64,000 bases of DNA. Origin: Octopus vulgaris (lineage: Eukaryota). The stretch lies in contig OX597823.1 in the NCBI GenBank assembly GCA_951406725.2, positions 24,366,001-24,430,000 of the forward strand. Reading direction: 5' to 3'. Shown piece after piece: positions 1 through 64,000 of the stretch. How positions within the stretch are numbered: position 1 is the stretch's first letter; each line of letters starts with the position of its first letter. The notes below the pieces were generated by a model, which worked only from the letters and a program-made list of their open reading frames with translations, made no database searches and was not told the origin of the DNA. A program made the translations under genes and the position numbers.

Positions 1-1155
1 TTACATGAAAGTACAGAGCATCCCTAAGAATATCAGTGCTCTTTCCCCTCCACTAATCTTCTATATATTGCTAGAGTGCAATGCCCATCAATTCCATTAC
101 CTAAGTCAGGTTTGACCCTTTGACCCTGTATGCATAAGATCACATTATATAATCTGGCCTTCCCTTTTTAAGATTGTGGAGAGTGATTGAGAGAGATTTT
201 GTTAATATATCTAACAAGATGGGCATCTACATTGTAGGCTTTCACTGTCGCTGTTTCATGGTAACTGTTGAACTTAATATCGGTTTCAAATTATGGCACA
301 AGGACAGCAAGTTTAGGGAGGAGGCAGATTTGATTACATCAAGCCCAGTGCTCAACAGTTATTTATTTTATTAACCTCGAAAGGATGAGAAGCAAAACCA
401 ACCTTGGCAGTATTTAAATTCAGAATGTAAGGATGGACAAAATGCTGATATTTTTCCCTCATCACCTAAAATGTTGAACTTAATATATTTAGTTACATTT
501 TGGGTTCAAATCTCATCAGGATGTATTTTACATTTCATACTGCTAAGGTTGATTAAACAAGTACTATTCAAGTATTGAGGTTCATATATTGTCATGTATC
601 CTCACTGTAGAATCTGAGGTTTTGTGCCGTGATGGGTTGAGTAATCCAATGGTTCCCAAAGTGGGTAGTACTGTCCACTTGGGGGCAGTGGAAAGATCCA
701 AGGGGGTGTTGAAGAAAAGTGGGAGGATAATAGGATGGCCAAAATCAGGTGATAAAAAAAATATTAATAGGTTAATTAGGTTTAAGTTTTATTTGTTAAA
801 CACAGTTGTTTTGAATCTGCTGCTGAAAGTGGTCTATATTTGCGATGGGAATATGGCCTGGGTGCCAAGGAGGTGCCAGCCTGAGAAAGTTTGGGAACTA
901 CAGGACTAATCAACAGAGCATCAGATAAAAAATGTTTTGTGGCATTTGTTCTGGCTCTTTAACTTCTGAGTTCAAATTTGGTTGGTGTCAACTCTAACTT
1001 TCCAGGGCCAATAAAATAAAATACTAGTCAATTATAGAGGCCGGTTTAATCAATTAACCCCTAGCTCAAATTTTTGTCCTTTTTGTTTTCCATGTTAGAA
1101 ATTATTATTACTGTTAATGTTGTTTCCATTTGTCTAAATTTTTATTTAATTCTAG

Positions 1156-1395
1156 TTGCTCAGATCCATTTTGTGAAAGTAAAAGGTGCAGCTCTGGATA
1201 TAGCAGGGAAATCATTGTGGAAAGAGAAAAAAGTAACACCAGAAGCCTGTGCAAATGAATGTCTGACTGATAAAAAATGTTTATCATTTGAAATAAAGAA
1301 AAAAAGTGGGAAATGTTACTTGTCAAAAGAAACTGCAGCTACCTCTAAGGAAATTAAATCAGACAACAGCAGAGATTACTACCAAAAAGTAAAAC
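1156..1395 (+). CDS. Exon A1: PAN/apple domain type A (AQIHFVKVKGAALD...CANECLTDKKCLSFEIKKKSGKCYLS...DYYQKVK)
   Basis: Acceptor ttctag|, donor |gtaata, 240 nt. 4-Cys PAN pattern CxxxC-x5-C-SF-x-C-YL and C-terminal DYY. Three paralogs of identical length. Confidence 0.9.
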
Positions 1396-1889
1396 GTAAT
1401 AATTCTTTGTGTTTTGTCATTGGAATTCTCTTTTCCTTTTTTTATTCATGAAATTTGTGATTCTATTTGTACTTCATTGTATATAGACAACTATTTCTGT
1501 AAAAGTATTGACAGGTTTACCTATGAGGACAGTTATAGAAATTTTGATGAAAAAGGTGTTATCATGAAAATATTGTTTGGGCATTTTCACACAAAATTGG
1601 TTCACATTGAACACTATTATGCATGTTTTCAGTTTTTTTCTGTGTAAGAAAGGAGACTCTTGTTCTTTTTCTTAAACCTGAGCAGCAGCAATGGCAGCAG
1701 CAGCGGCGGTGGTGAAGGAGGTGGTGGTGGTGGTGGTAGTAGTAAGAATAATTTCAAATTTTGGCAGAAGGCCAACAGTTTTAAGGCAACAGTGTTTATT
1801 TATACCACCGTCCACTGTTCTTGACTGGTATTATGTTGTATTTACACCAGAAGGACAAAAAGCAGTTTTCCCTGACAGAGTTTAAAACA

Positions 1890-2500
1890 TCTAGGGTCTT
1901 CCACTGTGTGCTTCAACCTTCCAGAGTTTAACAAACATCTTCAGCAGTATTAATTCTTGTGGAAGGATGTGAGGAGGCATGATATGACCTTCATTGCCAC
2001 TCCTAAAACTATTACTGCTGCTGAAAAATTAGTGACCATCAATTTACGGACATCAGTAAAATCTTTACTTAACTGTCATTTGTTGATGAGGTAGTCTGCA
2101 AAAGGGTTGTCATAAAATCAGTTTTTTCTATTCATCAGTTATTCCACTTTGCAAAACTAGTTTTAAAGCTTAAATATTCTATCACATGCACTGACTACCT
2201 AAATTACCTAATCAACCCACGTCTTAGCAAGAAGTATGCACACACTATCAACCCCATGACTGTTTCCTACCCAGAAGATTTTATACCTATGCTCTTTGAC
2301 TGTGAGGAACCTGGCAGAACCTCATCTCCACCTTACTTCTTGGATACAACACACATCTGCATGCCTCCTTTCAAGTTTCTCATCAATCTCACCAGGCCTA
2401 CCTTTCAGTGTGCTCACATGAAATGTGCCAACTCTAACGGTGTGGAAGGTGTAGGCAGGATCCACTTTCTGTAGAAGGGATGTCCAGGTGCTCTATTTGC
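1890..2500 (-). mobile_element. Degenerate RTE-clade LINE, N-terminal AP-endonuclease fragment
   Basis: Minus-strand translation RVGTFHVSTLKG..GEIDEKLERRHADVCCIQEVRWR and WVD.VI.VV..CDRI, with stops and frameshifts. Boundaries approximate. Confidence 0.7.
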
Positions 2501-3414
2501 TGTCAATACCCACCTAATGGAGGACTGGGTATGTTATGGTTGATGATGCACTGATGTGCACTGAGGCTACAGCATCTCCAGAAATTCCTCATTGCTATTT
2601 CTCAGATGTGTGTTTCCACAGATTACTTCTTTAATAGAACCTAGTCTATTCCAAAAGACTTTCTATCTGGGGCTCCATGGATAATTACCAGAAATTCCTG
2701 GCCTGACTGTGCTAGTAGGAGAACATTGGCTGTCCAGATAAATTCTACAGCCATGGAAGCACCATTAGTCAATTCTATTCATGCTGCATGTAAAACGATG
2801 AAACTACCCTGCATGCATTTTTCCTTTGCCCATGTAACAACTGACTTGTAGAGATAAGATTTGTATACCTGTTGTCATATGTAGGGCAGATCAAGCCATC
2901 AGTTATCAGCTATGTCCATTGTGAAGGTCATCCCACCACATACCTTTGCTCAGGAAAATCAGGCAGCCTTTATCTGTCTGGTGGTTTTGGCTAAGTAAAC
3001 TGTGTAGTGGACCAAATAAAATTTTAGCTGCCTTTTGCTTTGGCCAAGTTCTCCATTATTTCAAGTTTCACTTGAAAGGAAAACTGAACATGGAAAAGGA
3101 AATGTTACTTCCCAGCAAATTTTGAAAACTTGATGAGTGTGGCAGCTCTAAGCATGGACCTGTAGATTAAAGAAGGACCACTGAGAAAGGCACTTGCCTT
3201 AATGGTCAGGGTTACTGCAGTTTTATAAGGTTTCCACCAGTAACCCTCAGAGGCCTTTCTCCTTTTATAGAATCATTATTTGAATTTTTTTATTATCTGT
3301 TTTTGTGATTTTAATTTTTAGAAACTTTTTTGTGAAATCCCATATTGTATTATCCTATATTATTCTAAACTTTTGTTAAATTTTGGTGGTTAATGAAGAG
3401 ATATAATTATTATT

Positions 3415-4135
3415 ATTTAGGTTGCAAGTGGTAGAGTCATTAGCACACCTGACAAAATGTTTAGTAACATTTCCTCTGGATCTTTATGTTCTGAGTTCGA
3501 ATTTCACCAGTCAACTTTGCCATTCTTTGTTTTGTGGTCAATAAAATATGTACCAGCTAAGCCCTGTGGTCACTGAAATTGGCTTACCCACTCCCCATAA
3601 AATTTCAGGCTTTGTGTCTATAATACAAAGAAATATCATCATCATCATCACTACTGTTATTATTTATTTCTTTATTGCCCACAGGGGGCTAAACATAGAG
3701 GAGACAAACAAGGACAGACAAAGGGATTAAGTCAATCTTATCGAAGTCAGTGCATAACTGGTACTTATTTAATCAACTCCGAAAGGATGAAATGCAAGGT
3801 TGACCTCAGCAGAAATTAAACTCAGAATGTAATGGCAGGTGAAATACTGCTAAACATTTAGCCCGGCATGCTAACGATTCTGCCAGCTCGTCATCCTTAT
3901 TATTATTACAATTACTAAAGCAGTGAGCTAACAGAATCGTAAGCATGCCAGACAAAATGCTTAACAACATTTCATCTACCTTTGTGTTCTGAGTTGAAAT
4001 TCAACTGGTTAACTTTGCCTGTTGTCTTTTTGGGGTGAATAAAATAACTATTGGCTGGTCATTGGGTTCAGTGTAATTGATTAGCCATTTACCACAAAAG
4101 TTCAGGCCTTGTATTCATAGTAGAAAGAATTATTA
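3415..4135. mobile_element. Cluster of three tRNA-type SINE copies (+,-,+)
   Basis: Each matches the ttctgagttc(a/g)aat...aactttgcc core of the better-preserved copy at 57941, with (ATT)n tails. Confidence 0.75.
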
Positions 4136-4149
4136 TTACTATTACTGCT

Positions 4150-5130
4150 ACTAATATATTTGAATCTTGAGCATGTTCTGCTCCAGGCTTTGGCTGGAAT
4201 AAAACTTCAGTCTTCTTGATGCTGATAGGCAGTTCAAGTGCATGAGATGCCACAGCAAACCTGTCAGCCTTTTCCTGAATTCCTTCCAATGTGTCAGAAA
4301 TCAGAGCACAATCATCAGCAAACAGAAAGACTTGGTTTTTTTCTGTAATGTGAAACTTTGCCATTTTAGGTTTAATAGACCTCCTTCAATGCAAAACTAG
4401 AATTTTGCACCTTCATAGTAATCCCTGAAAGTATGTTAGAGCATCATTGAAAAAGAATGTGGTAAAAGCACTGGAGCTAAAACACGGCCCTGTCTGGTTC
4501 CTGTAACAACAGAAAATGAGTCTGAACATTGACTACCAGATATCACTGTCACCATCATTCCTTTATGCAGGAATACTATTGCACTTATTGTTTTATCAGG
4601 AAGACCAACTTTTCACAAAATTTTCAAGAGTGCCTCACAGTTCATTGTATCAAAAGCCTTGGCCAAATCGACAAAGACGATGTAAAGGGCAGTATTTTGT
4701 TCATATGCTTTCTCTTAAATTTGTTAGAGGTCAACTATACCTCTCCCAGCCCAAAACATACATTTAGATTCAGGGTATATGCTATTTATTACATGTTTAT
4801 TGATGCAGTTAAGGATCACCCTTACAAAAATTTTTCCAGTTAGGCACAAGCTTATTCCTCTGTGATTATCATATACACTCTTCTTTATCTTGTGTTTGTA
4901 CAAGTACATTATAGATGCATCTTTGAATTGTTAGGGAAAAGATTCAGTTTCTCAGATCAAACAGATCAATCTGAAAATTTCTTAGTAGTTGTCTGCCACC
5001 ACTCTTGTACACCTCTGTGGGAATACCATCTTGTCCAGGAGCTTTACCATTGGAAAGTTTTTTAATAGCAGTATTTATCTCTTCCTAGGAGGGATTTTCC
5101 ACAAGTTCCTCTGTTATGCAAGGGTTTTCA
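4150..5130 (-). mobile_element. Degenerate RTE/BovB-like LINE reverse transcriptase fragment
   Basis: Minus-strand ORF pieces DNHRGISL and LFADDCALI...KKTEVLFQP; internally deleted. Confidence 0.8.
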
Positions 5131-5149
5131 AAATTAAGATAAACTAAGT

Positions 5150-6342
5150 CTAAAATATACTCTCCTTCATTTTCTACAATGCTCTTCCATCTATCTAGTA
5201 GACTTTCAAGGCCCCTCTTACAAAATTCACTTACCCATGATAAAAAAATACTTCTCCAGTAATGTTCTGACCTTGTCTTCAGAATTCATATTTTTTTCCG
5301 TCCAAATGATTTTGAAGACTGCGGAATAAATGATTATCAGATGAGGTAATGTCCAACGAATATGGTGGGTAATTCATTGTTTCCCATTCAAACTGCTCCA
5401 GCCTTTGGAATGTCATCCTTGCTGTATAAGCATTTTCCTGGTGGAAGAACATCTTTCATCTTGAAACCAACGATAGTCATTTTCCTTCAAGCACTGACTT
5501 AAGCTGCTCATGGTAGATCTCCTTTGTTATCATTTCGTTTGGGTTTAAAATTTCAAAGTAGACTAAGCCTTTCATATCCCACCAAACAGATGACACCTTA
5601 CATGGGTGAAGACCTCCTTTAGCCTGGGATACTGGTGTTTTTCCTTTCCCTACCCATTGCCTTCAGCACTTGGATTTTTATAGAGAACCCATTTCTTGTC
5701 ACTAGTCACTATTCGGTCCAAAACAGTTTCATTCGTAAGACATGACAACAAAGAAGAGCACACATTCACTCTCTACATGCAGTTAAACTTAGAAAGTTTG
5801 TAAGAAACATATTGACCCAATTTGCTGACTTTTCCAATGGCATGTAGGTGTCGATGAATGGTTAAATGACCAAATCCAAGCATCTCTGCTAGTTCCTCAA
5901 CAGTTATGATGGGATTTTGTTCTACCAGGTTTTGCAGGACATCCTTGTTGAGCTCTACAGATCTTTCAGGATAAGGTTCATCTTCTAGGCTGTAGTTTCC
6001 AGCTTGGAATTTCTGGAACCACGGTAGACACTAGCTTACACTTATTGTCCAATCCCCATATACTGCATTAATATTTCTTGCACTTTCCATTGCATTATTG
6101 CCTTTATTGACCTCATAAAGCAAAATATGCTGAATATGCTCCTTTGTCACTTTCATTATAGCTTTGAAAAAATAACTGTTAAAATAGAACTGCACTCTTC
6201 AAAACTTGCACTAAAAACAAGTACAAGTTAAAATTAGTACCTGCTTTTATAGCAAATTGATGCAGGTAATTTATCCCATCCTCTTCCGACTTTTAGTTCA
6301 TGCAATTAAGAAAACTGCATTATTTATGGGATGACCCAATAT
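5150..6342 (-). mobile_element. Mariner-type (DD34D) transposon remnant
   Basis: Minus-strand remnants of T.D.KWVLY, WWDMKG and PYS.DI..SD.HLFRSLQNHL motifs. TIR-like end ttatgggatgacccaata near 6325-6342; the other TIR not seen. Confidence 0.75.
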
Positions 6343-6831
6343 TTAAAGGTATTGAGCTGGCACATTAGAACTCATAACATAAAGACCGATGAAATCCATT
6401 CTGAGTTCAAATTCTGCCAGGTTGACCTTGCCTTTCATCCTATTGGGCTTTTGTTTAACATTAAATGACCACAAGGACACTTCACATGCTGGTTGACCAT
6501 TGTTTAAATTATGTTTAGATTCTACAAAAGCACACCATTAGAAAAGGAATGTACAAATGGATTACATGCAACTTAAATCTTGAAACAAGGTTTCAAATGA
6601 GTCTGAGGATGTTCTACATTCACATGAACTCTAAGTTGTCATTTTGTGGATCAATTATTTGTTTATAATAAATTGCCAATCCATGCCAGCATGGAAAACA
6701 GTTATTAAAGAATGATAATGATGATAATGATACTCATTAAAATAAAATTATGCACCAGATACTGTATAAAATTTAATGTGTGTATGAGAGAGTATAAAAT
6801 GTACTTTTTATTTCCTTTCTATTTTTTCTAG

Positions 6832-7065
6832 CCTATGATGATCTTTTCACATTTAAAAAAACTTCTATACCAGAGAAGGATACATTAAAACGGCTGAAGA
6901 ACAAGAGCTTAAAGGACTGTTATAAAGCTTGTTATAAAAATTCAGAATGTCACTCTTTTGAGTATAATAAAAAAGCTAAGTTCTGTGATCAAAGTAATGC
7001 AACCCACTTGACTGATGACCTTCAACCCAATAAAAAGGGTTGGGATACTTACGTCTTTAACCCAG
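6832..7065 (+). CDS. Exon B1: PAN/apple domain type B (YDDLFTFKKTSIPEKDTLKRL...CYKACYKNSECHSFEYNKKAKFCDQS...WDTYVFNP)
   Basis: Polypyrimidine tract and ctag|, donor CAG|gtcagt, 234 nt, open in phase 1. Not in the ORF track in this frame; translated by hand. Confidence 0.9.
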
Positions 7066-8159
7066 GTCAGTAAAATGCTTTCACTTTATTTTTTGAGTGT
7101 GAATATGTATGTATATGTTCATGTGTATTTACATAAAGATATACCTGTTTATAATACACACATGCACATACACATACATATAGTTGTACATCAGTGCAAA
7201 GGGACCCTGTAGCTCATAGTCAACAGCTTGTTAGCATCTCACATACATGAGGCTTGGATAAAACAATCGAAGGAAAAACTAATCAATCAATAAGATTTAT
7301 TAATTTATTTTTATTACATTCACTTCATTCCATAAATAACTTTATGAAGTAATTTTGATAAGATGACAAATTCTGCACAACTTCAGGTTCAGTTGTCACT
7401 TACTTTACACAGTATATGATAAACATATGAATAATAAAAATGAGCTAATCCATTTAAGTACAACATGTTTCTGAAGCTATATTCACACTATAAGTGTAAT
7501 TACGTCATAATATTACTATCAAATAAAATTCTACATTATGTATTGATGTGGAATTGAAGTATATTCTGACACAATTGCACTTATATTTGAATTTTTGTTT
7601 TGCTTTACAAATATGTTGTACTTAACTGCATTTGATCATTATTATTGTTATCGATATGGTATTTCAGCCAGGGGAGTCTGGCAGAGTAAGTATCAAGCTT
7701 AAAAAGGGGTACTTGGTTGTGTTGTTATATGTATTTTGTGCATGTGCACATGACTGTGTGTGTGTATGGATAAATGTGTTTATATATATATATGTACCTA
7801 AACAAACCAACCATCATGTTCAGAATTCTTCTAAGGCTGGGGTCCTATACCATTCATGTGATACACTATTCAGGCTCACAACACATAACAATGCAGCACA
7901 ATTACTTCTCAGCAACAGACCCTGCTCTGTTTAATATTTTTCCTAAAACAAACCAAAGGAAAAAATATTGTAATCTTGAAACGGTGTCTGGACAAATTTC
8001 TTACTAAATAAGTCACCTGTAGCTGGATATATATCATTCAATGCCAACTCCCTAATTGAATTGGCTATGACACCACAAAAGTTAACTTAGAATCAGTTTA
8101 ACTGATTCTATCAGTTGGTGCTATTAAGTTACGCATGTGACAAAAGAGTAATTAATAGA

Positions 8160-8380
8160 CCTAATACAGTGACCAGGCTCCCAAATTGTCTTAAGTATTG
8201 TGATCAGAGCAATCAAGGATAGGAAGGTAGGAAAAGTAGCTGGCCCATCAGGAATCATTACTGTTATGCTTAAAATATCTGGTAAATTGGATTACAGGCT
8301 AGTTACTAAAGTAGTCACTCATGTAATACAGGAAAAATCATAAACAATGATTAGAGTAGCCTCAACTGCTACAAATGCAA
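8160..8380 (+). mobile_element. Short degenerate RTE LINE fragment
   Basis: GKVAGPSGII..MLKISG matches GKAPGPSGITAEMLKISG of the 35302..37902 ORF. Confidence 0.7.
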
Positions 8381-8468
8381 CAGTTTTAACATTGTCATAA
8401 TCTCCTCATAGTCACTCTCCTCGTAAAATACTCACACCATTGATGTCGATTTCTGTTTTCAATTCCAG

Positions 8469-8639
8469 TTAATGACAAAATAAACTGTGGACCACCAAGA
8501 GACATTGTTGGTGCATCAAAGTCCTACAGTTCCACCACCTACAGAGGTGAAGTGACTTACACATGTCCACATGGAGAGAAACTAAAGTCAAAATGTGGAA
8601 AGGACTATAAATGGACTTCAGTAAATTCTACATGTGAAG
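8469..8639 (+). CDS. Exon C1: sushi/CCP domain (NDKINCGPPRDIVGASKSYSSTTYRGEVTYTCPHGEKLKSKCGKDYKWTSVNSTCE)
   Basis: ttccag| ... G|gtaatg, 171 nt. C-G-x-P, Y-x-C, C, W, C sushi pattern. Translated by hand. Confidence 0.88.
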
Positions 8640-10188
8640 GTAATGCAAATAGCTTCTCTCTTTTTGTCTCTGTCTATGTAATTTTGTTTTATTTTTATGC
8701 TAAATGTCTTTTTCAGAGTAGGACTGGCTGATTCTATGGCAATTTCTGCAGTGATTGTGGGTGGTGGAAGGAAGGAAGGAAGGAAGCTTTCCTCAGATCA
8801 GAAACCTCTTCAAATGCTTGCAACAGAGTGTACATCATCGATTCTACCGAAGGGCCAGGTATTAAAATGGATGATGAATTAAGTCTGCCAACCAAATAAC
8901 CAAATAGGAGAAATACAGAAGTTTCTCCTTCCAGCAGGCCTCCACATAGCTTTCATCTACCAAATTTCATCCTTAGTTGTGGAGCAAATTTTTAACCACA
9001 TAAGCAAGACTCCACCCAGGACCACAGAGTTGTGAAGTAACCTTCTTAACCTCACAGTCATACTTGAAGGAGTCTATGTGTATTTTCTCTTGATTTCTCA
9101 CTTTTTCACCAGTACCATGTACTATCATCGAAAACTCTGTACAGTATAATGCTTCCCAGAATTCAGCAATCCTCTGAAATAGTCTTCTAATGCACTACTG
9201 ATTCTTTCAATCCACCATCCTTAATTATACTTTCTACCATAGACACAAGGCCTGAAATTTTACAGAAGGTACTAGTCGATTACCTCATCTCTAGTGCTTG
9301 ACTAGTATTTATTTCATTGACCCCAAAAGAATGAACAGCAAAATTAACCTTGGTGGAGTCTGAACTTGAAACATAAAAACAGATGAAATGCCACTAAACA
9401 TTTTGCCTACTGTGCTTATGTTTCTTCCAGCTCACTACTATAAATACAACTTATAATAATAATGGTTTTCCCTTTATTTACAAGGCCAGGAATTTTTGCT
9501 GGAAGGAGTATAATTCTTACTATTAACTTCAATATTAAGATGAAACTATATTTTATAAACCTCAAAATGGACAGGAGTCAAAGTTCACCTTTGTCAAATT
9601 TTAACTCAGAACATAAAGAACCTGAATACATAATGCAAAGGATTTCTGCCAATGTTCTAATGATTCTTTGGGTCAACAATCCTTAATTATAAAATTAATA
9701 ATGATGATTTCTTTTATTCCTCCCCAATGCCACAGTTTAGGTTGATGACAGAGAGACATATTTTGTGGTGGATTACAGAAAATATAAGTGCACGTGATAT
9801 ACACTTGGAAAAGATGATGTTACACTCCTGTTGATACAGGAATACTTCAAGTGCTACCAGTTGAAAGATCTGTATACTAGATGATAGCAAGATTCTGCAC
9901 CTGTCCCCCTTCACTGAAATGAGATGCCCACTTGCTAGATCAACTGGTAATCAGGTTTCACTCAATAGTCTTCTAGCCATTGGTCCTCATCTCTTTTTAA
10001 CCAAATCCAGCAGCTTGTATTTTCCTCTGCAGTTTGGATATCACTCATGGTGGTATTTGCTTAACGATGAGCTAGGCTTAATGATAACAACAGTTGCCTC
10101 ACACTGTGTCCAATGAATCCTCTACATCCAACTTTGATTGGAAAATACTCCACACTCCAGCTTGCATCTTCACATTCCTTGAGGACGT

Positions 10189-10192
<4 letters not shown>

Positions 10193-10240
<48 letters not shown>
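10193..10240. repeat. (TA)n microsatellite, representative of many (also ~10460, 10690, 22100, 23300, 23770, 25880, 59185, 60000, 60350)
   Basis: Direct reading. Confidence 0.95.
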
Positions 10241-10243
<3 letters not shown>

Positions 10244-10456
10244 CATGTGTATATATGTGTACATACAGATATGTATATATGTATGTGTATATACACACAC
10301 ACACACATAAATATATATATAGCCTATGGAGTGGTTAGTGTTAGGAAGGGCATCCATCCATCCATAAAAACCATGCTAAAACAGAAGCATGATGCAGGCG
10401 CCTCCTGTCAAACCATCAAACAATGCCAGTATGGGAGGAGGACATTAAACAATGAT

Positions 10457-10497
<41 letters not shown>

Positions 10498-10687
10498 GAT
10501 GTATGGTATGTATATGTTTGTGTGTATGTATACATACACACAATAACACATATATTTATGAGTAAAATTGTTTACAGTAGAAGAGAAGAAAGGTGATTTA
10601 GTAAGATATTAAAAAGTAAACAGACAGTAGTGGTAGTGGAAATTAAGATTGTGCGTAATATGATAGTCAGATAGTTTATCATTAGTA

Positions 10688-10740
<53 letters not shown>

Positions 10741-11383
10741 CAGAAGAAAGTTTAATGAGATGAGAGAAGAGTTTGCAGATATTGTTTTCATGAAGCATAG
10801 CAAGCAATATCAATGAAAAGAGAAACAAAATGAAAATAAAAATCATGATGAAAGAGAGGAAAACAGATCAAGGAAATAAAATTAATATGGGAGGAGGATA
10901 CTAAGCCATATAGATTAAACAAAACACAGTGAATATTTATCACAATAGGAAGAAACAGAGATACAAATCAAACTAAATAGTATTTAGAAATGTCTTACAA
11001 TAATTCTGCTTGTCATTGCATTACTTAACCTGTTGGTAACAGTTACACATGATTAAAGAAAAAGGAGATAGAAAAAGAAGATAAAGTGAAGAGTAAAACA
11101 GAAAGAGAGAGAAAGTAAAAGCGGGAGAGAGAAAAAACAGAGAGAGAAGCGTCCATGATAGGGGGAACATAATATTTATTATGTGGTTAAAAAGTTGAAG
11201 ATATTGATATAGAGGAGTGTTAGGAATATAATTTTAGCAGAAGGGTGATGTTCTGATGGTGAGATTAAAGAAAGGCAGAGAGAGGGGAGAGTGAGATGAT
11301 GGTGATGGTGGAGTTGGCAGTAGTGAAAAGTAATTTTAAAAAAAAATTGAACTAAGCTTTTTATATCACCTATCACTTTATAC

Positions 11384-12128
11384 ATGCACATTCCAATCTT
11401 GCCATTCGCTTTAGAAAGAAACCGGTTTCCTATTCATCTGTCATATGCAACGACTATCAATAAATCAAAAGGGCAGATATTTGATAAAGTGGGTTTGTTC
11501 ATACCTGAACCTGTATTTGGCTATGGTCAGCTATATGTTGCATTCTCAAGGGCTCACAAATTATCAGATATGACTGACAAACCAGGAAAAAGAAGAAGGA
11601 GAACTTACACAAAGAACATAGTCTGCAAAGAAGTATTGGACTGAAAGATGTAAGCAAATTGAAATGGGTATTGGCTTTGACCCATCCCCTTGACTTATAA
11701 GTTATCGACAGTGTTGTCTTCAGAGCATGCCATCCATGTTGCATTAAATTTTTACCCCTGTGAAATTGTGACTCCTATATTTTACATATAAAATATTTTT
11801 TTTTACGATAAAATTTTTGTTTTCTAGATATGAAATTGTGATCATGTAAATTTTAAAATGTAATTTTTTTCTGTTTATGGGGGAAATGGAAAAATAAGAG
11901 TAAATATTTATTTTATGAGTGTTGTGTATTAAGTCTATGAAATTATGCATAAATTATGTAAAGTATATATATGAAGTGCATTAAGTAATCATCGTATTCC
12001 AGTTTCCTTCACTTTTCAATGAAAAGCAGATGAGCGACTATCTTTTAATACAGATACAATACAAGCTATACTTTCAGGTATAACCCAACAGGTTTTCTTT
12101 TAATTCCATGAAATATAGGTCCTGCTAG
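11384..12128 (+). mobile_element. Helitron 3' portion with RepHel (Pif1-like) helicase C-terminal fragment
   Basis: FPIHLSYATTINKSKGQ..DKVG....EPVFGYGQLYVAFSR...TKNIV.KEVL are helicase motifs V/VI of Helitrons. Candidate 3' CTAG|T near 12125-12129. Confidence 0.8.
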
Positions 12129-12459
12129 TATAATTATAAATATAAGACAGGTATATACAAAAAAAAACACATCAATAATTCATACCAGAAATAGGGTTAA
12201 AATTTAAAAGATCAACATATAGGGAGTTTGCTGGAAAATCCAATTTCTGTGTGTCCTCAGTGTTTATTGTTCCTCCACATCTGCCACATACAGGACTAAT
12301 TTCTCTATTAACCTTGCAGTAATTCCACTGCACCTCTCATATGTCCATATGTTACACTGAGTACAGCATATGGAATGCCTACCAACACCTCTCCTACTTA
12401 TTTATCAGGGCACACACACATAATTTACATGCAACATTGATTTCTGTTTTGAATTTCAG

Positions 12460-12630
12460 CTTATAAAGACATTGACTGTGGAAATCCAAAAGACATTGCT
12501 GGTGCAGCAAACTCCTACGAAGCCACCACCTATAAATCTGAAGTGACCTATACTTGTCCAGAGGGAGAAAAAATAAAGTCAATATGTGAAAAGGACAACA
12601 AATGGACTCCAATTGTGGAAACCTGTGACG
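12460..12630 (+). CDS. Exon C2: sushi/CCP domain (YKDIDCGNPKDIAGAANSYEATTYKSEVTYTCPEGEKIKSICEKDNKWTPIVETCD)
   Basis: tttcag| ... G|gtaaca, 171 nt, 4 Cys + Trp. Confidence 0.88.
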
Positions 12631-14494
12631 GTAACATAAGCTGCTTCTTTTTTGTACTCTCTGCCTATGTAATTTTGTTTTAATTTTGTATTAAATGTGT
12701 TTGTCAGAGGAAGATTGACTGAATGTGTGACAAGTTCCTCAGTGGTTGTGGTTGTTGGTGGGGAAGCTCTAGTTATCCTCAGACCAGAGATCACACAAAT
12801 GCTTACAGCAAAATGGACGTCATAAATTATACCCAAGAGCCAGGTAATGGTATTAAACTAGATGATGGATTAAGTCCACCGAGCAAGAGCTGGAAGTGTG
12901 AACAGTTTTTTCCTTCTGCTGCAGGCTTCCACATTACTTGCATCCTGTATATTTCATCCACAAAGCTTAGTTATGAAGTGAATTTTTAACCATGCAGACT
13001 AAACTCTACCTACTTCAATATCATTGTAAACTTATTACCTCCAAAGCTAAATGTCTGCAACTCATCTTGATAGCCATTCTGTTATTCAAATCTCTGCACA
13101 GTATAATATCCCATTTCTTCTTTACTAAAACTCAGCAGTTCTTATAATCTTCCAATCTACCACCCTTCATCATAATATTACTACTAATGCAAATAATAAT
13201 GATTTCTGATTTAAGCACAAAGCTAAGAATTTCTGAATGGAAGTGTTTAATCAATACCATCAACCCTGAAATTTGGTTGCAATTCACGTTATTTACCCCA
13301 ACTTATATGAAAGGCAAAATTGACTTTGGTTTGATTTGAGCTGATAGCCAACAGAACCTGATTACATATTGCAAAGCATTTCTTCCAATTCTCTAACTTG
13401 TATGCATCTCCACATGATCATCATCACCATCATTTAACATCTGTTTTCTATGCTGGCAAGTTTTGGACAGTTTTATACTGTCCAATTAACTGCAGAGCTG
13501 CATTAGGCCTAATATCATCTTTGACATGGTTTTTAGAGGCTTTCCTAGCACTAACCACTTTACAGTGTGTACTGGATCCCTTTTGTTGGTATTTGTAAGG
13601 TCACAAATAACTTGCAACACGAAATAAAGAAAAGGAAACAAAAATCTCCCTCAACTGAGTGGGAGTGTTTTGAGAGAGCAGGACGTAGATTTGTGCCATG
13701 TGTTGAAGGCTAAGGTATGATAAAGTGACAAGCATAGGTATCTTGCTATAGAGGAGATACACTGCTTTTCCATATTATGTGATGATGGGTAAGAGTAACA
13801 GGAAGATAGATTAAAGTTGGTGATAGCCGAGTACTAGATCTTGCTCTCAAGGTAAAAGATGATGAATATAAAGGAGAATGTAGATTGTGGATGAAGAAGG
13901 AAGAAAAGGATAGATAATTTCATAAAGGTGTGGGAAGACATTGCACTAGAAGTGGGTGTATTGAGTGATAAAAGAAGGTGAAGCTTTGGCTGATGGTAAG
14001 TATCGGTATGAAGAGAGAGGTGAAAGATAGAAGTGGCACGGCAAGGAGGAGGTGACAAACTGCAGGACAGAAGGAGTAGAGGAGGTGACAAACTACAGGA
14101 CAGAAGGAGTATCATATATCTGCAAACAGATCAGAAAGTAGGGAGAGGGAGGTGAGGAGGTGATGATAGGGGTCTGAGGGTGGCTTTAGTAAGTGGGGCA
14201 AAAAATATCAGGGTGGGGTAATCGATAGCAAATATGAGAAGGTATAGAGAATGATAGCAAACGGGAGAGGTGTTAAAGATGAAGTATGGTAGATCTAAGC
14301 TGTTGTTCAAAGAGGATGTAGAGATTACTGAAGGCACTAAAAGAGGGTGGTCAACTGAAAAGAGCCTGAGGAGGGGATGATTATGAGAGTGAGGTAATCA
14401 GTAGTGCCAAAGTGAGGTTGAAGTGTGTGCTGATTCTGCTTTCAAATGATTCCAGCAGCTGAGTAGTACTATGTACACATTAAAAATAAAGGTG

Positions 14495-15000
14495 AGGATG
14501 ATGATGCAATCCTCTTGAATGTAGTAGAATCTCTATCTAGGGTTAGTTGAAAACACCCATAATCAAAGATCACCTTGAACTCCGAGGTCAGGTGTCCTCT
14601 CCAAGTATTGTTCTCTGAGCTACAGGTTTATGCACAATAATCCCCATTCACTTAAGCCACTTTTGCCACTGCTACTTTGCTTTCAATAATTTCCCTTGAG
14701 GACAGTGTGTTCCTCTCCATCCTCACCTTCGTTACAAATGAGATTTATAAATGTAGAGAAGGGATTGACTAAAGAGTAAAGTCACTGTTGTCTGACCATT
14801 TAACCTCATCCACCACACAACATCATTTGCTATAGCTACCACACAGAAAAACTGCTTTCTGCTTGCCTGAAGGAAAGTGTTGGGTAATCATACCACATAC
14901 ACCAGCAGCTGTTTGACAGAGTTTCATAACTCTGCAATGCTTGGACATTGAATGAATTTATGCACCTCAAAGAGGCCTGCTTGATAGCACTTACATGACT
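14495..15000. repeat. Ancient intronic segment co-duplicated with the gene unit (paralogs at ~44205-45000, ~63295-64000; continuation at 1-130)
   Basis: Shared blocks gaatct(c/a)tatctag, gt(g)tcct(c)tcca, tatagcta....cagaggaaaa, ggac(a/g)ttgaa. Bases 1-130 match 44885-45000. Confidence 0.75.
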
Positions 15001-15891
15001 TTAGATTTTATCTTGGACCAGTAGTGCCCTTTAGTAGTAGCATTGTCAATCAAAGAACTTCAAAATGTTATCCAAGGTGTTTGCTGATCAAAAGACAACT
15101 TCAGAAAAATATTCAGGGTCACTTCCTGCATGGAAACCAATAGCAAAGTGGTTACTTATTGAACCAACATATGGTTAATTAATGTTTTACTCCCCTCATT
15201 GTGTGGTGGAGGGGTAGAATTATGTTGATGTCTTATTTTGGCCATAAAATTCAGAAGAGAGAGAGCCTTGTGAAGATAATCACTTTTTTCATCTCATTTA
15301 AAGTAAAATTTCATCAAATTAAAATTTCTTAGCATGCTACTTTAAGTAGAGAGTGTCCATATTTACTACATAGTTATATGATTCACTAGATGGTGATGGA
15401 AGGGAAAGGATTTTTGATTTCCCAGACAAAACTTTTCAAAATAGTAAAGTGGTGAGTTACATTCTTTTACATTTTCAGTTCAAATCTAAACAACTATTAT
15501 AATTCTGAGGTTGATTTATTTTCATTTATATATTTACTACTCTGTGTGTGGCCTTCTGTTTGAGTTAGGAACCATTATCGTTAATATTGTTACCATCAAT
15601 AATAATTATAATTATTCTTGTTGTTAAGGGTAATAGGTCGACGCAATCATTTGAGCATCAGACGAAATGTGTTGTAGCATTTGTTCTGGCTCATTAGCTT
15701 CAGAGTTCAAATGCTGCTGATGTTAATTTTGCCCTCGCAGGACCAATGGAATATGATACTGGTCCGGTGTAGAAGCCAATTTCATTGATCAATTCCTACC
15801 TCAAAGTTTTGACTTATTTTCTATGATGGTAAATTATTATAGTTGTTGTTGATGTTATTGTTTATTGGTTTAAATTTTTCTTTAACTCTAG

Positions 15892-16131
15892 ATCCTCAGA
15901 TTCATTTTGTGAAAATAAAAGGTGCTGCTCTGGATGTACCAGGGAAGATATTGTGGAAGAAGAAAAATGTAACAACAAAAGCCTGTGCAGAAAAATGTTT
16001 GTCAGACAAAAAATGTCTATCATTTGAAATAAATAAAGAAATGGGAAAGTGTTTCTTATCAAAGCAAGCTGCAAGTTCCTCCAAGAAAATTAAGAAAGTC
16101 AAGAACAAAGATTACTACCAACGAGTGAAAC
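15892..16131 (+). CDS. Exon A2: PAN/apple domain type A, very Lys-rich
   Basis: ctctag| ... C|gtaact, 240 nt, within ORF 15843..16145. Confidence 0.9.
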
Positions 16132-18322
16132 GTAACTATTCTTAGTATTTTATTTTAAGAATTATCCTCTCCTCTTCTTCAGAAATTTGATTCCATTTGA
16201 ATTGCTTGGAATACTTATGGACAACTATTTCTGTAAAGATATTGAAGGTTCATCTGTAAAAGAAACAAAAAATATTAAGAATTGAAAAAATTCTAAAAAG
16301 ACATTGTCATACAGCATTTGTTCACCTTGAACACTTTTATGCAAGTTTTCAATTGTATATTGTGTGCATGTCAGAAAGGAAATTCCTGTTCTCTTTCTTA
16401 AATACAAATAGTTGTAGTAGTGGTGGTGGCAGTGGTAGAAGCAACAACTGTGGACTTTCTTCACCTCCCCATGTTGACATGGCTTTGACAGTACTGTTAG
16501 AACACAATGTCTCATATCTTGTAGCTGTGCTACATAATCCAATATACAGAATAACAGAAAAAAATAATACCAAGCTATGTAGTTGTGTATTTCCTATATT
16601 TTCTCAAGGATAATGTAGTAAGATACCCTTCCTGTCACCAACCATTATATCACATGAAGAGAGTACATTTTCCCATATTTCTGGAATCAGAGTAGTTATC
16701 TGCAGAGACAAAAGATGATTTTCTGCTTAAAGAACAACACAGCAAACAAAATCACTCAGTGCAGCTCAAGGATTTTGTCCTTTCCTGTTGAAATCCTTCT
16801 TTGCTGAAATCCTGGACATCAGAGGAAATTCACAAGTTTTAGTGATCTCAGTAGTCAAATATTAATGGTTGCCAGGATGTCATTGCTTATGATCAAACTT
16901 TCTGGCTCAAAAATAAAAGGTGGGATCCATTTCTCTGAATATTTATGTGGAACTTTAACTGAGCTGAAGTTGCAGATTTCACTCCAATATTTATTCTTGG
17001 CACTCTCAAGAAGTTCAAGCACATTCCCAGATCAGGTTTATACAGAGGTAAAATTCAAGCAATTTCAATAATATGAACAGCTATGGCATGAAAAGGTTTA
17101 GCAAGAAATGGACATGAATCTTCAGAGAGTTTGATTTAACCATACATTACTACCAATCTATGTTCAACAAAGTGGATATTACCTTAGAATAGAAGTCTGG
17201 TATCAGACAAGTAATATTCTTACAAAAAGTCTGAGGAGGAGAACAGATATCTTCATAGGAATTTGAGCTCCTTCTTCCAAGCTATAATAAAACATTACAA
17301 AAAGAATCTCCAATTCATCCTGAAATAGAGATATTTGTGACAGCATCCAATGCTGGGTTGGGTTTAATAAGAAGTTAGTATAAAAAGAGCATCTTCCACC
17401 TCCACACTCAAAAGATATTTAGAAAGAGGATAATTTGATTCAGTTCATCCTTCAAACTAAATATGTCCATGAATATAACAAGAGAATTTTTGTACTCCAT
17501 TTGACACCATTTCTCAGGCATGCTTAAGTATCAAAAGCTATTTAATGCAAAGTGTTAAGCTTTGTTACTCCTGTCTAGATAACCCAACATGCAGCATTGT
17601 GTGTTATAGCAGGAAAAGCATACACTTATCCAAATTTTATTGCAAATATCTTCTTGTGTCTGTCAAAATCACTCCACATCTCTACTGAAAGAATTCTGGC
17701 TATTTATGACAGTAATCTATAGAACAGCCTTCACTTCACATAGACTCATACCTATTAACTTCAAGAAGAGTTTCAAACAGCAAGCATACTCCTTCAAGTT
17801 CAGGTATAGGAAAAAGTCCACCTCTCTTGTTCTGTTTTATCTGAGGAGTTCAAGAACGGGAATTATTTTCCCATATAACTTCAAGTATACTCACCAAACC
17901 TACTCCCTAATCATGAGGCAATTATTGTTTCTTGGAAAAAAGGAATAGGTAGCAAGTGGTGGAGAGAAAAAAAATAAGTGGGAAAAGACTGAATGATATA
18001 GCATTAAAGAGGATGGAAAGTAAGGGTATACTAGTAAATAATTAAATAGAAAAATAAATAAATAACTGAAATGGTGAAACATATATAGGAACTAAATATT
18101 TATACTGGTTTTTATCTTATTTCCCATTATGCATGCTCTGTATATTATAATTAGTACACTGCTAAGTACAGTGGAAAGAATATCCACTACACTAGAAAGA
18201 TAAATAATAAGGGTAATCTACATGGAGAACTCTAACTGATACAATAGTAGCTATATATATAACTGTACACACAATATAGATAGACAGACACACAGACAGC
18301 AATGTATATATATATATAAATA

Positions 18323-19640
18323 CTAGCAGAGACTACCAGCATTTCCCGTGTTACATACAATTGAAGAATTAGACTTTTCTGTTATATTTTCTGGAATGAA
18401 CTGGAATATCTATGTTTCAAATTTCATCAAAATTGCAGATGAGGGTTATTTCCCTCTTTACACACCCTAAAAAAATTGTAATCGTGTCACATATATCCCA
18501 TACTACTGATTTTTATGTGCATATTCCAAAATTCCAGTCTTATTGAACCTGTTAAAAAGATTTTGCTCCTGAAAAATGGAGTTCAAGGAGCTCTAAAATG
18601 TGAGAGTTAAGGCCCCTGTTGGGGGTGGGCATCTTAATTTCAACCAGAGAAGTTAAACTGTTGAGAATCTTGTTAACTTGGGTTTAATATCTATTGTTTG
18701 AATTTCTTTGAAATAGGAAATATATATTCACTGGGTTTGTAAAAGAGAGCAAAGCTACCGGAAACCAAAAGACGAATGATCACAATAAGTAGTCAGCTAC
18801 CCTACCCTAGTCGTTACCACTCCCAATATAGTATTCCTCACCATCCAGGTGACAGGCACAGCCGTAAGATGCATTGCGAATCTATAGCAATTGGAAGGGC
18901 ATGACCCATCTGAAATAAACATTAACAACTGTGTGACATGAGGGCTAAGGAGAAATGAAAGTGTCACCTCTGGAGTTTGCAAATAACCACTATACTGATA
19001 TGTAACTGGACAGAATAAATTTACGATCTATAAATATCTTTGAATAACCAGTCACTCATCTGGGAAGGCCTTGAAATCAATGTTACCATCTGGGGACTAT
19101 GTGTGACCCTGTGATAATAAAAAAACTGAAAGGAGGTCTGCAATCAAATAACTTTACTCAACACTTAGCAACTGAATCAATGGAGTCAAAGATGCTTCTC
19201 ATTTACTCGACAATTTATGCACTACATTGCAGAAACCACAATGTAAGTGTATGTCAAAGCAAACTGTTACACTGTTGTACCATTGAATTAAAAATAATGC
19301 TCATCTTTTATGCTCGGGTAACCCTACAGCTTCCAAGAGCACAACTGTATTCATTTTTGCTTAGATAAAATGACAAAATTGTGGGTATTAAGTCCCCATG
19401 GAGGGGTCTTTCTAAGTTGTAAGATGATGAAATTTTATAAATATTACTTCATTTGTGTCTAAATTTTATGGTTAAAATTTTATCAAGAGCAAAAATATAT
19501 GAGTTGTCATGGGGGTTATGGCACTTATGCATAGAATATAATTTCCAAATTTCATAAAGATCGATTCAGTACTTTTGACCTAGTTTTGGATCATAAAAGA
19601 AATGACTAAAATTGGGTGTTAAGGCCCCCATAAGAGTGTT
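18323..19640 (-). mobile_element. Probable non-autonomous Helitron
   Basis: Reverse-strand 3' end ...cacgggaaatgctggtagtctctgCTAG|T at 18323, inserted next to a TA run; internal aaatttcat and ttaaggcccc repeats. 5' end uncertain. Confidence 0.5.
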
Positions 19641-19664
19641 ATATATATATTTTTATATATATAT

Positions 19665-22084
19665 ATAAATAATAATAAATATTAGGGAATAAATCCAAAT
19701 TTACAGGGAAAAAATCAGATTTAGGATTAAATCCAATTTTATAGTAAAATATTATATAATATTAATTAGAGACAAAACCACTATTTTGCAAAACAAACAA
19801 GGGAAGACTTAATCAATACATAACATTTTAATAAAAAGTAAAAAAACCGCCACTACAATTGTTTCATGTCTTGATCGACAATCTTCAGGTGGATTTCCGA
19901 TCTAAAATATCAATATTTTAAAATATAAGTATAAAAAATAATTTTAAAATAATTAAAGTATCAATGAAAAAATATAAATATATAATCTATATATAACCTA
20001 TATATAATCCATATATAAACTAAATATATATAAACTAAAATAAACCTATCAACAATTAAATATAAAACAAAATAAAAATAAACTATATATACACCCATAC
20101 ACATATAACTAATTATATATAACCATATCTAAATACATACACTAACTCACACACCTATATATATATCCCTATACATACACATAAAAACGTCTAGGCAACG
20201 ATAAATAAATAAAATAGCCAAATACTTCAACACAATACTTATTCATACTCCCTCACACACACATACAACCCACATTCATAAACAATATACGTATACCCGC
20301 TCACACATACATATACAAACATACAGAACTCGATATATACACCAATATATTCACACCCACATCTATACAGATAAATAAATTACGCAAATAATCCCCCCCC
20401 ACACACACACACACATTCACACATACATAAACACTCAAAAGCAAAATAAACAATTCTTTGCACGTGGTGATCGAAGGTTTTTTTAAAAAAATTATGAATG
20501 GAATAATATATAATCAACTTAAATATACAGAATCTACTACAAAACACCAATAAACCATCATGATAAATGAAACCCACATACATATAATGATAAAACTCCC
20601 CCTACCATACACAATTACACCTATATAGCAATCCCATATACACATTCACACACAAATATACATACGTAAAACACACACACACAACATATACGTATACCCC
20701 CTCACATATACATATACATACTTACTAAACTCGATATATACAACAATATTTTCACACCCACACTCATACAGATAAATAAATTACACAACTAAAATACGCA
20801 CACACACACACATTCACACATACATAAACACTCAAAAGGAAACCAACATTACTACACATAATACAATATATAAAATACTTCATAATTAACCAGAATATCA
20901 TAAGTAACAAGATTAACATAAGGAGAAAAAATATACATACTTTCAAGTCAGTTTCAAATTATGAAGTGAAATTAAACTCTAGCCGTTAAAAACGTCAAAC
21001 AAAATTACGTTACCATAGGAACTTAACATATGTATAAAAAGTATTCGCGCTCTGGAAACGAACGTCATTTAAAATTATGAATGGAGAAATGGAATAAATG
21101 GAATTAAAAATTATATTCACGTGGTAAACGAACATTACTTAAAAATTATGAATGGAATAATGTAATAAAATAACAAACATCATAAATAGACATAAATTAC
21201 TACGAATTCTTTAATAAAACTACCATGATAAACTAAAACTCATAAATACATATAATGATAAAACCTCCCTTTACTAAACTCTATAACATACCTATATAGC
21301 AATCCCCCTAACCTATACATTCACATACAAATACACACACGTAAACCACACACCCACGACATATACAAATACCCACCTCACTCACACATACCTATACATA
21401 CGTATAAACCTCAATATATACACCAAAAACCCACTCCCACCCCACACAGACAAATAAACACATACATCCCCAAAAATGGGCGCAATCCCACGCACACCAA
21501 TCATGCATGTATACAATTGCACACACAAGAACAATACATAATCAACCCAAATATACAGAACCTACCACAAATCACCAACAAACCACCATGACAAATGAAA
21601 CCCACACACATACAATGACAAAACTCCCCCCACCATACACAATTATACCCACATAGCAATCTCCATATATACATCCACACACAAACACACATACGCAAAA
21701 CACACACACACAACACATACGTACACCCCCCTACATACCCATATACATACGTACCAAACCCGACATACACAACAATACGCTCACCCCCTACCATACACAA
21801 TTACACCTATATAGCAATCCCATATACACATTCACACACAAATATACATACGTAAAACACACACACACAACATATACGTATACCCCCTCACATATACATA
21901 TACATACTTACTAAACTCGATATATACAACTATATTTTCACACCCACACTCATACAGATAAATAAATTACACAACTAAAATACGCACACACACACACATT
22001 CACACATACATAAACACTCAAAAGAAAAACAACATTACTACACATAATACGATATATAAAATACTTCATAAGTAACCAGAATAT
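19665..22084 (-). mobile_element. Non-coding hammerhead-bearing (Penelope-like/retrozyme-like) element with internal ~300-bp CA-rich repeats, flanked by (TA)n
   Basis: Terminus homologous to 60022-60190. Hammerhead at 19850-19892(-). 20599-20898 is nearly identical to 21785-22084. Strong G depletion on + strand. Confidence 0.65.
19850..19892 (-). ncRNA. Minimal type I hammerhead ribozyme
   Basis: Minus strand reads CCAC CUGAAGA u UGUC gaucaa GACA u GAAA C AAUU G UA GUGG: intact core boxes, 4-bp stem I, 4-bp stem II, short stem III with palindromic CAAUUG, GUA cleavage triplet. This is the architecture described for Penelope-like-element minimal hammerheads. Confidence 0.8.
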
Positions 22085-22121
22085 ATGTATTTATATATAT
22101 ATATGTATTTATATATATATA

Positions 22122-22152
<31 letters not shown>

Positions 22153-22179
22153 ATAGATATAGATATATATACACCCACA

Positions 22180-23145
22180 CACATACAAAGATGAATTGAT
22201 AGATATAACTGACTGGGCAAACAAAAATATGAGACACTGCCTAGTGTTTTTTTTTATGTTGATAAGCCTGGTACTTATTCTATTAGTCTGTTCTTGTGAA
22301 ACCAGTAAGTTATGGGGATGTAAATAAATGAACAGTAGTTGTGAAACAGTGATGAGGGTGAAACACATAGACAATTGATTTCAGTTCCTGTCTAAGAAAT
22401 CCATATACATATATATGGATTTCTTAGACAGGAACTGAAACAAATCAATCATATTTATATGTATGTATATATGTAAGTGTATGTGTGTGTTTTTGTCTCT
22501 GTGTTTCATCCTCATCACTGCTTCACAACTGCTGTTCATTTATTTACATCCCCATAACTTACTGGTTTCACCAGAACAAACTAATAGAATAAGTACCAGG
22601 CTTATCAACATAAATATATATATATATATCGTTTAGCATTCGCTTTCCATGCTAGCATGGGTTGGACGGTTCAACTGGGGTCTGGGATGCCAGAAGGCTG
22701 CACCAGGCCCAGTCTTATCTGGCAATGTTTCTACGGCTGGATGCCCTTTGTATACACACACACGCACACACACAGAGACAAATTGATAGATACAACTGAG
22801 TGGGCAAAAAACAAAATATGAGACACTGCCTAGTGGGTTTTTTTATTTTGATAAGCCTTGTACTTATTCTTTCAGTTTCTTCTAGTGAAACAAGTAAGTT
22901 ATGGGGATGTAAATAAATGAACACCAGTTGTGAAGCAGTGATGAGGGAGAAACACAAAGACATACACATATACATAGATACATACATATATATACAATTG
23001 ATTTCTTTCAGTTTCTGTCTTCAAAATCCACTGACAAGGCTTTGGTTGGTCTGAGGCTATAGCAGAAGATGCATGCCAAGTTACCACACACTGGAACTGA
23101 AACATGTGTTTTGGAACCAAGTTTGTTACCACACAGCCACACCTG
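22180..23145. repeat. Direct-inverted-direct triplication of a SINE-containing segment, with a perfect hairpin at 22379-22440
   Basis: 22180-22400 matches 22765-23030 (direct, including flank aaatatgagacactgcctagtg). 22255-22405 is the reverse complement of 22415-22615. Confidence 0.8.
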
Positions 23146-23294
23146 CACCTATGTATGTGTGTGTGTGTATATATATGTATGCATGTATATATGTGTATAT
23201 ATATGTGTACATATTACATCTATATCTATAGAAATACATCTATACATATACATGTGTACATATACAGCTGTACATATACATGTATATATATACA

Positions 23295-23354
<60 letters not shown>

Positions 23355-23419
23355 AATTAAAATTTAAAATGATAAGGGTGAAAAATTGAATATTAATTTG
23401 ATTAATATGAATTGAAAAT

Positions 23420-23766
23420 CAGTGGTGTAGCATATAAGGCCATAGCGGATCTTCTGCTAGCAAAATGGATTTCCACTGTTAATGGTTCATCCCTGTTATA
23501 TAATACTTTCACTTTAATAGTTTCAGTATTAAAGTGGAAGTGTGTGACATTACAATAGAGAGATGTTTTTGTTTCACTTTGAACATGTAATACTGAAATA
23601 GTGGAGCAGATATGATATTGCTGTGAGCTTGCCCTAGGCAAGAAGTTAAAAATGTTTTTTGCCCATGACACTACATGGACCCATGTGTAAAATTTAAATG
23701 AAATTGGTTGTGTAGTTCTCAAGTTTTAGGGATTCACACAGACTGACAGACAGCCACACATTCTCA

Positions 23767-23780
<14 letters not shown>
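23420..23780 (-). mobile_element. Helitron 5'-end fragment, same family as 50994 element
   Basis: Reverse complement matches tatataaaactgagaatgtgtg..ctgtctgtc...aaaacttgagaactacacaaccaatttcatt at 51000-51260. Confidence 0.75.
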
Positions 23781-23821
<41 letters not shown>

Positions 23822-24052
23822 TCTCACATACATATAGACATGTATATGGTTGTGTGTATATAAGTTTTGTTTATTGTATGTATAGGAGGAAGGAATCTGG
23901 GGCCCTGTTTGTTTTTTCCTTATCAAACTCCAAATTGCTCAAATGCACAGGCAGAAAATTTGGGATGTGGTATTTATGTTTAATTCCTGCAGCTTTGGCA
24001 CACCATTTTCCTGCTGATATAATATATATAAATATATATATAGACATATATA

Positions 24053-24300
24053 TCATCATCATCGTTTAACGTCCGAGTTCCATGCTAGCATGGGTTGGAC
24101 GATTTTGACTGAGGGCTGGCGAACCAGATGGCTGCACCAGGCTCCAATCTTGATCTGGCAGAGTTTCTACAGCTGGATGCCCTTCCTAACGCCAACCACT
24201 CCGAGAGTGTAGTGGGTACTTTTTACGTGCCACCGGCACGGGGTCCAGTCAGGCGGTACTGGCAATGACCTTGATCAATTCTTTTTACACATGCCAGTGT
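24053..24300 (-). mobile_element. Short 3'-tail copy of the RTE family (SINE-like); further copies at ~6678, 10320, 13420, 22628, 29668, 59402
   Basis: catcatcatcgtttaacgtcc..ttccatgctagcatgggttggacg matches the 3' end of the RTE LINE at 34410. Confidence 0.8.
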
Positions 24301-25533
24301 AGTATAATATAATATAGATGTATAAACAAAATCAAAAATCAATAAATAGCAAGATACAATTATATAAAGCAAATTACCTCATTAAGAAAATCTCTGTAAG
24401 AGTTGAAAGCAGTATCTACACTGAGAAGTAATTTTTATTACCATCTAAACATGGGTGTCCTCTAAGAACATAGAATACTGATATTTCAACCCCAGGAGGA
24501 TGCCTCCTCCTGCTGGTTACCCAGTGTGCTTCGGACTCAATATATATTGCAAGTGGGAAGAGAACTCCCTACATTCCCAGTTATCAAGACCATCAGATCA
24601 TGAGGTTTCGACCTTATTATGATCATCCTTGGTGATAGATAATCATCTACAAGACATAGCAGTAGTACACCCCCCAGCTTGCAATATAAAGAAAATAAGT
24701 GACACACAATCACTGATTTTGCAACAAGCAAATTAGCTTGTTAAGAAAATCTCTATAAGGGATGAAAGTAATATCTATACTGAGAATTAATCTTTATTGC
24801 CATCTAAACATGGGTGTTCCATACATACTGCAAAATGGTGTGAACTGCTGCTATGTCTAGTAGACAAGTAGCCATCACCATAATAGAGTTCAATACTGCA
24901 TGGCCTAATGGTCTCAATAACTGTGATATTAGGGAGTTCTCTTTTGCTTGCAATATATATCAAGTGCAAAGTGCACTGGGTAACTCCTCTGGGGGTTAAA
25001 ATAGCTGTATTGTCAACTCTAAGAGAACATCCATGATTAGATTGTGATAAACGTTACAAATGTAAAATGTCTAAATATTTTTCCTAACTTTTATCTAATT
25101 TTGTTTTACATGCAGATTAATTTTTTTATATATATTTCGGTCATTTTTCAACAAATATAAATTTTTATTATGTTTGAGGAATTCATTATGATAGGAATGC
25201 TGCAAAGCATCGATTTCAAGTCATAAAGTGGCAGAGCTTGTCATACAGAGCAAAAATAAACAGGATTGGATCTGCACACAATTAAAGGAGAGGTGTACAA
25301 ATGTATTATTCACAGCCTAACTATGGAGACAAGATTTCAAATAAGTCTGAAGGTGTTCTACAAATCATATTCTGATTAGGGTGTCATTTTGCAGATCAAT
25401 TATTTGTTTTTAATAAATTGGCCATTTCGCACTACATGCTTTACAATATTTAACATATGCTAGGAAATGTGTGTGTGTGTTTGAGTGGGTAGATGTATAT
25501 GTAATATATTTCTTGTTTTCTATTTTGTTTCAG

Positions 25534-25770
25534 CTGATGAAGGGCCTATTATACTGAAAAAAGTTAGCATACCAATCCAGGCTACTTTAGGACGGCTTAA
25601 GGATAAGACCTTAATGAAGTGTAAAAAGGCTTGTCAACAATATGTAGGATGTAACTCTTATCAGTACAATGCTGATGATAAGTTGTGTGATCTGAGTAAT
25701 GTGACTCAGTTGAGTGATAATGTACTTAAACCCAATGATGGAAAGTGGGATATATACATAGCTAACCCAG
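25534..25770 (+). CDS. Exon B'2: PAN/apple domain type B' (DEGPIILKKVSIP...WDIYIANP)
   Basis: tttcag| ... CAG|gtcagt, 237 nt, within ORF 25485..25778. Confidence 0.9.
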
Positions 25771-25844
25771 GTCAGTAGAGTGTTTCCATTTTATTTATTT
25801 TGTGCATGCCTGTGTGTATTATCATATTCATGTGTGTGTATACA

Positions 25845-25926
<82 letters not shown>

Positions 25927-25956
25927 TATGTACACACATTATATATATATATATTA

Positions 25957-26722
25957 CTAGCTGCTAAGCCTGGTTTCACCTGGTCTGTTTGGATGATGTG
26001 GCTGTGATCGTTTTCAGTTAAGCATAATCTATAACAGTGTTTCTCAACCTTATCATTTCGGGTCCCCTGTTCCGATTGGAGCCTCCAGCTGTATGAATAT
26101 TTCCTGACTCCCACCACCTTGTCAGAAAACAGCTTTGGGATTTGTGAAGAATGAATTTGTATGTAGTCTGTTTCTGAGACCTATTCTATTGGACCTCTGA
26201 CTAATCATTAAAACATTGATTTAATTATGAACATAGAAAGAAATTATACATAAATTAAGTTCAGACCTCTACATGGTAGCTAGACCTGGTAGAAATTGCA
26301 GTCAAATCTCCCTCAAAACACCTTACTGTCTTAATCTGACAATTCTGTCTATAATGTAGTTTGAATGAGAAGCTGTAACTAAAGATTAAGATTATTAACT
26401 CCACAAAGAGGTGAAAGAAGAGAGACAGTAGCAAATGTTTTGGCTGACTGTCATCCTGTCATCCCCTTGTTGCTAACAAAAGGGTATATGCCAGCTGTGT
26501 GAGCAAGTGATTATCTTAATGGCAGAACAAATGGGAATTCCTTTAGAAAAAGTTTTAATCGATTTTCGTGGTAACTATGAGGGTTAAGAAAAAATACAAA
26601 CCACAGTACAATCTATGCACCCATCTCCACCTGTGTGCCATTTTTTACGTGAATCCACCCAGTGGTGAACCTCAAGACAAGAAAGAATACAATGATTACC
26701 CATATCCAATTTATATAATAGA
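25957..26722 (-). mobile_element. Non-autonomous Helitron
   Basis: Reverse strand begins A|TCtattatataaattgg (~26722) and ends with a ccagg..ccagg-type subterminal motif and gcagCTAG|T (25957). Confidence 0.6.
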
Positions 26723-26829
26723 TATATATATATGGACACATACATATATGTATAGCATCAGTATATTCCATTACAATTTGCCTTTCTTCATTGTTAAAGT
26801 TATAGCTAGGCTGTCTTTAATGTTCTAGA

Positions 26830-27335
26830 AACACCTTCAAGCAGTGCTTCTCCAACCACAAATCCTCATTCAGGATCCCAGAGAGATGGTACACCACATC
26901 TTTGGCCAGTCATGTGTAGCACCTGAAGGACAAAGGGTCTCCACGCATAATATCATAGAAGATCTTAGAAGAACCGGGCCCCTACATCAACAGGAGCAAG
27001 CATTGGAAGCTGTGCATAGCTGAACAGGCGAGAATATTAAAGAATTCCCTTGACCCAAGGAACAGCTTAAATTCCAGGACAGATATCTTCAGACCCTGCT
27101 TATGTGTTAGAAAGTTTCCTACTGAAGTCTTGGAACCCATAAGCTGATAACGTCAATTATAGACACTGGTCTAAGGAAAACAATCCTTGTGCATAATACT
27201 TCTTTGTGCAATTAGCTACAAAATCTTTTCTCCCTAAATTTGAGAGAGTTTATAGACCACCGGCCATTAAAGTCTGAAGAAACGCCATAGAGCCAAGCAT
27301 ATTATGGATGTGAAACCCAGAATAATCCCATAGAC
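26830..27335 (+). mobile_element. Penelope-like element 3' remnant: GIY-YIG endonuclease pseudogene followed by degenerate hammerhead motif (CTGAAGA 27274..GAAA 27315)
   Basis: Hand translation TFKQCFSNHKSSF...TSLASHV*HLKD...IS*KIL...PY...KLCIAEQARI...LNSRTDIFRPC; both stops fall where Trp is expected. Confidence 0.8.
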
Positions 27336-27379
27336 CAGCCATAACTATCTTTATCTAAATATATTTATATATATTCAGA

Positions 27380-29665
27380 TTGCTAGATTGCTAGACAGTG
27401 TGTGAGAGAAAATTGTGACATCACAGGAGAGAAATGCGTCCACATGAATGATGGTGCACTTGCTTTTAATGTTTCTGAAAAGAAAGAGGGTTGGAGAAGC
27501 CATTATGAAAGACTGCTGAATGTGGAGAATGAATGGGAGGAGGAGAGCCTGCAAAATGTTGACCCAGTAGAGGGACCAGCTATCACAATAGAAAGCTCCC
27601 TAGTAGATAAAGCAACTAAGGGTATGAAGCCAGAAAAAAACCTCCGTCCCATCAGGAATCACTGCTGAGATGCTTAAAACATTTGGTGGTGTGGGCTATG
27701 GTCTAGACACCTGCATTGTAAACCAGGTAGTTCATAATGGAGTCATACCCAATGACTGGCATAGCAGCACCATAGTCAACTGCTACAAGAGTAAAGGTGA
27801 CCCTCTAGATAGAAATAACTACATGGGTATCAAGCTGCTGGATCAGATGATGAAGGTCATGGAGAATGTTATAGCCCATCTCATTAGGGAGAGAGTCTGC
27901 TAAGATGAGATGTAGTTTGGTTTTGTTCTGGGTAGAAGCACCACTGATGCCATATTCCTGGTTCGACAACTGCAAGAGATATACCTAGCTAAAGATAAAC
28001 ACATCTACTTAGCTTTCATGGACTTGGAGAAAGCCTTTGACAGGGTTCCCCGATCCCTTATCTGGTGGGCAATGCAGAAACTGGAGATTGACTAATGGTT
28101 AATAAGGGCTGTACAGGCCGTATACAGAGAGGCCATTAGTAAGATTAGGATTGGCAACAAGTATAGTGAAGAATTCTGGGTAGAAGTAGGGGTCCACCAA
28201 GGTTCAGCCCTCAGCCACTTTTTATTCATCATAGTCCTCCAGGCAATAACAGAGGAATTCAAGTCGGGTTGCTCCTGGCAGCTCCTCTATGCTGATGACC
28301 TGGCCCTAATTGCAGAATCACTACCGGAACTAGAAAAGAAATTCCGTGTGTGGAAGCTAGGTTTAGAATCAAAAGGCCTTAGAGTCAATGTAGCAAAGAC
28401 TAAAGTTCTAATAAGTAGGAAGGTGAACTCATCACACACCCCTCATCACACACCCCTGCTCGATCTGTAGAAAAGGTGTAGGTAGAAACTCCATAAGATG
28501 TACCCAGTGTAAGCTATGCATGCATAAGGGTTGCAGCAACATCAAAGGTAAATTAACCAAGAAGATAGCTTTCGTGTGCAACAGATGCACAGGGGCAATA
28601 GACACCACAGATACTCAGAAAACAGATTCCATCACACTCCAGGAGGAGAAACTAGAAGTAGTTGATAGTTTCCACTACCTAGGTGACTAAGTTAGTAGTG
28701 GAGGTGGATGCTCAGAGAGTGTTACCAATAGAATATGAATAGCCTGAGCAAAGTTTAGAAAGCTTCTACCCCTACTGGTGACAAAGGGTCTCTCACTCAG
28801 AGTGAAAGGTAGATTGTACAACACGTGTGTGAACTACCATGCTTCACGGTAATGAAACATGGGCTGTGACTGTGGAGGACATGCATAGGCTTGAAAGAAA
28901 TGAAGCTAGCATGATCTGCTGGATGTGTAATGTCAGTGTGCACACACGACAGAGTGTAAGCGCCCTGAGAGAAATGCTGGACATAAGAAACATCAGATGT
29001 GGTGTGCAAGAGAGACGTTTGTGCTGGTATGGTCATGTACTACAGATGGATGAGGAGAGGTGTGTGAAGAAGTGCCACTCCCAAACAGTTGAAGGAATCC
29101 AGGGTAGAGGTAGACCCAGGAAGACATGGGATGAGGTGGTCAAGCATGACCTTCGAATGTTAGGCCTCACAGAGGCAATGACAAAGACCAAGACCTCTGG
29201 ATATATGCTGAGACTGCGAAGACCTGACAAATAACGTGAGTTCATGGCTGTTTCCTGTACCAGCTTCACATAGCAGCCCCAGCCCATCCAAAGTACCTTG
29301 GATCGCAAGACAGCCTGCTGTGCTTACCTTGGATCGTAAGGCGACCTGCTGTGCTTGAGGAGATCTACATCAAAATAAAAATCAAATGGAAATCGTAGTT
29401 GTGATACCCATGCCAGTGGCACATAAAAAGCACCATCTGAACGTGGCTGATACCAGCGCTGCCTTGACTGTCTTCCATGCCGGTGGTATGTAAAAAGCAC
29501 CCACTACACTCACAGAGTGGTTGGCATTAGGAAGGTCATCCAGCTGTAAAAGCACTACCAGATCAGACTCGAGCCTAGTACAGCCTCCTAGCTTCCCAGA
29601 CCCCGGTCAACCCGTCCAACCCATGCTAGCATGGAAAATGGACGTTAAATGATGATGATGATGAT
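27380..29665 (+). mobile_element. 5'-truncated RTE LINE pseudo-copy with 3' UTR and (GAT)n tail
   Basis: ORF pieces 27402, 27670 and 28839 are colinear with the 866-aa ORF; LLYADDLAL visible at ~28280; multiple stops. Confidence 0.92.
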
Positions 29666-30074
29666 ATATCATCATCATCATTTAACGTCCATTGTCCATG
29701 CTGGCATGGGTTGGACAGTTTGGCTGGTCTGGCATGCTGGAAAGCTGCATCTGATTTGGGATGGTTTTCTACTGCTGGATGCCTTTCCTAACATCAACCA
29801 TTCCGAGAGTGTAATAGGTGTTTTTATGTGCCACCAGCAGGGGTGTCATTTGTTTGACTCCTGGGTGTGTTTATGTGCCAATTTGCATGACACCGGTATC
29901 TGCTATGACTGCGATATATATATAAGTGCATGTATAAAATATATATAAAATATATATATGGTTTCAGTATATGTTTGAGTGTGTGTACATGCAAGTTTGT
30001 GTATATGCCCCTGTATGAATGTGTGCATGTATGTTTGTGTGTATATTTTGCATGTGATGTATGTATATGAATAT

Positions 30075-30236
30075 TCCAGTTCTATATTTAAGAGATGAGG
30101 AATTATGTACATTATTTATATTATTTATATTTGACGGATATTTGTCCTCATTTTGTTTGTTGTTAATACGTTTCGGCTGATATACCCTCCAACCTTCATC
30201 AGGTGTCTTGGGGAAATCTTTAACCTGGGTTCTCAT
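30075..30236 (-). mobile_element. Penelope-like terminal fragment with degenerate hammerhead (gacac CTGATGA a ggttg..cagcc GAAA cg)
   Basis: Core boxes and stem II at 30161-30210(-); stem I 3' strand defective. Confidence 0.55.
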
Positions 30237-30570
30237 TTTGCATTAAACTTGGGAAGTCTGATACAGACTTTAAGCATGCTTCAGCAAGCTTATAGCAATG
30301 AGGCAATGGGATGTATGCAATGTTTTGAGTGGCATTGGTGCTTCAAAAAAGCAAATGAACATCCTAGAAGATGATGAGTGATCAGGAAGACAAAAGTGTC
30401 ACACCTGGAAATGTGGTATCGTGCATCAAGAATTCATCCCCACCCCCAATCAAACTGTCAAGTGTTTTGCTGCGATATTTTGAAGCATTTGCGAGAGGAT
30501 ATTTGGCAAAACAGACCAGACCTGTGGAGCACAAAGAACTGGATTCTTCACAATGAAAGTGTACCTGACT
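30236..30570 (+). mobile_element. Internally deleted mariner transposase fragment
   Basis: MLQQAYSNEAMGCMQCFEWHWCFK (HTH region) and CDILKHLREDIWQNRPDLWSTKNWILH (catalytic region). Confidence 0.8.
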
Positions 30571-31324
30571 TACGGGAGAACAATAGATTGTTCTCTGTGT
30601 TACAAATAGTTCATCTTGTCTTCAGTTTGAGACTGCATTCACATCCTGGCCTGAATAACATTGATAATTAAGCATATAGGAGGAATTTGAATTTGCACTG
30701 TCTTGTGTTTTGACACAACCCTGAATCAAATAGACAGAGGTAATAATTTCAATGCTTTCTTAATCAGATGTGAAAAACTTTTATGTTTATTTTGGTATAA
30801 GTTACCTACTTTTTTCTAGCTGGTCAAGTATTGGTCAACAACAGCCTTAAAATAAGTAGTTCCTATTACCATTACTTTGATCAAATTTCCTGCCTGGCAG
30901 ACAGGATGGTCTAGCTCTGTAGAAGATTAATGTAGTTTGTTCTCTATTTTCTTTAATTTGTATGATTATGAGATTGATTAATAAATGTGATTATAGTATT
31001 AGGAAACTATGATTCTACGACCTTATCAGAAACATGCATAAGCTAGCTGGAATAAATTATTTAAATATCCATCATCCTTGTACCTTTTCTATTATACTCT
31101 GTAACTATTGTATATATCAATTTTACTTGGTGACTAAGCTTTTCATTAGGATCTTTAAGGATCACTTCCTTTCATGTGATATATGTATGTCTGTATGTGT
31201 GTGCCAATATCTTTAGTTTGTTACAGTCAATATCTTTTATTCTAAATTTGTCATTATTTCCTCATTCTCACCCTCCCCCTAACATATATTCACCATTGAT
31301 ATCAATTTCTATTATCACTTCCAG

Positions 31325-31495
31325 TTATTACAAAAGTTGATTGTGGACTGCCAAAAGATGTTGTTGGTGCAAAGAAGTCCTACACTAAAACCACCTATAA
31401 ATCTGAAGTGACCTACACCTGTCCAGGAAGACAAAAGTTGAAGTCAAGATGTAAAGATGACAATAAATGGACTCCAGTTGCATCCAGTTGCAAAG
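31325..31495 (+). CDS. Exon C3: sushi/CCP domain (ITKVDCGLPKDVVGAKKSYTKTTYKSEVTYTCPGRQKLKSRCKDDNKWTPVASSCK)
   Basis: ttccag| ... AAG|gtaatt, 171 nt. Confidence 0.88.
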
Positions 31496-32091
31496 GTAAT
31501 TTAAATAGGTTCTCTTCTGTTGTCTCTGTCTAGGTATTTTTGTTTAATTTTTTTTATTAAATATCTTTGTCAGAAGAATGTCTGTATCCATGACAATTTC
31601 TATAGTATTTGTGGCTGGTTGGAAGGAAAGCAAGAGCTGTCCTCAGACCAGATAACTTTCCAAATCTATGCAAATGAATAGACTTGCATAAGCTATCCAA
31701 GGTTGAGGTAATGGTATTAATTTGAGTGAAGAATTAAGTTTACCAACCAAGAACATCAAGTGAGGAAGTGTGTTCTCTCCAGCAGGCTTCAGCATAGTTT
31801 CCATCCATCAAACTTCATTCACAATTCTTAGTCATGAAACAGATTGGTAACATCAACAATGATTATTATTATTTATGCTGGTGATGGATTGAGAAAATCA
31901 TCAGAACATCAGACAAAATGTGTTGTGGTATTAGTTCTGGCTCTTTTCCAGGGCCAATAAAATAAAATACCAGTCAAGTGTAAGGCCCAATTTAATCAAT
32001 CACTTCCTACCTCAAATTTTTGTCCTTTTTTCTATGTTAGAAATTTTTGTTTTTGGTGTTTACATTTATCTCAATCTTATTTTAATTCCAG

Positions 32092-32331
32092 TTTCTAAAA
32101 TCCATTTTGTGAAAGTAAAAGGTGCAGTTCTTGATATACCTGGAAAAATTTTGGAGAGTAATAAAAGTCTAACAGCAGATGTTTGCGCAGAAAGATGTCT
32201 GTCTAACAAAAATTGTTTATCCTTTGAAATAACTGAAGAAACTGGAAAATGTTACTTATCAAAGGAAAGTGCAACTTCCTCCAAGAAAATAAAAGGAGCC
32301 AAAAGCAGAGATTACTACCAACGAATAAATT
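32092..32331 (+). CDS. Exon A3: PAN/apple domain type A (SKIHFVKVKGAVLD...DYYQRIN)
   Basis: ttccag| ... T|gtaatt, 240 nt, within ORF 32034..32441. Confidence 0.9.
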
Positions 32332-34409
32332 GTAATTATTCTTTGTGTTTTTCTTTTCCACTTATTTTGAAATTTGTAATTCCATTTCTACTTTGTGATA
32401 CAGTTTTCTCTAATAGAATATCTACTTTTAAGTGGGGATAAATATTATCTCTTGATATTAATACTGCCTCTGTCACCAATATGTATTTTTCAACAAGCTA
32501 ACTGGCTAATCATGACATTAGCACCTGTTCTCACACTGTGATTCTGTATATTGCTGTAGCAGTCAAGTGTCCAACATTGACAAGACCAAAAAAGCTTGAA
32601 ATGATCTAGTGATCTCAGTGTTGGATATAGCAAGGATTTATCTCCCCACTAGCGATATAAACAAGAGTGCATTTTGCACCAAAAAGCCAATATGACTGTC
32701 TCTCATGGTAACTGCTTCAGTAGACATTACTTTAGACTTTAAGTCAGATATTACACAAAGAATACCCCATGAGTAACTTAAGAAGTAGATCAGAAGACTT
32801 CATGGGAATTTCCACTTCTACTTCCAAGCTATATAATATAAAATTTTTTAGCAAGTATTACTGAAAAAATCTCCAATTTATCCACAAATCTTTTATCATT
32901 TAGTTGTTGCAATCATTTGATTGTGTCCATGTTGCTGCAACACCTTGAAGGGTTTTAGTTGAACAAATCAGCTCTAGGATTTATGTTTTAAAGCCAAGTA
33001 CTAATTCTATCAGTCTCTTTTGCCAAACTACTAAGTTACAAAGTTGCAAATACACCACAAGCAGTTGTCGAGTGGTGGTGGGAGATGAACACACTCACAC
33101 ACACACATACACACCTATATACAACAGGCTTCTTTCAGTTTCCGTTCTACCAAATTCACTCACAAAGCTTTGGTCAGCCAGGGGCTACAGTAGAAGACAA
33201 TTGCCCATGCTTCCATGCAGTGGGACTGAACCTGCAACCATGTGGTTGAGAAGCAAGCTTGTTACCACACAGGCATGCTTGTGCTTACACATATTTTTGA
33301 TAGCATCTTTTACAGTACAACAAGGTGTTATTTTGGATTGGCTTTAGAGAGAATATAGTATAAACAGAGCAACTTCCATCTCCACACCAAAACAGAATTA
33401 GGGAGGGATCAAATTTATTCTGTCTTCAGTTCAGCCTAAATGTCTCAATGAACATGACCAGGAACTTTTTATCCTGTATTAGACACCATTTCTCAGAATG
33501 TGCATAGTGTTAAAGTTTGTAACTCTTCCAGCATTTCCACAACAGGAAATGCATACACGTATCCAGCTTTTATTCATGATGCCTAGTTATAACTGTCAAA
33601 ATCCATCAAGCCCTCTGCTGAAAGAATTCTACCTTTCTGTGTTAGTGGTATATAGAACAACCTTCACTCCAACTGATGGCTTCACAGTGAGACTTACTAT
33701 CAGTAACTTCAAGAAAAGTTTCACTTAACTTATTTATTCTTTTAAGTTAATGTACAGGGGAAAGTTCACCTCTATTATAGTTTTATTTGGAGTGTCCAAG
33801 AACAGGAAAATGATCTACCTAGCATAAGCACAAGCTTACTCACCTAATTATAAACAATGTTCTGTGTTCAAATATTATGTAATTATATAGAAATACCATG
33901 TAATCAGAATTTGAAAGAAAATATTAGAAAGCCATCTAATTCAGTATTTTTTATACAGACAATTTGTTATCAAAAGCACAATCGGTCCATGAGAATATGT
34001 TTTTGCATAGTCACCCATCTCAAAATTCATGTGCATTCTATTTTATCATAAGATGTACTTGGAAGCTCACCTAATTGTTTAGGTTGTACATAAATTATAT
34101 GTACATTCCTCTTCTGCTAGTGTGCTTTTCTATAAGATTAAAGGAATTTTAACAACACTTGACACACTGGCTAACCACCTGCTGATCAGCACTTAGACAA
34201 TACTAAATTAATCCATTAGAAAAAGATATGCAAATGATACACAACTTAAACTTTGAAAGAAGTTTTCAAATGAGCCTGAAGATGTACTAAAACTCACATG
34301 AATTCCAAGTTGTAATTATGTGGATCAATTATCTGTTTATAATAAATTGTCCTTTTAAATTAAATTATGCACCAGATGCTATAATAATGTTTAATGTGTG
34401 TGTGAGATT

Positions 34410-37400
34410 CATCATCATCATCATCATCATCGTTTAACGTCCGCTTTCCATGCTAGCATGGGTTGGACGGTTCAACTGGGGTCTGGGGAGCCCGAAGGCT
34501 GCACCAGGCCAGTCAGATCTGGCAGTGTTTCTACAGCTGGATGCCCTTCCTAACGCCAACCACTCCGAGAGTGTAGTGGGTGATTTTATGTGCTACCGAC
34601 ACAGGTGCCAGACGAAGCTGGTGAACGGCCACGCTCGGATGGTGTTTTTTTATGTGCCACCGACACAGGTGCCAGACGAGGCTGGCGAACGGCCACGCTT
34701 GGATGGTGTTTTTTTTTGTTTTTTTTTATGTGCCACCGACACAGGTGCCAGACGAGGCTGGCGAACGACCACGATCGGATGGTGTTTGTTACGTGCCCAC
34801 AGCACGGAGGCCAGTCGATGCGGTACTGGCTACGGCCACGTTCGGATGGTTGTCTTATGTGCCACAAAGATACAAATTCCATTGATGTTCATCTATTTTG
34901 ATTTGGTTTGATTTTGGTTTGATTTTCACTTGCCTCAACAGGTCTTCACAAGTGTCACAAGAAGGAAGGTATGCACAGGTGGACTGACTATGTCCCAGGT
35001 AGGGGCCACTGGTTATGGCCTCACTAGTTTTGCCGGGTCTTCTCACGCACAGCATACTTCCATAGGTCTCAGTCTCTAGTCATTTCCTTGGTGAGACCTA
35101 AAGTTCGAAGGTCATGTTTCACCACCTCATCTCAGGTTTTCCTGGGTCTACCTCTTCCACAGGTTCCCTCAACTGCTAGGGTGTAGCACTTTTGCACACA
35201 ACTATCTTCAGCCATTCTCATCACATGACCATACCAGCGCAGCCGTCTCTCTTGCACACCACAACTGATGCTTCTTAGGTTCAACTTTTCTCTCAAGGTA
35301 CTTACACTCTGTCGATTATGAACACTGACATTACACTGGCTTCATTTCTTGTGAGCTTACGCATATCCTCAGCAGTCACGGCCCATGTTTCACTACCATG
35401 TAGCATGGCTGTATGTACACATGCATCATACAGTCTGCCTTTTACTCTGAGCGAGAGGCCTTTTGTCACCAGTAGGGGTAAGAGCTCTCTAAACTTTGCC
35501 CAGGCTATTCTTACTCTAGCCGTTACACTTTCAGCACACCCACCCCTGCTACTGACTTGGTCACCTAGGTAGCGGAAGCTATCAACTACTTCTAGTTTGT
35601 CTCCCTGGAACGTGGTAGAAGTTGGTCTCTGCACATTTCCAGTGTTTATTGCTCCTGAGCATCTGCCACAGACAAAAACTATTTTCCTAGTTAGCCTTCC
35701 TTTGACATTGCTGCACCTCTTATGTGTCCATAGCTTACACTTGGTGCACCTTATAGAGTTTCTACCTACACCTTTTTTACAGATCGAGCAGGGCCATCTA
35801 CCTGAAGTCGTTTGTGATTGGTCCACCTTCCTACTTATTAGGACTTTGGTTTTAGCTAGGTTGATTCTAAGACCCTTCGATTCTAATCCTTGTTTCCACA
35901 CCTGAAACTTCTCCTCCAGTTCTGATAGTGACTCAGCAATTAGAGCAAGGTCATCAGCATAGAGGAGCTCCCAGGGGCATCCTGTCTTGAATTCCTCCGT
36001 TATTGTCTGAAGGACTATGATAAATAGGAGGGGACTGAGGACTGAACCTTGGTGGACCCCAACCTCTACCCGGAATTCTTCACTGTACTCGTTGCCAACC
36101 CTCACCTTACTAGCAGCGTCTCTGTACATGGCTCGCACAGCTCTCACTAACCATTCATCTATCCCTAGTTTCCTCATTGACCACCAGATAAGAGATCGGG
36201 GGACCCTGTCAAAGGCTTTCTCCATGTCAACAAAAGCCAGGTACAGGGGCTTATCTTTGGCTAGGTATTTCTCCTGCAGCTGTCTTACCAGGAATATAGC
36301 ATCAGTAGTACTTTTCCCTGGCATGAACCCAAACTGCATCTCATCTAAGCTAACTCTCTCTCTAATTAATTGGGCTATAACCCTCTCCGTAACCTTCATT
36401 ACCTGATCCAGCAGCTTGATGCCCCTGTAGTTATTTGTATCTAGGGCATCACCTTTACCTTTGTAGCAGTTGACTATTATGCTGCTACACCAGTCATTGG
36501 GTATGACTCCTTCGTGTATCACCTGGTTAACTATATGGGTGACTATGCTATAGCCGACACTACCAGATATTTTGAGCATCTCTGCAGTAATTCCTGATGG
36601 GCCTGGGGCTTTCCCTGTTTTCATGCTTGTAATTGCCTTAACTACTAAGGAACTGTTAACTCGGATTGCTGGTCCCTCTGTTGGGTCGACATTTGGCAGA
36701 CTCTCTTTATCCCATTCATTTTCCTCATTCAGCAACCTTTCATAGTGGCGTCTCCAAGCCTCTCTCTTTGCATCCTCATTTAGCGCAAGTGAACCATCAT
36801 CCTTGCGAACACATTTCTCTCCTACCACGTCACGATTCTCTCTCACACACTGTCTTGCAACACAAAATACCTCAAGTCTTTCATCCTCATGGCGCAGGAC
36901 ATTGGCAAACTTTTTCTTATCTGCTTCCCCTCTGGCTAGATAGACCTGTCTCCTAGCTTCTCTTCTAGCAGTCTGATACACTTCCCTGCTACCACCGTTC
37001 TTCCAGGCCTTCCAAGCCTGTTTCTTTTGTCTAATAGCCCTGTCAACAATATTGTTCCACCACCACTTTATTTTGGGTCTTAAGGGGACTTTGCACCAGC
37101 CACAGATCTGGTCAGTGGCTTTCAGCAGGTTGTCCCTCAGAAGCGTCCAGTTGTCTTCTACCCCATGCGTAGCTATACCCCCTTCCATTTCGTCAAAGGC
37201 ATCAAGTAACATGTCTCTAAATCTCTGTCCATTCGCAGGGTCTTTAAGCTTCCAGACCCTTCTTCTCCATGTTGGTCGTCTTCTAGTCGCCCTCTTAGTC
37301 CTGATCCTAAAGTCACTAACTACCAGTCTATGTTGTGGGGTGCATTCTTCGCCTGGGAAGGTTTTGGCATTTATAAGCAGCCATCTTTCCCTTTTTCTGG

Positions 37401-37811
37401 CAAGGATGTAGTCGATTTGGCTAGTATGCCGGCCCAATCGGTAGGTGACCAGGTGGCTTGTCGGTTTCCTGAAGTTAGTGTTGCAAACCTTAAGACTATT
37501 TGCATCGCAGAACTCCAGCAGCCTAGTTCCCTCCTCGTTGCGGGAACCATAACCATAGCCTCCATGTACGCCATGGAAGCCACCAGCATGTCGTCCAACA
37601 TGCCCATTGAAATCACCAGCCACAAAGAGAAGGTCCCTGTCGTTCATCAATGAGGTGGTCTGCAGTAGGGTGTCATAGAAACTGTCTTTCTGTCCATCGG
37701 GTAGCCCTGGCTGAGGGGCATAGGCCGATATAATGGTTGCTAATCTATGATGAAGCACTATTCTAATCTTAAGTATTCTGTCACTTACTCTGATTACCTC
37801 AATTACTTTAT
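34410..37811 (-). mobile_element. Young, 5'-truncated RTE-clade LINE (partial APE, RT, PHD-type finger, 3' UTR with tandem repeats, (GAT)n tail)
   Basis: About 830 uninterrupted codons: AGDFNGHVG, QIDYIL, NYRGIKLL, QFGF, DMEKAFDRV, GVHQGSVLSPLLF, LLYADDL, FRYLG. Frameshift near C-terminus (~35340). Flanks rejoin to the sequence seen upstream of exon B1. Confidence 0.96.
34588..34866. repeat. About four ~60-70 bp tandem units in the RTE 3' UTR
   Basis: Repeated tatgtgccaccgacacaggtgccagacgaggctggcgaacggccacgctcggatggtgttt. Confidence 0.9.
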
Positions 37812-37848
37812 GAAATGTAATTCTTGTTTTCTTTCTTTTTTTATCTAG

Positions 37849-38082
37849 CTGATAAAGATATTTTAAAATTTGAAAAAACTTCCATACCAAGAGAAGATAC
37901 ATTTAAACGGCTGGAAAATGTGACCGTAAAGGAGTGTGACCATGCTTGTCATCAAACTCCAGGATGTAACTCTTATGAGTATAATGAGAAAGCTAAGTTC
38001 TGTGATCAAAGTGATGCGACTCACCTGACTCATGACCTTCAACCAGATCAAAAGGATTGGGATACTTATGTCATTAACCCAG
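37849..38082 (+). CDS. Exon B3: PAN/apple domain type B (DKDILKFEKTSIP...WDTYVINP)
   Basis: atctag| ... CAG|gtcagt, 234 nt, within ORF 37824..38090. Closest to B1. Confidence 0.9.
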
Positions 38083-38253
38083 GTCAGTAGAGTGTTTTCA
38101 TTTTATTTTATTATGCATGTACTTGCATGTATCTGTGTGTTTGTGTGTATTATTTACATATACATACATGTGTTTGTGCAATATATACATGTATATATGT
38201 ATACAGAGGCAAATATGTAAATAAACAAATTAGACAGATTAAATATATTAAAT

Positions 38254-39376
38254 ATCTATTAGAATAAAAGCGAAATTCTGTCTGTCTGGGACCCTTGTAT
38301 CTCAGTCTACATTCGCTCTACAAAGACATATTATAGCTTGGGGAATCTGAATGATCCCAGGATTGAATATTTGCATCTTCATTTAGTTCTTTAACATCTG
38401 GTTTTGGGATCTGATTCAAAAACATTTGGCTTACTACTTCTTGCAGATAAAGTTTGGCTGATTCACACCATCCTGGTTGATGTTTGTCAGATGATGTCAG
38501 ATAAATAGCATTGCTTCATTAATTTTACATTGAGATAAGGACTTTGGGACGAACTGGCCAACAGTTAGATTTCAGCTTGGGACTGGAACAATAAAATGAT
38601 TGCATTACAGAATTAATTCTCATCCATCTTTTACCTCTGATTAAACATCATCAGAACATATAGTCATTATAAATAAATTATAGTCATGCTATTTAGCTCT
38701 TTGTGGTTTGGGGACACAGGCCCAATTTACCCTTAGCCAGAGCTAGCTTAAAATTTTGCACAGAGTGCAGCTTTTAAGCTAGTCTTTAGATATAAGACAA
38801 AGGATGTTTGTGTGTAATACATATGCATTTCAACAGGTTTCAACCGATTTGCTCTCTTTTTTCTCTTTGTTTATTTCTTTCTTATTTCTCTTTTTCTCAT
38901 TCTCCATTTCTCTTGCTTACACATATTCTCTCTCACTCTCTAATAGTTCCTCTCTTTTTGTCTGTGTCTGTTTCTTTCACTCTCTCTCTCTCTATTTCTC
39001 TCTCTATCTTTATCTCAGTACTTACTAGCTTTAGTCTACAAATTGACTTCCATGTATTTCAATTGGTCATGAGTAACAATCTCTGTTATGGCTTTTGTAT
39101 GTTCACCATGATTATTTTAAATTTTTGTTCACCCATTGTGTTTAAATTCAGCTTTTCCAATTCTGCCTAAAAATTTACTTCAGTGTATTTCAATTTTTTC
39201 ATGTTTAAAAATCTTTGTCTTTGCAGTATTTGTACATTCCCCTACAACATTACTTATTTAAAATTTTTTGCACTTCATCTATTTAAATACACTATTCTCT
39301 TGCAACCTCCACAATAGTTCCTCTCTTTTAGTCTATGTCTGTTTCCTTCTCTCTCTCTCTCTCTCTCTCTCTCTAA

Positions 39377-39414
<38 letters not shown>

Positions 39415-40520
39415 CCCTCTCTCTCTCTCTCTCACCCACACACTAACTTTTGTCTACAAATGGATTTCTTTGTATTTCAATTAGTTGTGTGTTAAAATCT
39501 CTGCTGTTATGGTTTTTGTACATTCTCCCAGAAAAATAATTTAGTTATTTTTAATTTTTGTTCATCTAGTGTTTTTAAATTCAGTTTTGCCACATCTACC
39601 AAAAAATTGATTTCAGTGTATTTCAATTTTGTTGTGCATAAATATCTTTGTCTTTATGGTATTTCATGTTCTCCCTACAACATTACTTATTTTAAATCTT
39701 TGGCACTCCATCTATTTAAATACACTATTTACATTTCTCCCTCTATCAAAGAACGTTGTACGAGCAGTTGTGCATGTGTATACAGCCGATAAACCTTTAT
39801 AATTAACCAATGAGATTTTAACCACACCACTGAGCAGTCATGCATTAGGAAAAAGCTATCCTAAAGCAGTTCAAGTTTTTTCACTCTAGCTATTTTCTTC
39901 TAGAGCTTTAGGCACACAAACGGGGTTTGTAAGTTCTGTCTGCAAATTGACTTCCTTGCATATAAATTAGTTGTGTAAAAATTTCTGATGTTACAGTTTT
40001 TGTACGTTCTACCTGAAAAATAATTTAGTTATTCTTAAATTTTATTCACCCAGTGTGTTTAAATTCAGTTGTGTCACATATACCTAAAAATTGATTTCAG
40101 TGTATTTCAATTTTGTTGTGCATAAATATCTTTGTCATTGTGGTATTTGTATGTTCTCTCAACAAAGGATGTTTGTGTCTCTGATTGTGTAGTACGTATA
40201 GATTTCTACAGTTTTCAACCGATTTTCACCAAACTTTACACACACATTACTTATGTGCTAAGAATCATCATGCAATATAACATTTTGCCCAGAGCTCTTG
40301 CTTAAACCATGAAAAACAGTCTTTTACATGGGTTTTTCTCTAAAAATTTATGCAGTTTTCAACTGATTTTTTCCATTTTCTCTCTCTAAATTTTTTGAAC
40401 TTCGTGTAGTACAGTTTTATATGTTTTTCGCAAAAAATTAACTGTATTGTATGTTTTAGAGATTTTAAATTTCAATATTCTTTCTTTTTTATATGTATTT
40501 TCATTAATTTCAAGTCATTA
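38254..40520 (+). mobile_element. Probable non-autonomous Helitron-like element with three internal ~250-450 bp diverged direct repeats
   Basis: Start A|TCtattagaataaaagcgaaattctgtctgtctg. Repeats begin gtct(a/g)caaat(t/g)ga at ~39035, 39452, 39938. 3' end not found. Confidence 0.5.
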
Positions 40521-40684
40521 TATACCCATGTGGGGTGGGGTAGGAAGGTCAGTGGAGTTATGGGGTTATTAAGACAGGAAATGGTGAGAGGAGAAAAGAT
40601 AGTTCAGGAAGAGTGAGGGATTAATAATGAGGGTACTGAGGGAGATTGCAGTAGAAGTGGAGAGTTGGAAGATTATGACCTAGG

Positions 40685-42940
40685 TTGATGTGGTAGTGGA
40701 ACAATGCTTTAGACAAGGCTATTAGAGCAAAGCAACAGGCCTTGAAGGACTGAAAGAGTGGGAGTAGCAGAAAACTGCATCAGATAACCAGAAGGGAAGC
40801 TAGGAGACAGGTATATCTAGCCAAGGAAGAAGCAGAAAAAAAGAAGTTTGCCTATGTTCAGTGATGTGAAGACCAAAGACTTGAAGTGTTTCAGATTGTA
40901 AGACAGTGTATGAGAGAAAATTGTGATGTCATAGGAGAGAAATGTGTCTGCATGGATGATGGTGCACTTGCATTTAATGATTCTGCAAAGAAAGAGACTT
41001 GGAAATGGTGCTAGATGTGGAGAATGAATGGGAGAAGGAAAGTGTGCCTAATATTGACCCAACTGAGGGACCAACTATCTGGAGAGGGTCATATCTCAAT
41101 TAATTAGGGAGAGAATTAGAGTAGATGGGATACAGTTCAGATTTGTGCCAGGCAGGAGCACAACTGATGTTCTATTCCTAGTTAGGCAACAGCACAACTG
41201 ATGTTCTATTCCTAGTTAGGCAACAGCAGGAGAAATATCTAGCCAAAAATAAACCCCTATACCTGGCTTTCATTGATATGGAGAAAGCCTTTGACAGAGA
41301 CCCCCCACTCTATTATCTGGTGATCAGTCAGGAAGCTAGGGATAGATGAGTAGTTGGTGAGAGCTGGACAGGCTATGTACAGGAATGCTGTCAGTAAGGT
41401 GAAGGTTAAGCAAGGAATTCAGAGTTAAGTAGGGGTTTACCAAGGATCAATTCTCAACCCACTCTTGTTCATCATAGGTCCCCTGGCAATAACAGGAATT
41501 CAAGACAGGCTTCCCCTCGGAGCTCTTGTATTTTGATGACCTTGCTCTTATACCTGAATCACTACCAGAAGTAGACAAGAAATTTCAGACATGGAGATAT
41601 GGTATGGAATCAAAGGGCCTTAGAGTTAACCTAACAAAAACTAAAGTCTTAGTAAGTATAGGAGGGCAGACAAATCACAAATGCCTTCAGGTAGATGGTC
41701 CTGCTCGATCTGTAGGGAAGTTATTTGTAGAAACTCCATAAGATGTCCTCAGTGCAAGCTATGGACACATAAGAGGTGCAGCAATCTCAGAGGAAAGTTG
41801 ACTAGGAGTATAGGTTTTGTGTGGAGAAGGTGCATGGGTACAATAAACACCAAAAATGTACAGAAAATAGACTCCATCACCTGCCAGGTTGGTAAGTTAG
41901 AGGTAGTAGATAGCTTCTGTTATATAGGTGACCAAGTTAGTAGCAGAAGGGAATGCTCTGAGAGCATAGCTGCAAGAATAAGAATAGGGTGGGCAAAGTT
42001 CAGAGAGCTCCTACTTCTGCTGGCAACAAAGAGCCTCTCCCTCAGAGTGAAAGGCAGACTGTATAATGCTTGTGTGCAAGCAGCTATGCTATACACCAGT
42101 GAAACGTGAGTTGTGACAGCCAAGGGCATGTATAGACTTGAAAGGAATGAAGCTAATATACTTTGCTGGATGTGTAATGTCAATGTTCATGTTCAAATGT
42201 AAGCACCTTGAGAGAAAAGTTTGGCATAAGAGGCATCAGATATGGTGTGCAAGAGATAGATGACTGTGCTGGTATGGTCAAGTGGTGTGTATAGACAAGG
42301 ACAGTTGCGTGAAGAAGTGCTAATCTCTAACTGTGGAGGGAACTTGTGGTAGAGGTAGACCCAGGAAGATATGGAATGAGGTGGTGAAGCATGATCTTTG
42401 AAATGTGGACTTCACTGAGGCAATGACTTAGTGACGAAGACCTTTGGCGATACAGCATGCTTGATAAGAGCTGTCAAGCTTAGTGATATCATAGCCATGG
42501 ATGATGCTGGTGTCACATAACTGGCACCCCTTCTTGTGACACATAAAAAGTACTTTTTTAGTGTTGGGCTTCATGGAGGCAAGGTGGCCGATGCTAGTGG
42601 CATGTAAAAAGCATGCTTCAAGTATTGGGCCACATGGAGGCAATGACAAATGACCAAGATTTTTGGTATTATGCTGTGCTTGAGAAGAAGACCCATCAAA
42701 CCAAGTGAAATTGTAATTACGGCAGATACTGGTGTCATGCAAATTGCACCCCTGCCAGTGGCATGTAAATGCACATATTACACCCTTGGAGTGGTTGGTG
42801 TTTGGAAGTACATTCAAGCATAGAAATCATGCCAAATAATACTAGAGTCTGGTACAACCTTCCAGCTTGCCAGCCCTGGTAAAACCATCCAACCCATGCC
42901 AACATGGAAAATGGACGTTAAATGACAATGAAGATGAAGA
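40685..42940 (+). mobile_element. Older, degenerate 5'-truncated RTE LINE copy with 3' tail
   Basis: ORF pieces 41526 and 41681 homologous to the 866-aa ORF (including the CSIC..CPQC..HKRC finger); tail ccaacccatgccaacatggaaaatggacgttaaatgac. Confidence 0.9.
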
Positions 42941-43237
42941 TTACAGTTCATTCTGATTATCTCTTTATTACCACTTGTTAATCCAGTAAGCTAAGCAGTG
43001 TTATCACAGAATGATCAAAAAAGAATTTGCCTGAATTTTACCATCACTGTGCCTTTGTGTTGAGTGTGTGTGTACATGCATGTGTATGTATGTATATTTG
43101 TATTTGTATCTACGTGCAAATTACTTCAATTTGGTTCACTCAATATATTTTGTCCTAAATATGTCATTATCTCCTCATTTTCACCCTCTTCCTGACATAT
43201 ACTCACAAATGATATCAATTTCTTTTTTCAATTTCAG

Positions 43238-43408
43238 CTTATTCAAGTATTAATTGTGGGCCTCCCAAAGATATTGATGGTACATCAAAGTCCTACAAAA
43301 CTACTGCCTATAAATCTGAAGTACTCTATACTTGCTCAGATGGAGTACAGCTAAAGTCAATATGTGAAAAAGACAACAAATGGACTCCAGTAGCATCTTC
43401 TTGTAATG
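43238..43408 (+). CDS. Exon C4: sushi/CCP domain (YSSINCGPPKDIDGTSKSYKTTAYKSEVLYTCSDGVQLKSICEKDNKWTPVASSCN)
   Basis: tttcag| ... G|gtaaca, 171 nt. Confidence 0.88.
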
Positions 43409-46405
43409 GTAACATAAATCCATTCCTTCATATTGCCTCTCTTTAAGTAATTTTGTTAAATTTTTCTGTTAAATGCCTTTGTGAAAAGAATACTGGCTGG
43501 CACCATTACTATTTCCATGGTGTTTGCAGCTGGTGGGAAGAAGAGAGGAAGGAATCCTCAGACCAGAGACTTCTTCAGATGCTTGCAATGTAGTGGATTC
43601 CAATAATATAACCAAAAAGCCTGATAATGCTATTAAACTTGGTGATGGATTAAGTTTGATGACCAAGAAATTGAAGGCTAGAAACTTGTCACCAGATGTA
43701 TTCTAAAAAATTTCCATCCAGTAATTTTCATCCACAAGGATTCATTGTGAAGCAGATTTTTAACCACACTCACAAAACTCTACCCAATACAACATTCTTG
43801 CTAAGTAAACTTATCAACTCATTAGCTATACTTCACCTCATCTTGATACACTTTTTAAAAATTTCTTACTTGATCTTTCTCACCCATATTTTATATCATC
43901 ATCCAAAACTCAGTACAATTTAAGGCTCTACAATCCTCTGAAACGAACTTGTGCTTCTTTTGTTCCCTCTCATTTCTCCACCCTTGATTATAACAATATT
44001 ACTAATATTAAGCCAACAATTTTTGATGGACAGGTATTGTCATCACAATCAACCTTACAATTTGACTGGTCCTTTATGACATTGGCACCCTCAAGGATGA
44101 AAGGCAAAGTTAACTTTCGTTTCATTTGAACTGATGCCCAAAAAACCATACTGTAAAGCATATCGTTCAACTCTCTAATTAGTGCCCATGTATACATTGA
44201 AAATAAGATGAGGATGATGATACAACCCCCTTAAATCTAGCAGAATCTATATCTAGGACCAATTGAAGAAACCTGTCATTGAAGATCATCCTGAAATCCA
44301 AGGATTAGTGTCCTCTCCAATTATTGTACACTGACCAAGTTTTATGCACTCAGGTCTCCATCCACTCTTGCCATTTTTTGCTAATTTCACCTTCATTTCA
44401 ATAATTTCACTTGAAGTCAATTCCTACCATGTCATCCTTACCTTCTTTACAAGTGAAACTTAAAAAATATAGACGTGGATGTTTACCAATGTGGAAAGTC
44501 AATGTCATATGACCATTCAACTTCTCTCACCAAACACCCTCTTTTTGTATAGCTACTAGACAGAGGAAAACTGCCTTCTCTGATGGTTACAGGAGGTCAT
44601 GGGACAATCTTCATGATGGACTTGACTAACAGCCAAATCTATCCCCCATACAACAACGATAGATTTATATAACTCCATAAATCAGCAATACTTGGACGTT
44701 GAATGAGTGCATGCAAAATGGTTTTGTTTTATTGCCTGAATCTCAAACAGGCCTTTCTGATGGTACTTATATGACTGGAGTCCTTTGGTAGCTCTGCCAA
44801 GCCAAGAACTTCAGAAAGTTGTCCATAGTATTCTCTGACAAAATGTCCTCTGAAACACAACTTTGCAGTTTGTTGTTCATCAATACTCAGAACAGCCCTA
44901 AGAATGTCAGCACTCTATCCCTCCACTAAATCTCAATGGATTGCTCGAGTGGAACATCCACCAGTCCCATTGCCCAGATCAGATTTGATCCTGCATACTA
45001 CATCTGAAATTCTGAGGATTGCATTAAATAATATGAAATACTCTTTTTAAAGATGGTTGGGAATGATTGAGGGAGATATTATTTATAGTTCTAACATGTT
45101 ACATGTCCACATAGGGTGTTCCACAGTGACTGGTAAATTTTGGATTTATTATTGCAAGCTAAAATATTTCACACAGTTTATCTTCTGGTGTAATTTATTG
45201 CCTTATTCAACACCACCACCTGGCCTTTGGGTGGTCTTGGTGATGGTGATGGACACTATTTGAGCCAATGTTAATATATCTGTTACAGTAGGAAACATTC
45301 ATATTAACCCAGAGTTGCTCAGGCTGGACAAGAACCACTTTAATCTCACATTTAGGAGGGAAGGTGACCTGAGAAATTCATGGCTAAGTGGTTTCTGCCA
45401 GGGATAGCTTATTAAAACATAAATATCTTCTAATTGTAATCAATTATGTATTCTTTTGTTCATGACTAAACATAATTAGAGAAAGAGATTGTGATATTCA
45501 TGGCTTTCTAAATGTCTATGTAACATGAACTGATCATTGACTCACACCAGTCAATCCAAATTTATACTAAAAGAACAACTATGGAAAAATACTCAGAATT
45601 ACCTTCTCTATGGAAAACAAATAGAAAATTGGCTACTTTACTTTAAATCGTAAAATAAAAATACTGTGATCAACTATAATTTTACCATAATTGATCATTA
45701 AAATGGATAGTCTAATAAATAAATTCAGAAGCGACAACCTTATAAATATGAATTGCATTTTTCTTCCTATCACTGAAAGTTTAAGTTTGGTGAATTCAAA
45801 TTTCTTTGCTTACTATATTAAGTTGTGAGCATTCACATTTACTACATATTTATATTATTTACTTGATGAAGATGAAAGTCAGATCATTTTAGTTTTCCAA
45901 GGCAAAACACTATAAAATCAGTAGAGTGACTAACCATATTTAGTTATATACTTTTACATTCTTGGCTCAAATCCCACCAAGATGTACTTCACTTTTTATA
46001 CTTCTGAGGTTGATTAAACAAGCACTATTCAAGAACAGAGGTTGATAAATTTTCGTGTATCCTCACTGTAGGATCTGTGGCCTTGTGTTTAAGTTAGGAA
46101 CCACTATCATTAATATTGGTAACTTCAACAATGATTATGATTATTCTTGTTAATAAGGGTAATGTATTGACAGAATCATTCAAACATCAGATAAAATATG
46201 TTGTGGTATTTGTTCTGGCAATTATATTTCTTAGTTTAAATCTCGTTGATGTGAACATTGCTCATTCTAAGTTAATAAAATAAGCTATCAGTTAAGTGTA
46301 GAGGCTAATTTAATTGACCAGCTCTTACCTAAAAATTTGGCCTACTTTTAATGTTAGAAATTGTTGTTGTTAGTTTACTAAACCTAAAGTTTGCTTTAAC
46401 TTTAG

Positions 46406-46645
46406 ATCCTCAGCTCCATTTTGTGAAAATAAAAGATGCAGCTCTGGATGTACCTGGGAAAACATTGTTGGATAAGGAAGATGTAACAGCAGATGAATGT
46501 GCAAAAAGATGTCTGTCTGATGAAAGTTGTTTATCATTTGAAATAACCAAAGGAAATGGAAAATGTTACTTATCAGAGAAAACCGCTGCTACCTCCAAGA
46601 AATTAAAGGGAAACAAAGACAGAGATTACTACCAACGATTAAAGC
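46406..46645 (+). CDS. Exon A4: PAN/apple domain type A (PQLHFVKIKDAALD...DYYQRLK)
   Basis: ctttag| ... C|gtaatt, 240 nt, within ORF 46351..46830. Confidence 0.9.
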
Positions 46646-47659
46646 GTAATTATTTTTTGGATTTTATTATTGGAATTCTCTTTTCTATTATTTCTGAAAT
46701 TTGTGACTCTGTTTGTACTTCATACTATATAGACCCCAATTTCTGTAAAGGCATTGACAGGTTTACCTATAAGGCCAGATATACACACATTCCAGAAATA
46801 AGCAATATTAGGAAATGTAAATACAGATAAGACATTCTCATACAACTTTTATTCACCTTGAACAATTTGATGGATGTTTTTAATTGTTTTTTTAAACATG
46901 AATAGTAGTAGTGATGGTGGCATTAGCAATAACAGCAACTTTTTCTTCATTTCTCTATGTTAGCATCACTTAGTACTGTTACAACACAATGTCTTACCTC
47001 TAGTTGTCCTTCATTATCCAATATTGAAGATAACAGAAAACGTAATACCAATTTATGTAGCGATGTAAGTTTATCATGTATATTGTAGTAAGACGTCCTT
47101 CTTATCACTGGCCATTATTCTAAATGAAGAGAGTGTATTTTCCCCATGCTACTAGAATTAGAAAAAATGCTTTCTGGGAGTAGCGAATTCTCTGTATTTG
47201 AAATTAGACTTTATTCAGAATAGATCCAGGGTATTAAGAACTAAACAACCAGTAGATTGACTCAGTGTAAACTTGAAAGGATTTTGTCCTTTGCTATTGA
47301 AATTCTTCTTTCTTGAAGCTCTAGGTATCAAGGGAAAGTCCCTAGGTTTAGTGACCTTAAAATTAGAATACTTATGAATGCTAGAATGCCATTGCTATAA
47401 CGGTGAAAGAAAGAAAGGTGAGCCATTTTTCTATGAGGAAGATGAACAGGGATGAAGTTGCAGGCTTCACTGCAATATTTGTTCTAGGTACCCTCTTCTA
47501 GTTCAAGCATATTCACAGATCGGGTTTAAACAGTGGCAATAGCCTAATGATTTCAAGTAATATGAACAGCCATGTGATGAATGGATTTAAGAAGACACTG
47601 ACAGGCATATAAAAGAAGTTTGATTCAGACTTAATGAATATTACCATAAGAAAATTATA

Positions 47660-50610
47660 AGTTTGTTTTAAAATTTGAGATTACATAGACAATATTTTAC
47701 ACAGGATATGGGCAATTCCCATGACCATTATCTTTTGAATTTCTGCTATTTTAAAGTTTCTGGTATCTGAACTAGGTAAGAATCAGCCCCTTTTGCTATC
47801 ATTCCTAGAGTACCTATGACAATAGGTATTGTTATAGTCTTGAGATTCCACATTTTTCCAGTTTCTATTTCAAGATCTTTATACTTACTCAGGTTTTGGT
47901 AGCTCTTGACAGATACATTTTTGTCCATTGGGACAGTTATATCAATAAGGAAGCATGATTTTTGTCTGAAGTCTTTCAATATAGTGTCTGACCTATTTGC
48001 ATCTATCTTTCTGTCAGTTTGAATGGTGAAGTTCCAGAGGAGTGAGATGTGATCATTTTCAAGCACTGGGGATGCTTTGTGTTCCCACCAGTTTTTATCA
48101 TGGGCAGGTCCAGGTTTTTGCAAATTATTTTGCACATTTATCAAGGCCAAATTGCATCCTGTTGTCATCACTGAATTACTTAATAGTTGCTAGTAAGCCC
48201 TGTGGTCGTTGGTCATCTTTTGCAAAGTGCTTTAAATAACCCATGTAAAAGAAGTGATTCATATTTTTATCAAGCATTTTATAGCCTTATTTTGCATCAT
48301 CGAGCAACATTGAGAGAGGTATTAAGGCTAGACAAGAGAGGAGTGGTGATAGAGAGTCACCCTGGAAAATGATATTCTTACATCTCCAGCATTGAGAGAT
48401 TCATTGTCACTGTTCAAACTCAGTGTGGTTCTCCATGATCTCATACTTTCAGACAAGAAGTTTCACAGAGTAGGTGCTTTTTATACATTTCCAGACATTT
48501 CTTAAACCAACTACGTGGTAGACTATCAAAAGCCTTTTTATAGTCTACCCAGGCTATCAACAAGTTTTTGTATCGTTTGTGACAATCTTTCAAGATCATC
48601 TTATTGATGAGTAGCTGATCTTACATAGGACCCACGTTTACATCATTTTTGCTCATTAGAGAATATGCCACTTTCTATTAAAAAACTATTTAGTCAAGAC
48701 AGATATTAGCAATTTATACATTGTTGTTAAGCAGGTTATGGGACTATAATTTTTTGGTTCATTTGTTTCTTCATATTTTGGAAGTAGGAATGTAACACCA
48801 TTAAGTAGCCAAGAGGGAATCATACTAGGTTGTTGCAAAACATTGTTGTAAAGTTTTGTTAGTAGTTTATGGCCCTCTGGGAAGGCATTCAACCAGAAGT
48901 TAAGAATTTTATCTTTTCCTGGAAACTTCCATTTGCTTGACTTCCTGATTTTCTAGATCATCTAGTTCACAGGTTCCTTTATCCATTCCACCAATGTTAT
49001 TAGATTAGTGAGAGCTCGGTGTAGCACATCCATGTTGTTATTCAGCATGGAGCTCATCATTACTATTATTATTATTGTTGTTATTGTTGTTGTTAGTATT
49101 GTTTATGTTATTGTTGGTGTCTTTTATATGAACTGTTCTGAGTTTCTCCCAGACACTTCAAAGAATAGCAAGTTACACATTCTACAACAGGTGTTATATA
49201 TAATTAGTGATGATGTAGTGTATGGGAAGGATGCCAGAATCTGAGAACTTAGATTCTGTTAAATTTGTAATATTTCAGCTTTGATAGAATTTTAAAAGAA
49301 TCAGGTGTTTTCAAGTTGACAATGTTTTTCTAAGAATGTTGGCAGTACCTATGAGAACAATTTTTTGCAGTTCTGTTGCCTTGAAGTTTCCTGGTATTTG
49401 AACAGAGTGTCTAAGAGTGCTATTTGGTATTGTCCACAAGGTTCCAATGATTACAGGTACACTTACTGCTCTTAGATACCACATTTTTGAAACTTCTATC
49501 TCAAGGCCATTATGTTTACTTAATTTTCCAAATAATTTTACAGAAGTATTGCATTGTCACAATATCTGGTCTATTATTATTATTGTTTGATGAAGACTCT
49601 CAGCTTATTTTGTTTGGTATAATGGAAGTTGTCAGCTGCCCACAGTTGGCAGACTAAGATGACACTTCTTTATTGCAGAGAACAATTGCAGTTCTAAGCA
49701 ATGCTGATTTTTGTAGGTGTTCTACCTATACATTTCTACAAATCTTTTTCAGCCATGTTGATAGTTGGGTGCTGATACTTCCATGTGCACCAATTAGTTT
49801 TGGTTTCACATCCCTTCTCTGCATATTTCCCACTTCAGTTCATCATAGTTGTTTACTTTTCTTCTTTCTCTTTGATCATGTTGTCATCAGGGACATGCTA
49901 TGTTGATTATCATGCATGTTTTCTTTTTTTTTTTTTCTTGATCGCAACAACAGTGTCAGGTTTCCCGTGTCTAGTTTGTTGATCAGACTGAATCGCTGCA
50001 TCTCAAGATTTTGCAATCTTCATTCTCACTAAATTTTTCTGGGATTTGGTCATAGCACATTTTTGGTCTTTATGGGCCACCATAATTTCCACAAAGCTCC
50101 CAATGGATCATTCTTGCCACATTGTTATGTCTTTTGTATTTGCATTGTCCTAATTTCAGGCATTCACTAACAATGTGCCCTACTGTTTAACCCTCTCACT
50201 ACACATTCTGCATTTATCACTTTCAGTTGTGTTGTCAGTCCTATACTTCACATTGTTTTTCCTCAATACTTGTTCTAGTGCAACGGATATGAGTGCTTCA
50301 GTTTCTATCCTCCAGTGACTCCTTCACATCCAGAACAACTGTCTTCTGTAATTGTCTTGAAGGAGTTTGTATATCTTGCAAACTGACTATACATTTTGCC
50401 CCATGCTATTTCTTTTTCTTTTTTTTTGTATTCTTTTCCTATTTATGTTTCTTTCTTTACACTATTATCAGTTTTGATGATGCCAGACTTCATCACATGT
50501 TTCAGCAATGGTTTTATTGCATTTTTTACATACCACCCCAAGAGTTGTTTTCCTCTACTTCAACGAAATCCTGACAACTGATCAAACATCTCCCATTATT
50601 ATTATTATCA
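47660..50610 (-). mobile_element. Three head-to-tail fragments of R4/Dong-like (restriction-like endonuclease) non-LTR elements
   Basis: LWNFTIQTDRKIDANR.D...LIDITVP...KYKDL...IPIVIGTLG (RLE) and WLLNGVTFLLPK..NYSPITCL, AWVDYKKAFDS (RT). C-terminal QK....G.A.IL motif seen three times (~47720, 49350, 49690), separated by (ATT)n runs. Confidence 0.82.
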
Positions 50611-50993
50611 TCTTTCAGCATAAGATACATTTCTAAGAAGGAATACGTATTCTTATGCACCAGGACACATAAGAAAAAGCTCATCTCAATGTTTCAGTTG
50701 TAGGTAATCTATTTATAGATCTGTCTTCTGATGGTCTGTTTTTATTTAAGATTGAATGGCCATAGCACATGATATGTTATGGGGATTGTCAACCCTACAA
50801 ATATACACCATAAGAAGAGATGTATACAAATATATTGTCTACACCCTGTGTATTGAGACAAGCTTTTGAAAACAAGTTAGAAAAATGTTCTGTAACACAA
50901 ACAAATTCTGATTAAGACATCATTTTGTAGATCAATAATTTGTTTATAATAAATTATCGAATTAAAAAATATCATGCAGAATGTGCTCTTCAA

Positions 50994-53711
50994 TCTTTAT
51001 ATATATAAAACTGAGAATGTGTGTCTGTCTGTCTGTCTATCTGTGTGTTTCCCTAAAACTTGAGAACTACACAACCAATTTCATTCAAATTTTACACATG
51101 CCTTACTTAGGGTCCATGTAGTTTCATGGGCAAAAAAATGTTCAACTTCTTGCCTAGAGCGAGCCCATAGCAATATATCTTCTCCACTATTTCAGTATTA
51201 TGTGTTAAAAGTGAAACAAAAACATTTCTCTATTTTATGTCAGATACTTTCACTTTAACAATAAAAATAATAATAACAATTGAATTATATGTAGTAAGTA
51301 ATAATTAAAATCAAACTAAAGTATAATATAATCGTAACATTAAAAAAAAGTAAAAATAGCAATTGGTATAAAATTGCATCAATGACTTGAACTTGAATAA
51401 GTGGTTTCACATGAATGGGAATAAATTAAAAATAAAATTAGCGTGCAGAAATGGAATAGTCCAGATGGATAATAAAAAATTAAATTAAAGAAAAGACTAT
51501 TGTCTATAAAGTATACAATGTAGAGAAAAAAGAAGATTGAATGGACGTGTTTTTTTTGCGCTCTGTGAAATTCGGTTAAAAAAGAAAAAAGAACAAAAAG
51601 TGAATGGTTGTTGTTGTGAAATTTTGAACATCGTTGATGCGGTTTCGCGTTTCACTGGTTCTGCGCGTTGCACTTATTCGGTTCGGGAGGCCGTTTTTTG
51701 GTCTGAGGCGACTATGAGCCGCCTCTACCAAACGGATGAGATGGAAGGGAGAAATTTCTCTGAAAATTCGTCGACATCTGAGGAGGAGTTGGCGGTGGAA
51801 AAAATGGAAAGCACCTACGCAGGTATAACGAAGAAGTCAACAGAAAAAGAGATAGACCTGGCTAAGTTGACGGGCTTCCAGGAATTCATGAAGGAGGACG
51901 AGAACGGAGAGGTCGAGCTGCTGCCTCCAGCAGGGCGTGGAGACTGGTTCCATCGTAGAACCATTAAATATAAAGTATTTATGAATGGAGGTAGAAAAAT
52001 GGAAGTGATTAACATGGAAGCAATTGAAGAGGCTCTCAAACAGACAGGAGAAGAAATTGTGTACATGACAAAAGGATTAGAATATGGAACCATAACGGTA
52101 CAATTTAAAAGTGAGAAAGCAGCCAGGAATATAGCAGCCAAGGTGGTGAGTACAGAAAAGATTTACTTGTTCCCCTCGTATTTGAATAGAAGGACCACCA
52201 GAATTAGGGTGGTGGGAATACCTCCACACCTAGAGGGCGAATTAATAACGGCTGCGGTTATCAAAGGAAATGAAGATAAAGTGGACATCCTCCATGCCAT
52301 TATGAAATATGAAGGCGTGAGAGGTGCCACACTAGAAATGAAGATACAGACGGAGGCGGAAGTTATAGAAAAGCTTACGGACAGTATAAAAACTGGGAAT
52401 ATTATTATGAGAGTGTGGGTGGAGGGTAGGGCGCCCAGGTGCTACAAGTGTGGCCAGAGGGGTCACATAAGAGCCTACTGCCCTCCCCCACCAAAGGAAA
52501 AAGAAAAGGAAATCGTCGCGGAAGCCCCAAAAGAGGAAGAAACCAAAGAGAACCAAACGGAAAAAGAAACGACAGAAGAAGAGGAGATGCAACAAGAGTG
52601 GGAAGAAGGAAGAAAAAAGAGAAAAAGAAAGAAAAAGAAAAACTGTGCAAAGCCCCAACCCACCCCAACACCACCCGCACCCTCTGAATCCCACCCTTCC
52701 CCTGCAGACAGTGAACCCACCCACTCCCCTCCAACAAGAAAACAAAAGAAAAATAATAATACAGACAGACAAGAGTTTGAAAACAAACCCAGGCCGAACA
52801 TTTATATTGTGACTGAACAGAAAGAAGTTAAAAGGGTAATGGAGGAGTATGAATGGTATGAAATGGATGGGACCAGATATGCAGTGCTGGAAAAGAAGAA
52901 TATAGATGAGTTTGTGTTGAGGTGTGAGAGGGAGAATTGGGAGGTGAAGGATACAAGAATGAGCGATGAATTCGTGGAAAGTATGGAGGACAGTTTCGGA
53001 GTAAGAATGGATATGGAGGGTCTTCATATTGGGAATGAACATTCAGGTGACAGTGAAAACAAAAGGACAGGTAAGTGATGCTGGCGGAGGGGGCCATTAG
53101 CATCGCTTTCATATTATCATTTTCATTTTAATATTCATTTGCTCATAAATTTAATCATATTGTTCTATGTCCCCCATGTTTTGTTATGTCTGCCATTCTT
53201 CGTAGCCCCTGGTGGGTAATAAAGAAATTACATGGAAGAAAGCACCTTCGAAAAGTGTCTTGCTGCAACTATGAAAGGTATCTAATCAGAGGCGATAAAT
53301 TCGCCACAATAGAAGCAAGGTTCGAGTCAACGGAGCGTGCAAGGGAGTACTCAACTTGAACTTGCAAAGTGGAAATATTTTACTTTTACCTTTATATCTG
53401 GGACGTCCTACGTCCCGGAAAAAAATTTTAAATGCCCCCCAGCCCCCACCCAGAAGTTGAGGTCGGCTGGATTGTAGCCACACTTCTATACAGATCCAAT
53501 TGATCGAAATTGCAAGACACGGACCTACAATTCCAGTCTGTTATATATTTTGAGTATTGTTATCACTAGCGATATCAAGATATAACTTTGTATTTTGTAT
53601 TTTATGTGTAGATGTATATATATAGATGTACATGTAATATGTACACATATATATACACATATATACATGCACTAGCACTATGACCCGGCAACGATGGGTC
53701 TTTAATGCTAG
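50994..53711 (+). mobile_element. Complete non-autonomous Helitron (5' TC ... hairpin ... CTAG 3', inserted at A|T) containing an ORF1-like gene
   Basis: 5' A|TCtttatatatataaaactgagaatg; 3' GACCCggcaacgatGGGTC-tttaatg-CTAG|T. Removing it gives ttcaa|tatttaatatatg, matching tacaatatttaacatatg upstream of paralogous exon B'2. Confidence 0.85.
51714..53078 (+). CDS. Intact 454-aa non-LTR retrotransposon ORF1/gag-like protein (RRM-like region, CCHC zinc knuckle, E/K-rich and Pro-rich tail); L1/Tx1-like by inference
   Basis: First ATG at 51714. TRIRVVGIPP and VWVEGRAPR-CYKCGQRGHIRAYC (CX2CX4HX4C). CpG-rich leader 51600-51713, AATAAA at 53218. No ORF2 follows. Confidence 0.82.
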   Translation: MSRLYQTDEMEGRNFSENSSTSEEELAVEKMESTYAGITKKSTEKEIDLAKLTGFQEFMKEDENGEVELLPPAGRGDWFHRRTIKYKVFMNGGRKMEVINMEAIEEALKQTGEEIVYMTKGLEYGTITVQFKSEKAARNIAAKVVSTEKIYLFPSYLNRRTTRIRVVGIPPHLEGELITAAVIKGNEDKVDILHAIMKYEGVRGATLEMKIQTEAEVIEKLTDSIKTGNIIMRVWVEGRAPRCYKCGQRGHIRAYCPPPPKEKEKEIVAEAPKEEETKENQTEKETTEEEEMQQEWEEGRKKRKRKKKKNCAKPQPTPTPPAPSESHPSPADSEPTHSPPTRKQKKNNNTDRQEFENKPRPNIYIVTEQKEVKRVMEEYEWYEMDGTRYAVLEKKNIDEFVLRCERENWEVKDTRMSDEFVESMEDSFGVRMDMEGLHIGNEHSGDSENKRTGK

Positions 53712-53809
53712 TATTTAATATATGTGTGTGATGCATGTGATGTGTATTTGTGATTAAGTTGATGGATGACTATAAAATATATATTTTTTGTGTTTTTTTT
53801 AACTTCCAG

Positions 53810-54043
53810 TTGATGACAAGCCTTTCATGATGAAAAAAGTTAGCATACCAAAGAAGGCTACAATAAAAGAGCTTCAGGGTATGAAATTAAAGGAGTGTGA
53901 CGAAGCTTGCAGTCAATATGCAAGATGTAACTCTTATCAGTACAATAAGAAAGAGAAGATATGTGATCTGAGTCATGCGACTGAGTTGAACAATGAACTT
54001 ATGCCTAATGATGGAAGCTGGGATCTATACATTATTAATCCAG
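53810..54043 (+). CDS. Exon B'4: PAN/apple domain type B' (DDKPFMMKKVSIP...WDLYIINP)
   Basis: ttccag| ... CAG|gtcagt, 234 nt, overlaps ORF 53827..54051. Closest to B'2. Confidence 0.9.
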
Positions 54044-54119
54044 GTCAGTAGAGTGTTTCCATTTTATTGCATGCATGTATGTGTGTATGCAAAGCAGATG
54101 TTAAAGGATGATCATGATA

Positions 54120-55560
54120 TCAAGAGTCTATATACGGGGATCTCACATAACAAAAAACTTCATATACTCAAACACTTCCTAGATCTTTGACCCAACCCCC
54201 AACCTGATATCTCCACACTTCGTTATCTGACTGAATTTTTTCTCTCCCTCAACTGCTTCTCATTCATGGGGTATTTTTATCAACAGGTCTTGGGAGTGGC
54301 CATGGGAATGAGAATGGGCCCCATCTATATGAACCTATTTGTTGGCTATAGTGAGGCTCAAATATTCTCACGATTCACTGGTCCCACTCCCGAACTATAC
54401 ATTCTCTATATTGATGACTGTATCGGTGCAACCTCACTCTCCTGCAAACAACTAGACTCTTTCCTCTCTTTTGTCCAATCCTTTCATCCTGCCCTCGAAT
54501 TCTCCTGTACAATTTCCAACACTTCCATCGCATTTCTCAACATTTCAGCCAACATACACCTCTCCACTCTCACTACCTTCATCCACTAGAAACTCACCGA
54601 CTCACACTCATTGCTTAACTTCTCCTCCCACCCTACCCACACCAAGCTCTCCATTCTTTTCTCCCAATTCCACCATCTGCACAGGCTCTGAGATTCAGTC
54701 TCTACTCATAGCTCTCCACTTCATCCTTCATGGGATATCCCCTCACCACTATCCATACAGCCCTTGCTGGAGTACTTTCCATGGACCATGTCGCTGCTCT
54801 CTCACCTCACACCTGCCCTGCCATTGCCCGTTTTCTGTTTCCCCTCACCTCCCACTCATCCACACTACCCCTCCAACACACCATTCTCCAAGCCTTCCAG
54901 CAACTCCAGTGAGACACTGCCACCTCACACATCTTCCCCAACCTACCCCTTCCCTCCTTCTACCTTCCTTTCTTCACTCCTACCCACTTCTCTTCCTCTG
55001 ACACCTACTTCCTCTCTTTACTCCTATCCAACCCTCCTCAACCGGCTAACGAAACACCGCATTTGATTAAATGGAACATAATTGCAAAATCCATACTTTA
55101 TGTGAATGGACTGAATGAATGCAGGCTTTGTTTAGCTGAGAGAGTGCAGATCTTGTTCAGATCTAAGATCCCTAACTCTCTACAAAACTCTAGGTCAGAA
55201 ATTTTCACTAGTTGCATGCATATGTATAAATATTTTTTGAAGAATTAGAAAATTCTGCCTATCCCTGACTGACTTGATACCTCTTACCATTTAAGGTCTA
55301 AGGAGGATAGATCCTTTACCTTTTTACTTTCTATTTTTTACACTTTAGTTTTTGTGCTTTCGTTTCCTGTTTTTCATTTTGTGTTTTCCGTTTTTTTACT
55401 TTCTGCATTCTCTGTATGTTGCTTTCTCAGTTTTTACATGTTTCTTCTATTATTGAATTTTTTTAGTTCATTATGATGTGTGGTTTGCACCTGAAGAATA
55501 TGTTTGAGTATTTCTCAACATATGAAACTATTAGTAGCACTTAAATACATGTAATGTGCC
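54120..55560 (+). mobile_element. Degenerate Penelope-like element(s): RT fragment, GIY-YIG C-terminus, hammerhead-like motif
   Basis: SLYTGISH, YQQVLGVAMGMRMGPIYMNLFVG, YIDDC, IAFL (PLE RT); WNIIAKS..Y....CRLCLAER..I...NSRSEIFTSCMH (GIY-YIG). Confidence 0.85.
55486..55540 (+). ncRNA. Degenerate minimal hammerhead ribozyme motif
   Basis: tgcac CTGAAGA atatgt(t)tgag-tattt-ctcaacatat GAAA ctatta gtagca: 10-bp stem II intact, stems I/III imperfect; lies 3' of a PLE endonuclease. Confidence 0.6.
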
Positions 55561-57339
55561 CTTTAAATAATAATGATAATAATAATAATAATAATATATA
55601 TACATATATATATATATATATAATGTTAGGTTATGCTATATATACAGGGTGTAGTGAATAAACTGTTGTCTAAATTGTGCAAAAATGAAAATAACAGTGA
55701 CATCTCATTTTAACAGATATATTTACCAAAATTACAATAAAAACTCATGTAATTTACGCACTTTCTTTGCAAAAACAAAAATAAACTTTAGTGGGTGCAT
55801 AAATTACATGAGTAAATCATTTGCAGAATTTTTTAGAAATTCTTTTTATTGAAGAATGATGTACAAATGTAAACATTCATACTGGAAGTTGACTCATTTA
55901 ATGTCAGAATAAGTTTTTATGGAAAAAATATAATGAAGTTGACTTTTATTTATGTTGGACAGTATAATGCTTACTTTTCCTGTATAAATTTACTAATACC
56001 ATTAAATGCTTAACTACTTTTGAAGTTTGACATTCATGCTGGTAATCACAGTCCAGGCCATATTTTACATTGCTTGGAGTTTCTACCTATCGCAATTTCC
56101 TTAAATAGATTAGATTTTCTACACCTAAAGGCAGCAAGCTGGCAGAAATGTTAGTATGCCGGGCGACATGCTTAGCAATATTTCATCTCCCTTTACATTC
56201 TGAGTTCAAATATTGCCAAGGTCAACTTTGCCTTTCATCCTTTCAGAATCGATAAATTAAGTACCAATTGCATTCTGGGGTTGATTTAATCAACTGGGCC
56301 CCTCCCCAAAAATTTTGGGCCTTTTCCCTAGAGTGCAAAAGATTTTCTCCACATTGCACCTAGCTTGTGTTTGCTTCCAGGAAGCTATTGTTCCAGGAAC
56401 CTTCATTTACTTTATATGATGTTGAATGTTGTTTCTCATTCATGTTGAATTATGCAGCAATCTTATGTTCTCTTCATAGAACATTGAAGGTATGTATTAA
56501 TTTTGGTAATGTAGTTCTTTTGGTATAGTAGATTTTTGCTATTCTTGTTTATGTCTCCTTACAGACATGTATATTCTAACAAGTCGCTTCTTAAAATTCA
56601 CACCTCTCTTGTTCAATAAATACTGAGTTAAACTTGCAAAGCCGTTTATTTCCTCCTTTCAGTTTTTAATGCTTAGTTTAGCAAATTACCAAACTATCAG
56701 TTTGGTCTCCCAACTAAAACAGTAATGACACATTTTAAAGTTTGTTTGACATTTTATAAGTGTGAAAGTGATTAAAATTTCGATACTCCATATCAAATGT
56801 TCCAACAAGAATAGGCAGAAAATCAGAACTTGAGAAAAGAAGACACTTTCAACCAATCAGAATTCTGTTTACATTATCAGTTTGATTGGTCACCTTCCTC
56901 TGTTAGTTGAGTAAAGTATAATCCAAGCTGATGTTTACTGGTAATTAAACTTATTTTGCAAAATTTATGCATATTTATCAGCTTTGTTTTTGTTGTTGAG
57001 AATTATCAACAATTTTCCTGTAATCGTAGTTTGAGAAGACATACAGAAATATGCTAAAGATCAAACATAATCTCTTGTGAGAAAGAAATGTAAAATAAAG
57101 TTTATAACAAAGACAGAGTAATTTAATAGCTTTATAACAAAGACAGAGTAATTTAATAGCTTTCAGTGTGATACTTGTTAAACAGAAAATATTTTTATTT
57201 AATGAAAATTGAATAAAATCTAATCATAAGTAAGTGAAATAATGCTAAATACAACTAAATTGAAAACCTTTTTTCCCTGGCCAGATTGGCAATTCTGAAA
57301 GTTTTGGGGTGCAAATTTTACACAAGTAGAAGCTTTTTT

Positions 57340-57930
57340 TTAAATAGTTTTTATCCTGAAAATCACCTGCATATACATGGGTTTTTATAGTACATAAGTA
57401 TACCTTGAAATACTAAAGAGTAAATTTATTCAATAAAATTGCCATTGGCTTCAAGCATGGCCTCCAGATGACTTTGGAATCTCCTGCAACTCTTCTGGAT
57501 GGTCTCCTTCTTTAAGTTGGTGAATACTGCCATAATCTTTGCCTTCAGTTCATCTTCAGTGTTACAAGGAGTTTTTTTGGGGTCTCTTACTCAACTGTTC
57601 CCCACATATAATAACCAAGAGGGTTGCAGTCTGGGGAGTTGGGTGGCCTGATGTTAGGGATGATGTGGTTGCAGAAATTGTCTGACAGCCACGACTGGGT
57701 TCTGCTTGTGTGGCATGGTACAGAGTCCTTTTGACAGACATAAGGCATTCCAGCAGCCATCCTCTTCACCGAGCGCAGCACTTCCTTCTCCAGGCATCTG
57801 ATGTAGACTTCCATGTTGAGTGTGCGGTTGTGTGGGAAGATGAATGGAGGCATAACATTACTATCACTAGTGATCACTGCAAACACCATGATGTTGATTG
57901 AATGTTTGATTTTTATGTAGCTGATTCCTC
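57340..57930 (-). mobile_element. Tc1/mariner-superfamily (maT/DD37D-like) transposase C-terminal fragment
   Basis: IMVFAVITSD..VMPPFIF...YVCQKDSVPCHTS...PPNSPDCNPLGYYMWG. Confidence 0.8.
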
Positions 57931-57940
57931 TGCACTGCAC

Positions 57941-58342
57941 TAAGGTGGTGAGCTGGCAGAAACGTTAGCATGCCGGGTGAAATGCTTAGCAGTATTTCGT
58001 CTGCCGCTACGTTCTGAGTTCAAATTCCGCCGAGGTCGACTTTGCCTTTCATCCTTTCAGGGTCGATAAATTAAGTACCAGTTACGCACTGGGGTCGATG
58101 TAATCGACTTAATCCGTTTGCCTGTCCTTGTTTGTCCCCTCTGTGTTTAGCTCCTTGTGGGTAGTAAAGAAATAGGTATTTCATCTGCCGCTACATTCTG
58201 AGTTCGAATTCTGCCGAGGTTGACTTTGCCTTTCATCCTTTCAGGGTTGATTAAATAAGTACCAGTAATGCATTGGGCTTTATATAATCAACTTAATCCA
58301 TTTGTCTGCCCTTGTTTGTTCCCTCTGTGTGTAGCTCCTTGT
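57941..58342 (+). mobile_element. Well-preserved tRNA-type SINE with tandem duplication of its 3' part
   Basis: A-box-like gagctggcagaaacgttagc and B-box-like gagttcaaattcc; 57992-58175 repeated at 58176-58342. Decayed copies at ~270, 910, 6345, 9240, 15625, 31880, 46160, 56128. Confidence 0.85.
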
Positions 58343-58630
58343 GGGCCCTAAACAAATAAGAATCCTCTGCACTGTCCTCTGATTGACACACAAAACATTC
58401 TGAAATGTTCATATTGAAGCTTCCAGTGTGAATGCCAAGCAGTACAGCATGTCATTTCCAAATTTCTGGCAGAGTGAATTGCATCATGGTGCTGTTTTTC
58501 TCAGATGATGCCCAACTGACCCTAGTATACTGTATAGTTAATGAAGTCAAAAGCAAACAATGCACATGCACAAAATTAAGAAATATAGAATGGCAACAAT
58601 TTACACATTGTACCCTGTATATATATATAT

Positions 58631-59026
58631 ATAGGGAGAGTTCACAAAAGAAAACAAAAGACGAAGACAGGTGGTGTACAAAACAAACAGGTGTATTAGT
58701 ATAATGCTCAGGAATTGAAAAAGTCTTTTACATTTCAAACCAACTCTCTTCTACAGAAAGGGACACAGAAAACAACAAGGAGAGAAAAAAATGTGTGTAG
58801 TGGCTACCAATCTATCAGTCACCATGATAGATTGGTAGCCACTACACACATTTTTTTCTCTCCTTGTTTCTCTCCTTGTTTTTTTTCTGTGTACCTTTCC
58901 GTAGAAGGGCATAGGTTCGAAATGTAGAAGACTTTTTCAATTCCTGAACGTTATACTAATACATCTGTTTGTTTCCTACACCACCTGTCTTCGTCTTTTG
59001 TTTTTTTCATGAACTCTCCCCATATA
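58631..59026. repeat. Fold-back inverted repeat, ~190-bp arms, 9-nt loop (58817-58825)
   Basis: ...aaaaatgtgtgtagtggctaccaatctatc-agtcaccat-gatagattggtagccactacacacattttt...; arms pair out to gggagagttca/tgaactctccc. Confidence 0.92.
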
Positions 59027-59181
59027 TCACACGCTCACATGGTCGCACCAGTTGATCCTGTCATTTCTTATCACACACGAACTTCTCCACTGGACTTTCT
59101 ACCTATCTACCCTTTATGGATTCTCTTTTGGACATTTACCCTCCAGCTGCACCTCTCCTACATATGGGTCACTGTGGATTC

Positions 59182-59251
<70 letters not shown>

Positions 59252-60021
59252 TTAATAATAATAGAAAATTTGACAGTGCAAATATTCTAGTGTATATATA
59301 TATATATTATATTATATTATATTATATTAAAACAAGAGATTGGACGATTTTTGGTACTATTTATTCACCATTGCATGTGTGGCATTTGCTCTATAGGAGT
59401 CTCATCATCATTTTCATTTAACATTTGTTGTCCATGCTGGCATGGTTTAGACAGTTTGATCAGGGTGTGTACTTTGAGGGGCTGCACCAGATTCCAGTCT
59501 TATTTGGCACGATTTCTACAGCTGGATACCCTTCTTAATGCCAACCACTCCAAGAGTGTAATGTGTGCTTTTACGTGCCATTTGCATGACAACAGCATCT
59601 GCCACGACTATGATTTCACCCAACTTGATGGATCTTTCTCCTCAAACACAACATATTGCCAAAGGTCTTGGTAATTTGTCATCTCTTCTGTGAGGCCCAG
59701 TGCTTGAAAGCTGCTTTTTATGTGCCACTCATATGGTTGCTAGTTCCATGACACCAGCATTGGCCACATTGCCTCCATGAGGCCAAATACTCAAAAGGTG
59801 CTTTTTACATGCCACTGGTACGACTGCCAGTTGTGTGACACCGGTAACAACCACAACTATATAGATACAATTGCTACTGAGATGAACACATTCATCATTG
59901 TAGCAATAGTATCTATGTAAAAGGTTTGTATCTAAGTGTATGATGAAGCATGAATGTATGTATATTTGTATGTTATATTCATATATGTATGAAGATATAT
60001 ATATATATATATATATATATA

Positions 60022-60190
60022 TCAAATAATATTAGGGAGTATAACTCCAAACTTACAGGGAAAAATTCAATTTAGTATTAAATCAAATTTCCCAGTATAA
60101 ATATATAAAATATAAATTAGAGATAAAACCACTATTATGCAAGTCACACAGTGATAGAGATAAACCAATACATAAATAACCAATATATAT
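60022..60190 (-). repeat. Short terminal fragment of the same family as the 19665 element, adjacent to (TA)n
   Basis: atattaggga...ccaaa(c/t)ttacagggaaaaa..caatttag.attaaatc...attagaga(t/c)aaaaccactatt shared with 19680-19790. Confidence 0.75.
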
Positions 60191-60344
60191 ATAAATATAT
60201 AAATAATGTTTTTTTTTTAAATATATAACTTATAACTAGATCTCATAAACATTATTTATATATTTATATATATATATATTGGTTATTTATGTATTGGTTT
60301 ATGTCTGTCACTGTTTGACTTGCATAATAGTGGTTTTATCTCTA

Positions 60345-60398
<54 letters not shown>

Positions 60399-62266
60399 TT
60401 GCTCATATGTATATGTGGCTATGTATATGCAGGAGTATATGTGCATATAACAATTTCAGTCATTTAAGATGACATCTTCATACTGGAAAAAAATGGAAAG
60501 AAAAGTTGAAATAAATAGAAACTTCCATAATATCATTTGTGAAAGTTCCTATATTTCCTTTATAAAAATCACATGGGGCTGTACTTCCCATCCTACTGAT
60601 TGGTGCTTGTTGGTAGTGATGGCCATGGTTAATAAAAGTGCTTGCAGGCAAGTGGTGGTAGAAGGGATAGCAGAAAGTGTAGTAATGTTAGCAATTGTTG
60701 ACTCTCTTCATTGATGGGAATGGTAGCAGGTGTGTTTGTTGTTGGCAGGAGAAGGAAAATAATAGTAGTAGTAGTAGCAGGAACACTTAGGTTTCCTTAT
60801 GGCTTATAATGGTGTTTAATCTGGCTAGTAGTTGTGGTATTGGCTCATAGCATTTTTCAGTCTATGGCCTAGCAGTCATTGTTGTTGTGGTACCAGTAAG
60901 GGTTGCAGTATTGTTGTGATGGTTGTTGTCCTCCTTTCTCCACCATAGAAATTACAATGTGGTCAATATTTTATAATGAAGAACATTTCTTTGTTAATGT
61001 TTTAACATATACTTGTATTATCACCAAATTTATTGAGAGGGAAAATTAAAAAGCTAGGTTTTTTGTAACCTGTACACACGTCCAAATGTTCACTGGGTCC
61101 TGTTTTTCTATGTTCCCCTATTTTAATTTGTGCTCTGTGCTGGTTTGTTCATTGACATAGAGTATTTATTATTTGTCCAATATGATCCTTACCACATCCT
61201 AAGCATGTTATTATGTGTGTGTCTTTGTGTTTTGTCTTTGTCCCCACCTCTGCTGTGAAACTGGAGTTGGTTGGATTATGTCTCTGCGACTTAGCAGTTT
61301 GGCATGACAGAGCATTAGAATAAGTATCTCACAAATATAATTACTGAGTCCAATTCATTTCACTAAAACCCCTTCAAGGTAGTGCCCCAGTATGACCACA
61401 TTCCAATGACTGAAACAAGTAATGGATAAAAACTTACAAAAACACTCCCTTCCACATTGTCTCTCACTTTTTCCTCTCCCTACTCTCCTTCCTTTTTGCC
61501 AGGTTCTCTCTCTGTTACTTTTTCACTTTGCTTCTCTCTATATATGGTGAAGATGCTGACGACCGCTTTGTTCAAAGCCTCCCTTGACCTCAAGTGGCCT
61601 GAACTCTTTACATGAACACCACCCTGTACTTAACTCCATGTCCCCCTACATGGCCTTGCTATTTGCTTTTGAGCCAAATTAACTAACTAACTAACATATC
61701 TCTCTCTAGCTCCAAGATTTACAACTTATTTTATTATTTTATATTTATATATTTTACATTTTTTTCCTATTTAATGTTGTCCATTTTAGTTATTCCTTTC
61801 TCTTTTCATTGATTACAGGCCTCTCTTATTTTTTACCCCTCTCCCTTTCTGTCTGTTTCTTTCAGGCATTTGCTCTCAATCTACTTCTCTCAGCATACTT
61901 CTAACAACTGTACAACTTCACACATTTGATCTCCGTAATATAATGCAATAAAATTTTCCCTTAATGATCCGTTTGTGGTTTGCCATCCAGTTGTACTTGG
62001 AACATCCAATTCATCCAATTTAAGCAACCACAATAGTTGAGTGTACAAGGGGAACAAATAATATGAAATTGTGTTTATCATAATTTCTCCTACATTTGCT
62101 CTGTATATCATAACCAGTTTACTATACTGCATGCATGTATATTGTGCAAATGATTCATTTTATTTTAGTTAATATCTTATATTCTAAATATGTAATTATC
62201 TCCTCATTCTTCTCTTCTTCCTAACATATACTCACAATTGACACTAGTTTCTTTTATCAATTACAG

Positions 62267-62434
62267 TTGTCACAAAAGTTGATTGTGGAGCACCAAAAGT
62301 TGTTGTTGGTGCATCTAAATCCTACAATACTACTAACTACAAATCTGAAGTGATCTATACTTGTCAAAAAGGAGAAATATTAAAGGCAACATGTAAAGAG
62401 AACAGGAAATGGTTTCCAGTAGTGTCTTGTAAAG
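62267..62434 (+). CDS. Exon C5: sushi/CCP domain (VTKVDCGAPKVVVGASKSYNTTNYKSEVIYTCQKGEILKATCKENRKWFPVVSCK)
   Basis: ttacag| ... AAG|gtaatg, 168 nt (one codon shorter, frame preserved). Closest to C3. Confidence 0.88.
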
Positions 62435-64000
62435 GTAATGTAAATAGGGTCTTTCTTTTTGACTCTGCCTCAGTAATTTTGTTTTAGCTTTGAGTTCCAA
62501 GTTTATGTCAGAGGAAGTCTGACTTTGTCCATGAAAATTTGCATTGTGTTTGTAATTGGTAGGAGGGTGAGAGCTAGTTATCCTCAGATCAGAGATGTTT
62601 CTAAATGCTTGCAACACAGTGTACTTCATTAAAGATATTTAAGAGCCAGGTAATGGTAATAATTTGGTTGATGGGTTAAGTCTTCACCAAAGAACAGAAA
62701 GTGAGGAAGTGCATTCTCTCCTTCAGGTTTCTGCTAGTCTCTATCCACCACTAAATTTCATCCACAATGCATAGTTGTGAATCAGAATTTTAGCAACACA
62801 GCCACAAGTCTACAGAATATGATATTCTTGTTAAGTACACTTATTACTTCCATGAATATACCTCGGCTTAGTTTTGGAGTTTTTCTCTTAATTTTTAACT
62901 TAACCTTTCTCGTCCAGTCTTTGTTTCATCCTCTGAAACACTGTACAATACAATGCACTGAATTTTTATTTACTAGAATTCAGCAATCATCCAAAATTTC
63001 TGATACTCTAATGGTCCATTCCACCATCCTAAATTGTAATGAAACAAATAATAATTATGGTTTCTGATGGAAAAAGAGCCAGTACTTTTGTATAGAAAAT
63101 TGTTAGTCAGTATCCTTACATCCAATACTGGACTACTGTTTTGTGTTGTTGACTCACCCCTTACAAGAATGAAATGTAAAGTTAACATGGGCTGGATTTC
63201 AACTGCAAACAATAAAATCCTGAATACATCCCATAAAAAATCACTTCCAAAGCTCTAATTTGTATACATGTATATATTTAATATAAAAATGAGAACGATG
63301 GTGTGATTTTCTAGAGTGTTGAAGAATCTTTATCTAAAACTAATTGAAGAAACCCACTGTCAAAGACCACCATGAACTCCAAGAAGTGCCCTCTCCATTT
63401 AATATTCTTTGACCAACAGGTTTTAAGCAGTGTTGGACCCATCCACCCTCAGGTCACTTTCAATAATTTTCCTTTAGGAGAATATCTTCCTATCCATCCT
63501 CATCAACTTTACAAGTGAAACTTTAAAAATACAGATTAGGGATTATCTAAAGAAGAAAGTTCCTATTGTCAGACCCTTGAATCACATCCATCACACAACT
63601 GCTTTTGCTATAGCTAGCAGACAGAGGAAAATGAACTTTTCTACTTGGTTAAAAGAGGATGTGAGGCAGTCATAATAATGGACTTGAATAACAGCTGGAT
63701 CTGTCTCACACATGATACCTGCTGTTTGACATAAATTTACAAGTCAATAATGCCTGGACATTGAACAAGTGCATATAAAATTAATTTGTTCCACTGTGAA
63801 CATCTTGAACAGCACTGTCTGTTAGAATTTCTATGACTACATTTTATTTTGGTTTCATAGACCTATTTGATAACACTACCAAGGGCTACAGGAAGTTTCC
63901 CATAGTATTCCATGGCCAAGAAGTTCTTTGAAACAAACTTCCCACCTCATTCTCATCAAACCCCAGAATATCGCTGAGAATATCAATGATCTTCCCCTCA

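Follow-up and report, generated by a model that had tools for sequence, protein, structure and literature searches.

An array of 343 PAN and sushi exons in Octopus vulgaris that may encode a single giant secreted protein ending in a GON domain

Described modular and GON-bearing proteins

Titin is an intracellular protein composed of Ig and FN3 domains. The literature describes that protein as the product of one gene, with hundreds of small folded modules disposed in super-repeats over as many as 35,000 aa (PMC12680273), and the C. elegans DIG-1, in turn, as a giant secreted multi-module matrix protein of 13,084 aa (PMC8544517). The GON domain (PF08685)—which ADAMTS9, ADAMTS20, and GON-1 carry at their C-terminus—sits at the very C-terminal end of proteins most of which bear a signal and assists in ER-to-Golgi export, the GON proteins of that source's Pfam survey ranging from 219 to 2,289 aa (PMC3338439).

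In cephalopods the domain occurs in the GON-Abd-1 group (UniRef R4G2C1, from Abdopus aculeatus; 465 aa), which cluster comprises the O. bimaculoides LOC106874924 and the O. sinensis LOC115215708, and in the cuttlefish GON-Sep-2, their order of parts being signal, PAN, PAN, sushi, GON. The name GON-Abd-1 reportedly originated with Ruder et al. 2013, who surveyed venom glands. The GON-Abd-1 protein group is present in the posterior-salivary-gland proteome of O. vulgaris with 18 peptides and a coverage of 43.1% (PMC7693380, Table S1). The initial annotation of the DNA examined here had not recognized the repeating PAN-PAN-sushi architecture from any characterized protein; the one-unit form was already recorded in UniRef and in that proteome, though as an uncharacterized protein. 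Neither GON nor PAN occurs as a whole word in the main text of the three papers on cephalopod venom or glands, or of the one review, that were examined for them, and no description of the present locus was found in the literature searched, a scope that excluded subscription papers and bioRxiv supplements.

The O. vulgaris locus exhibits an order of parts identical to that of the GON-Abd-1 group, but with 105 units instead of one, and the salivary record pertains to the small group only. Its predicted product would be ten times as long as the longest GON protein in the survey cited above (PMC3338439); and neither a protease (M12B) nor a thrombospondin module was present in the predicted frame or in 11 pieces of the array scanned with Pfam, the introns having been scanned for PAN and sushi only, over 62% of the span. 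As titin has super-repeats, the octopus array has a four-unit period, but the predicted octopus protein is rich in disulphides and carries a putative signal peptide, each of its domains corresponding to one symmetric exon. DIG-1, for its part, contains Ig, FN3, VWA, and EGF modules, has a poorly conserved center and about half the length of the octopus protein, and is described in the consulted part of its source with no mention of PAN or GON (PMC8544517), whereas the octopus length is that of a predicted frame, its likely transcripts being represented by short contigs. The fold of the octopus PAN modules is common to the HGF/plasminogen N-domain, factor XI, prekallikrein, and the apicomplexan microneme apple arrays, which systems contain from one to a handful of copies, in contrast to the 210 four-cysteine copies that alternate with sushi modules in the octopus.

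The exon array and its ends

The window—the whole stretch of DNA analyzed, 64,000 nt in length—constitutes ca. 4% of a 1.64-Mb locus. The thirteen one-domain, phase 1-1 exons that the initial annotation had placed there between positions 1156 and 62434 were all found in place and in the order A-B-C-C-A-B'-C-A-B-C-A-B'-C, with AG acceptors, GT donors, phase 1, and no stops; their lengths (A, 240 nt; B, 234 with one of 237; C, 171 with one of 168) likewise corroborated the whole-codon indels described. What that annotation had missed was the scale (343 modules over 1.64 Mb, those exons being only numbers 200–212 of the 349 predicted), the leader exons, and the C-terminal GON domain. The features are the following, given in window coordinates and, for the gene ends, in those of the containing sequence (C10):

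1..64000, +, whole window (C10:24,366,001-24,430,000), lying within the predicted gene C10:23,362,495-25,003,050
1156..1395, +, PAN type A exon A61 (exon 200 of 349), 240 nt, phase 1-1
6832..7065, +, PAN type B exon B61, 234 nt
8469..8639, +, sushi exon C78, 171 nt
12460..12630, +, sushi exon C79, 171 nt
15892..16131, +, PAN type A exon A62, 240 nt
25534..25770, +, PAN type B exon B62, 237 nt
31325..31495, +, sushi exon C80, 171 nt, spliced to A63 in contigs of runs X1 and X2
32092..32331, +, PAN type A exon A63, 240 nt
37849..38082, +, PAN type B exon B63, 234 nt, matched at 37954-38079 by an X2 contig with zero differences
43238..43408, +, sushi exon C81, 171 nt
46406..46645, +, PAN type A exon A64, 240 nt
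53810..54043, +, PAN type B exon B64, 234 nt
62267..62434, +, sushi exon C82 (exon 212 of 349), 168 nt
C10 23,362,495-549, +, leader exon of the giant gene
C10 23,363,457-486, +, 30-nt exon of the giant gene
C10 24,990,060-331, 24,994,551-727, 24,997,435-576, and 25,002,974-25,003,050 (stop), +, GON exons of the giant gene

Searches of the genome matched 107 PAN-A, 105 PAN-B, and 134 sushi sequences on C10, all stop-free and on the + strand, to which a later profile scan added one PAN-B. The array itself consists of 105 PAN-A, 105 PAN-B, and 133 sushi exons on that single strand over 1.64 Mb; 330 of these 343 modules fall outside the window. Every one is bounded by AG/GT, has a length that is a multiple of three, and lacks a stop, while a single decayed PAN-A fragment accompanies them. 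The gaps between modules have a median of 4.2 kb and a maximum of 19.6 kb, and no further intact module was found in the 62% of the span covered by the profile scan, in which 167 of the 342 introns were read whole. The types are interleaved as ABC or ABCC along the entire array and the modules are diverse (median identity 45–58%); each exon differs from every other in protein sequence, the pair A47 and A52 being 95% identical. Modules adjoin directly with no linker exon, and no junction residue is conserved at 90%.

Upon in-order splicing, the two leader exons, the 343 modules, and the four GON exons that terminate the array yield a single open frame of 73,059 nt, the sole stop of which is at its end, encoding a predicted 24,352 aa (ca. 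2.75 MDa). That frame contains 14% lysine and 272 N-glycosylation sequons, and its PAN-A modules have a mean net charge of +7.4. Of all 19-residue windows the most hydrophobic (mean 1.49) is that at the N-terminus, and the rest of the frame showed no membrane-like segment: of the two locations that had been proposed for a multivalent binding protein, secretion is thus the likely one and the cell surface is not favored. All the module exons are symmetric, and of the 58,653 junctions that skipping could produce only 53 introduce a stop. In current annotations the locus is broken up into fragments no longer than about 4,100 aa, which start or stop within modules or read into introns; because of that fragmentation the giant protein would have remained hidden.

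In the window, Pfam PAN_1 scored above its cut-off in all eight A and B exons (31.7–45.5 bits versus 21.4), and Sushi was the top match for all five C exons, two of them above the gathering cut-off (18.4–25.3 bits versus 20.7). The sushi hallmark—four cysteines, with a tryptophan before the last, within about 56–60 aa—is conserved at 90% or more across the 133 exons. In the structure predicted for the O. bimaculoides one-unit protein (pLDDT 88), the PAN module superimposed on the HGF N-domain with a Z of 12.4 and an rmsd of 2.1 over 82 residues, as well as on kallikrein (Z 8.4), microneme lectins (Z 8.0–8.3), and a leech salivary anti-platelet protein (Z 8.9), whereas the sushi module matched CCP modules (Z 5.3–6.9, rmsd about 2, 52–57 residues). 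The PAN and sushi assignments of the initial annotation are accordingly upheld; and the PAN_1 scores, the four-cysteine core, and the fold identify the PAN modules as the plasminogen/HGF N type. The apple domain of factor XI and prekallikrein has six cysteines in three disulphides; the array modules are not of that type because they contain four each (340 of the 343, with five in the other three). The GON model (pLDDT 89.6) found no clear relative among solved structures (best Z 3.5) and no Foldseek match at E 0.001; only its first 47 profile positions resembled collagen C-propeptides (E 1e-6), a similarity too slight to assert a role in trimer formation. The name SVEP1/polydom, which the annotated pieces P0009, P0019, and P0020 bear, was rejected: that family features VWA, EGF, and pentraxin domains, whereas P0009 has PAN and sushi only and P0019 and P0020 map end-to-end on PAN and sushi exons.

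Extension into the flanks, as had been recommended, located both ends of the predicted gene. The GON exons, the leader-exon region, and the last exon with its 3' UTR each had two matches genome-wide, one at the giant locus and one at a one-unit paralogue 70 kb upstream of the array (C10 23.270–23.294 Mb), and those searches found no second leader, GON, or terminal exon within the array. The small paralogue is 81–95% identical to GON-Abd-1 exon by exon, and the start predicted for it, which extends over the two leader exons, agrees with the GON-Abd-1 N-terminus, from which sequence comparison the small gene is likely the GON-Abd-1 orthologue. The giant, in contrast, is a paralogue of GON-Abd-1 rather than an orthologue because its first, last, and GON exons are just 40–72% identical to that group. 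The leader exons of the giant are homologous to those of its neighbor, but the predicted signal peptide is moderately hydrophobic and its ATG is not aligned with that of the paralogue. PF08685 scored 114.8 bits in the annotated piece P0004, to which the genomic GON exons 1–3 are 81–93% identical, and the fourth ends in the stop, thus placing GON at the extreme C-terminus. A hydrophobic frame at C10 23,364,367-424, which lies 330 nt upstream of the opening PAN-A exon, was considered as the signal exon but rejected, because copies of that block also precede many other PAN-A exons (21 matches in the genome; 57 local) with indels and without a kept ATG, and because the two listed joints skip such introns.

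Splicing, divergence, and orthologous arrays

Contigs that are likely RNA join neighboring exons at the predicted sites, as had been supposed, with none spanning more than two exons; the runs were taken as RNA by guess, and X1–X3 belong to one study. The joint 31495|32092 (C80 to A63, across a 596-nt GT..AG intron) occurs in contigs of X1 and X2, and the joint 43406-8|46404-6 (C81 to A64) in contigs of X1 and X3. The latter carries five listed variants, all of which match paralogous sushi exons at C10 24,602,505 and 24,541,179, so that this joint derives from another unit of the array. The joints A63 to B63 and B63 to C81 were not among the 15 listed (28 others stood outside the listing). Four runs guessed to be RNA contained 8–46% of the words of the query exon; no run recorded as RNA contained that exon.

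The dN/dS among paralogous exons was 0.71–0.79 (GY) or about 0.95, 0.97, and 0.77 (MGK), the average for the PAN exons thus being near 1 under one model, around a fixed cysteine core. The initial annotation had held that a value near 1 would argue against a functional gene; such values were found in part, but function is not thereby refuted because the frame, the splice sites, and the cysteines are fully kept. In a neutral-decay simulation on the 343 exons, a random substitution of 5% introduced a stop into 41% and a stop, a lost cysteine, or a lost splice site into 69%, with 39–97% of the exons disabled over the range of 2–15% divergence; the observed number was zero, in agreement with the earlier description of the exons as intact. 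In the nearest pairs the DNA identity of the exons (0.82–0.86) barely exceeded that of the flanking introns (0.78–0.79). A home-made grid model, uncalibrated and open to inflation by gene conversion, gave an excess of nonsynonymous over synonymous change at 20 of 79, 15 of 77, and 6 of 56 sites.

Colinear and open orthologues are present in O. bimaculoides and O. sinensis. The O. bimaculoides LOC128248837-841 map on the array in numerical order, with 56 of the 57 exons of the 4,083-aa LOC128248841 mapping in order at a mean identity of 82–87%; of the O. bimaculoides pieces, only the last-unit fragment LOC106869402 contains GON, and the break points of the annotation differ between species. No multi-unit array outside Octopus was present among the best 150 matches of the representative search, with ten of those proteins checked under their names. 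Short PAN/sushi-GON proteins occur in cuttlefish, and a four-PAN protein in Argonauta.

Readings of the locus and their meaning

With one leader and one GON end bracketing the 343 modules, we lean toward a single gene, the secreted product of which is predicted to have as many as 24,352 residues and would likely be a multivalent strand that cross-links a sugar-rich secretion or matrix. A different use of the same gene, which we consider unlikely though worthy of attention, would be as a cassette library, most units being skipped so as to generate many shorter, variable PAN-sushi-GON proteins that recognize the surfaces of microbes or prey, with the full-length form rare or absent. The symmetric exons, the near absence of stop-creating skips, the module diversity, and the grid-model sites would suit such a use; but that model is uncalibrated, and gene conversion, as the pair A47/A52 might indicate, could inflate its counts. 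In Dscam, one exon is chosen from each cluster of same-type alternatives, whereas the octopus types are interleaved; both listed joints, moreover, connect neighbors, and the unit order is conserved between species. If, instead, the array contained several tandem genes, each with initial and final exons of a kind other than the two known sets, the splits in the public annotations, the 38% of the span unread, the introns not read whole, and the failure of any read to cross units would be accommodated; we nevertheless deem that improbable in view of the absence of a second leader, GON, or terminal exon from the searches, of a largest gap of 19.6 kb, and of annotated breaks that fall within modules or introns and vary by species.

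We attach a similarly low probability to a polyprotein cleaved after secretion into small PAN-PAN-sushi units that would act against prey or microbes as a diversified salivary cocktail. The salivary proteome does contain the one-unit group (PMC7693380, Table S1), the abundant lysine would supply many protease sites, the surface sites evolve rapidly, and the leech anti-platelet protein shares the PAN fold; against that possibility, there are neither linker exons nor conserved junction residues, the small paralogue has no known activity in the literature consulted, and no accession, name, or short peptide motif of the giant gene was found in the searched parts of two proteome supplements, which result is no evidence of absence. 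The notion of a neutral or decaying expansion, or of an assembly artefact, is largely refuted and in our estimation extremely remote: the dN/dS of the PAN exons near 1, the similarity of the intron flanks, and the decayed fragment could be invoked in its favor, but the lack of disabled exons, the absence of identical ones, the orthologous arrays, and the spliced contigs oppose it.

The single-gene reading would have begun with a one-unit signal-PAN-PAN-sushi-GON ancestor that duplicated, one copy remaining small while the PAN-PAN-sushi cassette of the other multiplied about 105 times, often as four-unit blocks, with the symmetric exon phase preserving the frame. A transcript of about 73 kb, probably alongside shorter skipped forms, would be translated into a chain that enters the ER, where two disulphides would close within each module and the terminal GON domain would likely aid in ER exit or assembly. 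With domains of about 3 nm each, the product would be a chain of 343 beads roughly 1 micrometer long, bearing the 272 sequons. HGF-type PAN domains bind heparin, and by analogy the positively charged PAN-A modules would bind sulphated or acidic glycans. The likeliest source, judging from the small paralogue, would be a gland such as the salivary gland.

The locus likely represents a single gene, the product of which, a secreted chain of beads, would be among the largest of animal proteins; databases carry it only as fragments. That the octopus actually makes one secreted polypeptide of some 24,000 residues from 349 exons (2.7 MDa before glycans), through a 105-fold copying of one salivary-protein cassette into 343 different modules whose order is conserved between species while their surfaces diversify, is to our mind an evenly balanced proposition. 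MUC16 comprises about 14,500–22,000 aa; compared with that protein and DIG-1, the octopus product would, if real, be the longest secreted animal protein known to us and, if the full frame is used, one of titin scale on the secretory route. Such a giant would constitute a test case for the maximal disulphide-bonded chain within the folding and export capacity of the ER and for the role of the poorly understood GON domain at the end of a cargo. The intact one-unit sister gene next door, furthermore, makes the locus an unusually clean record of symmetric-exon amplification, and the array provides a concrete octopus candidate for a polymer of mucus, saliva, egg coat, or matrix.

Extent and integrity of the module array

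All 13 exons that the initial annotation had described in the window were found at their positions, each in phase 1, with AG/GT flanks and no stop codon. Their PAN identity was borne out, Pfam PAN_1 scoring above the cut-off in 8 of the 8 A and B exons (PAN types A and B); the sushi assignment of the C exons was the best Pfam match in all five, but exceeded the cut-off in only two. Window exons are 100% identical to parts of annotated proteins labelled Octopus vulgaris (P0020). The feature is real, but far larger than those 13 exons, which constitute exons 200-212 of a predicted giant gene (C10:23,362,495-25,003,050, where C10 is contig OX597823.1; the window is C10:24,366,001-24,430,000 within the 2.8-Gb genome).

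On C10, protein searches with single exons matched 107 PAN-A, 105 PAN-B and 134 sushi sites, every one of them stop-free and on the + strand; three A and two B weak matches off C10 were excluded from the map. A GON-domain query retrieved only two exon sets, at 23.28 Mb and 24.99-25.00 Mb. The order along C10 is a lone A-B-C-GON set, an NDUFV1-like gene, an unbroken module run and the second GON. All mapped exons were read, as was 62% of the span; scanning this sequence with profiles on both strands brought to light a further PAN-B exon, short and divergent, and exposed one PAN-A match as a decayed fragment, the final census being 105 A, 105 B and 133 C.

Features on C10 outside the regular modules of the giant gene
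23,269,851-23,294,202: small paralogue, signal-PAN-PAN-sushi-GON, intact
about 23,313,000-23,331,000, same strand as the small and the giant gene and between them: NDUFV1-like gene (complex I flavoprotein), which we take it to be by its motifs
24,093,506: shortened PAN-B exon (201 nt, N-terminal half divergent) near unit 42, also in O. bimaculoides P0007; possibly a hinge or special site
24,195,905: partial PAN-A copy in decay, lacking both acceptor and donor; no other broken module was seen

All 343 module exons have AG/GT borders, a length divisible by three and no stops, with four cysteines (340 exons) or five (3). Spliced in order, the 349 exons of the model, two of whose borders were placed manually, give 73,059 nt with a single, terminal stop; the predicted product has 24,352 aa, 2.75 MDa, a pI of 8.9, 1,390 cysteines and 272 sequons, and no membrane-like segment was found in that frame.

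Splice signals were type-specific, the donor being GTCAGT in 82 of 106 PAN-B exons and GTAATT in most PAN-A exons. A block of some 110 nt (window 493-554 and 45927-46015) recurs with 68-82% identity at 57 places on C10, most of which lie 220-1,070 nt 5' of a PAN-A exon (flank read for 82 of 106 A exons); with indels and no kept ATG, it is probably inherited intron and possibly a splicing element. On another contig (G000:C13:19,980,513-19,981,690) a weak match to PAN-A, with a similarly weak one to PAN-B 1 kb further on, marks a candidate further two-PAN gene.

Gene ends and splicing

Upstream of both the small and the giant gene lie two shared exons, one of 55 nt that contains an ATG and encodes a hydrophobic stretch and one of 30 nt, each ending in phase 1. 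The small gene's predicted start over both leader exons matches the N-terminus of GON-Abd-1 (UniRef R4G2C1, Abdopus aculeatus), which supports the two-leader-exon model; exon by exon the two are 81-95% identical, and the small gene is likely the orthologue. The giant gene's ATG is out of alignment with that of its paralogue, and one more exon may lie upstream of its leader. The leader region has two matches genome-wide, as does the last exon with its 3' UTR, and the 30-nt exon has two in the sequence read.

Contigs of probable RNA origin support the splicing of neighbouring exons, junction reads having been proposed earlier as a check; the full-length message is a prediction. Part of exon A64 is present in four runs (X1-X4) that we guessed to be RNA, none being so recorded. 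Among the joints listed for contigs aligned to window 31,200-46,800, those of X1 and X2 joined 31495 to 32092 over a GT..AG intron, and those of X1 and X3 joined C81 to A64 within 2 bases of the predicted sites; X1-X3 belong to one study, and the joints listed for X4 over that interval included no exon joint. The C81-A64 joint carried five variants that match sushi exons elsewhere in the array, and therefore represents splicing of a sister unit.

The window introns carry LINE and other repeats. At 35305-37902 (- strand) lies a LINE encoding reverse transcriptase, its open frame 866 codons long, related copies being abundant in the guessed-RNA runs, and a 522-codon, retrotransposon ORF1-like open frame with a zinc-knuckle motif lies in the A64-B64 intron (51510-53075, + strand).

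Divergence of the modules and age of the array

Median identity among modules is 45-58%, and a four-unit period is apparent: A exons are most alike at lag 4 (0.66 vs 0.58), as are B exons (0.57 vs 0.43-0.45), and for C the maximum falls at lag 5. The dN/dS among paralogous modules, suggested earlier as a check on function, was 0.49-0.67 by counting in nearest pairs, 0.71-0.79 under GY and roughly 0.95, 0.97 and 0.77 under MGK; such high values, together with flanking introns almost as similar as the exons, argue against strong constraint on most residues. They might suit an array in decay, yet simulated neutral divergence of 2-15% would leave 39-97% of exons disabled, whereas 0 of 343 are, so that decay is not indicated. 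A home-made site model, which is uncalibrated and sensitive to gene conversion and exon-end alignment, gave a constrained core of 17, 7 and 13 sites (A, B, C), cysteines among them, and excess replacement at 20, 15 and 6.

The array is annotated in pieces in O. bimaculoides, O. sinensis and O. vulgaris. The O. vulgaris pieces omit many PAN-A exons and stop inside introns, as truncated predictions would. Those of O. bimaculoides correspond approximately to units 14-18 (LOC128248837), 20-23 (838), 30-38 (839), 39-42 (840) and 43-61 (841), best matches being ambiguous within recently duplicated stretches; LOC106869402 falls at the end, on the final units and GON. On a 4,083-aa O. bimaculoides piece, 56 of 57 exons were in order, at a mean identity of 82% (A, B) and 87% (C); the exception, A47, is 95% identical to A52 in the O. 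vulgaris genome, likely through gene conversion. Since module order is common to the species, the array and its order predate their split.

Nature of the product

The giant locus is very probably one transcription unit; that a full or near-full-length protein is made has roughly an even chance, or slightly better. Competing readings are several genes, a polyprotein that is cleaved, a library of skipped cassettes for recognition, and an array in decay. The likeliest single function would be to cross-link glycans, as a strand within a gland secretion or a matrix, a role suggested by the cationic PAN-A modules (+7.4 each), by the heparin and sugar binding known for the PAN fold, by the salivary nature of the sister gene and by the absence of a membrane anchor. 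The structure model of a one-unit O. bimaculoides protein (pLDDT 88) gave matches at Z 12.4 to the HGF N-domain and at Z up to 6.9 to CCP modules. The GON domain of the annotated protein P0004 was modelled with a confident fold (pLDDT 89.6), but no clear solved structural relative was found, the best match reaching Z 3.5; resemblance to collagen C-propeptide and fibrinogen-like domains is limited to its N-terminal part.

MUC16 offers a size comparison, and larger intracellular enzymes exist, such as PKZILLA. An O. vulgaris posterior salivary gland proteome contains a protein group including the GON-Abd-1 accession (18 peptides, 43.1% coverage; PMC7693380); GON domains stand at the C-termini of 219-2,289-aa proteins and promote ER-to-Golgi export (PMC3338439); and DIG-1 has 13,084 aa (PMC8544517) and titin up to 35,000 (PMC12680273). 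The open literature, as far as accessible, yielded no description of this locus. By analogy, the giant product would work like other giant modular secreted proteins, and its gene is a new extreme form within the known, uncharacterised coleoid PAN-sushi-GON family.

Follow-up and report, generated by a model that had tools for sequence, protein, structure and literature searches.

Strand-biased A-to-G changes in a fold-back hairpin of an octopus Penelope-like retroelement, probably inherited from ADAR-hyperedited RNA

The window analysed in our study is a stretch of 64,000 nucleotides from Octopus vulgaris (contig OX597823.1, positions 24,366,001 to 24,430,000 of the forward strand), and one of its repeats raises the question of how a short tract of genomic DNA could have acquired many changes of a single kind and direction. 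A preliminary description of this tract (21529-21784, minus strand) had counted about 29 T>C differences on the plus strand against about 3 C>T, about 4 transversions and 1 indel in comparison to the paralog at 20501-20755, and had proposed that a hyperedited transcript was reverse transcribed and integrated. The alignment returned the same tally exactly (29 T>C, 3 C>T, 2 T>G, 1 A>T, 1 A>C and 1 gap column in 255 aligned columns), and the bias of 29 T>C to 3 C>T is beyond chance (binomial p=2.6e-6). In comparison to the majority of seven hairpin-free elements of the family, 35 of the 69 T positions are C in the tract, which otherwise differs by 1 C>T and 1 A>C. The changed segment also extends leftwards with 11 further T>C in 21430-21522, giving a total of 46 T>C and 4 other changes in 21430-21780, whereas no T>C was found among 86 T in the adjoining 354 columns of the window copy (21047-21400, minus strand), which comprise the leader and unit B, lie outside the stem described below and serve as an internal negative control. 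Copies of the tract with 97-99% identity are present on C13, C17, C2 and C4 of the searched 2.8-Gb assembly.

The tract belongs to what is read here as the 5'-truncated 3' portion of a Hydra-type Penelope-like retroelement (PLE) at 19669-22084 on the minus strand, delimited by (TA)n tracts and by colinearity with the C13 copy (98% over window positions 19640-22084; locus L024). The (TA)n-rich target tract at the element 3' end occupies 19640-19668, and a second (TA)n tract at 22081-22160 marks the 5' truncation point. Between them, on the minus strand, lie a minimal type I hammerhead-like motif (19850-19892), unit E (20257-20445), an older paralogue used as outgroup for polarity, and unit P (20501-20830), the paralog of the preliminary description. 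These are followed by the leader and unit B, by arm F (21397-21784), which stops about 60 nt short of the loop and would form the 3' arm of the hairpin on RNA, and by the start of a 1.19-kb tandem duplication (21785-22084), which repeats 20596 onwards and ends at the 5' truncation point. The join at 21785 had been taken as an event of this copy itself, but the same junction is found in the copies on C13 and C17, and it is best read as a 1.19-kb tandem duplication inherited from a master element. Outside the element, window positions 18310-19640 hold a different repeat which abuts the PLE 3' end; its left end follows TA repeats and presumably resembles the ends of Helitron-associated elements. 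On the other side, 22164-22614 and 22751-22962 belong to another interspersed repeat with direct and inverted copies, and a near-perfect palindrome of about 70 bp (~22377-22446) and a hammerhead-like TGATGAG...GAAA motif (~22350) are also seen there.

The hammerhead on the minus strand had been described as intact. Its motifs are recognisable at 19850-19892 (CUGANGA, GAAA and GUA boxes, 4-bp stems I and II and a 2-bp stem III), and of 53 pattern matches, chosen by likeness and possibly counting overlapping loci twice, 53, 53 and 52 retain the three boxes. The named structure pairs at -4.5 kcal/mol; the minimum free energy fold of the region gave a different structure and did not return the hammerhead, and Rfam searches gave no match to it.

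Beyond the break point of the window copy, longer copies continue into an ORF on the strand matching the window minus strand and into a partner arm I, both of which are absent from the window copy. An open frame of 841 amino acids (L045:2321-4846) reads, by its motifs, as a reverse transcriptase (RT) followed by a C-terminal GIY-YIG-type endonuclease (EN), with no N-terminal EN. It carries SDKT, CTCRDKSNC, CYLC and CRH motifs and no CCHH motif, and RIKWK stands at the expected N-terminal place as an inexact match to the RWK motif. A Pfam search of this ORF gave no significant family, and the assignment rests on motifs. An asparagine-rich low-complexity stretch lies between its RT and GIY-YIG-type domains, and PLEs of this family can easily be missed in annotation, as Pfam does not recognise the ORF. 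According to the available text of Craig et al. (PMC8557442), Hydra-clade PLEs have a single ORF with RT and C-terminal GIY-YIG-type EN, DKT, CxCX5C, CxxC and CxH motifs, a hammerhead, (TA)n targets, and tandem and inverted copies. The ORF order, the DKT and Cys motifs, the motif-level hammerhead, the (TA)n flanks and the tandem and inverted copies are common to the octopus family, and from this motif comparison the element is a Hydra-type PLE with the window minus strand as its sense strand. The octopus family differs from the described Hydra-clade PLEs in having a repeated 3' region of about 4 kb with an internal hyper-mutated hairpin, and editing is not mentioned in the available part of that paper. 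A Naiad PLE was ruled out by the C-terminal EN, the DKT (not DKA) motif and the presence of the hammerhead. A mitochondrial control region origin, prompted by the strand skew, was dropped once the PLE ORF was found. Since the ORF and the hammerhead-like motif lie on the minus strand in the family, the window copy is 5'-truncated and its minus strand is the sense strand, as the preliminary description had presumed; the T>C changes on the plus strand are therefore A>G on the sense strand.

The longer copies also reveal what the truncated copy has lost. In these, the tract leads into a loop, beyond which it is repeated in inverted orientation (arm F at 6639-7076 and arm I at 7077-7512 of the C17 copy, L033), forming a stem of about 435 bp in the 3' region of the PLE; hairpin-free and hairpin-bearing elements occur side by side in the family. 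The two arms of the C17 copy differ over 432 columns by 110 A(F)/G(I) and 59 C(F)/T(I) mismatches, with 1 of the opposite kind and 9 transversions. The corresponding A/G, C/T and opposite-kind counts are 110, 61 and 1 in C2b and 108, 55 and 0 in C13, these three loci being taken out of five, with C10b and C2a excluded by a motif-based cut. Both the A/G and the C/T mismatches become G.U pairs on the sense RNA, which is predicted to fold arm to arm with 420 pairs, 166 of them G.U, at -577 kcal/mol, whereas in the predicted fold of the antisense (97 pairs, -212 kcal/mol) the arms are not paired. Contigs of four runs (four studies, three organism labels) were aligned to L033 6300-7800; three of them cover 30/30 bins and one covers 28, and one contig crosses the hairpin loop (6993-7363, 10 differences), this support coming from contigs rather than raw reads, of runs none of which is recorded as RNA, and applying to the C17 copy, not the window copy. 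A 141-bp deletion, which shortens the stem, is seen in most arm-I copies (L121 6476-6698; joint 7299-7441); it is already present in some unflipped copies and in all the flipped copies seen.

Comparison with the hairpin-free majority places the changes on both arms. Arm F (majority of five copies) shows 52 T>C of 105 T, 1 A>G and 5 other changes, and arm I shows 111 A>G of 196 A, no T>C and 9 others; read on the sense strand, the two arms together carry 163 A>G against 15 other changes. The ORF and the neighbouring parts behave differently: one hairpin-free and one hairpin-bearing element differ at 12 of 1,530 ORF bases, only one of these being A>G, variant sites across ten ORF copies show no bias (10 A>G against 9 T>C), and those adjacent to the hammerhead in 49 sequences count 14 A>G and 18 T>C. 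Very probably, then, the sense-strand A>G changes of both arms were made by ADAR on double-stranded RNA and fixed by the element's own reverse transcription, the enzyme being inferred from the sequence pattern. The dense sense-strand A>G, their confinement to both strands of a duplex and the pooled 5' context are those of hyper-editing, the exception being the 5' context of arm F. The mirror change in the partner arm, the stop at the stem edge and the second round in a flipped subfamily (see below) support the core of the earlier proposal; its further idea that the window copy derives directly from newly edited RNA gives way to inheritance of the tract from an amplified master.

The course of events may be pictured as follows. 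This family often makes inverted copies at insertion, and one such inversion would have become internal to a transcribed and active element, so that its RNA formed a near-perfect stem of about 435 bp. ADAR would then have deaminated about 50-57% of the A's on both stem strands. Inosine is reverse transcribed as G, and the PLE RT would have read it so; the resulting copy, integrated in the germline, would have become a master, which may later have gained the 1.19-kb tandem duplication with its junction at 21785. The edited sequence was amplified, arm I being found at 40 scored loci among 110 candidates, which is a lower bound (at least 40 loci), and the window copy would be a truncated daughter that has kept only arm F.

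The changes in the hairpin were apparently not the last. In one subfamily the segment comprising F, I and leader is flipped relative to the ORF, and an unrooted ORF tree (10 sequences, few variable sites) places the flipped copies as one clade beside an unflipped hairpin copy (support 0.987 and 0.936). The flip creates new predicted duplexes, and the changes fall in the segments that pair in the prediction. In the leader that has become inverted, each copy shows 33-49 A>G among about 106 A and 0-1 T>C; over 23 copies this amounts to 989 A>G against 4 T>C cells in 21 patterns. All copies have 13 of these sites in common, and 76 sites are changed when the copies are taken together. The upstream leaders in the flipped loci show 364 T>C against 25 A>G cells. 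An 'other' comparison group for the upstream leader, with 100 T>C against 42 A>G cells, blurs the contrast, and these counts are probably due to misassigned flipped loci. Arm F of the flipped copies, bearing T>C from the first event, gains A>G patches. Among 17 informative flipped copies, the arm-F patch and G's in the complementary P segment occur together in 11 and are both absent from 6; the 11 copies reflect few events, not 11. Three of the G's in the P segment are the same as in arm F, from which they could have been acquired by gene conversion. In all the rounds the changes are A>G on the sense strand, though the direction is opposite relative to the repeat unit. The site thresholds for the second round (>=10% of copies; >=2 copies) were hand-chosen, and related copies are not independent events. 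Rare variants in 18 of 28 flipped copies, counted with masking, gave 42 A>G against 15 T>C summed over bins along with many other changes, numbers too small to establish a freshly edited RNA as the source of every insertion.

The many different patterns of new sense-strand A>G in the flipped subfamily point to repeated rounds of editing and retrotransposition, in which the newly formed duplexes would have been edited in turn. It appears rather likely that ADAR acts in this family as a recurrent germline mutagen: inverted copies would give hairpins, the hairpins would be hyper-edited and the edited RNA would found subfamilies, each new duplex opening a new heritable round. The 3' region would then be a layered and datable record of A-to-I editing of single molecules, and the editing itself may help to evade dsRNA surveillance.

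The neighbour context of the changed sites bears on the enzyme. The preliminary description had offered the 5' U as an ADAR signal, with the caveat that TpA is common here and the context needs a test, and the caveat was justified: within the tract alone, 21 of 42 sites with 5' U on the minus strand are changed against 8 of 17 others (p=1.0). The ADAR-like bias instead emerges from the partner arm and the later rounds. By 5' neighbour, the edited fraction of A's in arm I is 47/67 for U, 34/56 for A, 28/62 for C and 1/8 for G; in arm F it is 32/64, 10/12, 2/9 and 8/19 in the same order, the last value showing no depletion of 5' G in this arm. The flipped leader gives 22/31, 34/55, 8/12 and 0/9, and the upstream leader 16/28, 7/13, 2/11 and 1/6. 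Pooled, the values are U 117/190 (62%), A 85/136 (62%), C 40/94 (43%) and G 10/42 (24%) (chi-square p=2.6e-6; G against the rest p=3e-5), and as far as sequence counts can tell this context is ADAR-like, with U=A>C>G. For the first event alone, U/A against C/G gave p=5e-4 and G against the rest p=0.025. For 3' G the value is 20/30, which is not significant (p=0.19), and the other 3' neighbour counts of the first event are A 47/68 and U 65/140, given here as counts. In arm I the 10 A's closest to the loop are all spared, as are the last 7 at the other end of the stem in arm F; ADAR is known to spare A's near the 3' ends of duplex strands. The depletion of 5' G at edited A's described for hyper-editing in the available text of PMC5625713 is matched by the pooled data. 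Matches to the A_deamin domain were found at four loci of the assembly (C6:132220394-132222819, C5:47612985-47629530, C1:137351422-137357997 and C30:5583407-5586233), which read at the level of the ADAR/ADAD/ADAT family, the C6 locus being in two long exons.

The same strand and direction would also be expected without any deaminase if the PLE RT itself misread template A as G, because dNTP pools were biased or the enzyme paused in structured RNA. Hypermutation by RTs does occur when dNTP pools are biased, and this account needs only the RT step. It is nevertheless improbable, since the changes are confined with sharp edges to duplex-forming segments while the A-rich ORF and the flanking units are clean, and since the pooled data show the 5'-G depletion and the U/A preference.

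Editing by ADAR further demands that A and T be the older states. At all 109 A/G sites and at 52 of 56 C/T sites, the hairpin-free reference agrees with the unchanged state. At arm-I sites, deeper paralogues carry A 57 and G 1 of 66 (unit B) and A 25 and G 1 of 32 (unit E); at arm-F sites, they carry T 25 and C 5 of 35 (unit B) and T 13 and C 1 of 16 (unit E). Because the hairpin-free elements and both deeper paralogues agree, A/T is taken from these comparisons as the ancestral state at the arm sites, and T>C as the derived direction, which had been argued from nearby copies, is upheld. The closest unflipped relatives of the flipped leader likewise have A at the changed sites. Very little room is thus left for the reverse polarity, in which a GC-richer ancestor suffered C>T on one strand (CpA/CpG decay, or an APOBEC- or RIP-like process), F and I being ancestral and P doubly decayed. 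The mismatches between F and I carry no polarity by themselves, the unit is G-poor on the plus strand and most of the sites lie in a TpA/CpA context, all of which would suit such decay; however, it is opposed by the A/T at nearly all sites in the hairpin-free elements and the two deeper paralogous units, by the A's in the relatives of the flipped leader and by ORFs only 0.8% apart. In addition, the vertebrate-type APOBEC signal was absent in 19 invertebrate genomes, a result for LTR elements only in the part of PMC4866542 consulted.

The paralog at 20501-20810, taken earlier as an unedited comparison copy, is nearly so. It carries 8 T>C in comparison to the hairpin-free elements, and 21785-21995 carries 4, mostly shared with arm F in both cases. 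The 8 T>C of unit P are absent from arm I and are left unexplained by a single editing event; the pattern suggests an earlier light round or conversion in the P-type copies.

Gradual drift that keeps the hairpin paired, with A-U to G.U changes tolerated on the sense strand, would agree with the finding that the sense RNA is still predicted to fold arm to arm (420 pairs, -577 kcal/mol) and the antisense is not. It is hardly credible, since G-C to G.U changes (C>U) would be expected at a similar rate and only 5 were counted against 163 A>G, and since 163 changes in about 870 nt are far too fast beside the 0.8% ORF divergence. DNA-level palindrome mutagenesis or an assembly or sequencing artefact can be given next to no weight: an appearance of strand-biased mismatches can arise where (TA)n and (TG)n microsatellites are paired, but the tract recurs at 97-99% identity on other chromosomes, the hairpin is present in the independent-run contigs, and the palindromes made by insertion in the same family (e.g. 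of 2,724, 2,034, 2,811, 1,484 and 703 bp; arms 93-99.9% identical) have mixed mismatches with no strand bias, so that a DNA palindrome alone is insufficient.

The origin preferred here, ADAR editing followed by reverse transcription, has partial precedents. The available part of a review (PMC12925331, on Hajjar & Linial 1995 and Felder et al. 1994) covers avian retroviruses in which A>G changes attributed to ADAR reach nearly 50% in U3 and in an inverted repeat. The likeness is that about half of the A's in an inverted repeat of a retro-element have become G; those cases, as given there, are single exogenous isolates, whereas here the element is an endogenous non-viral PLE in which the changes are germline-fixed, spread to at least 40 loci and apparently renewed. 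APOBEC DNA editing is likewise described as leaving scars in genomic LTR retrotransposons (Knisbacher & Levanon, PMC4866542; Zaranek et al., PMC2873906; both as far as available), and these resemble the octopus case as a clustered, strand-biased mark of a host deaminase in retroelement copies. They differ in being sense G>A changes made via single-stranded cDNA and reported absent from invertebrates (PMC4866542), whereas the octopus changes are sense A>G, duplex-confined and present in both arms. APOBEC-type editing of this locus was rejected as the sense-strand changes are A>G and not G>A, with polarity from the outgroups. In the available text of Porath et al. (PMC5625713), hyper-editing appears as A>G changes crowded together in long inverted repeats, octopus giving one of the two highest signals; there the changes are in RNA reads and not inherited, and here they are in genomic DNA. 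The available parts of PMC5974252 and of a retrozyme preprint (10.64898/2026.07.22.740005) make no mention of edited copies returning to the genome, and a full-text literature search, with subscription journals and supplements outside its scope, gave no paper describing an endogenous element in which ADAR scars have been fixed, amplified and then renewed.

A-to-I editing is usually taken as non-heritable, and here it has apparently been written into the germline, amplified and repeated, which would place beside the known APOBEC scars a counterpart made by ADAR, in the genome of an animal. If this holds, retroelement RNA is edited by ADAR in germline cells and can still retrotranspose after hyper-editing. 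Editing would then swap about half of the A's of a segment while the ORF changes by less than 1%, and this PLE family would offer a natural test case for the question whether dsRNA-forming transposons are restricted or licensed by editing. Moreover, assemblies could be screened without RNA data, via inverted repeats in which all the mismatches are G.U on the sense strand.

Strand-biased inverted repeats were also looked for in the window and in 36 large loci. Of 286 alignments, 57 were flagged, 48 of them within the PLE family and 9 outside, and no flagged alignment lies in the window. Four of the nine outside the family were inspected and all were TA/TG microsatellite artefacts; (TA)n paired with (TG)n/(CA)n mimics the G.U bias at L038 7842-8123, L042 1883-2068, L050 100-296 and L121 37-135, and genome-wide G.U-asymmetry screens must mask such microsatellites. 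Insertion has also produced large inverted duplications that are nearly perfect and have arms of up to 2.8 kb (L047 108-9537, L116 991-6726, L111 2100-4127, and L037 4860 to L038 603); if transcribed, these would be new dsRNA substrates.
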